Shown here: piece after piece, positions 1 through 64,000 of the stretch
How the letters are laid out: every line of letters begins with the position of its first letter
Numbering within the stretch: position 1 is the stretch's first letter
Assembly: GCF_004010195.1 (NCBI RefSeq)
Contig: NC_057718.1
Span: 5,019,106 to 5,083,105 of the forward strand
Source: Chiloscyllium plagiosum
Lineage: Eukaryota
Reading direction: 5' to 3'
Length of the DNA stretch: 64,000 nucleotides
Program-made: the position numbers and the translations under genes
Notes under the pieces: model-generated
Told to the model about the DNA's origin: nothing
What the model saw: only the letters and a program-made list of their open reading frames with translations
The model's database searches: none

Positions 1-19
1 TAATCTAATCTAATCTAAT

Positions 20-316
20 ATTGTCTCGCTATCACCATTGTTAACAGCTAACCCAAGAATGCAACTTTTTTAAAAAAGGTTTGTGATTTACACATGAAAG
101 GAGTGAAACTATCACAGTATTCGAACAGATGAAAGTCTTAACAGACAATCAATTTTTCAATGTATAATTTCAGTTACATCACACTGTAAATTTTTGCTAT
201 CAATTCTGTGTGTTAGGATTGAGCCCTCCACTATCACCTGATGAAGGAGCGTCGCTCCGAAAGCTAGTGCTTCCAATTAAACCTGTTGGAGTATAACCTG
301 GTGTTGTGTGATTTTT
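20..316 (+). mobile_element. PLE-derived terminal repeat, family B, long version
   Basis: 3' part (gcttccaattaaacctgttggantataacctggtgttgtgtgattttt) recurs at 40625, 49735, 50220, 52587, 55517; contains the hammerhead motif. Left boundary uncertain. Confidence 0.65.
235..269 (+). ncRNA. Minimal type-I hammerhead ribozyme motif, family B (intact)
   Basis: CAC-CTGATGA-A-GGAGC-gtc-GCTCC-GAAA-GCTA-GTG: stem I CAC/GTG, core CUGAUGA, 5-bp stem II, GAAA, palindromic AGCU stem III, CUA triplet. Confidence 0.8.
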
Positions 317-403
317 ATCCTTGGAAGAGGCTTCGCAGTCAAGTTATAATCAACTTGGAGAAAATGAGTGTAGAAGGAGGAGGAGAACTTCTTCAGGGTA
401 GGC

Positions 404-497
404 ATCCTGATGAAGACCATATGCCCGAAACGTCGACTCTCCTGCTCCTAGGATGCTGCCTGACCGGCTGTGCTTTTCCAGCACCACATTCCTCGAC
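404..497 (+). mobile_element. PLE terminal repeat family A, solo copy (hammerhead stem II damaged)
   Basis: cctgatgaagaccatatgcccgaaacgtcgactctcctgctcc...gcttttccagcaccaca. Confidence 0.7.
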
Positions 498-1247
498 CCA
501 TGGGTCTCTCTGTTCCACAACCCTACCCAGGATGCTACCATTAATTGTAAATGTCCTGTCCTTGTTTGTACCAGTTCATGCTCCATACCCATATTTCTGA
601 TTTACATCCTAGTGAGATTCGAAATCAATGGCCCATTCTTACTTTTGCTAATCCCAGCTCTCTGCTGAGCTGCGTGTAATTTAATCTTTCATTGTCCTCA
701 TAGCCCACTCCCGGGTGTTAGTTGTTCCATATTTAAACCAACTGGATCCCTCAGTTAGATCCCAGACCTATAATATATTCACAGGCATTTAGTGCTCTAT
801 ATAGAGCTAACCCCTAGCCCCTGAACCCCTCAATTAGATACCAGTCTGCAATTCACTCTCATGTATTTGTTATTCCAATTATAAATGCTCCAGATGTCTT
901 GATTAGATTCCAGAGTGTAATTCATTCACACATATTTGATATGGTATATATTTAAAAACACCTCCCTGCTTGGATTCTGCAGCTCACTGCTGCCATCTGT
1001 TATTCTAGATATAAATCCCAAGCCACTCACTTCCCCAACAGTTCCATGAGAGTCCAGCTTAAATTCATCACAAAACAACAATTTGCATTCATATTACATA
1101 TTTAACATGGTAAATGTCCTGAGTTCATTCACTGGAGTCTTTTGAAACAGCGTGCGACAGTATGACACAATGTGCGATATGAGAATGAGTGATAAAACTC
1201 GGTGGGTATACAGGAGTGAATTTATAGGAGGAGACAGGTAGAAAATC

Positions 1248-1530
1248 TTAGAATCCCAAGCATGGAAACAGGCCCTTTGGCCCAAGATATCCACACCAAT
1301 CCTCCAAAGAGTAACCCACCCAGACCCATTCCCCTAGATTTACCCCTGACTAATGCACCTAAGCTACACATCCCTGAATACTGAGGGCAATTTGGCATGG
1401 CCAATTCACCTGACTTGCACAGACAAAGGGAGAATGTGCAAACTCCATTCAGACAGTCACTCAAGGCTGGAATTGAACACAGGTCCCTAGCTCTGTGAGA
1501 CAGCAGTGCTAACCACTGAGCCACCATGCC
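1248..1530 (-). mobile_element. HE1-type tRNA-derived V-SINE (internally deleted)
   Basis: Reverse complement of ggcatggtggctcagtggttagcactgctg... head, gagtttgcacattctccc core and CR1-like tail. Confidence 0.8.
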
Positions 1531-2247
1531 ATTTAAGGTTTAGGGACTGAATCCCTAAGATTTAAATTTCTATCATTCTCAGACATCCTCGAATGCCCCT
1601 TTGACCTGCAGGCAGCATTGAGCTTCCTCTTTCACAGAAGTTCCTGTTAGTATGTTGGTTTTTCAAAACTTCTGTTTTTTTTAACGGCAAATCAAGCTTT
1701 AATGTATTAAACCCCCCCAATATGTGCAAGTCTGACCAAAAACCATTGAGACTGAGACAGCTGGGAGTGGGCATGTCTGGATAGAGTGGACAGAAAAGAG
1801 TTCGAGAGAGAGAGAGGGAGATGTGATAGAGACAAATACAGAGACATTATGAACGGGTTTGCTTTTGAATAGGAATCCCTCTCGAAAATGGAACAATGGT
1901 ATCCAGGAAATAGAATTAGTAATGTCGCATGTAACATTTCTCTTTATTTTCACTGTACACAAATTCTGCTTCAGTGCTGTTTTAAAATCACCAAGGATGT
2001 TGTTTGCAAAACAGGTCAATTGTCACCTATCATAATATTCCCATGTTTTCACTTCAAAATATACCATTGGAACTGTTTGCAGTTCCCAGGGCTTTCACTG
2101 AAAAAATATAATGTTGCAAAGTTTCTTTTGCTAATCTACAGCAGTGTCACATGCCCAGGGCTCATGCACAGAAACTGACTGGAAAAGAATTTCATTTGAT
2201 TTCTTAGTCTGTCTGACAAAACAGACAATGTTTCCTGGCCAAAAGCA

Positions 2248-2860
2248 CCCTGTATTACTGACCATATCTCTACTGATGTTAATCAAGTTCCCTTACACTG
2301 TCACTCAGTGACCCCTCATCCCCCCAGTGCCCTGTGTTCCTGACTGTATTGCTACTGATGTTAATCCAGCTCCCTCACATTGTCACTCAGTAACCCGTCT
2401 CCCCCCAGTGCCCTGTGTTCTTGATTGTATCTCTACTGATGTTAATCCAGCTCCCTCACACTATCATTCAGTAACCCGCCTCCCCTAGCACCCTGTGTTA
2501 CTGACTGTATCTCTATTGATGTTAATCTAGCTCCCTCACACTGTCACTCAGTAACCCTTATGCCCCAGCACCCTGTGTTACTGACTGTATGTCAATTGAT
2601 GTTAATCTAGCTCCATTGCGCAGTCACTAAGTAGCCCTTCCCCCCAGCGCCCTGTGTTCCTCGTTGTATCTCCATTGATGTTAATCCAGCTCTCTCACAC
2701 TGTCTCTCAGTAACACTTATTCCCCAGTGCCCTATGTTATTGACTATCTCTACTGATGTTAATCTCGCTCTATTGTGCAGTCACTCAGTAACCCCTCTCC
2801 TCTCAGTGCATGTGTTACTGGCTATATCCCGACTGACGCTAATTTAGCTTTCTCATAGTA
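2248..2860. repeat. Minisatellite, ~80-bp unit, ~7.5 copies
   Basis: Unit ccctgtgttactgactgtatctctactgatgttaatccagctccctcacactgtcactcagtaacccc...cagtg starting at ~2248, 2330, 2411, 2491, 2571, 2650, 2730, 2809. Confidence 0.9.
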
Positions 2861-3329
2861 TGGTTCTCAGTTTCAATAAACTAGGAGCTAGTTGTAACAT
2901 TTGATATTTAATTTTTACCAATAGGCTTTAGGTCCAAATTTGTGAAAACTACAGGGTGAAAGTTTACACTGTCACCTGGTTATATGTGTGTTTTCAAAAA
3001 TTACTCTGTCTTGGGCTAAGTTAGTAGATGCTGTCGGAAATATTTGAAAGCCTTCCTGATGAGTTCCCAGCCTAATCCCACGGTGTAGTCCTTGGCCTGT
3101 GAGTCTATAGGTTACAGCACTTGAAGTGAGCAGTCAGGCTTTTCTAATGTGATGAGTTTTCTGCATCAGCCAATCCCCTTTTCAGGCAATGAATTCCAGA
3201 CCCTCACCAAACTAAGAAAGAATTTATCCCTCAGTTCTCCTGTAAACCTTCAGCTTATTACATTAAATAAGTGTCCCCTTTTAATTGTCCTCTCTGCTAA
3301 TGGAAAGAGGTTCTTAATGTATTTTTTGT

Positions 3330-3930
3330 GGGTCATTCATATTGTTGACATTGACATTCAATGGTGTTACCATTACTGATAGTTATCAACATCCTGGGAG
3401 TTATCATTGATCAGAAACTCAACTGGGCTCACCCACATAAACACAGTGGCTATAAGAGCAGGTCAGAGGCTAGAAATACCTGTACTGCGATGAGTCACTC
3501 AACTTTTGACTCCCCAGAAGCCTGTCCACCACCTATGAAGTACAAGTCAGGAGCGTAATGGACCCCACTTGCCTGTATGGGGTCAGCTCCAACAAACACT
3601 TAAGAAGCTTGACACCATCCAAGACAAAGCAGCTGCTTAATTGGCACCACATTCACAAACAGCCATTCCATCTACCACTGGCACTCAGTAGCAGCAGTGT
3701 GTACTATCCACGAGATGCACTGCAGAAATTCACCGAAGATCCTCAGACGACAACTTCCAAACCCACGACCACTTCCATACAGAAGAACAAGAGCAGCAGG
3801 TAAATGGGAACATTACCCCCTGCAAGTTCCCCTCTGAGCCACTCACCATCCTGACTTGAAAATATATTGGCATTCCTTCAGTGTCACTGGGTCAAAATCC
3901 TGGAATTCCCTCCCTAATGGCAATGTGGGT
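3330..3930 (+). mobile_element. Decayed 3' fragment of a CR1/L2-group LINE (family encoding ...TIYKAQVRSVMEYSPLAW...)
   Basis: INILGVIIDQKLNW and tacaagtcaggagcgtaatgga motifs; the same sequence recurs at 5760, 8510, 9330, 18600, 33450, 34815, 47255, 61650. Confidence 0.7.
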
Positions 3931-4349
3931 CAGCGAGGTGATGAAGTGATAGTGTTCCCCTCTGTGGTTTCTTTCCATGCTTCTCTTAGAAGCCTGGGAG
4001 GTACATTTCAAACTTTCTGCATCAGAGAGGTTGAAGCTGTAACTATAGGGGAGAATAAGGATCAGGCCAATGAAGAGCGAGCAGTCTTTGAACACTTGGG
4101 TTAAGATTTCTTGTTTGGGCAGCACATAGGGTTTTTCACTTTTCACTCATAAAGCTGCTCTTGTGCAAGGAAGTGTGCATTACAGGGGGTTCCACTCTCC
4201 AGGACTCCGCAATTTGGTGAGTTTAAAACAAATAGTTTCTCTTTTAGGCTTCAAGCCCCGTCATGATGATTGGTTCATTCCTCGGTCAACCACACACTGC
4301 CAGCATTGTTTCACTATCCTCTAGTCTGTACAGAAATTAAGAAAGATTT

Positions 4350-4565
4350 TAATGTTAACGGTTACTTTTTTTTTCTATTTATTCTGTGAAGTAATGCTTT
4401 ACTTTTTGACTCTATTTCTCTTTCTACATTGTACAGAGGTATTGTACACGATTTTTCTACCTTTCTACCTAAAAAGGCACTTTGTGTGGGGATATGATAC
4501 ACATTTTACTGTACTCCCGTACTTCAGTACACTTGACAATAAAATCCAAATCTAAAAATCTAAAT
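4350..4565 (+). mobile_element. LINE 3' tail, Rex1/Babar-like
   Basis: Ends tacacttgacaataaaatccaaatctaaa, resembling the tail at 54095-54125 that follows a Rex/Babar ORF end. Confidence 0.4.
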
Positions 4566-5396
4566 AATCCTGCTTTAATCGGAAGGCATTGCTGTCATTC
4601 AGGTTCTGAGTTCTGTTTGATGCAGTTCACAAAGACTCAGTATAAAGGCATGGGTCATTGCTTCAGGAGGTAGGTAAGAGATAGAAGTGGCTGCTCCCAC
4701 TCACTTCTGATGAGACCCAACTGAATAACATTTAATGAAGAACAATAATCTGGGTTTCCCATGTGGGTTCTGCAATCATCAGTGCCTCCTGTTGCCTTAG
4801 CACCCCTACTGTCATTTGGCACCTTACTGTTCCTGTTAACACCCTCTCTCAAATGATAGTTGAGAATTTAGGGTGAAAAGTCTGGAACTTGTGATAATTT
4901 GGAGAAACTTCCCTGGGGTCCACTCATAACACAGCTGTCATACTGAACCAGAGAGTTGCTGTTTGTATATGAAGAGGCCTATGTTGTATGCCTGGTTAAG
5001 GATACTCCTCAGTCACCTTAGATAAGGGCCATGTTATACACAGACAGACACACACACACAGATATGCACACATATGTGCGCGCACAAACATTTGACTATT
5101 TCCTAATCAAAAGTGAATTTCTTTCAAAGGACTCCTCCTAACTCCTGCCTCCTCCAGCCTCACTTCCAACAAAAAGTTTAATGAGTACTTGGGGCCACTT
5201 TTGTACTAAAAGTCACACCTTCCAATTAGCTGACACTGAAGTTGCCTCCATCTGAGCTCAGAAAGTGCAGCTTTCTCTCTCCTCATGCCCTGTCAGTGCC
5301 CACCATTACCTGCTGACCACTCTGCTTGACCCTATTAGCTCATATTGTTCCCAGGATCAAAAGCAGACACTAGCAATCCAACAATGCTCCAGGGTC

Positions 5397-5760
5397 TTAG
5401 ATTTAGATTACCTACAGTATGGAAACAGGCCCTTCAGCCCAACAAGTCCACACCGACCCGCCGAAGCGTAACCCACCCAGACCCCTACATTTACCCCTTT
5501 TAACCTAACACTACGGGCAATTTAGCATGGCCAATTCACCTGACCTGCACATCTTTGGACTGTGGGAGGAAACTGGAGCACCCGGAGGAAACCCACGCAG
5601 ACACGGGGAGAATGTGCAAACTCCACACAGTCAGTCGCCTGAGGCGGGAATTGAACCCGGGTCTCTGGCGCTGTGAGGCAGCAGTGCTAACCACTGTGCC
5701 ACTGTGCCGCCCACCCACTGTGCCACCGTGCCGCCCACCACTGTGCCACCGTGCCACCCA
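5397..5760 (-). mobile_element. HE1-type V-SINE, near full length, with tandemly reiterated 5' end
   Basis: Near-consensus SINE; ccactgtgccaccgtgccgcc repeated ~3x at 5691-5760. Confidence 0.9.
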
Positions 5761-6100
5761 CATCTGGCTTTATGCCAGATGTCTTGACACCATCTGGCAT
5801 AAAGCAGCCTGCATGATTGGCACCACATCAGCAAATGTTCACTCTCCCTGTGCCCCGGCAACCAACAAACAGTGTGCACCATCCCAAAGGTGCACCAAAG
5901 AAATTCACCAAGGCAACACCTTCCAAACACACGACGTCTACTTTCCAGAAGGACAAGGGCAGCAGATACATGGGAACACCACCTCTAAGCTCCCCTCTAA
6001 GCCACTCAACCACCCTCACTTGGAAGTATACCAATATTCCTTCAGTGTCACTAGATCAAGTCCTGGAGTTCCCTCCTTAAGGGCATTGTGGATTTATCAC
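5761..6100 (+). mobile_element. Decayed CR1/L2-group LINE 3' fragment
   Basis: Homologous to 3600-3930. Confidence 0.65.
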
Positions 6101-6559
6101 AAATGGTGCAGACTGAACCTTTTTTCTCCAGAGGCTTCCAATTGTCCTGAATTAGAAAGTGGAAGTGGAGGATTGGCTGCTGGTGCCAATTACATGTCAT
6201 TGGAAATAAGGGGCAGGAGTGAACCTTCTCCCTAGTTCAATATTATTCATAGGAAGGCTTGTGGTTCTGGGAATGTCTCACATAATAGCTGTGAGACCAG
6301 GAGTAGAAGTCCTTAATCCTCGAGGTGAACACGGAAACAGTTTTATAGACATCATGTGATTGGGTACTACATGTGATCAACGTGTCCAATGATCAAAGCT
6401 CCAGCAACAGGAGTTGGTAACCCATAACGATCCAACATGGCTGCTAGACTTGAGTTAGTGAGCAGGGGTTGTCAGACTTATGGGGTGGATGCTAAGGAGG
6501 GAAACCCCTATATTTGTGCATCGTGACACCCTAGTCTGGATATTCCGTTTCAGGCACTT

Positions 6560-8010
6560 GACTAGGTGGATGTGGAAAGGATGCTTCCTATTGTGGAAGG
6601 ATCTAGAACTAGGGGTCAGAGTTTGAAAATAAGAGGTTCCCAGTTAAAACAGAGATGCAGAGATTCTTTATTCTCAGAGGGTTGTAAGTCTTTGGAATTC
6701 CCTTTGTCAAAATGCAGTGGATGAAGAATCTTTAAATATTTTTATAAGACCATAAGGAAAAGGAACAGGAATAGTTCATTCGGCAGAACCCTGTTCTGCC
6801 ATTCAATTGCACCATGGCTGATCCGACATTTCTCACAACCACTCTCTTGCCTTTTTCCTGTAACCCTTGATTCCCTGACTGATGAAGAATTGATCAATCA
6901 TAGCCTTAAATGGATACAGGGACTCTGCCCCCACTACTCTCTGTGGCAATGAATTCCAAAGACTCACAACCCTCTGAGAGAAGCAATTTCTATTCATCTC
7001 AGTCTTAAATCGGTGTCCCTTTATTCTGAGACTTTGCCTTCTGGTGCTAGATTCTCCCATCTGGGGAAACATCCTCTCAGCATTGACCCTGTCAAGGCCC
7101 TTAAAAATCCGATATGTTTCAATAAGGTCACCTCTCATTCTTCTAAACTCTAGTGAGTAAAGACCTGTTTAACCTTTGTCCATAAACCAATTCCTCCATA
7201 TTGGGAATCATCTTCATGAACCTTCTCTGAACTGCTTCCAATGAAATTACATCTTTCCTTCCTTAAATAAGGGACTAAAATTGCCTGCAATTCTCCAGAT
7301 ATAAAAGGCATCTGGATGGGTATATGAATATATTGGGTTTAGAGGGATATGGGTCAAGTGCTGGCAAATGGGACTAGATTAGGCTAGGATATCTGGTCGA
7401 CATGAACAAATTGGACCAAACGGTCTGTTTCTGTGCTGTACATCTCTACGACTCTATGTGATCTCCCCAGCACCTTGTACAGTTGCAGTAAGACCTCCCT
7501 ACTCTTATCCCCAACTCCCTTGAAAAATAAGGGCCAACATTCCATTAACCTTCCTGATTACCTGCTGTGCCTGTCTGCTAACTTTGTGTGTTTCATGCAC
7601 AAGTTCCCCCAAGTCTCTTTGTGTTGTAGCTTTCTGCAGTTTCTCTCCTTTTAAATAGACTATCATTTTAGTTTTCCATGCCAAAATGAATAAATTTGCA
7701 TTTCCCACATTATACTCCATTTGCCAACTTTTTGCCCGTGTGCTTAACCTATTGATGTCTCTCTGTAATCGGTTTGTGTCCCTCTCACAACCTGCCTTTC
7801 CAGCTATCTTAGTGTCGCTTGCAAATTTGGCTACAGTGCATTCACTTCAAGTCATGCTTTACTGCAGTGGGAGACAGATTCTTAATGACCCAGGGAATGA
7901 AAGGTTTATCAGGGATATGCAGGAATGTGGAATTGAGGTTAAAGTCAGATCAACCATGATCTTATTGAGGGACAGAGCAGCTCAAAGGGCTGAGTAATGA
8001 ACCCTTGCTG
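6560..8010. mobile_element. Nested CR1 LINE 3' fragments: + host (6560-6745, 7870-8010), - insert (6745-7850), + tail insert (7300-7460)
   Basis: Minus ORF MRGDLIETYRIFKGLDRV...FSQRVVSLWNSLPQ; QRDLG..VH motif; typical CR1 3'UTRs. Confidence 0.8.
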
Positions 8011-8180
8011 GTATATTTGCCCATTGGCTGAAGAGAACCAATCTGCGAGAGGCAGGCCTGTCACATGGGTTGTATCCGATGTGGATTTCAGGAATAGTCA
8101 CATTCTCGATGTTGCCAAGATGCTATAGCCATTGGTCATCACAGTGACACTTACCTGAAATATTGCCATTTCCCTCTGAC

Positions 8181-8388
8181 TCAAAGAGTGTGGTGCTGGA
8201 AAAGCACAGCAGGTCAGGCAGCATCTGAGAAGCAGGAGAGTCGATGTTTCAGGCATAAGCTCTTCATCAGGATGCCCAAAACATCGACACTTCTGCTCCT
8301 CGGATGCTGCCTGACCTGCTGTGCGTTTCCAACACCACACTCTCGACTCTGATCGCCAGCACCTGCAGTCCTCACTTTCTCCTAGTTG
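8181..8388. mobile_element. Palindromic family A PLE mini-element with 13-bp TSD
   Basis: Inverted arms meeting at ~8270; TSD atttccctctgac at 8168-8180 and 8389-8401. Confidence 0.85.
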
Positions 8389-8509
8389 ATTTCCCTCTGA
8401 CAACAACTAGTAACCCCCAGATGCAATAATCAATGTCTCGATGTTTCAATTGTTTATTTCCACTGAATATATTCACGAAAGAGATTAATAAGTGTTTTGA
8501 TGTTTTAAA

Positions 8510-8910
8510 AAATTCATTCATGGATCATGGGCATCATTGGCAGGCCAGCATTTATTGCCCATCCCTTTTGCCCCTTGGCAAGGTGGGGGTGAGCTGCCTT
8601 CTTGAGCTGCTGCAGTCCATGCGCTGTAGGGAGACCCACAATGTCCTTACGGAAGGAATTCCAGGACTTTGACTTAATGATAGTGAGGGAATGATGATAT
8701 ATTTCCCAGTCAGGATGGTGAGTGGCTTGGAGGGGAACCTGCAGGGAGTGGTGACCACATGTATCTGCTGCCCTTGGTCCTGCTTGAAGGAAGTAGTTGT
8801 GGGTTTAGAAGGTGCTGTTTGAGGATCTATCTTTGGTGAATTTCTGCAGTGCATCTTGTAGATTGTACACACTGCTGTTACTGTGCATCAGTGGTGGAGG
8901 GAGTGGATGC
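8510..8910 (-). mobile_element. CR1/L2-group LINE 3' end
   Basis: ccagcatttattgcccatccc tail plus reverse complement of the 3700-3930 sequence. Confidence 0.75.
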
Positions 8911-9499
8911 TTAAAAACAAACACATGGTAATGCCAGGGGAGGAATGTATCAGTCACTCTACTGTGACTCTACTTCGGGGTGTGCAAGACAAGTTGGACC
9001 GGTCTGGGTCATTCCGAATCTGGTCCTCATCAAATCGAGGGTGACATGCTGGCTCAGACATGTTGGGGGAGGGGACAGGGGAGTCACACGTCCAATGTCT
9101 TTCCATATGGGGAGGTGCCAGAGGGGCAAGTCACCAGCCCAGCATTACGCTTCAAGGAGATTTACAAACACAGCAATGTTGAAACTTTGAACAGGAATAG
9201 GCCATTCGCCCATTTGCACCTGCTCAACTGCTCAATATGAACATGGATGATCTTGTCTCTCAACACAACATTCCCATCTTTTCCCTAAAATCTTGATGCC
9301 TTTGTTCCAGTGGTACAATTTGGTTAGACAAGATAATCACTGCCCCTTGACATTCAATAGTGTTACCGTCACTGAATCCTCCACTATCAATATCCTGGGG
9401 GTTACCATCAATCAGAAATTCAACTGGACTAGCCATATAAATACTGTCTACAAGAGCAGGGCAAGAGACTAGGAATTCTGCAGGGAATAATTCACCTCA

Positions 9500-9860
9500 G
9501 GGGAGGGGATGGCCTCAAGCCATTACCACTTGGTTGTTCATCCTGAGAGCCAGGTAATGTTCTGGGGACTTCAGTTCAAATCCCACCACAGCAGATGGTG
9601 GAATTTGAATTCAATGAAAGAAAATATGGAATTAAGAATCTAACGATAACCATGAAACCATTTTCAATTGTCAGGAAAACCCAATCTGGGTCACTAATGT
9701 GCTTTAGGGAAGGAAACTGCCATCCTTACCTTGTCTGGTCTCCATGTGACTCCAGACTCACAGCAATGTGGTTGACTCTTAACTGCCCTCTGGGTAATTA
9801 GGGATGGGTATTAAATGCTGCCCAGTCAGTGATGCCCTCATCCTGTGAATGAATGAAAAA
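9500..9860 (+). mobile_element. Second tRNA-like SINE family (shares 3' tail with the CR1/L2-group LINE)
   Basis: B-box-like gttcaaatccc; body ggttcactaatgtcctttagggaaggaa...ccacagcaatgtggttgactct; other copies at 22000, 33870, 41145, 56495, 59570. Confidence 0.7.
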
Positions 9861-9899
9861 CAATCTTGATTCCCCAAAGCCTGTCTACCATCTACAAGG

Positions 9900-10102
9900 C
9901 TGAAAATGTGTTGCTGGAAAAGCGCAGCAGGTCAGGCAGCATCCAAGGAACAGGAGAATCGACGTTTCGGGCATAAGCCCTTCTTCAGGCTTATGCCCGA
10001 AACGTCGATTCTCCTGTTCCTTGGATGCTGCCTGACCTGCTGCGCTTTTCCAGCAACACATTTTCAGCTCTGATCGCCAGCATCTGCAGTCCTCACTTTC
10101 TC
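9900..10102. mobile_element. Young palindromic family A PLE mini-element with 15-bp TSD
   Basis: Essentially perfect inverted arms within 9899-10068, 34-nt one-sided tail, TSD ctaccatctacaagg at 9885-9899 and 10103-10117. Confidence 0.9.
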
Positions 10103-10297
10103 CTACCATCTACAAGGGACAAGTCAGGAGTGTAATGGAACACCTTCAACTTCTCCTCCGAGCCACACACCATCCCGGCTTGGAAATAAATCGTCATTCC
10201 TTCACTATCGCTGGGTCAAAATCCTGGAATTTCCCTCCCTAATGGCATTGTTGGTCTGCCTACAGCAGGTAGACTGCAGTGGTTCAAGAAGGCAGTT

Positions 10298-10370
10298 GAA
10301 ACTTTATTGCTGGAACAGCACAGCAGGTCAGGCAGCATCCAGGGAACAGGAGATTCGACGTTTCGGGCAC
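10298..10370 (-). mobile_element. Family A PLE repeat, truncated within the hammerhead
   Basis: gctggaacagcacagcaggtcaggcagcatcc...gacgtttcgggcac. Confidence 0.7.
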
Positions 10371-10639
10371 AGGGCAGCTCAACCCTACCTTCACATGGGG
10401 GCAATTAGGGACAGCCAATAAATGTGGACCCATCCAGCGATGACTGTGTTCTATGAATGAATTTTAAAAACTTGGGTAAAAGACAATGGAACTGGCAGCA
10501 TGATTTATTCTTAAGAAAGGAATAGTTAAAATTAGGATGCTACAAAACTTTATCTGGAATACTTTGTAGGGAAATGGAATAAAGAATTTAAAAATATATA
10601 TTAAAACATTGTTTTGTTAAATGAAACCTCTTGGTTCCT

Positions 10640-11250
10640 TTTATCTTTGACTCTGCAGCTTTCCTGGCTGTATCCAGTCACTCTGAATCTCACACTCTCC
10701 TGGTCCCATTGAACTGAAGCGAAATGTGCTGCTCCCAGACCTTAAATGATTCGCTTTTTATTTCCTTGAACTCATTTTCAATTGCAAGGATGGGCAATCT
10801 CCCAAAAGAGGAATCTTTGATTCTACTCACCCACCCCACAGCCACTTCGAGTTTAATTCCGCCCATCCCAGGGAACACAGCTCCAAGAGGGACATTCATA
10901 ATCCGCATGCCCTCTGACCTCTCTCGGTTAATCTGCATACAGGAATGACAAGCATTTTAGCGGAGCAGAAACAGACGGGGTGTAGAGGCTGAAGCAGTGA
11001 AAGGTTGGGTCTGTACTAGAGAGAGAGAGAGAGAGACTGGAGCTGTGAAAGTTTTCAATAATCTCTCTCTGCGTGAGAGAGAGAGAGAGAGTGTTCCAAA
11101 GCCTTTCTGTAGAAAGAAAGTGAAAATGAAGCTGGGCAGTTTTGCTTGTTGGAGGAGCTGCGGCTCTCTGATGTCTCTGGGACAGTTCTGACGACCTACC
11201 GACTTCATGCGAGCGGGCAGAGTAAGGAGTCCTGTTGAAGCAGGAAGAAA
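10640..11250 (+). promoter_or_regulatory. Putative promoter/5'UTR region of the PHACTR exon, with two (GA)n tracts
   Basis: Unique sequence without interspersed repeats, retains CpGs, directly upstream of the ATG; (GA)n at ~11018-11036 and ~11075-11091; possible acceptor ttttatctttgactctgcag at 10639-10658. TSS not determinable. Confidence 0.45.
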
Positions 11251-11293
11251 ATGGGCCAGACTTCAGTGTCAACCTTCCCCGAGGCTGCGAGCG
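11251..11293 (+). CDS. PHACTR2: First coding exon of a PHACTR-family (phosphatase and actin regulator) gene, best match PHACTR2 MGQT isoform; encodes MGQTSVSTFPEAAS + 1 nt (phase 1)
   Basis: Strong Kozak gaaaATGG at 11251; 14 codons + G followed by consensus donor GCG|GTGAGT (11294). Peptide shares MGQTSVST with the recalled human PHACTR2 N-terminus MGQTSVSTLSPQPGS|VDGL. Lies in an island free of interspersed repeats. Paralogue PHACTR4 (MGQADVS...) cannot be excluded. Confidence 0.75.
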
Positions 11294-11810
11294 GTGAGTA
11301 CATCTGCAGCCTGCCTCCGTCTCCAAAGATTTGTGTGGGCCAGTCCTGTTCAAATCAATGGAGCTGCTGACCCCTTTGTGTTGCTAAACGGGGGTGTGGG
11401 AGGGGGGATGGAGACAAAGAAAAAAGATTCTCAGTACAGATCAGTTAACTCCGTGATTTTGTTTTAATCTCATTAACCAAACAACAAATACTCCGAAGTG
11501 GTTTGAAGTTACTTTGCATGTTGTACAATGGAACATCCTGTACTGTTTTGCCCTCAACATTTAATTTTGCAGCTTCTCGCTGAGTGATAATTAACCCTTG
11601 TGGTACTGAGTTTTACCAGCAGCCAGTGCTTTGCACTGGAAACCTGTTGCTGGGGATAAAGGTCAGCTCGACTTTTCAATGAGCTGCCAGTCTGTGGGGA
11701 GATTTTGTCCTTTTTTCCTTAAACTTCTGGAAGTTCCCCTGGGTGGGTGGGGGCGATGAAGCCAGGAGTAGAGCTCCCTTGGGAATGAAGCTAGGAACAG
11801 TAAGGTCAGG

Positions 11811-11846
11811 ATTCCTGAAGAAGGGCTTATGCCCGAAACGTCGATT
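11811..11846 (+). ncRNA. Minimal type-I hammerhead ribozyme motif, family A (intact core), within solo repeat 11811-11904
   Basis: ATTC-CTGAAGA-A-GGGC-ttat-GCCC-GAAA-CGTC-GATT; palindromic ACGU stem III, GUC triplet, predicted cut after 11842; stem I short. Confidence 0.8.
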
Positions 11847-12237
11847 CTCCTGTTCCTTGGATGCTGCCTGACCTGCAGCGCTTTTCCAGCAACACATTTT
11901 CAGCGCAGGAGTGTATCCTGTCAAGATACTCCTTCATGACCCACCATTGCTTTCTCTGAAATGGAGGGTGAGGGGAACCAGGCTGTGCTGCTGACAGTGG
12001 GGGAGGGTGCCTCTGCGAGGCAGGTTTACTCTGTCTCTGGTAGAGACCGAGGTTAGTGGGTTTCAGGTGTGGTCACCCTCACTGACAGCGCAGGGGCAAG
12101 GCTGATCTGCCCCCTTGCAGCACCTTCTCACTTGTCATTCAGGTCACCTCCCGGTATTGGTTTTGTATGTAAACCAACCAAAAATAACCAGAGAGTGTGG
12201 GTTGTTATTTGGTTAGTTTGATAGCTGGACTGAGCAG

Positions 12238-12429
12238 GTCAGGCAGCATCCGAGGAGCAGGAATATCGACATTTTGGGCAAAAGCCCTTCATCAGGGATT
12301 CTGATGAATGGCTTTTGCCTGAAACATCGATTTCCCTGCTCCTTGGATGCTGTCTGACCTGCTGTGCTTTTCCAGTACCACTCTAATCTTGACTCTAATT
12401 TCCAGCATCTGCAGTACCCACTTCTGCCC
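12238..12429. mobile_element. Palindromic family A PLE mini-element with 15-bp TSD
   Basis: Two decayed hammerhead cores head-to-head at ~12265-12332; TSD agctggactgagcag at 12223-12237 and 12430-12444. Confidence 0.85.
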
Positions 12430-12494
12430 AGCTGGACTGAGCAGATTGTCTTAGTAGAATGGATTTGATTGACTGAATTTGTTTCCAAAAAGGA

Positions 12495-13010
12495 GCTAGC
12501 TCTATTTACAAGGCTAAAGGGATGTGGGGAGAAAGTGGGAACAGGGGACTGAGTTGGATGATCAACCAGAATCCTATTGAATGGTGGAGCGGGGCCGAAT
12601 GGCCTCCTCCTGCTCATGTGTGGTTACTGGAGCTCCGAAGAGAGAGCAGTGATTTGTTTGAAATGTGTAAGCTGCTGGATGGGCTCTCTGTGGTGGATGT
12701 GAACAGGTAGTTTCCTCTGGTAGCTGAGTTAACCAGGAGACATTGTCTGAAATTAAGGGTTGGCCTTTCAGGACAGACATGAGATTTTGTTTTTCTCTCT
12801 GGAATGTTGGAGCACTCTGCCTCCAGAGGTCAGGGGTCATTCAGTGTTGTTATGACAGAGATGGAGAGATTGTTGTTAGGCAGGGAATCTGAGGTTATTG
12901 GGGGTTGATGGGAATGTGAAATTCAGAACACAAACAGATCAACTACAATCTCATTGAATGGAAAAGCAGACTTGAATGGCAGAATGGCTTGCTTCTGCTC
13001 TTAATTCTTG
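12495..13010 (+). mobile_element. Two decayed CR1 3' ends
   Basis: ggatgatcaacc...attgaatggtggagc...ccgaatggcct 3'UTR motif, occurring twice. Confidence 0.65.
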
Positions 13011-13929
13011 TTTTTGATAGCATCGTGTGCCCAATGGAATGTTTTAATTGAGAGAGAGAGAAGAGGATTAAAATGTTCAGGAAGGTATTTTAGTAATCCT
13101 GCTGAAGGAGCAACACACAGAGTGCAGGCAATGAGTTGGATGGGAGATGAAAAGACATCAAATAGGAAAGGCTAATCATCAGTCAAACATGTCTTGTTCC
13201 TGGTCTGGAGCATCTAATTTGGGTCATGAGAAAGCCTCTATAATGAGGAGGAAGTGGTGATGTGGTGAGGGTACGTTTATTTGTCTTTTAAGACAATAGT
13301 GTGCTTCCTGGATGATCAAAGTGAAGCTGGTTTGAGGAGAGTTTGATTACAAAAACTAGTTGCAAACGTATGTGGATAGAGAGGCAATCATTGTATGAAA
13401 TGAGCTGGAGGTTGGAAAATACATCTTCTCCATAGAATTGTGAGAGGAAGGGACATTTTTGATAGGGGCAATGCCATTTATTAAGGGGTGTTTCCAGAAT
13501 AGATGGTTTACTGAGTGTTTTAACTGATTGTTGGGGAGGTTCCTGTTCACACACACTGTCAGTAGTGAAAGCTGGGGGGAGGGAGTTTGGGTTCACTTTG
13601 TTTGGTGACGCTCAGATGCCATTTATTTGTTGTCTTTGCTTTCTTCGGTTGACACAGTCTGAGACCAAAGGGGTTGGGTGAAAATCCTTTTATATCAAAG
13701 GAAAAGCAAAATATTTTCACTATAGTGTCCGCATCAATGGCGCCAACTAAACTTGTAATGCTTGTTTCTTCCCCCTTGTTGGCTCATTTGTCGTCAATTG
13801 GGAAAATCTCCCAGTGGAAGGAGGTAATTTGAACCATCCTACTCACCTCTACTAGCTCCTCATTGGAGCTGTCAGTTCCTATCCTGCTTTCTCGCTCTCT
13901 CTCTGTCAAGTTGGTGACTGCCTCATGAG

Positions 13930-14470
13930 GTGAGGCTCAAACTCCAGTCCAGCGACATGAATGTGTCATTGAGAGATAGAGATGCTATTTTGTGAATGAG
14001 AGCCCATCAGCTGGATGCAGTTTTCACATGTCAAAGAAGAATGACGTTCTATCAATGTCCTGGTCATTATTTCTCCCTTGGGGCAGTATTGCTGGAGATC
14101 ATTCACCCCATCACGATTTGTAGAATCTTACAGGTTGCTGCATTTCCTACCCCAACCACACTTTGATAGATCTGCCATCAATGTGGGCAGCATTCTCCAG
14201 CCTCCAGATCAGAAATATGTTGCATTGAGTTACGCTGTACAGACCCCCACACAAAGTCCAGGCCAAAGCTCCACTGAGGAGAGTTGCAGAAGATTTTCCC
14301 TCATCATTGTTCATCCCTTTCACCACGTCCCTTACAAACCAAACCAGATGATCTGGTCATTATCCTGTTGCTGTTTATGAGAGCTTGCTGTGTGCAGATT
14401 GGCTGTAGTGTTTCCTGCATTATAACAAAGTCTACATTATGCAAATGCTGTATTTGCTGTAAAAGATGGG
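13930..14470 (+). mobile_element. Highly decayed Deu-domain-type SINE pieces
   Basis: gatgatctggtcattatc..ttgctgtttatgagagcttgctgtgtgcagattggctg..tttcctgcattataaca; similar pieces at 18210-18470, 29590-29780, 42500-42610, 49930-50060. Confidence 0.4.
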
Positions 14471-15254
14471 CTGAAGGATTTTCCCACATAAAGAAACAAC
14501 CTCTCAACATCCACCCTATTAAGTTCTCTCACAATCATTTATGTCTTAATAGGATCATCTCATCCTTCTCAAGGCCAAACGTGTAGGTCCAACTTGTCCA
14601 AAGTACAATTAATTTGGAATTAGTGAATCATTAGTCCATACGAGTGTTGGTTCCATGTTAACTGGATGAAGCAGTGAACTCTCAGGAATGGTTAGCCCAG
14701 TGAAATGTTTTGGATTAGTTATTGTTTATTACACATGCTGAGCGTTGCACTGGTAACCGATTAAAAATCTGACTGGCAGAGTGAGGTACTTGCGCAGGTT
14801 AGAGGCTGCATTCATGGAAGCACGGGGACCCTATGTTGTGGGGACAGATGCATTTCATACGTATGTTGCATCTTTTTGTGGAACCAAAAGAGTCGCAGAG
14901 ACTATCACTGATCCACTGCCGTGGCAACACCCCTGACCAAATGGAGTCTGTGAGCCTGGACTGAGAATTAAGATTGACAGTTAACTGCAGCTCCATGCCA
15001 ATGATGGTCCAACCAATCTGCATCCGCCACTCACGTTTTATGAAATAGCATCCCATCTCTTTTTAAGCCTGTTTCTACGTGTCCTAGGTGCCAGACTTCC
15101 ATTTTCTTGTCTCCTTTAGCAGCGATGAGTTCACTATAGTGTGTAAGGTGTAGAAACTCATTGATACCCATTACAAGTGAATTTCAACTGCATTGCTGTT
15201 AGTGGCACCGCAACGTACAGCCTCCTGTTTGCTGTCAGAGTTCCAAGAACAGAC

Positions 15255-15788
15255 TGTGTTGGAAAAACTCAGCAGGTCAGGCAACATCTGTGGAGAGAAA
15301 GCAGAATTTGGGCCCAGTGATCCTTCTTCAGAATGGTTCTTATTTCTTCTGGAGGAGGGTCACTAGAGTTGAAACATTAACTCTACTTTTTTAGATTAGA
15401 TTACTTACAGTGCGGAAACAGGCCCTTCGGCCCAACAAGTCTACACCAACTCGCCGAAGCGCAACCCACTCAGACCCATTCCCCCTACATTTACCCCTTC
15501 ACCTAACACTACGGGCAATTTTAGCATGGCCAATTCACCTGACCTGCACATTTTTGGATGGTGGGAAGAAACCGGAGTACCCGGAGGAAACCCACGCAGA
15601 CACTGGGAGAATGTGCAAACTCCACACAGAGAGTCGCCTGAGGTGGGAATTGAACCTGGGTCTCTGGCGCTATGAGGCAGCATTGCTAACCACTGTGCCA
15701 CCATGCTGCCCACAGATGCTGCCAGACCAGCTGACTTTCTCCCGCACTTTCTGTTTTTGTTTCTGATTTCCAGCATCCACAGCTCTTT
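15255..15788. mobile_element. Palindromic family C PLE repeat interrupted by an HE1 SINE
   Basis: Minus arm 15255-15335; plus arm ctggaggagggtcactagagttgaaacattaactct...[SINE]...ccacagatgctgccagacc...tttccagcatc. Confidence 0.7.
15391..15711 (-). mobile_element. HE1-type V-SINE, full length
   Basis: (GATTA)n tail at 15391, tRNA-like head at 15640-15711. Confidence 0.9.
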
Positions 15789-15957
15789 GACAGAGAAGCC
15801 AAATTGGGTTTGCCAGAGTCAAAGAAGGTCCGAAGAAAATTTCCATGTTGGTCGTTGTGAAAAAGCCCAGTGGCCCAGACCCAAATCTTTGACAGTACCG
15901 ACTTGGTACTGGGCAGGGTACAATGGAGAGTGTGTTTACCCAGCTACATGGATAAGT

Positions 15958-16125
15958 AGAAAAGAGCAGCATTGGAAAAGCACAGCAGGTCAGCAGCATA
16001 CGCAGAGCAGGAGAATCGATGTTTTGGGCATAAGCCCTTCATTTGGATGCTGCCTGACCCGCTGTGCTTTTCCAGCACCACACTTTTCAACTCTGACTGC
16101 AGCAGCTGCAGTCCTCACTTTCTCC
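15958..16125. mobile_element. Palindromic family A PLE mini-element (older)
   Basis: Inverted arms joined at ~16042; imperfect flanking repeat cccag(c)tacatg. Confidence 0.75.
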
Positions 16126-16720
16126 CAGTACATGAACGAGTATCCAAACTACCCATTAATAAGGCAATTTGTGCTGATAGTGTGAAATTACTCAATAATC
16201 TATTCACAGTGAACTCTTTGCGGCCTGGTATGTGGCTGCTTCTGCTGAGCGCCATCAGAAAAAATGAAACATTTCCCAAGAAAAGAGAAAGCTTACTGAT
16301 GATCCGATAGAGGTCTATCAAAGGATACAAGGCTTTGATCAGGGAAACGTAGAGGGAATGGTTTCACTGCTGGGCGAAAGACTAGCACTAGCAATGACTA
16401 TATAAGGTTGTGTTTGTGTTTCAGTTCATGCAGAGAATCTGAATTGTGTGGCAACATGCACTTTTACATCCATGTTACAGTAAGGAGGTATGGAGAGTGA
16501 TAGTGGAGACTCTCAATATTCTTCTGGGCTGGCCAGGAAGCTCTCCCAGTCTTCACTCCTGCCATGAGCTTGCATTGGCAGGCTTTGCATGTTAATGCTC
16601 CAACTGCTGGGCACCCTCTTGGGCCACCCAGTCCGAGGTAGGACTCAAACCCAGCGCTTCTGGCTCGGAGGTGAGGACACTACCCGCTGAACCACCTGAC
16701 CTCCTCCAAGTATCAGTCAG

Positions 16721-16826
16721 AGTTGAAAAGTGTGATGCTGGAAAAGCACAGCAGATCAGGCAATATCTGAGGAGCAGGAGAGTCAATGTTTCAGGTATAA
16801 GCTCTTGATCAGGAATGTGCAGTAAT
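16721..16826 (-). mobile_element. Family A PLE repeat, solo, with 14-bp TSD (1 mismatch)
   Basis: TSD caagtatcagtcag 16707-16720 / caagtatcaatcag 16827-16840. Confidence 0.75.
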
Positions 16827-17859
16827 CAAGTATCAATCAGTCCCTGATAAATCGAAGGGAGGTCCAAAAAAATCTTCATCTACAAACTGGTGAGAATGTG
16901 GAACTCTCTATTGCATGGAATAATTGAGTTGAAAGGTGTATTCAAAGGGAAGCTGGTGAGGGCATTAGGAATTGGAGGCAATGCTGATGGGGCGACATGA
17001 AGTAACTAGTGGGAACGAGCCATAAATTCAGAGTATTACCTTTCCAATTGGCACCTCTCCCTGTCTGAACGTGACCCTGTCTGGTGGGTACTCACCCAAA
17101 TCTTGCTGTGGTACATGAGGAGCAGCACAGTGTTTTTGTATGATAGGCTGACTTCCAGGAACAGGAACTACATAGTGAAACATTGTGTGTTTTGATGTGT
17201 GTAAGTGTACATGTGTGCACACGTACGTGTCTGTCTGCATGTATGTGTGCACATGTCAGAATATACATGTCTTTGGGAAACCATGTGTACGTGAATGTGC
17301 ATGTTGACTGAGTTGCAGAGAATCAATGCACTAATCCACCTCTTGGTTGTCTATAGCTCAATGATTGAAGTCACTGAGTGCCTCACTTGTTGAGGTTTGC
17401 TGTGCTTTGGTTGAGCTGTTTAAACTGAGATCCCTTTGGCCTTTGCAGGCAGAGAGTCCGTTGAGGGCATCCTGTGAAAGGGACTGTCTTGGCTAAAGCT
17501 GCTGGACCTGAGTTTTGTTCTTCGTCAGAGTCATGTGTGTTGGCAGAACGGAAAGTGACAGGATTTCCTGTGTCACCAGAATGAGCACTGAATGCTGATG
17601 AGAGTGAAGACAGTGGGGTGAGCTCAGAATGGGAAATAGCTGTGAACCGTTTGGAGTCCAGCGCTGGGGCAGCTGCCTTTCCTTCCGTTTTTCATGCATG
17701 AGTCATGAGCAGCCAATTGTAACTTTGGACGGACAAGTGCCCCAAACTGGAAAGAAACTTTCTGAACCAATTTCTGGAACCTAATGTGTAAAACTGAGCT
17801 GAGAAAACATAAGTGTGGAAACAGGCTATTCAGTCACCATTTGAATGCCTTAAACATTA

Positions 17860-18183
17860 AGGACGGCGTAATGGCTCAGTGGTTAGCACCGTTGCCTCAC
17901 AGTGCCAGGAACCCAGGTTTGATTCCCACCTTGGATGACTGTGTGGAGTTTGCACATTCTTCCTATGTTTGCAAAGGTTTCCTCTGGGTACTCCAGTTTC
18001 CTCCCACAATCTAAGATGTTCAGGTTAGGTGAATTGGCTGTGCTAAATTGCCCATGGTGTTGGGTGCAGTAATTGGGGTAAATAATAGGTAGGGGAATGG
18101 GTCTGGGTGGGTTACTCTTCGGACGGTTGGTGTGGACTTGTTGGGCCAAATGGCCTGTTTCCAAACTGTAGGTAATCTAATCT
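17860..18183 (+). mobile_element. HE1-type V-SINE
   Basis: tggctcagtggttagc A-box, ggtttgattcc B-box, taatctaatc tail. Confidence 0.85.
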
Positions 18184-18599
18184 TAAATGTGACACTTAAT
18201 TTACCCACAGAAAGCTCCCGTAGACAATGGTATGATAATGGCCAGATAACCAGTTTGTTTTTTTGTGTGATTGTGAACAAGTGAGGACACCAGGCAGACC
18301 CCTCTCACTGTGGTTTGAAATAGGAACCATGGGATCTCTTACAATTTCTGCCCCACCCAACCCCTGCAAGAAAGCAGATACAACCTCAGTTCAAAGTCTC
18401 ATCTGAAAGATGGCACCTCTGACGGTACAGCACACCCGCTGTACTGCACTGGGTGTGTCCAGAACCTTGTGGCTGTGAGCTGAGAATGTGGCAACATCAG
18501 TTGAAGGATTTAGTATTGTCCGGTTCCCCTCTTTCAAATAGTGCCATGGAATAGTTTGCATCAATGAGAACAGGCCAAATGGTGCCACAGTTCATAAGA

Positions 18600-19060
18600 T
18601 CTCAATTGGCACTGCACCCACAAGCATCTATTCCTCCACCACTGCAGCAATGTGTACTATCCCAAGATGCACCAGAGAAATTTGTCTTGATGTCTGACAG
18701 CACCTTCCAAACCAACAAGGGATATGGGCTGGGTGCTGGCAGGTGGGACTAGATTGGGTTGGGATATCTGGTTGGCATGGATGGGTTGGACAGGTCTGTT
18801 TCCATGCTGTACATCTACAAGGGCGGCAGGTATTTGGGAACACCAACACATGCCGCCCAACACACCTCCAAGCCACTCACCATCCTGACTTAGAAATATA
18901 TCGCTGTTGAAATCCTGGAATTCCATCCCTAACGGCATTGTGGGTCAACCCACAACAGGTGGGCTACAGCAGTTCAAGGCAGTTCACCATCGCATTCTCA
19001 AGGGGCAACTAGGGACAGGCAATAAATGCTGGGCCCAGCCAGAGACACCCACAAAAATGA
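18600..19060 (+). mobile_element. CR1/L2-group LINE 3' end with inserted CR1 tail (18715-18818)
   Basis: Homology to other copies; insert gggatatgggctgggtgctggcagg...tccatgctgtacatctac. Confidence 0.7.
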
Positions 19061-20259
19061 GTAAATCTCCTTGAGAGAGGTGGTGCCTGTGACAGTGCAG
19101 CACTCCCTCGGCACTGCGCTGGGAGTGTCAGCCTGGCGAATGTGTCTGGAGCAGTCTGAGTTTATACAAGGTCAATAGATGCAGTTGGCTTTTTTTCTCA
19201 GACAGTGCTTTTCCAAGAAGCAGTATTCACAGGCCCCTTTGGACATGCAATGCATCTACTATTGGAACAGACAGTGGGTTATGCTGGTAGCACAGGCTGT
19301 GATGATTTCTCTTCTGTCATAACCTTCATACCTCATCGCTCCTGATGAGATAAAATTGTAGCTGGCATTCTCCCAAGCAGTTTTACTTTTTAAAAAGTCA
19401 CTCAGTTGTGCTTTGTTTTTTAAAAAGAAGTTTACACTGCTAACTCTGCTGGTATTTTAGGAGTCAAGTTCCCATGTACTTTGCTTTTTCCCATGACATG
19501 TTTTCCACGTTCCTGATACATTCAGAGATCTCGACAACCCGTTTGTCCCCTGAAATAAATGCCTACTAGCCTGTGAATCAGTGAAGGAAAAGTCCTGCAT
19601 TCACCTAGCTCGTGCCACATCCTCGGGCCACATAGCGGCTAGTGATGTCCGTTTGAAGTGCATCTGTTGCTGTCATTTTGGGATACTGATATTGATACAA
19701 ATATGATTTATTGTCGCATGCACCTCTATGACCTTGCCCTTCCAAATATAATCTACAAAATCCAAACCTACAACACTGAGATATTTCTGAGAGTGTAATC
19801 TGGCAGTCCAGTTGGAATTGCTCTGTTACTGCTGACTATACCTTCACCTACCTTGGTCCTTAGCTCTGAAAGTCTGTCCCTAAACCATTCCTCACTTTCA
19901 ACCTGACTTTCCTTAACACCCACCTCTTTGACCAAACGTTTGGTCACCGACAACTCCTTATTTAGCTGTCTGATGTCATTTTTGAAATGCATTGCTGTTT
20001 TGTTCCTTTTAAGAAATGCTACGTAAATATGAAATGTTGCTGACTGAAAGACGCTTGATGATTTGCATAAATGTATCTGGGATCCAGATCTTAAAGTGTG
20101 TAATGTGTATTGTCATTTAGGGAAATTGGATAAATTTAAAAATGGGAAGAAATGGATGTGGTTTACTGCCGTGATGATTTGATTTGAAAAAAAAAGAACA
20201 AGAAGGTCAACAAATTATTGAGGAACAGTGGAAAACAGATCAGAATCAGTCCTAGTCAG

Positions 20260-21385
20260 CATTAAAGGGAAATCATGCTTGACAAATCTTCTGGAATGTT
20301 TTGAGGCTGTGACCAGTAGAGTGGACAAGGGTGAAGCAATAGATGTTGTGTTTCTGGACTTACAAAAGGCTTTTGACAAGATTCCACACAAGAGATTAAT
20401 AAGGAATATTAGAGCTCATGGTATCAGAGGTAATGTATTGACATGGATAGAGAACTGCTTGGCAGACAGGAAGTAGAGAATTGGAATAAACAGGTCCTTA
20501 TCAGAATGGCAGGCAGTGACGAGTGGGGTACCGCAGCTTCAGTGCTGGGACCCCAGCTGTTTACAGTACACATTAATGATTTTTCGAAGGAATTGAATGC
20601 AGTATCTCCAAATTTGCAGATGACACTGACCTGGATGGCAAGATGTGCTGTGAGGAAGATGCTAAGGGGCTGCAGGGTAACTTGGACAGCCTGGCTGAGA
20701 GGGCAAATATCTGGCAAATGCAACAAAATGTGAGGTTATCCACTTTGGTCACAAAAACAGGAAGGCAAATTATGATCTGAATGGTGGCAGTTTAGGAAGA
20801 GGTGAGGTGCAGTGAGACCTGGGTGTCATGGTGGAACAGTGGCTGAAGGTTGTCATGCAGGTGCAGCAGACAATGAGGAAAGCTAATGGCACGCTGACCT
20901 TCATAGTAAGAGGATTGGAGTATCGAGTAAGGATGTCTTGCTGCAGTTACACAGGGCCTTGGTGAGGCCATGCCCTGAGTATTGTGTGCAGTTTTAGTCC
21001 TCCTAGTCTGAGGAAGGACATTCCTGCTATTGAGGGAGTCCAGTGAACGTTCACCAGACTGATTCCCAGGACAGCAGGACTGACTATGAGGAAAGACTGG
21101 ATCGACTGGGTTTGTACTCACTGGAGTTTAGAGGAATGAGGGAGGATCTCATAGAAACATATAAAATCCTGATGGGACTGGACAGGCTAGATGCAGGAAA
21201 AATGCTCCTGATGTTGGGGATGTACAGAACAAAGGGTCACAGTCTAAAAATAAGGGGTAGGCCATTCACGACTGAGATGAGTAAGAATGTTATTCAGAGA
21301 GTGGTGAACCTGTGGAGCGCTCTCCCACAGGAGGCTTTTGGGGCCAATTCATTAAATATATTCAAGAGGGAGCTGGATGTGTCCC
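20260..21385 (+). mobile_element. CR1 LINE ORF2 reverse-transcriptase fragment, frameshifted
   Basis: KGKSCLTNLLECFE..VDKGEAIDVVFLDLQKAFDKIPH; SVLGPQLF; FADD; REDLIETYKIL. Confidence 0.9.
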
Positions 21386-21529
21386 TTTCATCAAATTGTT
21401 TCTGCAGACCGCAAGGAAGAACCTGGAAGATAAATAGAAAACAGGTAGTAAATCCAAGGAAATTTGACAGTGGATCAGGAACAGGGACTGAATAATATTA
21501 ATGCAAGTGAAACTTCAGTAATGAGGAAA

Positions 21530-23380
21530 TTAGTTCAATTAAAGAGTGACAAATCCCTGAGACTTGACGGCTTCTATCTGAGAGTGTTAAATGAAATAGG
21601 GGAGCACCTTGTTTAAGCATGAGCTACAGTGTTTTCAGAAATTTCAGGAATTCCCTAGATATAGGAGTCGTCACTCTACTTTTTAAGAAGAATGAAGAGG
21701 AAAACCAGGGAATTACAGACCAGTTAGCCTACCATCTGTGGTGGGGGAATGGTCAGAGTCTCTCAGCAAGGATGAAGTAACTGATCAACTTGAAAACTTT
21801 AAGTTTATTAGGGAGAGCCAGCATGTATTCATGACATTCGGCTATATCTGACAAACCCCATTGGAATTTTTGAAGAGGTGACTAAGGTAGTAGCTTGGGG
21901 ATTGTCTCTGGATATCGTTTGTATGGACTTCCAGAAGACATTTGATGAAGTTCCACATAAGAGACTTTAACTAAGGTAGCAAACTACAGGAATGTTTTTA
22001 TTCATTCACAGGATGTGGCTGTCACTGGTGAAGCCAGCATTTATTACCCATCCCTAATTGCCCAGAGGGCACATTGCTGTGGATCTAGAGCCACATATAG
22101 GCCAGACTGGGTGAGGATGGCAGATTTTCTTCCTGAAGGACATTAGTGAATTAGATGAATTTTTCCAACAATCAGCAATGGATTCATGGTTACCATTAGA
22201 CTCTGAATTCAAAATTCCACCATCGGCCATTGTAAGGTTTGAACCTGAGTCCCCAGAGTATTACCTGGGCCTCTAGGTTGATAGTCTAGTGATTATACCA
22301 CCAGGCTGTGCCCTCCCCAAAGGAGGGCAAATTAGTGACATGACTGGGAAATTGGTTAAGTGGCAGGTGACAGATAGTAGGGATGATGGGTAGGTGCTCA
22401 AATTGGTAGGATGTGACCAGTGGTGACCCACAAGGATCTGTGTTAGGGTCTCAATCAATGACATTATTACTAACGACTTGGATAATGGCATAGAAAGTCA
22501 TATATCCAAATTTGCTGATGATACAAAGTCAAGCAGCATTGTAGACAGTGTAGATGATTACATACAATTACAGAGGGACATTGATAGGTTAAATTAATGG
22601 ACAAAGTTGTGGCAGATGGAGTTCAGTGTGAGGTTACCCATTTTGTGCTGAAAAAGGGTAGGGTGCTTTCTAGGTGGTGTGAAGTTAAATGTAGCGGATG
22701 TCCAAAGAGACTTGGGAGTTTGGGTGCATGGATCTTTAAAATTTCACAAACGGGTCTGGAAAATAATTAAGAAAACTAATTGAATGCTGGACTTCATATC
22801 TATTGAGTATAAGGATGCACAAGTTACACTGCAGTTATACAAAATCTCAGTTAAGCTCCAATTGTAGCAGATCTGAGCACCACACCTTAGGAAGAGTGTA
22901 TCAGTACCGGACAGAGTACAGCATAGAATGATACCTGGATTTCAGGGGCTAGGTTGTAAGGAGGGATTGTACAAATTCGGCCTGTTGTTATTTTTCTAGA
23001 ATTTGGAAGGTTAAGGGACAATCCAATTGAAAGTTTCAAGATACTAACCGCAAAAGACAAGATAGATAAAGATGAACTATTTCCACTGCTTTAGATTCTA
23101 GAATTAGGGGCATAGTCTGACAATGAGGGCCAGGCTGCTCAGGAGCGATGTTAGGAAGCACTTCTACACACAAAGGGTGCGAACTCTCTTCCACAAATGA
23201 CACTGCGGGCTGGATCAGTTGGTACTTTTAAACCTGAGGTAGATACATTTTTTGTTAAACCGGGGTATTAGGAGTGTGAGCCAAAGGCAAGTAAATGTAG
23301 TTAGATCACAGATCAGCCATGATCTTTTTGAATGATGGAACAAGTTTGAGGGGCTGAATGGCCGCCTTCTGTTCCTAAGT
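21530..23380 (+). mobile_element. Older CR1 LINE RT-to-3'UTR fragment, interrupted at 22000-22320
   Basis: PGNYRPVSLPSVVG (21705), MDFQKTFD (21925), SKFADDTK (22505), 3'UTR at ~23300-23380. Confidence 0.85.
22000..22320 (-). mobile_element. Second SINE family copy
   Basis: Reverse complement of 9500-9860. Confidence 0.75.
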
Positions 23381-24144
23381 TCCGACCAGATGGAGTGGTT
23401 GAGGTCATGAACACTGAACATTTCAAGGGTTAAGCACAGAAAGGGCAAAAGCAATTGTGGGATATACTTATGAGGTGAGATGAACTAATGAAGGAAAACT
23501 TGCGTAGAGCCAGCAGGTGCCATTAGGGCCGAATGGCCTATTTCTATTCAGTCTATCTAATCGATTGTGGGAACCTATCTCTCTTAGCAAGCCACAAAGT
23601 TTGTTGAGCCAAACCAGGTTCAGTTGTTTTTTTTTCTCGCTCTGGGTGGTGTTACAGCCAAACGGATCTTTTATTATTTGCCAAGTATTAACTTGGCGAG
23701 TTGCTCTGCCTTGACTGACATCTGTTGTTGGTTTTTGGGTCTGTGCAGAGCGCAGGGAAGTGGGTGAGAGGGGAACTCCAGGGATGTTTCCACTCCACAC
23801 GAATAGTTTGACTGATGAGCCGTTCAGCAACCCTCGCTTGGAACACAGGGCGGGTCATTGATTCTTTGAGAAAGGAATCAAAGGGAAAAGTTCCTTTCAG
23901 CAGCTAATATTTGCAAAGAAAAAGCAGCACAAAGTATAACAGACATCAAGAAAGTGAAGAAATGGAATACAATTCTATAATTTAAAGCTTAAAATGCAAA
24001 ACTGTCAGCATTGAGAAAATGACAGGATTGAGGTATCTTAACTTCAAAATGAAAGGAGCTGACTTATCTTCAAGCACATGTCTGATGCTTTTTAAGCCAC
24101 TCAATAGCAACAAGACTTATGTAAATTCATGTAAAAGTCAATAC

Positions 24145-24265
24145 TTCTTCAGAAGAGTCAGACTGGATTCAGAACATTGACTCTGTTTCTCTCTCTGTGG
24201 ATGCTGCCAGACCTGTTGAGTTTCTCCAGCACTCTGTTCTTTATTTCAGATGTTCAACGTCTGCT
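24145..24265 (+). mobile_element. Family C PLE repeat, decayed
   Basis: agaagagtcagactggattcagaacattgactctg...gatgctgccagacctgttgagtttctccagc. Confidence 0.6.
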
Positions 24266-24654
24266 TTAAGAATTCACAGGTTGACTTCTCACAAAGTTGG
24301 TTGGTGGTTCCGTGCAGTGACATCAGAAACTTTTACAGAGGCAGCATGAATGTTCTTCCTCCAGTGCTTTTACAATGGGAGGCAGATTAGATTCCTGGTG
24401 AAATTCTACCTAATCCTCACAGAGTCAGGGACAGAAAGCAAGGGTCTTCATTATAGAGTCTTGATGTAACATTCCCCACCCCCCACCCCCGCAACCTGCC
24501 AACAACCCTGAACCCAGGCCATTATTGACCATACTTTCACCTGAGAACCAAAAGGTGCTTCATTTCAGTCTGCTCCAGGAAATTGAAAGTGCAAGCTGGG
24601 CTGCTCTCTGACTGCAGTACTGAGGGAATGCTACACTGCCTTTTGTCCCATCAT

Positions 24655-25270
24655 ATGCTTCCCTTTAATAATCAGTTCATTGAGTATAGGAGTTGCGAGT
24701 TCATGTTGTGGCAGTGTAAGACATTGGTTAGGCCACTTTTGAAATACTGTGTGCAATTCTGGTCTCCCAGATATTGGAAAGAAATTGTTAAACTTGAAAG
24801 GATTTACAGAAAAGATTTACAAGGATGTTGCCACGTTTGGAGGGAAAGACTGAATAGGCTGGGTTTTGTTTTCCCCTGGAACGTTGGAGGCTGAGGGGTG
24901 ACTTTATAGAGGTTTATAACAGCATGAGGGGCATGTATAGGATAAATAGACAAAGTGTTTTGCCTGGGGTGCAGGAGTCCAGAACTAGAGGGCATTGGTT
25001 TAAGGTAAGAGGGGAAAGATATATAAGAGACCTAAGGGGCAACCTTTTCACACACAGAGTTGTGCGTGTATGGAATCAGCTGCCAGAGGAAGTGGTGGAG
25101 GCTGGTACAATTACAGCATTTAAAAGGCATCTGGATGGGTATTTGAATAGGAAGGATTTAGAGGGATATGGGTCAAATGCTGGCAAACGGGACTAGATTA
25201 AATTGGGATATCGAGTCGGCGTGGATGAGTTGGACCACTTTTTCTGTGGTGTACATTTCTTTGACTCGAT
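24655..25270 (+). mobile_element. CR1 (HER1-like) LINE 3' end
   Basis: KTLVRPLLKYCVQFWSP; RTRGHWFKV; RVVRVWNQLPEEVVEAGT. Confidence 0.9.
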
Positions 25271-25747
25271 GATCCCACTGCTGCCATTTCTGCTGATTAA
25301 CTCCAATGACGCTGCTTGTTAAAATGCTGTTTCGGTCCCCGCTCTATTGATGTTTAAAACAGAAGAAAAATGGGTTTGCTTCGCGGGGAATTAACTGTGG
25401 TGTGGGAAAGTATCTGTGCTGTCATGATCATGTTCGCCTCCCACGCGGAATATCGCAAGCAGCTCTACTGTTGCTTTATATTCCAGGCAAGTTGAGTTTA
25501 TACTGGAACCGAATGGAGACTGTTATTTCATTGCTGTTGTGAAACAAAGTCCTACGGTGACTCGACTCGTCGTTATTTGGTTTTCTGGCCAATGGGAAAA
25601 TCGTTGCAATGAATTTCGATGTCATATGTTATTGAATTTCTCCCATTTCCTTCATTTCAGTCCTGGAGACATCGGAAGGGAAAGTTAATCTAATCGAGAC
25701 TGTGATTGGTGAAATTCACTCTTTATGGCCCATTTATATTATGTTCG

Positions 25748-26632
25748 TTCTTTCTCTCTTATGCGGAAAGTCAGGAGGCATGGGATAGAGGGACATTTGG
25801 TCAGTTGGATAGAAAACTGGCTAACCGGTCGAAGTCAGAGAGTGGTGGTAGATGGTAAATATTCAGCCTGGAGCCCAGTTACAAGTGGAGTTCCACAGGG
25901 ATCAGTTCTGGGTCCTCTGCTGTTTGTAATTTTTATTAATGACTTGAAAGAGGGAGTCGAAGGGTGGGTCAGTAAATNNNNNNNNNNNNNNNNNNNNNNN
26001 NNNNNNNNNNNNNNNNNNNNNNNNNNNNNNNNNNNNNNNNNNNNNNNNNNNNNNNNNNNNNNNNNNNNNNNNNNNNNNNNNNNNNNNNNNNNNNNNNNNN
26101 NNNNNNNNNNNNNNNNNNNNNNNNNNNNNNNNNNNNNNNNNNNNNNNNNNNNNNNNNNNNNNNNNNNNNNNNNNNNNNNNNNNNNNNNNNNNNNNNNNNN
26201 NNNNNNNNNNNNNNNNNNNNNNNNNNNNNNNNNNNNNNNNNNNNNNNNNNNNNNNNNNNNNNNNNNNNNNNNNNNNNNNNNNNNNNNNNNNNNNNNNNNN
26301 NNNNNNNNNNNNNNNNNNNNNNNNNNNNNNNNNNNNNNNNNNNNNNNNNNNNNNNNNNNNNNNNNNNNNNNNNNNNNNNNNNNNNNNNNNNNNNNNNNNN
26401 NNNNNNNNNNNNNNNNNNNNNNNNNNNNNNNNNNNNNNNGGTTCTTTACCCAGAGAGTGGTGGGGGCATGGAATGCGCTGCCTGTGGGAGTGTCAGAGTC
26501 AGAATCATTGGCGAACTTTAAGTGGCAACTGGATAGGTACATGGATGGGTGCTTAAGCTAGGACAAATGTTCGGCACAACATCGTGGGCCGAAGGGCCTG
26601 TTCTGTGCTGTATTGTTCTATGTTCTATGTTG
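25748..26632 (+). mobile_element. Young CR1 LINE fragment spanning an assembly gap
   Basis: [53 protein letters not shown]; (tgttcta)n tail. Confidence 0.9.
25978..26439. other. Assembly gap (N run)
   Basis: Run of n. Confidence 1.
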
Positions 26633-27284
26633 AACTGAGCACTCTGTGTCTGTTCAGATTAGTGTAAAGAAAGCCACATTTCCTGTCCTAGATAGCACAA
26701 CCAACAAGCCTACCCGAAAACAATCGACAAGTCGTGCTACTCTTAGGACTCTATGCAATTGTGTACTGCTGATAACAACAGTCCTGTTTACCCACAGCAT
26801 TTATCAAATGTGTGGGAAGAGCTTTGAGATGTGAGAACGCGATGGGAGAACAAAGACCAATATTTACTTCCGTTTTAGCAACAAACATTAGGGAAGCTGA
26901 GATATTGTTTATATATGGTCAATGTACAGAAACTAGGCTTGTAATCTGATCCTTCAAGGACAAAAGATTAGTTAGAATCAGAGATTTTAACAGCATGGAA
27001 AGAGGCCATTTGGCCCATTGTCTGCACTATTCTCATCCCATTTCCCGTCACTTGGTCTGTATCCTTGTCTGCTGTGACATTATAAAAGCTCAACTAAACA
27101 ATTCTTAAATTTGAGTTCCTGATACCCACAAACCTCTGGCTGAAAAGATTTTTCCTCCAATGCTGTTTTGCTTCTGACCTTAAAACTGTGACCTGTGACC
27201 TCCTCATTATTGACTTCCCCACCAAGAGGAATGGTTAACCCATATCTTTTCTCTCTCTATGTCCCTCAGTACTGTGTACATCTC

Positions 27285-27760
27285 GATCATGGTGATAGGT
27301 CAGAGAGGAAGGTGGGAAGGAAGATGAACAGGTCATGAGGTGCTGAGTTAGAAGGTTGGAACTGGGATAAGGTGAAGGGAGGGGAAATGAGGAAACTGGT
27401 GAAATCCACATTGATCCCATGGTATTGATCCACAGCATCAATGTGGATTTCACCAGTTTTCTCATTTCCCCTATCCCCACCTTATCCCAGTTCCAACCTT
27501 CTAACTCAGCACCACCCTCATGACCCATCCCAACTGTCCATCTTCCTTCTCATCTATCCGCTCCACCCTCCTCTCTGACCTATCATCATCACCATGACCC
27601 ACCATTTATCTCCTCACCACTCCCTTGGCCCACAGTCTCATTCCTGATGAAGGACTTTTGCCCAAAACAACAACTCTCCTGCTCCTCGGATGCTGCCTGA
27701 TCTGCTGTGCTTTTCCAGCACCACACCCTGGACTCTGGTCTCCAGCATTCACTTTTGCCT
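27285..27760. mobile_element. Penelope-like element 3' end (ORF terminus + UTR + family A repeat) with inverted upstream arm
   Basis: Plus arm reads HSINVDFTSFLIS at ~27429, then a pyrimidine-rich UTR and attcctgatgaaggacttttgcccaaaac at 27641; 27285-27423 is its inverted copy. Confidence 0.75.
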
Positions 27761-27874
27761 GCCTTCCTATAGTGTGGCAATCAGAACTGCACACAGTACT
27801 CCAGCTCCATCATAACCTCCTTGCTCTTGTATTTAACAGCTTGATCAGTAAAGGCAAATGCCTTTCTAACTACC

Positions 27875-28323
27875 TAGATTAGATTAGATTACTTACAGTG
27901 TGGAAACAGGCGGCCCAACAAGTCCACACCGACCTGCCGAAGCGCAACCCACCCAGACCCATTCTCCTACACTTACCCCTTCACCTAACACTACGGGCAA
28001 TTTAGCATGGCCATTCACCTAACCTGGAAGAGAAAATGAGGTCTGCAGATGCTGGAGATCAGAGATGGAAATGTGTTGCTGGAGAAGCGCAGCAGGTCAG
28101 GCAGCATCTAGGGAACAGGAGAATCGACGTTTCGGGCATTAGCCCTTCACCTAACCTGCACAGTTTTGGATTGTCGGAGGAAAGCAGAGCACCCGGAGGA
28201 AACCCATGCAGACACTGGGAGAATGTGCAAACTCCACACAATCAGTCGCCCGAAGTGGGAATTGAACCCGGGTCTCTGACGCTGCGAGGCAGCAGTGCTA
28301 ACCACTGTGCCACCGTGCCGCCC
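27875..28323 (-). mobile_element. HE1-type V-SINE interrupted by a family A insertion
   Basis: Consensus SINE split at 28027-28145. Confidence 0.9.
28027..28145 (-). mobile_element. Family A PLE repeat with 13-bp TSD inside an HE1 SINE
   Basis: TSD ttcacctaacctg at 28014-28026 and 28146-28158; 5'-truncated at the hammerhead core. Confidence 0.9.
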
Positions 28324-29444
28324 TACATCCACCTGAACTGCTGCCTTCAAGGATCTGTAGACATGAACTCCAAAGTCCCTTTGATCCTCTCTATGTCCTA
28401 GGTCCCTACCATTCAACATACTCCTTGGCCTTTTATTCCTCCCAAAATGTTTCCCCTCACATTCTTCAGGATTAAATTCCATTTGCATTGCTCAGCCTGT
28501 CTATATTGTCCAGTGCTGACCCTTAGGCTAAACCACCATCACTCGTGACACTCTACCGAGTGAGCAGCTCTGTGACCTGGTAAGTCTTTTCCTTTTACTG
28601 TATTGTCCTGTAGTCTAAAGGGTTTTTGACACGTTATGTGCCACACAACTCTGTGATTGTACCTCTGACATCCATATTGAAGTTGCTACTATACACAAAC
28701 AGCGAGGGACCCTGTATCAAAGCCTTTCATACATCACTGGACATGAGCATTATCACCTACTACTTCCTGCCAATTTTGGATCCAAATTTGCCAAATTGTC
28801 CAGGATCCCATAGGCTCTTAGCTCCCTATCCAGTCTACACATGAGACCTTGTCAAAAACCTGCCTGACAATATAAACCACATTAACTGCTCTACAAACCG
28901 AGAACACAATCTTCAAAAAATTCACTCCAATTTGTGATCTATCTCTGACAAAGCCATGCAGATAATCTTTGATTAATCCACGTCTCTCCAAGAGGAGGCT
29001 ATTTCTGTCCGTTAGAATTTTTCGGATATGGTTTAACTACTTTTAAATTCAGTTTCAATGCAGCTATACTTTTGACTCAGTTTACAATCGAGCAATAGTG
29101 TATTGGTTCAGCAAATTCCCCCAGCCCCATTATGTCAGTGCCTGTATTGGAGGGTAGAAGGTGATGGATCAAAGGTTGTTAACCTCCCACCTGTAATGAT
29201 ACCTCAGCCCTGGCCAACCAGAATCACGTCCCACATGGGGAAGGATGTTTAACACATGCTTTGCATCAACATTAAGGGCTACGGGGAGAATGCGGGTAAG
29301 TGGAGTTGAAATGGCCATCAGCCATGATTGAATGGCGGAGTGGACTCGATGGGCCGAATGGCCTTACTTCCGCTCCTAGGTCTTATGGTCTTAACATAGT
29401 GGACACAGAACTAATCACAATAGGGCATCATTCTCTGCCACTTC

Positions 29445-29550
29445 TAAGTTCTGAAGAAGAATCATTTTGGACTCAAAAATGTCAACGCTGTTTCTCTATT
29501 CACAGATACAGTCAGACCTACAGAGTTTCTCCAGCATTTTGATTTTGTTA
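29445..29550 (+). mobile_element. Family C PLE repeat, decayed
   Basis: agttctgaagaagaatcattttggactcaaaaatgtcaac...agtttctccagcattt. Confidence 0.6.
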
Positions 29551-30157
29551 ATGCTCTGTTTGCTGCTGTTTACTGCTCCTGTCCTTTGGGTGAAACATTA
29601 AACCAAGTCCGTTGATTCCAATTCGTATGAATGAGCGAGATCTTTAGAGCTATTATTTGAAGAAAAACATAGCTGTTCTTCTGGAGTCTCAGCCAAGTTT
29701 TATCTCTCAGCCAACGCCACTTGAAAATCAGATAATCTGGTGGTTTATTTCATTGTTGCCCCTGGTTGTATGCAGATAGAGTAAGTGATAGGAAAAGCTG
29801 AACCTGCAGATTTTGGCTTCTGATTTTTGTTTTAATGACAGCCAGCTGACAGGAGTGGCGGGAAATCTAATCCCACTGTGCAGTTTGTAACCATTAAAGC
29901 CTCTCCTGTGGCATAAGATGTGATACCATGTTGCTGGGGAGTGTCTTTGTAAAGTGGCAAGGCATCATTGAAGTTACAGCAGTGACTTGGAGCAAACCTC
30001 TATCACTGAAACTCCACTCTTCCAAAACCCAGCCTTTCATTCCAGCAAGCCTTAACTGCCCCTTTCACATGGATGGAATCTCCCAATAATAGGGCTATCC
30101 AGAATTGAACAATAATTTGTCATTTGAGGAGTGCGTGAAGACTCTGGGTCTGTGCTC

Positions 30158-31022
30158 ATAGAGTTGTACAGCATGGAAACAGACCCTTCGGTCCAACCCG
30201 TCCATGCCGACCAGATATCCCAACCCAATCTCGTCCCACCTGCCAGCACCCAGCCCATATCCCTCCAAACCCTTCCAATTCATATACCCATCCAAATGCC
30301 TTTTAAATGTTGCAATTGTACCAGCCTCCACCACTTCTTCTGGCAACTCATTCCACAAATGTACCACCCTCTTAGGTTGCCCCTTAGGTCTCTTTTATAT
30401 CTTTTCCCTTCTCACCCTAAACCTATGCCCTCTAGTTCTGGATTCCCTGGCTCCAGGGAAAAGATTTTGCCTATTTATCCTATCCATGCCCCTCAATGTT
30501 TTGTAAACCTCTATAAGGCCACCCCTCAGCCTCCGACGCTCCAGGGAAAACAGCCCCAGCCTGTTCAGCCTCTCCCTATAGCTCAAACCCTCCAACCCTG
30601 GCAAAATCCTTGTAAATCTTTTTTGAACCCTTTCAAGTTTCACAACATTTTTACTCCATGGAACGTAGAAGGATGAGGAAGGAGATCTGATGGAAACTGA
30701 CAGTACACTGAGAGGCCTGGATAGAGTGGATGTGGAGAAGATGTTCCTAATAGTAGGAGAGACTAGGACCTGAGGGCACAGCCTCAGAGTGAAGGGACGA
30801 CCCTTTAGAACTGGGATGAGGAGGAATTTCTTCCGCCAGGGGGTGGGGAATCTTTGGAACTCATCGCCACAGAAGGCAGAGATACGTTCTTGATTAGTGA
30901 ATGGATCAAGGGTTACAGGGAGAATGCATGAGAATGGGATTGAGAAACATGTCAGCCATGATCAGATGGTGGAGTCGTCTCACTGGGCTGAATGGCCTAA
31001 ATTGCTCCTTTTATCTTATGCT
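30158..31022. mobile_element. Back-to-back CR1 3' ends: - strand 30158-30650, + strand 30655-31022
   Basis: KLERVQKRFTRILPGL..LERRRLRGGLIEVYK (-); RTxGHSLRVKG..EMRRNFF-like (+). Confidence 0.85.
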
Positions 31023-32229
31023 CTAGCTTCCATTTCTAAAGTATTCTTAATGTTTTTGAAAAAAAAAGACCAAGTGCTATATGATGGGTGTGTGGAAAAA
31101 CAGGATGAACCATCTGCCAGGTTTCGATATCATTTTATGACTTTCAGTCTGGAGATCGAACCCAACACTGAGAAGATCACACTCTTGTCTGAGCCCAGCA
31201 TGGTGAAGCATTTAAGAAGGACTTTAATGTTCAACTTTTCACTATATTTCCTGATTTTTCGACTTCTTTTAAACCTAAGATTTTATACCTCGGTAGCTTT
31301 ATACCCAGGATGGCACCACGAATGGTGACATCATACACTTTTCACTGGACTCCTGTATCCCAATACTTGAGGATGTGTGACAATAAAAACTGATTCTAAT
31401 GTTTTCATGAGTTATCCTATGTTAACGCTAAACAAAATCCTCCCAGTTACACACAGACAGACTGTCTTGCTATTGTAAGTCATAGCAGTGTAGGGAATAT
31501 GTTTGCGACCAGATAACCCGATGAAACCTTGACCTTTTTTCCTCATATAGAGAATGAGAATTTGATGTTTTCGTAGTTGAATTAATTCCGGCTCTCCAAA
31601 TGAGTAACAGATTAACATTTCCTGACTCCTGGAATTCAAGCAGAGTTGCCTTGGAAACAGATTGATGTGATCCTACACAAAATGAATTTTCTTCCTTTTG
31701 GGAATTGGTGATGATCAGTCATAACTAGGTGACTCAACCATGTATGGAGGATTATTAGCAAAACCAGTTCAATCAGTCTACCTTACAGAATTGTTTTTGT
31801 GCAGCTTTAAGATGAGGGATAAGTCGTCTTTTGAGACTTTATTTTCACTTCAGGCAACCACTGTTCGCATCCATCTGGGTCACATCGATCACAGGTGTGG
31901 GCATGATCGAGATCCCCCCTTCCCCACCGATGTCCCTCAGCCCCGCTATTAAAGGAGTGGGTGTCCCCAAGATGCCAACGTGACTGATTCCACTTCTAGG
32001 TTTGTACCAACGTGAGACCAATGTTAATTACAGGCTCCAGCTCGCTGGGAACCAGGTTGGAACAATCCACACTGCAGCAAATGAGAACAAATCTGCTACA
32101 CTGAAACAGACCATTCAGCCCATCTGATCCGTGCTGAAGTTTATGGACGAATCTTTCGTGTTTCCTCTCCATGTCGTCCTATCAGTACACCCTGCTATTC
32201 CATTCTCTCTAGTAACATAGAGGCATGAT

Positions 32230-32612
32230 GTCATAGAGTCATACAGCACAGAAGTGCACCCTTTGCTCCTACCCGTCTGTGCTGAGCATATTTCCTGAAC
32301 TGAACGAGTCCCATTTTCCTGTGTTTGGCCCCACACCCCTCTAAACCTTTTCTGTTCATGTCCCTGTCCAAATGTCTTTATAACTTGTCTTTGTAAATGA
32401 TATGTGGAACTTGGTATATGGAGGATAGTGGGTTAGTGTAGTTTTAGGTGGGCTTGGATCGGCGCAACATCGAGGGCCCAAGGGCCTGTACTGCGCTGTA
32501 TTCTTCTATGTTCTATAACTGTACTCCCCTCCACCACTTCCTCTGGCTGTTTGTTCCATATATGCACCACCCTCTGTGTGGAAACAATTGCCCCGCAGGT
32601 CCCTTTTAAATC
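32230..32612 (-). mobile_element. CR1 3' end with a + strand CR1 tail inserted (32390-32516)
   Basis: TQRVVHIWNKQPEEVVE; insert ends gggcctgtactgcgctgtattcttctatgttctat. Confidence 0.7.
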
Positions 32613-33449
32613 TTTAATGGAAGATGGATAACCACTATTAAAATGCATCTAAATCGTTTGTTTCAACAGCTCGGTGGTGGGGAGTTTCATGTTCAAGTCA
32701 CTGCCCAAGTAAAGCAGGTTGTGAAATGTCTATTTTGCGCTATTTCATACAGCATAGCAGGAGGCCATTTGTCCCATTGTGCTCATGCTGGGACCATTGT
32801 GCTTATGTGCCATCCAACGTGTCCCATTCCTTAGTTTATATCTCTGAAGCATTTCCAGTAGCATTTCCTCTTTCACAGTTACCTAATTCCCAATTGAAAG
32901 TTACTGTTGAATCTGTTCCCATCACTTGTTCAGGCAGTTTGTTCCTAATTATGATCATCATTTGAAGTATAAACATTTATTACTGACTATCTTGTATTTA
33001 TGGCCTTCAATTTTAGACTTTATCAAGTGGAAGCATCTTTACTACCTCTTCATATTAAACCCTTTCATTATCTTAAAGGCTTTTTATGGTTCACCTCTCA
33101 ATCTTTGGGAGAGGCACTTTAATCCATTCAATCATGTAAGGATACTTATAGCCTCTTGCTGTTGAGGTTTTGTTGAAAGATCAGTGATTAGCCATGATGG
33201 CATAGCATTGAGCTGTTAGAGGTCAAAACCATGCGTCTCAAACCTACACGTCAATCCTAACGGTTTTCCATCCTTAAACATGCAATTAAGGTACGGGCTT
33301 GTACCTTCTGATGATCAACACCTTTCCTAGTTGTGATCATTTATTGAACGTTACTCCCAGCCATCTGATATTTTTTAGACAGTAAATGCTAGTGATATGT
33401 CACAGTTCAAGGATGTTGTAGCAACATGCACGTTTCCCATGCATATTAA

Positions 33450-33730
33450 AAGATATCTAGCAGGACAGGGACAACAAACACAAGGGAACAAAACCACCTG
33501 CAAGTTTCCCTCCAAGACACTCACCATCCTGACTTAGAATTATTTTGCCATTCCTTCACTGTCACTGGGTCAAAATCCTGGAATTTCCTCCCTCAGGGCA
33601 TTGTGGGTCAACCTACAGCACATGGACAACAGCAGTTCAAGAAGGCAGCTCGCCCCCACCTTCTCAAGGGGAGCGGAGGACGGGTAATAAATGCTGTGCC
33701 CAGACATAAACGCCCATGTCTTGTGAGTGG
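33450..33730 (+). mobile_element. CR1/L2-group LINE 3' end
   Basis: Homologous to 10140-10470. Confidence 0.7.
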
Positions 33731-34071
33731 ATAGAGTAATAGAGTCGTACAGCACAGAAACAGACCCTTCGGTCTAACTCGTCCATGCCAACCAGGTTTC
33801 TCAAATTGAACTAGTCCCATTTGCCTGCGTTTGGCCCACATCGCTCTGACATTTTTTAAAAAATGTGTTGTCACTGCCAGGCTTGGCTGCCCATCCCCAT
33901 TTTTCCCTTGAACTGACTGACATGGCCAAGGGAGCCAGAAGCTAATTAAGAGTCAGCCACATTGCTGTGGGTCAGGAGTCATGAGTCCAGGTAAGGATGG
34001 CACACCTCCCTCCCTAAGGGGCATCAGTGAACCAAATGCTCTTGGTAGACAGTGGTTACATGGTCATCGTT

Positions 34072-34120
34072 CCCTGGATGCTGCCTGACCTGCTGTGCTG
34101 TTCCAGCAATAAAGTTTCAA
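34072..34120 (+). mobile_element. Very short family A insertion with 7-bp TSD
   Basis: catcgtt at 34065-34071 and 34121-34127 flanking ccctggatgctgcctgacctgctgtgctgttccagcaataaagtttcaa. Confidence 0.65.
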
Positions 34121-34261
34121 CATCGTTAGATCAAAAAACATAGAGAGAAGGAGTAGGCCATTCGACCCTTCAAATCCACTCCACCATTCAATATGATTAC
34201 CCAACTCCGTACCTTGTTCCCACTTTCTCCCCTTACCCTTTTGATCTCTTTAAGAACTAAA

Positions 34262-34590
34262 GGGGTGGCACAGTGGTTTGCACTGCTGCCACACAGTGCC
34301 AGGGACCCAGGTTCGATTCTAGCCTCTGGCGACTGTGGAGCTTGCACATTCTCCTCGTGTCTGCGTGGGTTCCCTCTGGTGCTCCAGTTTCCTCCTACAG
34401 TCCCAAGATGTGCAGATTGGGTGAATTGGCTGTGCTAAATTGTCCATAGTGTTCAGGGATATGTAAGTTAGGTGTATGAGTCTGGGGTAATGGTAGGGGA
34501 ATGTGTCTGGGTGGATTATTGTTTGGGGGTTAGAGTTGACTTGTTGGGCCGAAGGGCCTGTTTCCACACTGGGGATTCTATGAACTATAT
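34262..34590 (+). mobile_element. HE1-type V-SINE
   Basis: gtggcacagtgg head, ggttcgattc B-box, CR1-like tail. Confidence 0.85.
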
Positions 34591-35099
34591 CTAACCAAAA
34601 TGTTTCTCTTAAATTCAGATTTCCCTGTCTGCCCTGGTGGGATTAAAATCCATGTGCCCAGAACATTATCCTGGGTCTCTGGATTGCGAGTCCACCAACA
34701 TGACCACTGCCTTCCCTAACCTGGAGCTGTGGATAGTGACAAGAAATTCTCCAACATTTTTCACTGAGTGATGGCTGACCAGGAACCTTTCCCACTCTAA
34801 CCAGCATTGGTGTGTCTGGCCCAGCATTTATTGCCTGTCCCTAGTTGTCCCTGAGAAGGCGGTGCTGCAGATTAACCACAGTATCCTTAGGGAGGGAATT
34901 CCCAAGATTTTGACCCAGGAACACTGAAGGAATAGTGATAGTCAGGATGGTGAGTGGCTGGAAGGGGAACTTGTAGGTGGTGGTGCTCCCATGCCCTTGT
35001 CCTTCTGGATGGTAGAGGCCACGAGTTTGGAAGGTACCAAGTGCGGAGTCTGGGTGAGTTGCTGTAGTGTGTCTTGTAGGTGGTACACAATGAGGCAAT

Positions 35100-36020
35100 C
35101 TTTCAGAACTCAGATCACCTATGGTCATATCAAACATTGAAATTCTAAAATGTGTCCTTGAAAAGAAAACCAAAATAAGCAAAATAAGAGGATGCAAATC
35201 CATTCTGGAGAGGAACTCAGGAGTATCACACCTGCAAGTGTCAAGAAAGCTCCAAAGGGAGAATTACATTACAAAGTGAATGTCAGTCCACTGTACCTTA
35301 AACTGTGAATGTGGTGGTTAATAAAAGACTGTGGTATGCGTGAGAGACATATTTGAATGTTCTCCTTTTTCAGGAATACACTGGGACAAAGATTAAAATT
35401 GAAATTAAACCCTGGTCTGTGTGTTAGAGACTAGTGTATGCACTCGTATACTGTGAAGGGCTACAGTTTGAGATCAGCCATTAAAAACCCCTGCATTGCA
35501 GGTAAAGGAAGGGCAAGTCTCTCACTTAGTGCTGCTGGCTTGTCAGCAACCTGCAGAGCCAAGTACTATTCAACAATCAATGTCAACACTGCCAGTAGTA
35601 TCCATTGTAATAGCCACAACATGTACTATCTGGTCTTTGTGAATTACTGATTACTATATCGGTAAATATTTTTTTGTTTGAAACAATTATCTTCTTTATG
35701 CTCTCTTATTTCTCATGTGTTTGTTGTGGTTTTTATTTCTTGAATTTAGTAATTAATAAAATCACTCTTTGTTAATTTGAGGGAGCCTTGGTAAATTGGC
35801 TCCTTTTTAAAAAATATAAGTTCATTTGCTGTGGGAGAGAGGTACCCAGACAGGAAGGGGATCCTTCGTCAAACTCCCTTTAATGTGACTAAACAAGAGG
35901 TTCTGTGAATAAGGAAGAGGAGCTAGTTTCTTCTCTCCTCACCCAGGAGCTTGGTGTTTGGAGTATCCCATCTCGAACTGGAACAGCTTGGGGAACTTCA
36001 TTCGAGAACTGGTCATAACA
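35100..36020 (+). mobile_element. Possible decayed solo LTR
   Basis: AT-rich tract with aataaa at ~35755 and terminus ggtcataaca (36020); left end not defined. Confidence 0.3.
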
Positions 36021-36439
36021 CACATCAATAGGGAAAAACACCTTGAGTAGCAGTCACCTCTATGGTGTTCTTATGTTGCTCTTATCAATAAGAGACTGGG
36101 AAGAGGTAAATGGATAAAGCTGTAGTCATGTACCTTTGTCTGATTAAGCCTGGCTGTGTTTTCCACATTAAAAGAGCAATAAAAATCCACAAGGTTGTAG
36201 TGCAAAGGGGTATTTAGAACAGCTTGCATTGAAATGCAATGATAATGCATCGAAGTGAGTGAACAGTATGGAGTAACACTCACCACAGAGAGTGTTAAAC
36301 ATCTCCCAGTGTTCCTACCCAATGTGGTTTCAGCAGATGGGATGATACAGCTCAGGAGGAGCCACTGGGTGAATCATGTCTTACCATGATCCAGCCTGTT
36401 GCCCTGTTTTTTCAACATCTAATTTCCCTTTGAAAGGAA

Positions 36440-36572
36440 AACAAAGAGCTGTGGATGCCAGAAATCTGAAACAAAAACGGAAATAGCTGGAGAAACTTGG
36501 CAGGTCTGGCAGCCTCTGTGGAGGGAAAGCAGAATTAATATTTGGAGTCTAGTGACTAGTTCTGACGAACAG
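36440..36572 (-). mobile_element. Family C PLE repeat, decayed
   Basis: gctgtggatgccagaaatctgaaacaaaaacggaaatagctggagaaacttggcaggtctggcagc. Confidence 0.65.
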
Positions 36573-39201
36573 CAGTTTCTAATTTAGTGTCTTTTGAAAG
36601 TTAGTGTTGAACCACCTCCCAACTCCCCCTCAACCAATGTGGTCCACATTATGTCAAAGTGGAGTGTTTTCAAATTGATTCTCATTTCTGCTCTTTATCA
36701 ATTGTCTGATTCTCTGTCCTGATGTTAATGGGCCAAACACTCTCACCCCCTTCTATCTAATCCAGTTTAATAAAGACCTCATCATTCCACACACTGTTAG
36801 ACTCAGTTTGAAGTTAAAGCAGCAGATTTTGGTTGGGTTCATGTAATCGAGAAGGATTAACTATAAAACAAAGGACTCTGTGGATGTGATGTGGGGAGGA
36901 TGAAGCATGTGGGATCTCTTCAGTCAGTCAGAGGATTTTTCAGGCATTAGCATTTGCAATCGCTTAGTCGAAAACAACTCTTCAGCTAATCTAGTCTCGG
37001 GGGTCAGTGCCCAGTTACGGTTGTATCAGGTGCTGCTCAGGGGCACAGTGAACCAGAGTATGAAGCCACACACTGAGGAGAGCTCAGGGCTTCACAGGAA
37101 GAAGGTAATCACAAGTAAATAGAATCATTTTGTTCCATTGGTTTTGTCCTCGGTGTGGCCTGGATGCTCGGAAACACAGAGAGAGAGAGAGAGAGAGAGA
37201 AATGCAGTGCGGCTGTTCGCCAGGAACTGGAGGGTGGTTTCTTCACTGCCATCGTCAATGTGTTCAAACAAACGGCACCAAATGCGCATTGTGCTGGGCA
37301 CCACACCCAGCTTCCTGTTTCCCCAGGTTTGCTGGGCTGTCCTGGGTGTGTGTGTGTGTGTGTGTGTGTGTGGTGGGGGGTGGTGAGGGCTGGCAAGTGT
37401 ATGGTCTGGGAAACGGGGCATCTAACCAGTGTTATGGGGGGATGGGTGGAAATAGGTGACTGGGCAGGTTTTGGTGCTCAGGGACTGTGTGTATGTCAAT
37501 ACATAACAGGTGGTGGGAGGGGATTAGGGTTTGTGAGAAGGGATCAGTTCATAGGTGTTAAGGTGCAAGGGGTGGTACTGTGTGTGTGGTAAAGGGGATG
37601 GCACTGTCAGTGGGTGTTTGGGTGTGAGGGGTGGCACTGTCAGTGGATGTTGGAATGCAGGGGAGTGGCACTGGCAGTGGGTGTTGGGGTGCTGGGGACA
37701 GGTGTGTGGGAGCTGTGCATTCAGGGCAGGGTTTTGGGGGCCATGTTGGTGTGATGTAGGATGTCAGTGTTCAATGCTTTGTAGTAATGTCAGGTGTTGG
37801 GACATGTTGGGGTCACATGTTGGGGTGTGGTTCACAGCGAGAGTCACATGATGGGATATGCAGGGACATAAGGAGTAGGCCATTCAGCCCCTCTTGCCTG
37901 TTCTACCATTCAGCCTTTCTAGTCTGTTCTGCCATTCAAATGAGATCTTGGCTGTTCTGTGACCTAACTCCATATACCTGCCTTTGGCCCAGATCCCTTA
38001 ATGCATTTGCTTAACAAAAACTTATTTTTCACCTACTTAAAACTCACAACTGATTCAGCACGCAGTACCATTTGTGGGAGAGAGTCTGGCCCTCATTCTC
38101 AGTCTATGCCCCTAATTCTAGAATCCCCAATCATTTGAAATAGTTTATCTTTATCCTGTACAGTGTTGCCATTTGGGGAGGGCGAGGACCTCAGGCTGTT
38201 GGTGCGGGGAAGTCAGGGAATATTGGATTTGGTCTGGGGTGATGAGGGATAGGGAGAAAATGGGCTTTCCTGATTAAAGAGAAGGAAATCTGTGCGGGGG
38301 TAGTGAGTTGGGGACGATGGCCTCTTCCTGGAAGTGTGGAGGAGGTTGTGAGATCAGATTATCCGGGTGCAGGGGAGAAGTGAATGAAGAGTCTCATGCC
38401 CTTCCTTTTTCCCCGACATCTCTGTCCTTCCATTATCCCAGTACTGCTGCCTGTTATGGTTGTGCTTTCCATGCTGGTCGGCTTTCTGTTGAAAACACAC
38501 AAGCCACTATGTTCCCAGGCTTGTTCCCACCCGCCCACTAAATTTGCTCAATTGCCGAATGGCTGGACGGAGTTTGGATTTTGAATGAGCTGCCTGTCCT
38601 CATTCGCATGAGGTGATAAAGCAGCCCCCATTCAGCCCTTTAACTGAAGTCCTTGTGCCTCTGTCTGGATCTGGGAGTCAGCACAGATTCTGGTCGCCCC
38701 CCCCCCCCCCCCCAAGCCTGCTTCGATCAGGCGAGGAAAGCAGCAAACTAAATGGGAGGAGATATTGTCCTTGATTCTTCAAATAAGCACATACAAACTG
38801 CTCGCCTCGTGAACCAGGTCTTTCTCCCTCCCGATCTGTCGATAAGTGGGGTGCTTCATGTGCTAGCATTTGTATGGGTTGTCTGTGTCTACGTGAGTCA
38901 ACATGTTTGGTGTGTTGGTGTGGGTGTGTTGTTTTGTGAGTTGCTGTGTCAGTGTGTATGTGGTTGTGGGGAGTGCCTGTGTGTGTATGTCTGTCAGTCT
39001 GTCTCAGTGTGTTGGAGTGGTAGGATATTCACTCTGACTGTGGTCAGTCTGGTGTGTTTCTGATCTAGCTGGTGTGTGTACTAAAGGCTTGATATCCATG
39101 TGAATGTCCTTTAATCCCCTTCCCTCCATTACAGAAATATCAGCAATGAAGGCCAAAATTCAGTTCGCCTTTTTTTATTTACTTGCTGAACCTGTGTGTT
39201 T

Positions 39202-39510
39202 TTAGATTAGATTTCTCAGTGTGGAAACAGGCCCTTCAGCCCAACAAGTCCACACCAACCTGCCGAAGCGCAACCCACCCAGACCCATTCCCCTATATTT
39301 ACCCCTTCACCTAACACTACGGGCAATTTAGCATGGCCAATTCACCTAACCTGCACATATTTGGACTGTGGGAGGAAACCGGAGCACCCGGAGGAAACCC
39401 ACACAGACACGGGGAGAACATGCAAACTCCACACAGTCAGTCGCCTGAGGCGGGAATTGAACCCGGGTCTCTGGCGCTGTGAGGCAGCAGTGCTAACCAC
39501 TGTGCCACCC
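39202..39510 (-). mobile_element. HE1-type V-SINE, young
   Basis: Near-identical to the 5397-5700 copy. Confidence 0.9.
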
Positions 39511-39904
39511 ACAATATGCACAATAACACTCCGATCCCCGTACACTGCACCTTTTTGGAATCTCTCTTCAATTATAATTTACCTTTTTTGATTCTTCCTA
39601 AAATTATTGCAGAATCTCATATACTTTTCTACATGAAAATTGATCGGCCGAGTGTTTGTCCCCATGTGCCCCCCCCGTCTGTATCGCTGCTCCCATCTGT
39701 ATCTGCCACACACCCCCCTCCGTCTATATCCCCTTGCAGATTCCTTATGCCCTCCACCTATTTTTGTATCAGCATCAAATGTGGATACGTTACGTTCTGC
39801 CCCCTCAGTAATATTGATAATAAATAACTGAGGGCCTCGGATTGATCCTTGTGGCATTCCACTCGTTATTTCTTTGCAACCCAAGAAAGACCATTAATCC
39901 CAAT

Positions 39905-39941
<37 letters not shown>

Positions 39942-40275
39942 AGCAAAGTTTCAAATTCTATCACGTTATGATTGTTACTCTCTTCAAGTTCCTTAATTAT
40001 GAGATATCTCGTTAATCCTGCCTGGTTATACAGTACTCGATCCACATGGCCTGTTCTTGGGTAGATTCTATGATGTACTGCTCAAAGAAACAGTCTCTGA
40101 TGCAGTCTACAGATTCACCTTCCCTGTAACCCTTGGCTGTCAGATTTTTCTTTCCAATAAATAAGCCAGTTAAAGCCATCCATTATGATTGTAGAGCTCT
40201 TCTTTCACATGGTTCTGGATTTATACTTGCTCTTACAGTGAGGCAACTCTTCTGGGCCAATAGACAACTCCTATC

Positions 40276-40500
40276 TGAAATAACTCCGCAGAGGCCAGTA
40301 TCCAGTCACCAAGTCACCCTTTATTTACACATGGAGAGTCCTTAACACTGATCCAGCTCCCTCAGATCCAGTTCTGAATGAACAGGATATCTGACAGTCC
40401 ATACCTGTCAGCCAGGGTTCCCTGACTGGAACTGTTAGTCTGGTCCGATTAGGGAGGTCACGTTCTGTGAGGTCCAGCTGGCTACCACTTCACTAGCCAT
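40276..40500 (-). mobile_element. Short solo-LTR-like repeat (second copy at 58760-58985, +)
   Basis: Shared gtaa(a/g)taaagggtgacttggtga...ttatttc(a) end with polyA-signal-like motif and CA terminus. Confidence 0.5.
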
Positions 40501-40629
40501 AAGTTCTTTCCTTTGCCATTCCTTATTTCCAGCCAAACTGATTCCACATCACTATCTCTAGCATCTATATCACTCCTCACTGCTGCACGATTATTGTCCT
40601 CTCTAACAACGCCTCCTTTTTCCCACAAC

Positions 40630-40664
40630 CACCTGATGAAGGAGCAGCGCTCCGAAAGCTAGTG
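40630..40664 (+). ncRNA. Minimal hammerhead motif, family B (intact), in solo repeat 40625-40750
   Basis: CAC-CTGATGA-A-GGAGC-agc-GCTCC-GAAA-GCTA-GTG. Confidence 0.8.
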
Positions 40665-41144
40665 CTTCCAATTAAACGTGTTGGACTACAACCTGGTGTT
40701 GTGTGATTTTTAACTTTGTACACCCCAGTCACACCAGCATCTCCAAATCAGCCCTTTTTCCTTTTCCTTTTTCCCTATTCTTCTGGAACATTGAGTACTG
40801 ACATCCCAATCTTTGTCATCCTGTAACCATGTCTCCATAATAGCTATCAAGTCATATGCATTTATTTCCATTGTTGCTGTCAATATCTTGTTATGAATGT
40901 ATTCAGTATTTGGATAAAGAACCTTAAGCTGTCTCTTTCTGGTTCCAGCTTCTGCTACACTCTTGTGTGTATTTTCCATCCCTTCCTGTTTTCCTTTGAT
41001 TATCGTTCGCCTCTTCACTAACCTGGACCTCTACTCTCTTCTTTCTTTGTTTTTAAACCTTCCCTTTGATTGAACACCTCCTGCCCCCACTAATTAGTTT
41101 CAAGCTCTATCTCCACCACTAGTTATACAATTCACCAGGACACA

Positions 41145-41715
41145 TGGTGAAAGGTGAATTCAATAAAATCTGGAAAACAAAAGCTAGCCTAATGATGATT
41201 ATGCTGTAAAATCCTATCCAGTTCACTAATTTTTTTTTTTACAATTCATTCATGGGATGTGGGTGTCACTGACTAGGCCAGCATTTGTTGTCCATTCCTA
41301 ATTGCCCAGAGGGCAGTTGAGAGTCAACCCACATTGCTGTGGTTCTGGAGTCACATGTAGGCCAGACCAGGCAAGGATGGCAGTTTCTTTCCCGAAAGGA
41401 CATTAGTGAACCAGATGGGGTTTTCCGACTTTTAACTCATGGTCATCTAAGTGACCATGGAAACTTAATTCCAGATTTGTTTTGCAATTGAATTCAAATT
41501 CCACCATCTGCTGTGGCAGGATTCGAACCCACGTCGCCTGAACATTACCTGGGTTTCTGGATTAACAGTCTAGTGATAATACCACAAGGCCATTGCGTCC
41601 CTCCAAATGTCGTTCAGGGAAGGAGACTTGCTGTCCTTACCTGGTCTGGCCTACATTTGACTCTGAGCAATAAATGCCGGCCTAGTCAATGTTGTCCACA
41701 CTCCAGCAATGAATC
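41145..41715. mobile_element. Second SINE family: - copy (41240-41605) nested in a + copy of the same family
   Basis: Host gttcactaat...[insert]...aatgtcgttcagggaagga continuity. Confidence 0.75.
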
Positions 41716-41724
41716 TGAGTTTGC

Positions 41725-41830
41725 CTCCTCCCTCTCCTTCCCTCCATCCTTCCCTCACTCCCTCCCTCACTCACTCCCTCTCCTTCCATTCCCTTCCCTC
41801 TCCTTCCCTTCCCTCCCTCTCCCTCACCTT
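41725..41830. repeat. Polypyrimidine (CCCT/CCTT) low-complexity tract
   Basis: ~100 nt almost purely C/T. Confidence 0.85.
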
Positions 41831-43091
41831 TTAATGGTCTGCATTACCCAACAGGCTCTGCACGTAAATTAAATCACTTGGAAAACATGGGTAATTTAGT
41901 AGTGGTGCTTAATTGATGCAAAAAATACCATGGATGAATTGGCACTTTTCCATTGGCATTCAGTTGTGTGAGAGCACTTCTGGATATGTTTTCTTTTTAA
42001 AAAAAAAAGTGGATCCAGAATTCTCGAACAAATTCTGCCAATCAAAGCAGAGACTAGGAGCATCGGTACAATGTTTATCTGAAGTTTGCCAAGTGGTGAT
42101 GAAGAGATAGAGGCTTTGAGGTAGTCTGTGGATAGAATCGCTCTGTAGCAGAACTAACACTAACTGAGGCCCCAGCGAATTTTAATGAAGTGTGTGAGAT
42201 GATAATTAAAGTGTTTTTTTTTAAAAAACAACACTGTTTAAACTTAGCTGCATCTGTGAGCAAATCTATTACAGAATCATGAAGGAAAGCCAACTATTTA
42301 CATCTCTTTATCTTCTTGCCAATACTGTACGACCAACTGCTTACCTTCCAAATTCACTGTAATTACAGACACTGAGTATCAGCCAACTTCCACACATGAA
42401 GTTTCCACAGAAAGTCATTGAGCATAAATACTAATCATCTGGCTTCTAACTGGTGAAGGGAGGAACATTGGCCAGAATGTTGAGGGAACATGTTGAATAG
42501 TGGCCAAGTGATTTTTTTTTTACATCCACCAGAGAGAGCAGCCAGCACCTGAATTGAAGAGCTTGTCTGAAAGATGGCACCTCTGAGTGTAGTGCTCTCT
42601 CAATCCTGCCTTAATTTGCCAAGACACAGGACTGGCGTATGATATCTTGTTGATGGTTGACATCAACAGAATCTGAGAATCATTGCTGTTGCATCTGACT
42701 GTTTTGTTGAAGTCATAGTGGCGATGAAGGCATGTGGATTATCGAATGATCTAGTGGATTCTCTCCTGCCAGGATCAAGTCAGACGTGGCCTTATTGGGC
42801 TGTGTCTCAGTTGCTTTGGGAGAGATGTCCATTGCTGCAAAGCCCTTAGGCACAAATGGGGGGAACACAGCCAAAGAAATCCTGTTGGCAATGACTATGC
42901 CGAGGTGTACCAAATGTTGAAATGTCTCCCAGATGGCATTCTCTTATCACAGCCATGCAGTCCTGAAGGTCTTTAACTCTTGGGTTAGGAACTGTGTGAG
43001 GGGAACAGTGATGTGGGAAGGTGCAGCAAACAGTCAGTCTTGTTGCGGTTTTGCTATCATTTGCATCTTGACTGTTGGATTCCCAGTGAAA

Positions 43092-43580
43092 TCTTACAAC
43101 ATGGAACAGTACAGGAACAAGCCCTTCAGCCCACGATGTTGTGCCAAACGTGATGCCAAATTAAACTAATCCCTTCTGCCTGCCCTTGGTCCATGTCCCT
43201 CCATTCCTTGCATATTCATGCGCTTATCTAAAAGCCCCTTAAACGTCCCTATTGTATCTGCCCTAACCACCACCACCCCTGGCAGTGTGTTTCAGACACC
43301 TAGTACTCTGTAAAAAAACAGAAACTTGCCCCTCACATCTCCGTTGAACTTTCCCCCGCTCACCTTAAATGTATGCTCCCTTGTATTAGACACTTCAACT
43401 GCGGAAAAAGACTCAGACGATCAACCCTATCTATACATCTCGTAATTTCACACACTTCTATCAAGTCTCCCCTCAGCCTCCGCCGCTCCGGAGAAAACAA
43501 CCCAAGTTTTTCTAACCTCTCCTTATAGACTCTCTAATCCAGGCAGTATCCTGGTAAAACTCTTCCGCACCCTCTCCAGA
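43092..43580 (-). mobile_element. CR1 3' end
   Basis: Reverse complement of ggagcggcggaggctgaggggagacttgatagaagt and 3'UTR. Confidence 0.8.
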
Positions 43581-44045
43581 GAGTGTGGTTCCTAAGCTTG
43601 GAATCTGGGTCTGTGTGCTGTACAGTTCCTGTTCCCTGTTGGGGAACTGAAGACTTTTTTGAAGTCTTCAGTTGATTGGTGTTAGGAAAGAAAGATTGGC
43701 CTTCAACTTTATTCACCAATAACTAAACACCAAATATTATCTGTCTTTACCCAAGCCAGGTATTCAATTATTTTTCCCTTTTAATCATCAAAAGGAATGA
43801 AAAACTGGCACAGAAATTGTGTTGACAGATCCTTCAGTTTCCTGTGCTCTGCACTCTCAAGTAGGTCACTCAAACATGTGACTGAAGAATGGCACCTAAG
43901 GTGGTCTCGTTCATTCCTTCTCTTGATGGTTGACATTACTAGATGTTTGTCAGAGTTGGAGCTGAGTTCCCTACTGCAACGGTCTTACTCAACAGGAGAA
44001 TGTAGCCAACTTAGGAACCATCTCAGAAACAGCCTGTTCAATGTA

Positions 44046-44296
44046 CAGGTCGTTCTGCTATGATGTGAGAAGCTGTGTTCCTCTTCAACCCTGCGCTGTA
44101 GAAGATCTCTCATAGAAAATTGCTAAAGCCGTTCAGTAGAAATTTTGCGTTATCCAAACAATACCCACAAGCGTCGATTCTCCTGCTGCTCGGAAGCTGC
44201 CTGACCTGTGCTTTTCCAGCACCACACTTTTCAACTCCAATATCCACAATTCACCAACTTACGCTGACAAAACCTGCATTATAGCAGAACGACCTG
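44046..44296. mobile_element. Tc1/mariner-superfamily (Tigger/pogo-like) MITE
   Basis: Perfect 16-bp TIRs caggtcgttctgctat (44046-44061) / atagcagaacgacctg (44281-44296), flanked by TA on both sides. Confidence 0.85.
44171..44237 (+). mobile_element. Family A PLE repeat inserted in the MITE, 12-bp TSD (1 mismatch)
   Basis: caatacccacaa 44159-44170 / caatatccacaa 44238-44249. Confidence 0.75.
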
Positions 44297-44881
44297 TAGG
44301 GGTAAGGGAGCAGCACTGCCCCCACTTCTTTGAAGACCCTCAGGTAAACATGGGGTGGGGTGGTGGGTGTTGGAGTGGTCTGCAGTTGTAGATTATTGTT
44401 ACCCATCGGTGCAGCAACCTTTCGATACGGAGTGAATATTGGCATTACTGGGGAGGGGCGTGAGGTCATTCTACAACAAACAAAATCTATTTAAACAGAG
44501 TCCACATGAGTTAAAGTGAATGGAATTCAAGACCAGTACACCAATGGGTGGAATATTACAGGGGCCTGAATGACATGGCCTGTGGGTGAGAAATTTGGGA
44601 GAATTGTATGAGGATTCCGAGGAGGTTTTTCTCAACACCAGCAGCTAGTCATTGCATTTTCAGAGTTCCAGTTGTCGAGATGAGATTGTCGCTAGGAGGC
44701 AGAGAGGTTACATATGACTCTCCCAGATTCCAGAATCAGGGCTCACCGGCTAAGGATATGGGAGGTAGACTGTTTCAGACTGAGATGAGAAAGGTCTTCA
44801 ACCAGAGAGCAGGGAGCCTGTGGAATTCTCTGCCATGGAAAGCAGTTAGTTTAGCCGAATGTTTTCAAGAAGGAGGTAGAC

Positions 44882-46110
44882 AATAGGTGCAGGAGTAGGC
44901 CATTCTGCCCTTCGAGCCTGCACCACCATTCAATATGATCATGGCTGATCATCCTTAATCAGTATCCTGTTCCTGCCTTATCTCCATAACCCTTGATTCC
45001 ACTATCATTGAGAGCTCTATCCAACTCTTTCTTAAATGAATCCAGAGACTGGGCCTCCACTGCCCTCTGGGGCAGAGCATTCCACACAGCCACCACTCTC
45101 TGGGTGAAGAAGTTTCTCCTCATCTCTGTCCGAAAAGGTCTGCCCCGTATTTCTAAGCTGTGTCCTCTGGTTCGGCACTCACCCATCAGCAGAAACATGT
45201 TTCCTGCCTCCAGAGTGTCCAATCCTTTAATAATCTTATATGTCTCAATCAGATCCCCTCTCAGTCTTCTAAACTCAAGGGGTATACAAGCCCAGTCGCT
45301 CCAGTCTTTCAACGTAAGGTAGTCCTGCTATTTCAGGAATTGACCTCGTGAACCTTCGCTGCACTCCCTCAATAGCCAGAATGTCTTTCCTCAAATTTGG
45401 AGACCAGAACTGCACACAGTACTCCAGGTGTGGTCTCACCAGGGCCCTGTACAGCTGCAGAAGAACCTCTTTGCTTCTATACTCAATCCCTCTTGTTATG
45501 AAGGCCAGCATGCTATTAGCCTTCTTCACTACCTGCTGTACCTGCATGCTTACCTTCATTGACTAGTGTACAAGAACACCCAGATCTCTTTGTACTGCCC
45601 CTTCATCTAAATTGATTCCATTGTGGTAGTAATCTGCCTTCCTGTTCTTGCCACCAAAGTGGATAACCATTTATCCACATTAAACTGCATCTGCCATGCA
45701 TCTGACCACTCACCTAACCTGTCCAGGTCACCCTGTAATCTCCTAACATCCTCCTCACATTTCACCCTGCCACCCAGCTTAGTATCATCAGCAAATTTGC
45801 TAATGTTATTACTAATACCATCTTCTATATCATTAACATATATTGTAAAAAGCTGCAGTCACAGCACTGATCCCTGCGGTACCCCACTGGTCACTGCCTG
45901 CCATTCTGAAATGGAGCCGTTTATCACTACCCTTTGTTTCCTACCAGCCAACCAACTTTCAATCCAAGTTAGTACATTGCCCCCAATACCCCAACTTTCA
46001 ATCCAAGTTAGTACATTGCCCCCAATACCATGCGCCCTAATTTTGCTCACTAAATACCATGTACCCTAGTTTTGCTCACTAAATACCATGCGCTCTAATT
46101 TTGCTCACTA
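44882..46110 (-). mobile_element. Young 5'-truncated CR1 LINE inserted in an older + strand CR1 end (44710-44881, 46111-46262)
   Basis: [64 protein letters not shown]. Confidence 0.92.
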
Positions 46111-46305
46111 AGGCCAAAGGAGTCAAAGGAATATGGGGAGAAAGTGGGAATGGGGGACTTAGTTGGATGATCAGCCAGGATCAGATTGAATGGCAGAGCA
46201 GGCTCGAAGGGCTGCAAGGCCCTATCCTGTTCCTATCGTCTATATTTCTACATTTCTATATGTGTTCTAGGGGATTATTACTTGTTGTCAGTGATGTTGC
46301 CTGTG

Positions 46306-46810
46306 CTGGCATGGTGGCTCAGTGGTTAGCTCTGCTGCCTCACAGTACCAGGGACCCAGGTTCGATTCCAGCCTTAGGAAACTCTCTGGGCCGAGATTGC
46401 ACATTCTCCCAAGAGTTTGAGTAGGTTGGGCCTGCACTTAATTGGGTACGGAAGAAAGAGAGGTATCCTTATTGAAATACACAAGATTCTTCAGGGACCT
46501 GGCAGGGTAGATGCGGAGACATTGTTTTTCCCTTGTGGGAGAGTCTAGGATCAGAATGCATCACCTCAGAATAGGGACATTGAAGACAGAGATGAGGAGG
46601 ACTTTTACCCGCACGGACTTCTTTATCCTAGAGCACTGTCAAGGCTGAGTCCTTAGATATATTCATGGCTGGAGAGAGAGACTTTCAAACAGTAAGGGGA
46701 TTGAGGGTTAACGGGGAAAAGCAAGAAAGTGGAATTGAGGACTATCCATAATCTCATTGAATGGCAGAAAATATTCGATGGGCTGAATGGCAGACGACTG
46801 CTCCTGTATC
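46306..46810 (+). mobile_element. HE1 SINE 5' fragment (46306-46410) followed by a decayed CR1 3' end
   Basis: ggcatggtggctcagtggttagc...ggttcgattcc; then cttattgaaatacacaagattct. Confidence 0.7.
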
Positions 46811-47389
46811 TGCAGTCACTTCCTGTAGTGTGGTTACTGGTTTCAGTGACAGTGAGCTTTGGAGAGTGTAATCGAGAATGTAGTTAAGGTTATCTTAAAA
46901 TGAGAGAAATGGCAAGGGTCAGGTTTGATTGTCGCACTGTAAACTCTGAGGGTAGTTAATGTGAAACAGCACTGCTTAGCAGATCAAATATTCCAAAGAT
47001 CTAATCTCCAACCAACCACCCTTCATAGTTGATGATTAATAAAGGAGTCCTAATTGTCTGGGCTGTCTCCAGGATAAAGCAGACTTGTATTTGCATAGTG
47101 GAAATATAACCTCCTTATTTTTATTGTATTTTACCCCTCTAAGTCTTAAAAATACCACCCAAGAAGTCCATTTGGATTATGTTTAACTCCACTTTCATAC
47201 ACTCTCACTGTCTCCTGCCATCACTCTGCATCATTCTAGGTATTCTTTTGTTCTCAGTCAGGGATATGAGCATCACTGGTTGGGTCAGCATTTATTGGAG
47301 AAAGTGCGGACTGCAGATGCTGGAGATCAGAGCTGAAAATGTGATGCTGGAAAAGCGCAGCAGGTCAGGCAGCATCCAAGGAGCAGGAG

Positions 47390-47425
47390 AATCGACGTTT
47401 CGGGCATGAGCCCTTCTTCAGGAAT
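47390..47425 (-). ncRNA. Minimal hammerhead motif, family A (intact core)
   Basis: Reverse complement: ATTC-CTGAAGA-A-GGGC-tcat-GCCC-GAAA-CGTC-GATT. Confidence 0.8.
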
Positions 47426-47431
47426 GAGCCC

Positions 47432-47467
47432 ATTCCTGAAGAAGGGGTCATGCCCGAAACGTCGATT
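47432..47467 (+). ncRNA. Minimal hammerhead motif, family A (one stem II change)
   Basis: ATTC-CTGAAGA-A-GGGg-tcat-GCCC-GAAA-CGTC-GATT. Confidence 0.7.
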
Positions 47468-48949
47468 CTCCTGCTCCTTGGATGCTGCCTGACCTGCTGT
47501 GCTTTTCCAGCAACACATTTTCAGGTCAGTATTTATTGTCCATCCTAATTGCCTTTGGTGGTGCTAAACCATCTTGTTGAACCATTGCAGTTCTTTGGGT
47601 GTACAAATATCCACAATGCCCTTGGGGGAGGGAGTTCCAGGATTTTGACCCAGCGATACTGAAGGAACGGCAGCATATTTCCAAGTCAGGATGGTGAGTG
47701 GCTCGGAGGGAAACTTGCAGAGTGTAGTGCTTCTTTCTAGATGGAAGTGGTTATAGGTTTGTAAGGGTTCTTTTACACTGTGATGAACAGGCTGTGGAGG
47801 TGTAGCCTGACTGCAGTCTAAATCTGTATTCACATACACAGATTTTCTCTAGTCCATTAGCATTATTCATTTTGAGATCATTCATTGGTAACTTATTCCA
47901 GGTCTCTGTTAACCTCTCTGTTATCTAATGTGGCCTCTCTTGTGTTTGCTTTATAATAAGAAATGGGTAGTGATGAACGAAACTAAGTTAAATATTTATA
48001 ACTGATGTAGATTCAGTGAGTGAACCTTCCAGAAAATGCCCAAAGTTTTGTCATGATGCTGAGTTTAACTGACTGCATCGGAAAGAATGGAGGGTTGCTT
48101 TTTGGTTTGGGCTGAATATTCACTGTTGGAGTTCTGTGGCTTGCTCCATTTTTCAGGTCCTGCACATGTTTTTGTCAGAAATGAGAAGGAGCTGTGCACA
48201 ATTTCAAGCCTTTTATTGCGGTAAACACAAGAGTTCACAATCCTGTGGGAAACATTTTCCAATTCATAACAGTTCAAGAGGTCTCCAGCTCAGAGGCAAT
48301 AGAGATTTGCATACGGAATTCAATTGCATCTGCTTCCTGAATTGGAACAGACTTGGGTCAGGTAGGTATGGTGTGTGTTTGATTTCAAGTCAGGCTCCAT
48401 TTACCCAGTCTCATCAAATGCTCAGGTCAGATGTGGCACAGAGGGAAAAAAAAAGTTGCATTTGCGAAGTAATCATCACAACCTCAGGATGCCCCCTTAT
48501 CACGTCAAGACCAGTTAACAGTTTGTTTTTGGAGATTCAGGAACCTAAGTATTTCTGAAACCAAAATAAAGCCACAATGTTCACTGTTTAAAATCAAACA
48601 ACTTTACCTTTAGAATGAAAGAACTTCAATATTCCTATTTTAAATAATTAATGTTAAAACAATAAATAGAGGGAGGCAATGATAACTGCATTGGACTAGA
48701 GATCCGGTCTAACGCAGACCTGCTGAGTTTCTCCAGCACTATGACAGCGTCAGTGGTGAGAGAAACCAAGTTTACATTTTGGTCTGATATGACTCATCAG
48801 ATCCCTTTCAGACTTGAAGCCCTGAGCTCAACATGTACATAGTTAGCGTCTTCAGTGTTCCTTAACACTTGCGACTGGCACTTTGGATCTCTCGCTCTCG
48901 CACTGTTCTTCACTCAGCTATCCAAGAAGTCCAACTCATTGCCAATAAA

Positions 48950-49062
48950 CACTGAAAGAACTGCAGATGCTGTCAATGGGAAACAAAAACAGAAGTTGCT
49001 GGAAAAGCTCAGCAGGTCTGGCAGCATCTGTGGAGAGAAATCAGAGTGACCCTTACTCAGGC
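48950..49062 (-). mobile_element. Family C PLE repeat (further fragments at 48715-48810)
   Basis: gaaagaactgcagatgctg...gttgctggaaaagctcagcaggtctggcagcatctgtggagagaaatcagagt. Confidence 0.7.
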
Positions 49063-49299
49063 TGACAGTAGGGCCTTTCAGTTATCAAGACTTTTAAAAC
49101 TTTTTAATCAACATGTTGCATTTTAATTAATTTTGGTTCAAAAGAAGGCAACTTTGTTTTCAACCAATCTGTTCGAAACCCAATCCATATACAAGAAAAT
49201 ACTCCCCACTCATGACACACTGTGATTAATTGCTTGTGTATATTTGAGCTTATTTTTCTTTTATCTCCCAGGCAACTTGGTCATATAACCAGTTCCTAA

Positions 49300-49682
49300 A
49301 TACGTGGAATAGTACAGACCCTTCGGCCCTCGATGTTGTGATGACCTTTTATCCGACTCTAAGATCAGACTAACCTACATACCCTTTACTGTACTGTCAT
49401 CAATGCGGCTAAAAGAATTGCTTAAATGTCCTTAATGTATCTGTCTCCAACCACCGCTGGACAGTGCAATCCATGCATCCACCACTCTCTGCATAAAGAA
49501 CCTACCCCTGATAGCTTCCCAAAACTATCCTCCAACCACCTTAAAATTATAAAATGATAGCCATTTCCACACTGGGAAAAAGTTTCTGGCTATCCGCTCT
49601 ATCTATGCCTCTCATCATCTTGTACATCTCTATCAAGTTGCTTTCACCCTTCTTCACTCCAATGAGAAAAGCCTTAGCTTTT
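49300..49682 (-). mobile_element. CR1 3' end
   Basis: ctatctatgcctctcatcatcttgtacatctctatcaag and 3'UTR. Confidence 0.7.
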
Positions 49683-49774
49683 GAGAAGAAATCATCTTCC
49701 AGAGAACCTAGTTTTCAAAAAGTGCATAGTTAGAAGTCACACGACACCAGATTATAGTCCAACATGTTTCAAAC

Positions 49775-50312
49775 AAATCTGTTGGACTATAACCTGATGG
49801 CATGCGACTTCTGACTTTGTCCTCCCCAGTCCAACACTGGCCCCTCCACATCAGGGCTACCTTTAAAAGGTACATCACCCCAACTTAAAGGGTACTTTTC
49901 CTACAAAACACCTGGGCCCTCACACTATCCATTCTTTACAGCCAGTGACGTTACGTTATAGGAATCATGACAACCAATTTGTTCACAGCAAGCTCCCACA
50001 GTGTGATAGCGACTTGATCATTCATTTTGCCTGATTTTAGTTGAGCTTTAAATATTGGGGAGGACATTGAGATGAAGTTCCTTTCTCCTCTTCAAAATAA
50101 ATACCTTTTCTGAAGGGCTCCCCAAGGAAACCAGAGTGATCACCAGTTTAAGATCCCTCTCTCTGGGTGCTTTGTGGGAAAAGTACCCTTTATGTTGGCG
50201 TGATGTACTTTTTAAAAGGTAGCCTTGATGTGGAGGGGCCGGTGTTGGACTGGGAAGGGCAAAGTCAGAAGGCACAACACCAGGTTATAGTCCAACAGGT
50301 TTATTTGAAACA
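49775..50312. repeat. ~140-bp inverted repeat (family B 3' end plus ~60 bp flank) around a ~250-bp spacer
   Basis: 49775-49915 vs reverse complement of 50165-50312. Confidence 0.8.
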
Positions 50313-50749
50313 CAGTACAGTAGATTCTCACTGATGCACAGATTTTGTCAGCCAAGAGTGAGACGTGCATCGACAACCTTCAGAACGCAGAGGTGTTACC
50401 TACTGAATGACAGTGGAAAATTCTTAGCCACCCAGCATGGTGAACTGTTTCTGAGATTAGTGTCTGTGAAATCGATTGAAAGTTCGTTGTTGTGCAAGGC
50501 CATTTGATGCAAAGAGCAGGATCTTCCATTACGGAGTTGAGGTTGACGTTGGTGCTGGAAGTGAGCATCACGTTCACACGGGAGTGAGTCAGCATCTTTC
50601 ATTCAATAACCTCGCTATGTTTTTGAGAAGCATAGTGATGTAGTGGTATTGGACACAAGGTTACACCGTGGAGTCACAGGGATACTTGGACAGGTATTCA
50701 CTCCCCGTGAACCAGAGCAAGCGCTTGGGCTCTCGGAGGGGACACCTGC

Positions 50750-51320
50750 CACCCCTCTCCTGATCAGTGTACCCCGTCCCTCCCACAACCCCCTCCCTCC
50801 CACAACCCCCTCTCCTGATCAGTGTACCCCCTCCCTCCCACAACCCCCTCTCCTGATCAGTGTACCCCCTCCCTCCCACAAACCCCCTCTCCTAATCAGT
50901 GTACCCCCTCCCTCCCACAACCCCCTCTCCTGGGCAGTGTAGCCCCTCCCTCCCACAACNNNNNNNNNNNNNNNNNNNNNNNNNNNNNNNNNNNNNNNNN
51001 NNNNNNNNNNNNNNNNNNNNNNNNNNNNNNNNNNNNNNNNNNNNNNNNNNNNNNNNNNNNNNNNNNNNNNNNNNNNNNNNNNNNNNNNNNNNNNNNNNNN
51101 NNNNNNNNNNNNNNNNNNNNNNNNNNNNNNNNNNNNNNNNNNNNNNNNNNNNNNNNNNNNNNNNNNNNNNNNNNNNNNNNNNNNNNNNNNNNNNNNNNNN
51201 NNNNNNNNNNNNNNNNNNNNNNNNNNNNNNNNNNNNNNNNNNNNNNNNNNNNNNNNNNNNNNNNNNNNNNNNNNNNNNNNNNNNNNNNNNNNNNNNNNNN
51301 CTCTTCTGGTCAGTGTGCTC
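50750..51320. repeat. C-rich minisatellite, ~38-bp unit, running into an assembly gap (50960-51300)
   Basis: Unit cccctctcctgatcagtgtaccccctccctcccacaac; related sequence resumes after the gap. Confidence 0.9.
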
Positions 51321-51664
51321 CCCCCCCCCCCGCACCCGACCGCCCCACCCAGCTCTGACATATATGCCCAATTGGTCACTCTTCTTGACCCATGCCCATC
51401 CCGCAGTTATCCTCTCAACCCTCTGCAATGTTGACAATTTCCAGCGTGGCCTACTGTAGATGAACAGTCCCCAAAGAGGATAAAGCAGCAGCTAGACCCT
51501 CCACCGTTCAGAACCTCACTTGCTGCATGCCTCTGAGTGAGCGGTGTGAATCTTGAGGCCCATGCTGTGGAAGGCGGAGAGCCTAACTATGGTGAAGTTG
51601 CCTTGTAGTGAGCATGCGTGATGTGCGAGTGCATACAAAAGATGTTCCTGATCCAGGTGCCAGG

Positions 51665-52350
51665 AAGATCAGGAGATATAGGAGCAGAATTAGGCCATTC
51701 AGCCCACCCTTCTTGCTCTGTCATTCGATCATGGCTGATACGTTTCTCAATACCATTCTCCTCCCTTCTCCCCATAACCCTTGATTCCCTTATTAATTAA
51801 GAATCTATCTGTCTCTGTCTTAAATACACTCAATGACTTGGCCTCCTCCGCCCTCTGCAGTAATGAGTTCTAAAGATTCACCAGCCTCTGACTGAAGAAA
51901 TTTCTCCTCATCTCAACTCTAAAGTGTCATTGCGTCACTCGGAGGCTGTGCCCTCAGGTCGTTGTCTCTCCTACTGGTGGAAACGTCATCTCCACATCCA
52001 CTCTATCCAGGTCGATCTGCAGTCGATCAGATCCCCCCCACGTCCCTCTAAACTCAATCAAGTACAGACTTTGAGTCCTCAACCACTTCTCGTCAGACAT
52101 GCTTGCCATCCCTGGGATCATTCCTGGAAATCTCCTCTTGACCCCCTTCAACACCAGCACATTCTTTCTTTGAAACGGGGCCCAAAAATGCACACAATAT
52201 TCCAAATGCGGTCTGACCAGAACCTTATACAGCTTCAGCAATAACAGTCCCTGCTGTTATATTCTAGCCCCCTTGAAATGAATGCCAACATTGCATTTGC
52301 TTCATAACTGCTAACTGAAACTGCAAGTAAACCTGCAAGAGAGTCCTGAA
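51665..52350 (-). mobile_element. CR1 3' end
   Basis: MLKLYKVLVRPHLEYCVHFWAP. Confidence 0.85.
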
Positions 52351-52487
52351 CTTCAGCATCAAACACTAAAGTTGAAAGAATTAATTGCAAATTTTTGTCC
52401 GGCTATTGTAATTTATGGGGCTCTCTGGAAGGAGTGAGATATAGTCCTTAGGGCTAAGGGGTTCACAGGGAATGGGGAGAATGTTGA

Positions 52488-53378
52488 GATCATGTGCGGC
52501 TGTACAGGACATTGGTTAGACCATGTTTGGAATATTGTGTGCATTTCTGGTCTCCCTGCTATAGGAAGGATGTTGTGAAACTTGAATTGGTGGTGGACTG
52601 GGGTGGACAAAGTTACAAATCACACAACACCAGGTTATAGTCCAACAGGTTTATTTGGAGACAGAACCTATCGAGGCCCTGCCTCTTCCTGGTGAAGGAG
52701 CAGTGCTCTGAAAGCTGGTGCTTCCAAATAAACCTGTTGGACTATAACCTGGTGTTGTGTGATTTCTAACTCTGTGAAATTTGAAAAGGTTCAGAAAATG
52801 TTCACAAGGATGTTGCCAGGATTGAAGGGTTTGAGCTATAGGGAAAGGCTGAACAGGCTGGGACTATTTTCCCTGGAGTATCAGAGGCTGAGGGGTGACC
52901 TCATAGAGATTTATAAAATCATAAGGGTCATGGATAGAGTGAATAGCCAAGGTCTTTTTCCCCAGGATGGGCGAGTTGAAAACTCGAGGACATAGGTTTA
53001 AGATAAAAGGGGAAAGATTTAAGAGGTACTATGGGGCAACGTTTTCACGCAGAGGGTGGTATGGAATGAGCTGCCAGAGGAAGTGGTGGAGGCTGGTACA
53101 ATTACAGCATTTAAAAGACATCTGGATGGGTATATTAAGGATCGCTGGACTGGAAACATTAACTCTGATTTCTCTCCACAGATGCTGCCAGACCTGCTGA
53201 GCTTTTCCAACGGTTTCTCTTTTTGATGGATTTATAGCATCCGCGATTGTTTCGGTTTTTATTTCGAGTTTAGAGTGATGTGGGCTAAATGCTGGCAAAT
53301 GGGACTAGATTAATGTAGCATATCTGGTCAGCATGGACGAGTTGGACCGAAGGGTCTGTTTCTGTGCTGTGCATCTCT
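52488..53378 (+). mobile_element. CR1 (HER1-like) 3' end with family B (52587-52772) and family C (53138-53265) PLE insertions
   Basis: KMFTRMLPGLKGLSYRERLNRLGLFSLE..LRGDLIEIYK; family B insert flanked by tgtgaaacttgaa 52574-52586 / tgtgaaatttgaa 52773-52785. Confidence 0.85.
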
Positions 53379-53584
53379 ATGGCTGAGTTGGATGATCAGC
53401 TATGATCAGATTGAATGGTGGGGCAGGTACGAAGGGCTGAATGGTCTCCATCTGCCCTGATTTGCTACGTTTCTGTGAAAGTGGTTTTGGGTCTCTCTTG
53501 CAAAGCATTCTCCTGTTCACTGCCCTGAGTAGCACAAGATTCCATGTGGACATCCTGCGTAATACAACAATAGACTCTTCATGT

Positions 53585-54125
53585 GGACGCACTGGTTACA
53601 AAGGCCCAACAACATCTGTTCTTCCTCAGGCAGCTGAGGAAATTTGGCATGACGGTGAATACCCTTGCCAACCTTTTATGTCTGGATGTATCACTACCTG
53701 GTATGGCAACTGTACCATCCAAGGTCTGAGACTGTTACCGAGAGTGGTGCATTCGCCCCGGACAATCACAAAGGCCAACCTCCCATCTATAGAATCCATC
53801 TACCAGGCCCGCTGTCAAGGAAAGGCCGCCAGCATTCTCAAAGATCCATCCCACCCTAGCAAAGTTTTTCTACAACCTTTACCATCGGGGAGAAGGTACA
53901 GAAGCCTGAACACACGCACCAATCGGTTTCGCAACAGTTTCTACCCTACTGTTGTTAGAATACTGAATGGACTCTCAAACTCTTAGCTTTCACCTGTTTT
54001 GGTTTTGGCCACTGTTTACCTATTATTTACTATCTACGCTACTTAACTCTGTGATCTGCCTGTATTGCTGCAAGACAAAGCTTTTCACTGTCTCAGTACA
54101 TGTGACAATAAATTCAATTAAATCA
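53585..54125 (+). mobile_element. Rex1/Babar-clade LINE 3' end
   Basis: SGCITTWYGNC...ASILKDPSHP...LPSGRRYRSLNTRTNRFRNSFYPTVVRILN; tail catgtgacaataaattcaatt. Confidence 0.8.
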
Positions 54126-54231
54126 AGTGAAGGATCTGTTTATTATATTGTGGCTTCACATTCCCTCTGTGAATTGGGCTGTTTGCTGGAATTGAGCAGG
54201 GTCTTTCAGCAGTTTGGAATCCAATCTCTCG

Positions 54232-54662
54232 GGATGAGGTTAGGATTATTTTCGCTGGAGTTCAGACAAGTGAGGGGGGGGGATCTCAAAGTGACTTATA
54301 AAATTCTGACAGGGTAGGTTTCGGGAGGATGTTCCCGGTGGTGGCTGCATCCAGAACCACTGATCACAGTCTGAGGATTCAGGGTGGACTATTTAGGACA
54401 GAGATGAGGAGAGATTTCTTCTTCCAAGAGCGGTGAGCCTGTGGAATTCATTACCACAGGGGAGTAGCTGATGCCAAAACATTGAATGTATTCAAGGGGT
54501 GGCTAGATATAGCACTTGGGGTGAATAGGATCAAAGGTTATGGGGAGAAAGCAGGATTAGGCTATGGAGTTGGACAATCAGCCATGATGGTGATGAATGG
54601 CGGGGCAGGCTTGAGGGGCCGAATGGCCACCGCCTGCTCCTATTTTCTATGTTTCTATGTAA
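54232..54662 (+). mobile_element. CR1 3' end
   Basis: RLGLFSLEFRQVRGGDLKVTYKIL; (tttctatg)n tail. Confidence 0.8.
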
Positions 54663-55269
54663 ACATGGCTCCAACTAAATTTTCTGTGGGAAAACCCAGA
54701 CTGAGATTGTTTTGACGACACCTCCTCTCTCATCCACATCTTGCAGCCCTCGGTGACTGTAGAAAGAAAACAAAACGAGGTGCGAAGGTAGGAGGGAGCT
54801 GGGGGAAGATCTTGTCACTGCCACAACATTCTCGGGAAGCAAGCCAACAAAACCTGCTGTGACTTCTTGCCTGGGTGGTTTGTGTCAGAGCTCAGAGATG
54901 ATTTGAATATTCATTGCAAGCAGATTTTGCAAACATGCTCCTGTTCTGTTGGAACTGTCTGAGAACCTTAGAGCTTTAGTGAAATACACTTCAGGCCTAC
55001 AATGATGCTGGAAGTGCAAATGGATAACAGAACAGGGAAGACAGCAGAGTATCTACTAAACCAGTGAGTTGAAACAGCTGAAAAGTAAATGAGGGAAAGG
55101 CCAGGAAGGAGAGGGGATATGCACTAACGCTGCAGTGTTATGTTTTTATTTAAAAAAGAGTTCACAGATTGGCTTTTCACAGTGATTGCTTGATTTCATT
55201 GCAGAAAGCAGGAATTAAGAAACTGTGCAGACTGACACTCTTTCTCCAGGGGTTTTAAAACAGGAAATA

Positions 55270-55490
55270 TAAAACAAACAAACCGTGGTGCTGGAAGTCA
55301 GAAACAAAATAGAAATTGCAGGAAAAGCTCTGCAGGTCTGGCAGCCCCTGTGGAGAGAAATCAGAGTTAACGTTTCGGGTCTGATGACTCTTCCTCAGAA
55401 ACTCTGGATCTGAAACATTAAGTCTGATTTCTCTCCACAGGTGCTGCTGGGCCTGCTGAGCTTTCCCAGCAATGTCTATTTATGCTTTAA
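55270..55490. mobile_element. Palindromic family C PLE mini-element
   Basis: Long minus arm 55270-55400, shorter plus arm 55405-55480. Confidence 0.8.
55364..55404 (-). ncRNA. Minimal hammerhead motif, family C (best-preserved copy)
   Basis: Reverse complement: GAGTTt-CTGAGGA-A-GAGTC-atca-GACCC-GAAA-CGTT-AACTC; GUU triplet, one stem II mismatch. Confidence 0.65.
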
Positions 55491-55516
55491 GATAGGAGAC
55501 TGGGTAAATTCCTGGT

Positions 55517-55727
55517 TAAAAACCACACAACACCAGGTTATAATCCAACAGGTTTATTTGGAAGCATTAGCTTTCGGAGCGCTGCTCCTTCATTAGGACA
55601 CAACTACCTTATGAAGGAGCAGCGCTCCGACAGCTAGTGCTTCCAAATAAACCTGTTGGATTATAACCAGGATTTTGTGATTTTTAACTTTGTACACCCC
55701 CCAGTCCAACACAGCGTCTCCAAATCA
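55517..55727. mobile_element. Palindromic family B PLE mini-element with 12-bp TSD (1 mismatch)
   Basis: Two mutated hammerhead cores head-to-head at 55565-55640; TSD taaattcctggt 55505-55516 / tagattcctggt 55728-55739. Confidence 0.85.
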
Positions 55728-56139
55728 TAGATTCCTGGTGACCTTTTACCTAATGTTGACTTCACATAGAAACCAGGAAACACACAATATTGGAGCAGGA
55801 ATAGGCCGTCTGGCCCTTCAAGCCTCCTCCACCGTCCAACTCAATCCCCTGTTACTGCTTTCTCCCCATACACTTTGCTCCTTTTAGCCCTAAGAGCTAT
55901 ATCTAACTCTAATATTCAATATTTTGACCTCAACTGCTTTCTGTGACAGAATTCCACAGGTTCCCCACTCTCTGGGTGAAGACATTTCCTCTCATCTCGG
56001 TCCAAAATGGCCGACCCCATCTCCTTAGACTGTGAACCCTGGTTCTGGACTCCCGGTAACCGAAAACATCTGTAAGATCAAAAAATATGAAGAGAAGGGA
56101 AACAGGAAAGGAAATTTAATTTTTAAAAAAAGGATTCCG

Positions 56140-56442
56140 GAGGTGGCATGGTAGCACTACTGTTTCACAGCAGCAGAAACCCAGGTTCGATCCCAGCCTC
56201 TGGCAACTGTGTGTGGAGATTCTCCCCGTGTCTGCGTGGCTTTCCTCCCATAGTTCAAAGATGTGCAGGTTTAGTGGATTGGTCATGCTAAATTGCCCAT
56301 AGTGTTCAGGGATGTGCAGGCTGTGGGTTGTTAACCTTGGGAAATGCAGGGTTATAGGGGTAGGGCATACGGGTGTGTTGCTCTTCGGAGGGTCGGTATG
56401 GATTCGATGGGCCAAATGGCGAGCTTCCACACAGTAGGGATC
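56140..56442 (+). mobile_element. HE1-type V-SINE, decayed
   Basis: ccaggttcgatccc B-box, ttctccccgtgtctgcgtgg core. Confidence 0.75.
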
Positions 56443-56494
56443 CTGTGCTTTAACATAAAAGGCTGGAAATATCCTGCAGATCATCAGCATCTTT

Positions 56495-56815
56495 AATTTA
56501 ATCATGGGATATGGACATTGCTGGCAAGGCCTGCATTTGTTGCCCAAACTTCATTGTCCAGGGCACAGTAAAGATTGAACCATTGTTGTGGGTTTGGAGT
56601 CACATGTAGGCCAGACCAGGTAAGGATGGCAGATTTCCTTCCCTAAAGGACATTAGTGACCCAGGTAGGTTTTAAAGATAATTGCAATGGTTCTGTCAAG
56701 GTAAAGTCTGTTTCCAGATTTTTAATCAATTTAGATATTCCCATTTCCATAAATATAGGCCTGGGATTCTGGGTTATTAATCCAGAGACGCTCCCACCAT
56801 GCCACTGCTTCCCCT
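56495..56815 (-). mobile_element. Second SINE family copy
   Basis: ggagtcacatgtaggccagaccaggtaaggatggcagatttccttccctaaaggacattagtga. Confidence 0.75.
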
Positions 56816-58140
56816 GTTTTTAGAAATAAAAAAATTAATGTTACAAAAACAGAAATTGTTGGAGCAACTCAGCAGGTCTGGCAGCCTCTGCAGGGAGAAA
56901 GCAGAGTTTACGTTTCAGGTTCAGTGATTTCATCAGAACTGCTGGGCGCTGGGAAATAGTGATATTTATTTATACTGAGGACAAGACTATGATTTCAAGG
57001 TGCTGGTGCATGCTGAGGACAAGGTTGGTGGTGAAGTGAGTAGGTAAGTGACTGGAGAGGTGTGCAGACAAATAAAGATGGAACCCAGACAGAGAGATAT
57101 GGAGGGGGGTGGGTAAACAAGGAGATAATGCAAAGGAAGCCAGGACCGAAGAAAAGCTGAGTAAGAGCTAAGAGCAGGAGAGAATGGGTAGGCTGTGCTA
57201 AAAGTAATCCATGTCTGAATAGGACTGGGTGTTGGGGTGGATAATAGACATGGAAAGATTGAGTCAGGCTTGACGTTATTTCAAGTTACTTCACCTGGAA
57301 GGTGTGTCTGGGACCTTGGATAGTGAAGAGGGTGGAAGTTAACAGGCAGATGTTGCACCTTCCGCAATTATGGGTGAAGGTATTGGGAGTGGAGGAAGAG
57401 TGAATTGGGGTGTTCTGGAGAGAATGGTCCCTGTGGAAGGTGGATAAGGGAGGGGAGGGGAATGTGTGTCACTGGAGGTGGCAGAAATGATGGCTTACAA
57501 TCCTTTGGATGTGGAGGCTGGTGTGGTGTTAGCTGAGGACCTGGGGACCGTATTGCTATTGTGGGAGGGAAGGGAAGGAGTGAGGGCAGAAGTGCATGAG
57601 ATGGCTCAGACCCAGCTGAGGGCCCTGTCAACCACAGTGCTGGGGAATCCTCGGTTGAGGAAAGAGGGGCACATTTCGGAGGTTCCCACGGCACCTTCCC
57701 CTGCAGCAGCAGAAGGTGTATCACTTGCCCATTTCCTTCCGCTTTCCTCACTATCCAAGGCCCCAGACATGCACCTTGCCTGTACATTGCTCAATCTAGT
57801 CTCCTGCATTCTCTGCTCAGAATGTGCTCTCCCCTACACTGGGGAAACGAGACATAGACTGGGCGGCTACTTTGCAGAACACCTACACTCTGTTGGTAGA
57901 AATAAGCCTAAGCTCCCTATTGCCTGCAACCCCTCCCCAGTCCGTGTACCCATCCCAACATCGCAGTCTCAGGCCTCCTGCAGTGTTCCACTGAGCCTCA
58001 GCACAAGCTCACAGAACAGAATCTCATTTTCCTCTTGGGGCCCCTGCAGCCTCTAGGACTCAACACTGAGTTCCAGAACTTTTCAGCCTGATTCCATCCT
58101 GCCATGTTTTGTCCCCAGCCCCAACACCTGGTCCTGTCAT

Positions 58141-58271
58141 CAGCCCTTTCCTGATGAAGGGCTTATGCCCGAAATGTCAGTTCTCCTGCTCCTCAGATGC
58201 TGCCTGACCTGCTTTGCTTTTTGAGCAGCACATTCTCAACTCTAATTTCCAGCATCTGCAATCCTCACTTT
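58141..58271 (+). mobile_element. Family A PLE repeat inserted into the family C PLE, 16-bp TSD (1 mismatch)
   Basis: cacctggtcctgtcat 58125-58140 / cacctggtcctgttat 58272-58287; core cctgatgaagggcttatgcccgaaatgtc. Confidence 0.85.
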
Positions 58272-58469
58272 CACCTGGTCCTGTTATGACATGGATTGTT
58301 GTCAGCACAGTCAGCCATTCTCACATCATCTTCAACCAATTATCACATTATATGGGGGCTTTCAGTACAGCTCACTCATTTTCTCCTACTCTCATTCTTA
58401 TTATCAATTATTCAGTCACTGCCAGTGCTGGCCTGCTTTCCATAATCTCCTTGTTTACCAACCCATTTC

Positions 58470-58528
58470 ATCTCTCGCTCTCGCGCTCTCTGTCTCGCTG
58501 TCACTCTCTTGCACTCTCTCTCGTTCTG

Positions 58529-58563
<35 letters not shown>

Positions 58564-58680
58564 TTCACTTTCTTTCTCTGCGTCTCCCTCCCATACGCTC
58601 TTTCTTTGTGTGTCTCACTCACACACTCATTCTCACCCTCTCTTTCTCTGTGCGTCTCTTGCTCTCACATTCTCACTCCC
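58470..58680. repeat. (CT)n/(CA)n compound microsatellite; other simple repeats at 37178-37200 (GA), 37346-37372 (TG), 39907-39939 (TG)
   Basis: Directly visible. Confidence 0.9.
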
Positions 58681-59569
58681 TAACCACCCATCTCACCTCT
58701 TTGTAACACCCCCTTTCCAAACTTTATCCTCAGCAGAAACACCAGTATTTCCTAACAGCTAATGGCAGTGATTGGGACCAGAACCAAGAGGGGCTCATTG
58801 ACGGTGAGATCCCTGGTTTTCCCAGGTTAACAGCCCCATTCAGGAAGCCTTAGCTGACAGGGGATTCAGAAAGTCAACTCAGTCTCAGGACTGGCTGTGA
58901 GCTGGGGGTCCGAGCCCATATACTGTGCACATGTAAGTAAAGGGTGACTTGGTGATGTGGTACCAGCCTCGGTGAAGTTATTTCCCCACAGTTCAGACTC
59001 ACTGTTGACTCTGCTTTCTCTCCACAGAGATTGCAAGACCTGCTGAGTTTCTCCAGCAACTTCTGTTTTTGTTTAGATCTCCAGCATGGGCAGTTCTTCA
59101 TTTTATTTTTAAGTTAATATTACTTTAAGTTTACCATTAGAAAAGCAGTTGGTTTGGATAAAAGTTTTCAAATTTTAAATTTCCGAAGAGAAGGTTCACA
59201 AAGTGAAAGAATGAGATTTCACGTTTAGAATTGTTTGCTGTCTGGACTGGAAAGACTGACAGTCTTTGACAATGAAGATGTTGGTAAAGTGGTACTTCCA
59301 CAGTTGATTACTGGATTTGACTTCCCGGGCGAGATTAATTGCCACGTACTGAAATGCATGAGCTTCCTGCAAAACACAGGAAGCTTCAGGATAAGATGTC
59401 ACTTTTACAAAGTTAGTGGTATAACAGGGAAAATCTTGCACCAGATTGTGGTCTTTCAGAGTTTATTGCAACATCTCCTTTCTATGAATTGCACACTAAC
59501 TAATATCCGTAACAACCATTTACATGTTGAAAAAATTCAACAAAAGTATGACACGTGTCACAAGATAAG

Positions 59570-59825
59570 ATGGTGAATTCTCAAGTGTTTATATGCCACA
59601 CATTCCATTGAATTCAATAAAAATCTGGAATTATAAGTCTAAAGATGACCATAATCCATTGATTTTTGGAAAGATCCATCTGGTTCACTCATGCCCTTTA
59701 CTTACTCTGGCCTATATGTGACTCTAGACCCACACCAATGGGGTTGATTCTTAACTGCCCGCTGAGCAATTAGGCATGGATAATAAATGCTGGCCCAGTT
59801 AACGACACCCTCATTCCTTGAATTA
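59570..59825 (+). mobile_element. Second SINE family copy, decayed
   Basis: ttgaattcaataaaaatctggaatt...ccatctggttcactcatgcccttta...caattaggcatggataataaatgctggcc. Confidence 0.7.
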
Positions 59826-60167
59826 ATTTTTAAAAATAAATAAATAAGCCATGCTTAAGGTAATTCCAGAGTGTAATGAGAGTTTTGTTTCTTTTATAGG
59901 TTGATTGGCTTACGCAGAACCAACTTTACATAACAGGAAGATAGAGTTCACCATCCTGAGTTTGACTACCTTGATAGTCCGAGACTCCTTGACTGTCCTG
60001 AGTTTAACATTGGACAGTTACAAATGCCAGTGTCATATTCACAAATAAGATTGTAAGCTGTTGGAGCAGAAGTAGGCCATTCAGCCCATCGGGTCAGCTC
60101 CACCATTCAGTGAGGTCATAGCTAATCTGATAATCCTCAACTCCACTTTCCTGCCTTTTCCCCATAA

Positions 60168-60458
60168 CACGGTGGCAAAGTGGCTAGCACTACTGCCTCA
60201 CAGCACCAGAGACCCGGGTTCAATTCCTGCCTCAGGCGACTGACTGTGTGGAGTTTGCACATTCTCCCCGTGTCTGCGTGGGTTTCCTCCGGGTGCTCCG
60301 GTTTCCTCCCACAGTCAAAATATGTGCGGGTTAGGTGAGTTGGTGATGCTAAATTGCCCGTAGTGTTAGGTGAAGGGGTAAATGTAGGGGAATGAGTTTG
60401 AATTGGGTTGTGCTTCGTCTACTTCAACGCCTGTTTCCACACTGTAAGTAATCTAATC
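60168..60458 (+). mobile_element. HE1-type V-SINE inserted in a - strand CR1 3'UTR (60055-60505)
   Basis: Consensus head/core, taatctaatc tail; host continuity ttttcccataac...acccttgaatccc. Confidence 0.9.
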
Positions 60459-60742
60459 AAACCCTTGAATCCCTTCCTGATTAAAAATCTGTCTATCTCA
60501 GCCCGGAATCATTGAATCCCTCCAGTGTGGAACGAGGCCATTTGGCCCATCGAGTGTGTAACAACCCTCCAAAGAGCATCTGAGCCAGACCCACCCCTTG
60601 TCCCTGTGAGAAAGTCCTTCACTGGCCATAAAATGCTTTGGAAGGACTTCCCTGTATGATCTTCCATGACTCTAGTTGGGGTAAGGCAAAGATTGATGAA
60701 ATGATCCCATGTCCCAAACTGTTCTTTACCAGGAGCTCCCCC

Positions 60743-61242
60743 NNNNNNNNNNNNNNNNNNNNNNNNNNNNNNNNNNNNNNNNNNNNNNNNNNNNNNNNNN
60801 NNNNNNNNNNNNNNNNNNNNNNNNNNNNNNNNNNNNNNNNNNNNNNNNNNNNNNNNNNNNNNNNNNNNNNNNNNNNNNNNNNNNNNNNNNNNNNNNNNNN
60901 NNNNNNNNNNNNNNNNNNNNNNNNNNNNNNNNNNNNNNNNNNNNNNNNNNNNNNNNNNNNNNNNNNNNNNNNNNNNNNNNNNNNNNNNNNNNNNNNNNNN
61001 NNNNNNNNNNNNNNNNNNNNNNNNNNNNNNNNNNNNNNNNNNNNNNNNNNNNNNNNNNNNNNNNNNNNNNNNNNNNNNNNNNNNNNNNNNNNNNNNNNNN
61101 NNNNNNNNNNNNNNNNNNNNNNNNNNNNNNNNNNNNNNNNNNNNNNNNNNNNNNNNNNNNNNNNNNNNNNNNNNNNNNNNNNNNNNNNNNNNNNNNNNNN
61201 NNNNNNNNNNNNNNNNNNNNNNNNNNNNNNNNNNNNNNNNNN
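60743..61242. other. Assembly gap (500 N)
   Basis: Run of n. Confidence 1.
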
Positions 61243-61649
61243 TTGGCAACACCTTAAATTTTCTTGATTTTCATACAACCCACCTGCTCATCTGACGTGT
61301 CACTGTGAAAGTGACTCACAAAATGTCACGGTGTATTTCAAAGCATCTTGTGGCTGAAGTGCTTTGAGACATTCCTGAGCATTGTGAGAACTCAATGTAT
61401 TTTTCTTTAGTTTTTATTGTGTGTGTGTGTGCTGCAGAAAGATGGTGGGCGACTTTAAACTCCAAACTGTCTGTGTATCACATTAGTGAACAAAGCCCAT
61501 CAGGCAAACTGTAAGAGCCTGTCCTGTCCTGTGGGAAATGCATCTGTGTGTCTTACTATCACACTTCCTCATCGTCTCAACTCAACACACTCCCCTGCCC
61601 TGCCTCCTCTCTGTTGTTCACGTGCATCCTCAACATTGGCATTAGCCAG

Positions 61650-61870
61650 AAACTCACTGGACTCGCCACATAAACACTGTAGCTGCTAGAGCAGGTCAGA
61701 GGCTAGGAATACTGTGGGTGAGTAACTCACCTCCTGACACCCCAACGCCTGTCCACCATCTACAAGGCACAAGTTAGGAGTGTGATGGAATACTCCCCAT
61801 TTACCTGGATAGGTTCAGCTCCAGCAACACTCGAGAGACGTTTGACAGCATCCAGCACAAAGCAGCCGAC
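61650..61870 (+). mobile_element. CR1/L2-group LINE fragment
   Basis: accatctacaaggcacaagttaggagtgtgatggaatactccccatttacctgg = TIYKAQVRSVMEYSPFTW. Confidence 0.75.
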
Positions 61871-63077
61871 TTTTTTTTATCTCTTCCCTCCTCTCTATAT
61901 CTCTCTGTCTTCCTTTCTGTTCCTTAAACACTCTCTCTTTAACCAAACCTTTGGTGACCTGTGCTGATGTGACTCTGTGTTGAATTTTCTCAAGTGATGC
62001 TGTTCTGTAGCACTGAGGGATGTCTCTCTCAATGCAAGGCTTAGAAAATGTTGCAGATGTTCAAAGATCCTGCTCACCTTTAGCTCTGACAGAAAATAAA
62101 TCATCCAGGATCCAACTGAGCACCTTATGCAAAGGAGGTGATAGGCAATTTGAGTAGAGGTGCATAGGGACAAACTCTGTTGATTGGTGTCAGTAAGCAG
62201 TGGGTTAAAGTAAATGATCAAATCATTAAGAGATGGAAATAGTTTATTTTTGACGGTGAATTAGGTTCTGAAATAAGCTGCCTAAAAGCACATTGAAGTT
62301 TGAATTGGATGTGTTGTCCACTGTCAATGGGAAATAGAACCATAGAAACGATAGAGCACAGAAGGTGGCCATTTGGCCTATCTTGTCTATGCCAACCCAA
62401 AGACAGTCTGCCGGGCTAAAGACCAGGGCAGTAAGACTAATTTGAGACAGCACACACAGTCACAGTAGCAAGAGTTCCAATGATGTGACATTTGGTGATT
62501 TTCTTTCTATTCAGTGGTCACTGCATGTCGAGCTTCCATCCTCAATGATGGATCCAACATTGAAATGTTGCCCAACCCACACACACCCATGTTCCCTCTG
62601 ACCTGATCCCACAATCCTGGCTCTGATTATCAGCGGCTTTTGTTGATTGTCTCTCCAGATTTACGACTACTTTAAGTGTTCTCGTCCAGTTCTGTAAAGT
62701 TTCCACTCACAACAGCAAATGGCTGTCCTTCCACCCCTTTCTCCCAGCCCACTGTGCCCCCATCTGATTTCATGGGCATCCGGCGGCACAGGTCGATCTT
62801 ACTGTTTTGGGGGGGAATGTGCATTTGTTCACCATTGTCCCCACCCCAGCTTATGTTCCAGATGGGTCACCACTTTGTCCCGTTGTATATTTCAGTTGCA
62901 CTGAGGGTCTGCTGCTTTCAGTCTTGCTGCACTACATTGTACGCTAATCTATGAGATTCTTGACACATAGCATTGCTCACAGCTGTGTGTATAAGCATAG
63001 ACATATATTTATTCTTATATGAGCGGGGGTGGTTGACAAAGTTATTCAAATCTCTCACTAAATATAATTCCGATGAA

Positions 63078-63340
63078 GGTGGCACGGTGGCTCAGTGGTT
63101 AGCACTACTGCCTCACAGCGCCGGGGATCCCGGTTCAGTTCTACCCCTGGGTGACTGGGTGGACTTTGCACATTCACATGGGTGTATGGTTTCCCCTGGG
63201 TGCTCCAGTTTCTCCCACAGTCCGAAGATGTGTAGGTGGATTCGCCATAATAAATTGCCCATAGAGCCCAGAGTTGTGCCATGGGAAATGCAGGGTTACA
63301 GGGATAGGGTAGGGGGATGCTCTTTGAAGGGTTGGTCGGA
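63078..63340 (+). mobile_element. HE1-type V-SINE
   Basis: ggtggcacggtggctcagtggttagcactactgcctcacagcgcc. Confidence 0.8.
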
Positions 63341-63644
63341 TTAGATTAGATTTGATTCCTTACAGTGTGGAAACAGGCCCTTCGGCCCAACAAGTCCACA
63401 CTGACCCTCTGAAGAGCAACCCATCCGGACCTATTCCCCTACATTTACCCCTGACTAATCCACCTGACACTACGGGTAATTTAGCGTGGCCAATTCACCC
63501 TAACCTGCACATCTGTGGGAGGAAACCCACGCAGACACGGAGAATGTGCAAACTCCACACAGTCAGTTGCCCAAGGCGGGAATTGAACCCAGGTCCCTGG
63601 TGCTGAGAGGCGGCAGCGCTAACCACTGAGCCACCGTGTCGCCC
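63341..63644 (-). mobile_element. HE1-type V-SINE, tail-to-tail with the previous copy
   Basis: ttagattagatt tail at 63341; head at 63570-63644. Confidence 0.85.
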
Positions 63645-64000
63645 CTATGAAGTCGATGAGTCAGATGCTTCCACCCTGTAGGGATTCTGTGACTAATTCT
63701 GCCAAGTTTATATCGGTTCTGTTCGGCTGGAACAGAAAATCAACCTTGAGACAGCTCAACATGTTTTCAAACCAATGAAATAATTTTGTGTTGTAGTCAT
63801 TGGTGCAACACAGGAAAACCCTCTCCAATTCATCCCTCTCACCTGCAGCCTTACACTTTCCATTTTCCCCTCTTGAGGTATAATCCAATTGCATTTTGGA
63901 AGTGATTATAGAATCCTTATAGTGCACTTAGAGGCAGTTCAGCCCACCCAGTCTTCCCTGACCCACTGAAAAGCATCCCACCTTGTCATAACCCATATTA

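Follow-up and report, generated by a model that had tools for sequence, protein, structure and literature searches.

Minimal hammerhead ribozymes (min-HHRs) of metazoan Penelope-like elements (PLEs) were described by Cervera & de la Pena in 2014 (PMC4209133). The insertion hallmarks of endonuclease-bearing (EN+) PLEs were set out by Craig, Yushenova, Rodriguez & Arkhipova in 2021 (PMC8557442). For PAc, the Poseidon PLE of Anolis carolinensis, Frangieh et al. 2024 (PMC11167929) reported that two RT start sites bound the tail, that both strands are cleaved and extended, and that hammerhead cleavage depends on C3 and G8. Non-LTR retrozymes, newt satellite 2, and Schistosoma Sm-alpha are further hammerhead carriers (PMC6155905; Li et al. 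2026 preprint). Here, we analyzed a stretch of 64,000 nucleotides from the shark Chiloscyllium plagiosum (the window), whose short repeats are very probably PLE tails carrying a true min-HHR motif.

An initial annotation had reported about 30 repeats in three families. The three families are real, but the count is 40 arms (Table 1): 20 of family A, 9 of family B, and 11 of family C, with one A/C overlap at 24173–24250. Their density is one per 1.6 kb (the initial annotation gave roughly one per 2 kb), compared with one per 3.4 kb in an arbitrary 191-kb sample. Twenty-two of the 40 arms are truncated before the motif. Among the 18 that reach it, the core is broken in seven, kept with an imperfect stem II or III in five, and intact in six (family B at 228 and 40603 (listed from 40623 in Table 1); family A at 9989(−), 11811, 47428(−), and 58148). 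The earlier statement that all repeats keep the catalytic layout thus holds for the families but not for the copies, since only 6 of 40 window arms are intact; both core boxes are kept in 11 arms and not in 29. Genome-wide, one 30-mer has 30,936 exact copies, and intact motifs number about 154,000 across four families, the fourth of which (D) lies elsewhere in the genome and was absent from the initial annotation. These numbers, together with some arms that are 98 to 100% alike and some PLE ORF copies without stops, bear out the description of a very large, partly young, multi-family population.

Table 1. Repeat arms, head-to-head pairs, and hammerhead motifs in the window
Feature	Position	Strand	Details
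Family B solo arm, short 3′ end	228–323	+	intact min-HHR 238–270, CUGAUGA-A-GGAGC-GUC-GCUCC-GAAA-GC-UA
Family B motif	238–270	+	named in initial annotation
Family A solo arm	405–490	+	core boxes kept, stem II imperfect (407–438)
Family A head-to-head pair	8189–8381	.	(−) arm 8272 to 8189, short end; (+) arm 8272 to 8381, tailed, 5′-truncated inside motif
Young family A head-to-head pair	9899–10110	.	96–99% to reference; 13-nt target duplication TACCATCTACAAG on both sides; (−) arm, intact min-HHR 9957–9988 and short end; (+) arm starts inside stem II, 36-nt tail
Family A solo arm	10294–10369	−	5′-truncated inside motif
Family A solo arm, 98%, short 3′ end	11811–11904	+	intact min-HHR 11815–11846; predicted cut after 11842
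Family A motif	11815–11846	+	named in initial annotation
Older family A head-to-head pair	12233–12423	.	(+) arm with core (12301–12332) and tail
Two family C fragments	15261–15780	.	15308 to 15261 (−), 15710 to 15780 (+); motif unreached in both
Family A head-to-head pair	15973–16124	.	both arms truncated before or inside motif; (+) arm tailed
Family A solo arm	16717–16817	−	core broken
Family C fragment (also A-scoring)	24173–24250	+	shared downstream module only
Longer family A copy	27347–27748	.	(+) copy at about 27440–27748, core broken; first ~70–80 nt repeated inverted at 27347–27430; stretch matches PLE 3′ region of L032
Family A solo arm, 94%, tailed	28025–28148	−	5′-truncated at CUGA box
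Family C solo arm	29449–29549	+	core broken
Family A fragment	34069–34119	+	downstream module only
Family C solo arm	36438–36557	−	truncated inside motif
Family B solo arm, tailed	40623–40752	+	intact min-HHR 40633–40665
Family B motif	40633–40665	+	named in initial annotation
Family A fragment	44169–44246	+	start near predicted cleavage site
Young family A head-to-head pair	47298–47527	.	about 14 nt target duplication; (−) arm, intact min-HHR 47390–47421 and tail; (+) arm, one stem-II mismatch (47436–47467), short end
Family A motif	47390–47421	−	named in initial annotation
Family A motif	47436–47467	+	named in initial annotation
Family C fragment	48980–49047	−	arm search
Family B head-to-head pair	49722–49854	.	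both arms truncated past motif; (−) short, (+) tailed
Family B fragment, tailed	50226–50310	−	arm search
Family B head-to-head pair	52588–52775	.	(−) partial tail, (+) short; core broken
Family C fragment	53153–53223	+	arm search
Family C head-to-head pair	55261–55481	.	(−) arm with both core boxes, 55365–55398
Family C motif	55365–55398	−	named in initial annotation; CUGAGGA-A-GAGUC-AUCA-GACCC-GAAA-CG-UU, one A.C mismatch in stem II
Family B head-to-head pair	55515–55727	.	(−) short, (+) tailed; 9–10 nt target duplication; cores broken (CUAAUGA, CUUAUGA)
Family C fragment	56846–56920	−	arm search
Family A solo arm, tailed	58148–58272	+	min-HHR 58151–58182 intact per descriptor; GAAA-UG-UC, G.U at 15.2/16.2
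Family C fragment	59004–59086	+	arm search

The motif is present at all six sites at which it had been placed. A loose pattern (CTGANGA..GAAAC) matched 12 times in the window, compared with a mean of 0.67 and a maximum of 3 in 100 shuffles. The strict min-HHR descriptor, which demands both core boxes, a 0- to 1-nt bulge, a fully paired stem II no shorter than 4 bp, pairable 15.2/16.2, U16.1, and H17, gave six matches in the window, none in 100 dinucleotide shuffles, and 30 across 288 kb. As originally described, the tetramer 3′ of GAAA is ACGU in families A and C and AGCU in family B, and stem II is paired within families and different between them. The stem II pair 10.1–11.1 is G-C in all four families, the next three pairs vary in type by family, and the stem measures 4 to 5 bp in A, B, and C and 7 bp with one mismatch in D. 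Stem I comprises only 2 to 4 bp (C-G, U-A, U.U, then A-U in family A; CAC/GUG in B; up to AGUU/AACU in C), and that of the copy at 55365–55398 appears long because the inverted partner arm supplies the pairing.

Two comparisons proposed in the initial annotation, core against flank and covariation in the stems, both favored a conserved hammerhead core. Eleven core letters are identical in the representatives of all four families, whereas the flanks resemble shuffled sequence: identity over the downstream 60 nt was 0.50 to 0.57, against a shuffle 95th percentile of 0.58 to 0.60, with the exception of A and C (0.67). Within family A, stem II reads GGGC/GCCC in 126,899 genome copies, GAGC/GCCC in 2,826, and GGGC/GCUC in 2,486; the doubly changed but still paired GAGC/GCUC occurs in 1,865 copies, where about 55 would be expected if the changes were independent, a 34-fold excess. 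A search with Rfam hammerhead models, also proposed, left the window motifs unscored: no hammerhead family matched the window at the gathering score or at E ≤ 10, nor did the models match 101-nt pieces around one A and one B motif.

The assignment of the repeats to PLEs was corroborated by family A arms that run upstream into RT/GIY-YIG coding remnants. At one locus (L032), an RT YIDD block and an EN-like block lie directly upstream of a family A arm. Of 410 candidates, 162 are relatives of the L032 fragment at E ≤ 0.001, with up to 84% identity; these carry RVT_1, PF28514, and PF26215. GIY-YIG occurs in at least 16 of the relatives (16 of 120 among the matches listed), and several of the matches listed combine all four domains. 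The L032 fragments themselves matched no family in the local Pfam copy, and the GIY-YIG matches at a further locus (L028) scored below the curated cut-off (20.5 and 18.5 bits vs 22.6). Six loci with such a protein were fetched. In three, an A-type motif follows the ORF match in the same orientation; four have an inverted arm upstream, and none has a direct upstream arm.

About half of the arms form head-to-head inverted pairs, an arrangement absent from the initial annotation. Among 119 arms, there are 27 such pairs (54 paired arms and 65 solo arms), and neighboring arms no more than 1 kb apart are head-to-head in 32 cases, same-strand in 11, and tail-to-tail in 12. Arms end at either of two sites about 36 nt apart, giving a short end or a tailed end that includes the PLE “tail.” One tailed and one short arm are combined in 12 of 13 resolved A pairs and four of five B pairs, that is, in 16 of 18 overall (P about 1e-4). 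A word of at least 9 nt is common to both flanks in 9 of 18 pairs, compared with 1 of 200 control pairings, and the target duplications, read by eye, span about 9 to about 25 nt. The inner ends vary, with starts from q24 to q74; one exact junction inside stem II, that of the pair at 9899–10110, occurs 825 times in the genome. In family A, 27 of 48 arm 5′ ends lie 0 to 7 nt upstream of the CUGA box and two at the predicted cut, and the ends pile up 8 to 10 nt before the box in family B and about 2 nt before it in family C.

We propose that the repeats are dead-on-arrival, heavily 5′-truncated insertions of endonuclease-bearing PLEs that belong to at least four families genome-wide, three of which occur in the window. 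An insertion would represent the last ~95 to 135 nt of the element RNA, comprising the min-HHR and the following ~65 to 100 nt up to the place where RT starts, and two such places about 36 nt apart would account for the short and tailed ends. Roughly half of the insertions may be twins from one event, lying head to head inside a single target-site duplication, one tailed and one not, which we infer to arise when both cut DNA strands prime a cDNA, as for lizard PAc in vitro. In the relics, the hammerhead would be a passenger; in the RNA of source elements, it would be the conserved PLE min-HHR, with CUGANGA and GAAA cores, one bulged base, a 4- to 7-bp stem II opening with G-C, and a 2- to 4-bp stem I.

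Catalysis is predicted from these features. Such a min-HHR lacks a stem III of its own and would, therefore, form an active core only when its ACGU or AGCU palindrome pairs with a second copy. For two A motifs, the predicted minimum-energy dimer adopts a pairing other than the hammerhead dimer (−32.5 kcal/mol vs −29.0 for two monomers). Head-to-tail pairs, which would supply an RNA with two sense motifs, were not found (of 55 adjacent pairs within 1 kb, three combine the same family and strand, and none forms an array); one candidate pair of direct arms 3.8 kb apart proved on inspection to be separate insertions. In polyA single-cell RNA, a library type ill-suited to such ends, 1,922 reads on the repeats showed no pile-up of starts or ends anywhere, and no read ends at the cut site. 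Appreciable self-cleavage in vivo is a possibility that we put forward tentatively.

The motif could instead be a real, conserved part of PLE RNA, retained as a structural signal rather than for self-cleavage, for example for protein binding, for RNA pairing via the palindrome, or as the place where twin cDNAs meet and are joined. We consider this rather unlikely, although the gathering of arm 5′ ends just upstream of the motif and away from the cut, the recurrent junction inside stem II, the polyA reads, and a tiny stem I with no cis partner in ORF loci or adjacent arms all point in this direction. So do published data: PAc core mutants insert like wild type in vitro, and no RNA-seq reads end at the PAc cut site (PMC11167929); Naiad PLEs thrive without canonical HHRs (PMC8557442); and metazoan min-HHRs are poor cleavers in vitro (PMC4209133). 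On the other hand, all 11 catalytic core letters are fixed in four families with shuffle-level flanks, H17 is never G, and G10.1–C11.1 and the palindromic 15.2–16.2 are retained, an exactness that a purely structural role would not need. Moreover, PAc and S. mansoni constructs cleave (PMC11167929, PMC4209133), and canonical active hammerheads occur in plant and fungal PLEs (cited PLE papers).

That the repeats are non-LTR retrozymes, small non-autonomous tandem units spreading via hammerhead-cut circular RNAs, seems very improbable. Most arms are indeed short and non-coding, none of 25 family B arms in the sample extends more than 10 nt upstream of the motif (the reference itself excepted), and the preprint by Li, Clavereau and Pollet (2026) reports retrozymes, tied to PLE pLTRs, in its one cartilaginous fish. 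However, tandem arrays are absent, none of the three neighbor pairs of the same family and strand within 1 kb forms a head-to-tail unit, the units end at RT start sites rather than at the cut site, and retrozyme hammerheads have a helix III and loop contacts that the shark motif does not. An origin from DNA transposons of the foldback or MITE type, with terminal inverted repeats of ~100 bp and an incidental hammerhead likeness, could explain inverted arms of about 100 bp flanked by target duplications, as well as near-perfect RNA hairpins (a predicted ~107 bp and −198 kcal/mol for 47298–47527 as a single transcript) with sub-threshold matches to Rfam miRNA-precursor models. Yet inner ends vary, solo arms outnumber paired ones, the two outer ends differ in length by 36 nt in 16 of 18 pairs, duplication length varies, and longer copies continue into an RT/EN ORF; in our view, these observations refute this reading and leave it scarcely credible. 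A chance or compositional likeness in an ordinary SINE or LINE tail, for which the unmatched Rfam models and a core of only 11 letters might speak, is negligible given the shuffle controls, the recurrence of the layout in four families with unrelated flanks, the compensatory stem-II subfamily, and the link to a PLE ORF.

The shark repeats share with EN+ PLEs heavy 5′ truncation, an inverted 5′-truncated copy at the 5′ end, a 30- to 40-nt tail that is often one-ended, and an HHR near the 3′ end (PMC8557442). They differ in that partial tandems (pLTRs) are absent from seven inspected loci and in that extreme truncation, to a ~100-nt arm starting at the motif, dominates. As in PAc, the hammerhead lies some 70 to 110 nt upstream of the genomic insertion ends and RT start sites 30 to 40 nt apart create an optional tail; head-to-head twins would be expected from the PAc enzyme, which cuts both DNA strands and extends them (PMC11167929). 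The PAc ORF has its start within stem II, whereas the shark motif lies downstream of the ORF (L032, L036, L037, and L039), and the AUG within CUGAUGA, as read from the sequence rather than computed, meets a stop after 17 codons. In addition, RT start sites of PAc did not differ between the strands in vitro, whereas shark twins use each of the two sites once in 16 of 18 pairs.

With retrozymes, newt satellite 2, and Sm-alpha, the repeats share type-I hammerheads tied to PLE-type retroelements (PMC6155905). Dimer-dependent activity via a weak palindromic stem III belongs to these carriers and is predicted for the shark motif. They are tandem or SINE-like, with a canonical stem III remnant, loop–loop contacts, and, in some, circular RNAs; tandems, stem III, and loop 1 are all absent from the shark repeats.

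A close likeness is to the metazoan PLE min-HHRs, whose published marks the shark motif, judged by sequence, carries in full (PMC4209133): the cores CUGANGA and GAAA, a single unpaired base separating positions 9 and 10.1, G10.1–C11.1, palindromic 15.2–16.2, a missing stem III, and a short stem I. Further shared traits are several sequence families per genome, compensatory changes, and an occurrence mostly as single copies or close opposite-strand pairs, ascribed to truncated PLEs. Stem II is 4 to 5 bp in shark families A, B, and C, compared with 7 to 8 bp in Schistosoma. Parts of the main text and two of the three supplements of that paper contain no term for shark, ray, or chimaera, and the counts it called remarkable were about 4,000 (coelacanth) and 9,000 (Xenopus), compared with ~154,000 intact motifs here. 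The repeats are of a known kind, ordinary representatives of a class first described in 2014, in a new host and at a new scale.

At all six sites named in the initial annotation, the minimal type-I hammerhead motif (min-HHR) described there was present. The loose pattern CTGANGA..GAAAC matched 12 places in the window, compared with a mean of 0.67 and a maximum of 3 in 100 shuffles. Our own strict descriptor, which demands both core boxes, a bulge of 0–1 nt, a stem II of 4 bp or longer without mismatches, GAAA, pairable positions 15.2/16.2, U16.1, and H17, found six window sites and none in 100 dinucleotide shuffles. Representatives of the three window families (A, B, and C) and of a fourth family found elsewhere in the genome (D) carry the CUGANGA and GAAA boxes in type-I order, together with U16.1 and a non-G H17; the latter, at the cut, is C in family A, A in family B, and U in families C and D. 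A single unpaired nucleotide separates A9 from 10.1 (A in families A, B, and C; U in D), this 1-nt bulge occurring in 30 of 30 strict-descriptor matches, and the G10.1–C11.1 pair that closes stem II is G–C in all four families. The palindromic tetramer proposed to replace stem III was recovered as ACGU in families A, C, and D and as AGCU in family B, with 15.2–16.2 palindromic alongside A15.1/U16.1.

Eleven core letters are identical across the families, whereas in the same between-family comparison the flanks are alike only at the level of shuffled sequence; the concern that the cores might be no better conserved than their flanks is therefore not borne out. Stems were compared by parsing from the core boxes, as aligning 37 distinct motif regions with MAFFT shifts family B by one column. 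Stem II comprises 4, 5, 5, and 7 bp in families A to D, respectively, and its sequence and pair types differ while pairing is kept in each. Within family A, the stem II form GGGC/GCCC occurs 126,899 times in the genome and the single variants 2,826 and 2,486 times, and the doubly changed but still paired form GAGC/GCUC occurs 1,865 times, 34-fold more than the roughly 55 that the single changes would predict. Among 100 places listed, these doubles mostly share one N7/loop combination, so they represent a single amplified subfamily and a single compensatory event. Covariation was thus found in stem II, both as pair types that vary among the four families and as the compensated subfamily of family A, counted as one event. 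Stem I, at 2–4 bp, is too short for a covariation analysis, and the long stem I of the family C copy at 55365–55398 comes from the inverted partner arm.

The initial annotation had also proposed a check against the Rfam hammerhead models, which gave no match. Of the 4,227 Rfam families searched, including RF00163 (Hammerhead_1), no hammerhead family matched at the gathering score, at E ≤ 10 on the window, or on 101-nt pieces. Because these models expect stem III, which min-HHRs lack, the null result is uninformative for a motif of this kind; it lowers the case for membership in those Rfam families, not for hammerhead-like working.

To delimit the repeats, arms (i.e., single truncated copies) were collected by blastn against one reference arm per family, which places arm ends to within a few nucleotides. 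A, B, and C proved to be true repeat families, each a short unit with a sharp start just upstream of the motif and extending approximately 65–100 nt past it. The window contains 40 arms (A, 20; B, 9; C, 11), with one A/C overlap in blastn. Among these 40, 22 are truncated before the motif, seven have a broken core, five have both core boxes with an imperfect stem II or III, and six are intact. The claim that all repeats keep the same catalytic layout therefore holds for the families but not for the individual copies, which are mostly ruins. Families A and C have a downstream module in common (identity 0.67, compared with a shuffle 95th percentile of 0.62), which B and D are without. Of 48 unbiased A arms, 27 have their 5′ end 0–7 nt before CUGA, with comparable piles in families B and C; the predicted cut coincides with the arm start in only two of the 48.

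The 3′ ends fall into two classes. In family A, the short class ends in ...CACAUUUUCAGC, and the long, or tailed, class adds about 36 nt; family B follows the same pattern with an extension of about 37 nt. The short family A end UUUUCAG can pair over seven positions with the CUGAAGA box, as seen at window 11815–11904 and in other CUGAAGA copies, so that short arms are predicted to fold into a panhandle. This modeled complementarity may be due to chance, and CUGAUGA subfamilies carry other 3′ ends.

The repeats are exceedingly numerous. An exact 30-mer of family A occurs 30,936 times in the genome, and patterns for the intact motif yielded 126,899 + 1,865 matches for family A, 17,087 for B, 355 for C, and 7,783 for D, a total of approximately 154,000; the reversed-pattern controls all gave zero. 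Family D, which falls into two subtypes, has no copy in the window. In 191 kb of arbitrarily chosen sequence, we found 57 arms, corresponding to 0.30 per kb and 3.0% of bases, which extrapolates to about 1 million arms. Nine of the 57 are intact, giving an extrapolated number of about 167,000, in agreement with the pattern counts. PLE (Penelope-like element) tail pieces account for about 3% of the arbitrary sample and 6% of the window. Many arms are 98–100% alike, which, together with the presence of some open ORFs, indicates that part of the population is young. The description of a very large, partly young, multi-family population has thus stood up, with four families in place of three. Family C is old, with identities of 73–90%. 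Sequence matching family A at 99% or better was found in 1,806 contig records of a run labeled as another organism, and words of the repeat occur in runs with four organism labels; either family A is common to several species, or the lineages evolve very slowly.

Next to the arms, coding remnants link the repeats to PLEs. A few A arms extend further upstream, as do RNA reads (148 reads at 11811), and a genome search with the piece upstream of A arms gave 40 full-length matches among 843 candidates. In one of the fetched loci (L032), remnants of a reverse transcriptase (RT) YIDD block and of an endonuclease (EN)-like block precede an A arm. Of 410 candidates, 162 relatives of the L032 fragment pass E ≤ 0.001, with identities of up to 84%; they are annotated in sharks and rays, and their precomputed domains are RVT_1, PF28514, and PF26215, with GIY-YIG in 16 of 120 listed. 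The L032 fragments themselves matched no Pfam family. In another locus, L028, two adjacent ORFs match GIY-YIG slightly below the Pfam cut-off, and a genome-wide Pfam search for GIY-YIG gave one weak match among 150 scored of 14,403 candidates. A protein query of the L032-relative type gave 73 strong matches in the genome from 125,815 first-look candidates, some of them without stops. Six ORF loci were returned: three have a same-strand A-type motif downstream of the ORF match, a fourth has a partial arm, and four of the six have an inverted arm upstream of the ORF. No direct upstream arm was seen in the roughly 1.5 kb, partly N, covered upstream of these six ORFs. Runs of N of about 100–1,300 nt lie within or beside the PLE copies at L030, L031, L034–L037, and L039–L041, so that the element interior was legible in a minority of the loci. 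Two direct arms 3.8 kb apart, considered as a pLTR–ORF–pLTR unit, turned out to be separate insertions, and no direct pseudo-LTRs or such units were seen in the seven loci inspected (the six ORF loci, with about 1.5 kb of partly N upstream sequence, and this candidate). In the parts of the source available, EN+ PLEs are defined by RT plus GIY-YIG, heavy 5′ truncation, an inverted 5′-truncated neighbor, and a one-sided tail of 30–40 bp (PMC8557442). Judged by sequence, the A-linked elements combine RT and GIY-YIG in a single ORF as EN+ PLEs do. Together, these data show that the arms are PLE 3′ ends.

The arrangement of the arms was analyzed in 0.3 Mb (288,240 nt) of the 3.56-Gb genome, comprising the window, eight loci selected by the A 30-mer, and 20 stretches of 10 kb chosen arbitrarily. 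This sample contains 119 arms, including 27 head-to-head (5′-to-5′) pairs, or twins. Adjacent arms within 1 kb of each other were head-to-head in 32 cases, on the same strand in 11, and tail-to-tail in 12. Target-site duplications, judged by eye at approximately 9–15 nt with one of about 25 nt, enclose whole pairs; by script, the flanks of a pair share a word of at least 9 nt in nine of 18 pairs, compared with one of 200 control pairings. Most resolved pairs combine one tailed and one short arm. This was the case in 12 of 13 pairs of family A, the remaining pair being short plus short, and in four of five pairs of family B, where the remaining pair looks long plus long; the B ends were judged by eye because the script threshold miscalls old B copies. 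Thus, the optional tail is present at one end only in 16 of 18 resolved pairs, as in EN+ PLEs (P ~ 1e-4 given the frequencies in solo arms). These results show that each twin is a single event, with one use of the short end and one of the tailed end. Among adjacent −/+ pairs of family D, 15 of 17 have the same subtype on both arms, judged by eye among the first 100 matches listed; loop sharing in family B was read in the same way, by eye among the first 100 matches listed. As a single RNA, the pair at 47298–47527 would form a hairpin of about 107 bp (predicted −198 kcal/mol), and microRNA-precursor models of Rfam pick up such pairs with sub-threshold scores.

Positions of individual repeat features in the window and in fetched genome loci
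Feature	Position	Remarks
Family D	L028 4636–4920; L027 1498–1617	CUGA(G/U)GA-U-GUC(A/G)CCU-loop-AGGGGAC-GAAA-CG-UU
Exact head-to-head junction	window 9964–9998, in pair 9899–10110	one arm complete, other begins inside stem II
Near-perfect palindrome, ~160 nt	window 27347–27506	strongest Rfam matches in the window; 49.8 bits for the plant MIR2118 model vs cut-off of 85
Repeat with tRNA-like box	17884–17945, 34278–34339, 46327–46388, 56152–56213, 60185–60246, 63100–63161	..GGTTCGATTCC..
~300-nt repeat family, 5–8 copies	5403–5712, 15396–15711, 27879–28323, 39205–39518, 63351–63644	
Tandem array, ~80-nt units, 7 copies	2237–2829	
Tandem array, ~38-nt C-rich units	50734–50980	runs into N block

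The exact junction at 9964–9998 has 825 occurrences dispersed over the genome, including one in locus L004. It is either a hot spot of cDNA joining, with 2–3 nt of microhomology, or the mark of a pair amplified as a unit. Pairs of the type to which it belongs also bear on a snap-back origin of the twins, in which a self-primed hairpin would generate the second arm. In these pairs, the inner-truncated arm bears the longer outer end, which could not have been copied from its partner, and snap-back was therefore rejected as the general rule. Snap-back may account for 27347–27430, within the palindrome. The right arm of this palindrome matches the PLE 3′ region that precedes family A in L032. The palindrome appears to be the 5′ terminus of a longer A copy, extending to approximately 27748, of which the first 70–80 nt or so are duplicated in inverted orientation; usual twins have an inverted piece with its own 3′ end, whereas the inverted piece here is without one. 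A MITE or foldback DNA transposon was set aside since the outer ends differ by 36 nt, the inner ends vary, and the target duplications range from about 9 to about 25 nt. A non-LTR retrozyme was dismissed because head-to-tail arrays of short hammerhead units were not found: only three of the 55 adjacent pairs within 1 kb are same-family, same-strand neighbors, and none is a tandem unit or array. Among the other repeats of the window, the one with a tRNA-like box is probably a tRNA-derived SINE unrelated to the hammerhead families.

Given single events, a mechanism can be proposed by extension from the PLE of Anolis carolinensis studied in vitro, PAc, as far as described in the available part of that study (PMC11167929). 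The PLE protein would nick both strands, and each 3′-OH would serve as primer for reverse transcription from either of two internal start sites about 36 nt apart. cDNA synthesis would usually halt soon after the hammerhead had been copied, and the two cDNAs would then be joined. In the relics, the motif is most likely inert baggage, and in the source RNA it can form a hammerhead core only with a second copy, through the palindrome. The usual genomic arrangement provides an antisense and not a sense partner, so that any cleavage would call for two RNA molecules or for tandem loci, which are rare. The most frequent insertion product of families A, B, and C alike begins shortly before the motif, and twins join at or inside it. 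The stack of 5′ ends before CUGA, together with the 825-copy junction inside stem II, suggests that the motif region takes part in ending or joining cDNAs. That PLEs retain the min-HHR for the DNA-synthesis step, whether in addition to or in place of RNA cutting, is a speculative and in our judgment improbable extension of this idea. We likewise think it unlikely that the motif, through the stem II hairpin and the palindromes, would serve this step by marking a preferred template end or the place where cDNAs anneal during a coordinated two-strand insertion. If true, the natural insertions in the shark genome, numbering in the hundreds of thousands, would constitute a ready record of the unsolved mechanism of PLE integration.

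RNA data bear on the alternative role as an RNA cutter. One raw polyA single-cell run contained 1,922 reads that matched the window at 92% or better, all on repeat arms and on both strands; a second such run gave no reads on the window. Since 98% of the placed reads continue into unlike sequence, they derive from other copies inside transcripts. No piles of read starts or ends were seen on the repeats in these polyA single-cell reads, a library type ill-suited to 5′-OH ends. The reads show that the repeats are present in RNA, without sign of cleavage, and RNA folding predicts a minimum-energy dimer other than the hammerhead one. RNA editing was considered as the origin of A>G and T>C differences in the reads and was rejected, as two contig runs (X1 and X2) show the same differences, which are consistent with decay of CpG sites in the reference copy.

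The main value of these results lies in annotation, as ORF-based and Rfam-based tracks miss the PLE tail pieces, and covariance models take head-to-head pairs for microRNA precursors. In addition, the regular anatomy of the twins, with a tail on one arm of each pair, duplications that enclose the whole pair, and 5′ ends that pile up at the motif, makes them a very large natural data set that could be used to test models of PLE integration and whether the hammerhead matters for integration. A literature search, which covered the supplements of the 2014 paper of Cervera & de la Peña and bioRxiv in part, turned up no publication about hammerheads of cartilaginous fishes; the one paper in which hammerheads, Penelope-like elements, and the word shark occur together uses that word for the outline of the fold. 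Shark genome papers, in their accessible parts, list Penelope among the repeats and leave ribozymes unmentioned, and a 2026 preprint, as far as available, sampled one cartilaginous fish for tandem retrozymes.

Hammerheads of this kind were already described in 2014, and the shark case is notable for its scale and its clean insertion signatures. Families A to D share marks that the available part of the 2014 paper (PMC4209133) lists for min-HHRs as emerging beyond the search descriptor, and the approximately 154,000 intact shark motifs exceed the counts called "remarkable" there more than 10-fold. The inverted 5′-truncated neighbor copy of EN+ PLEs is also found at shark arms, in the 27 pairs among 119 arms and at four of the six ORF loci. 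In PAc, the choice of RT start site in vitro is reported to be strand-neutral, whereas 16 of the 18 resolved shark twins made use of both sites, each a single time.
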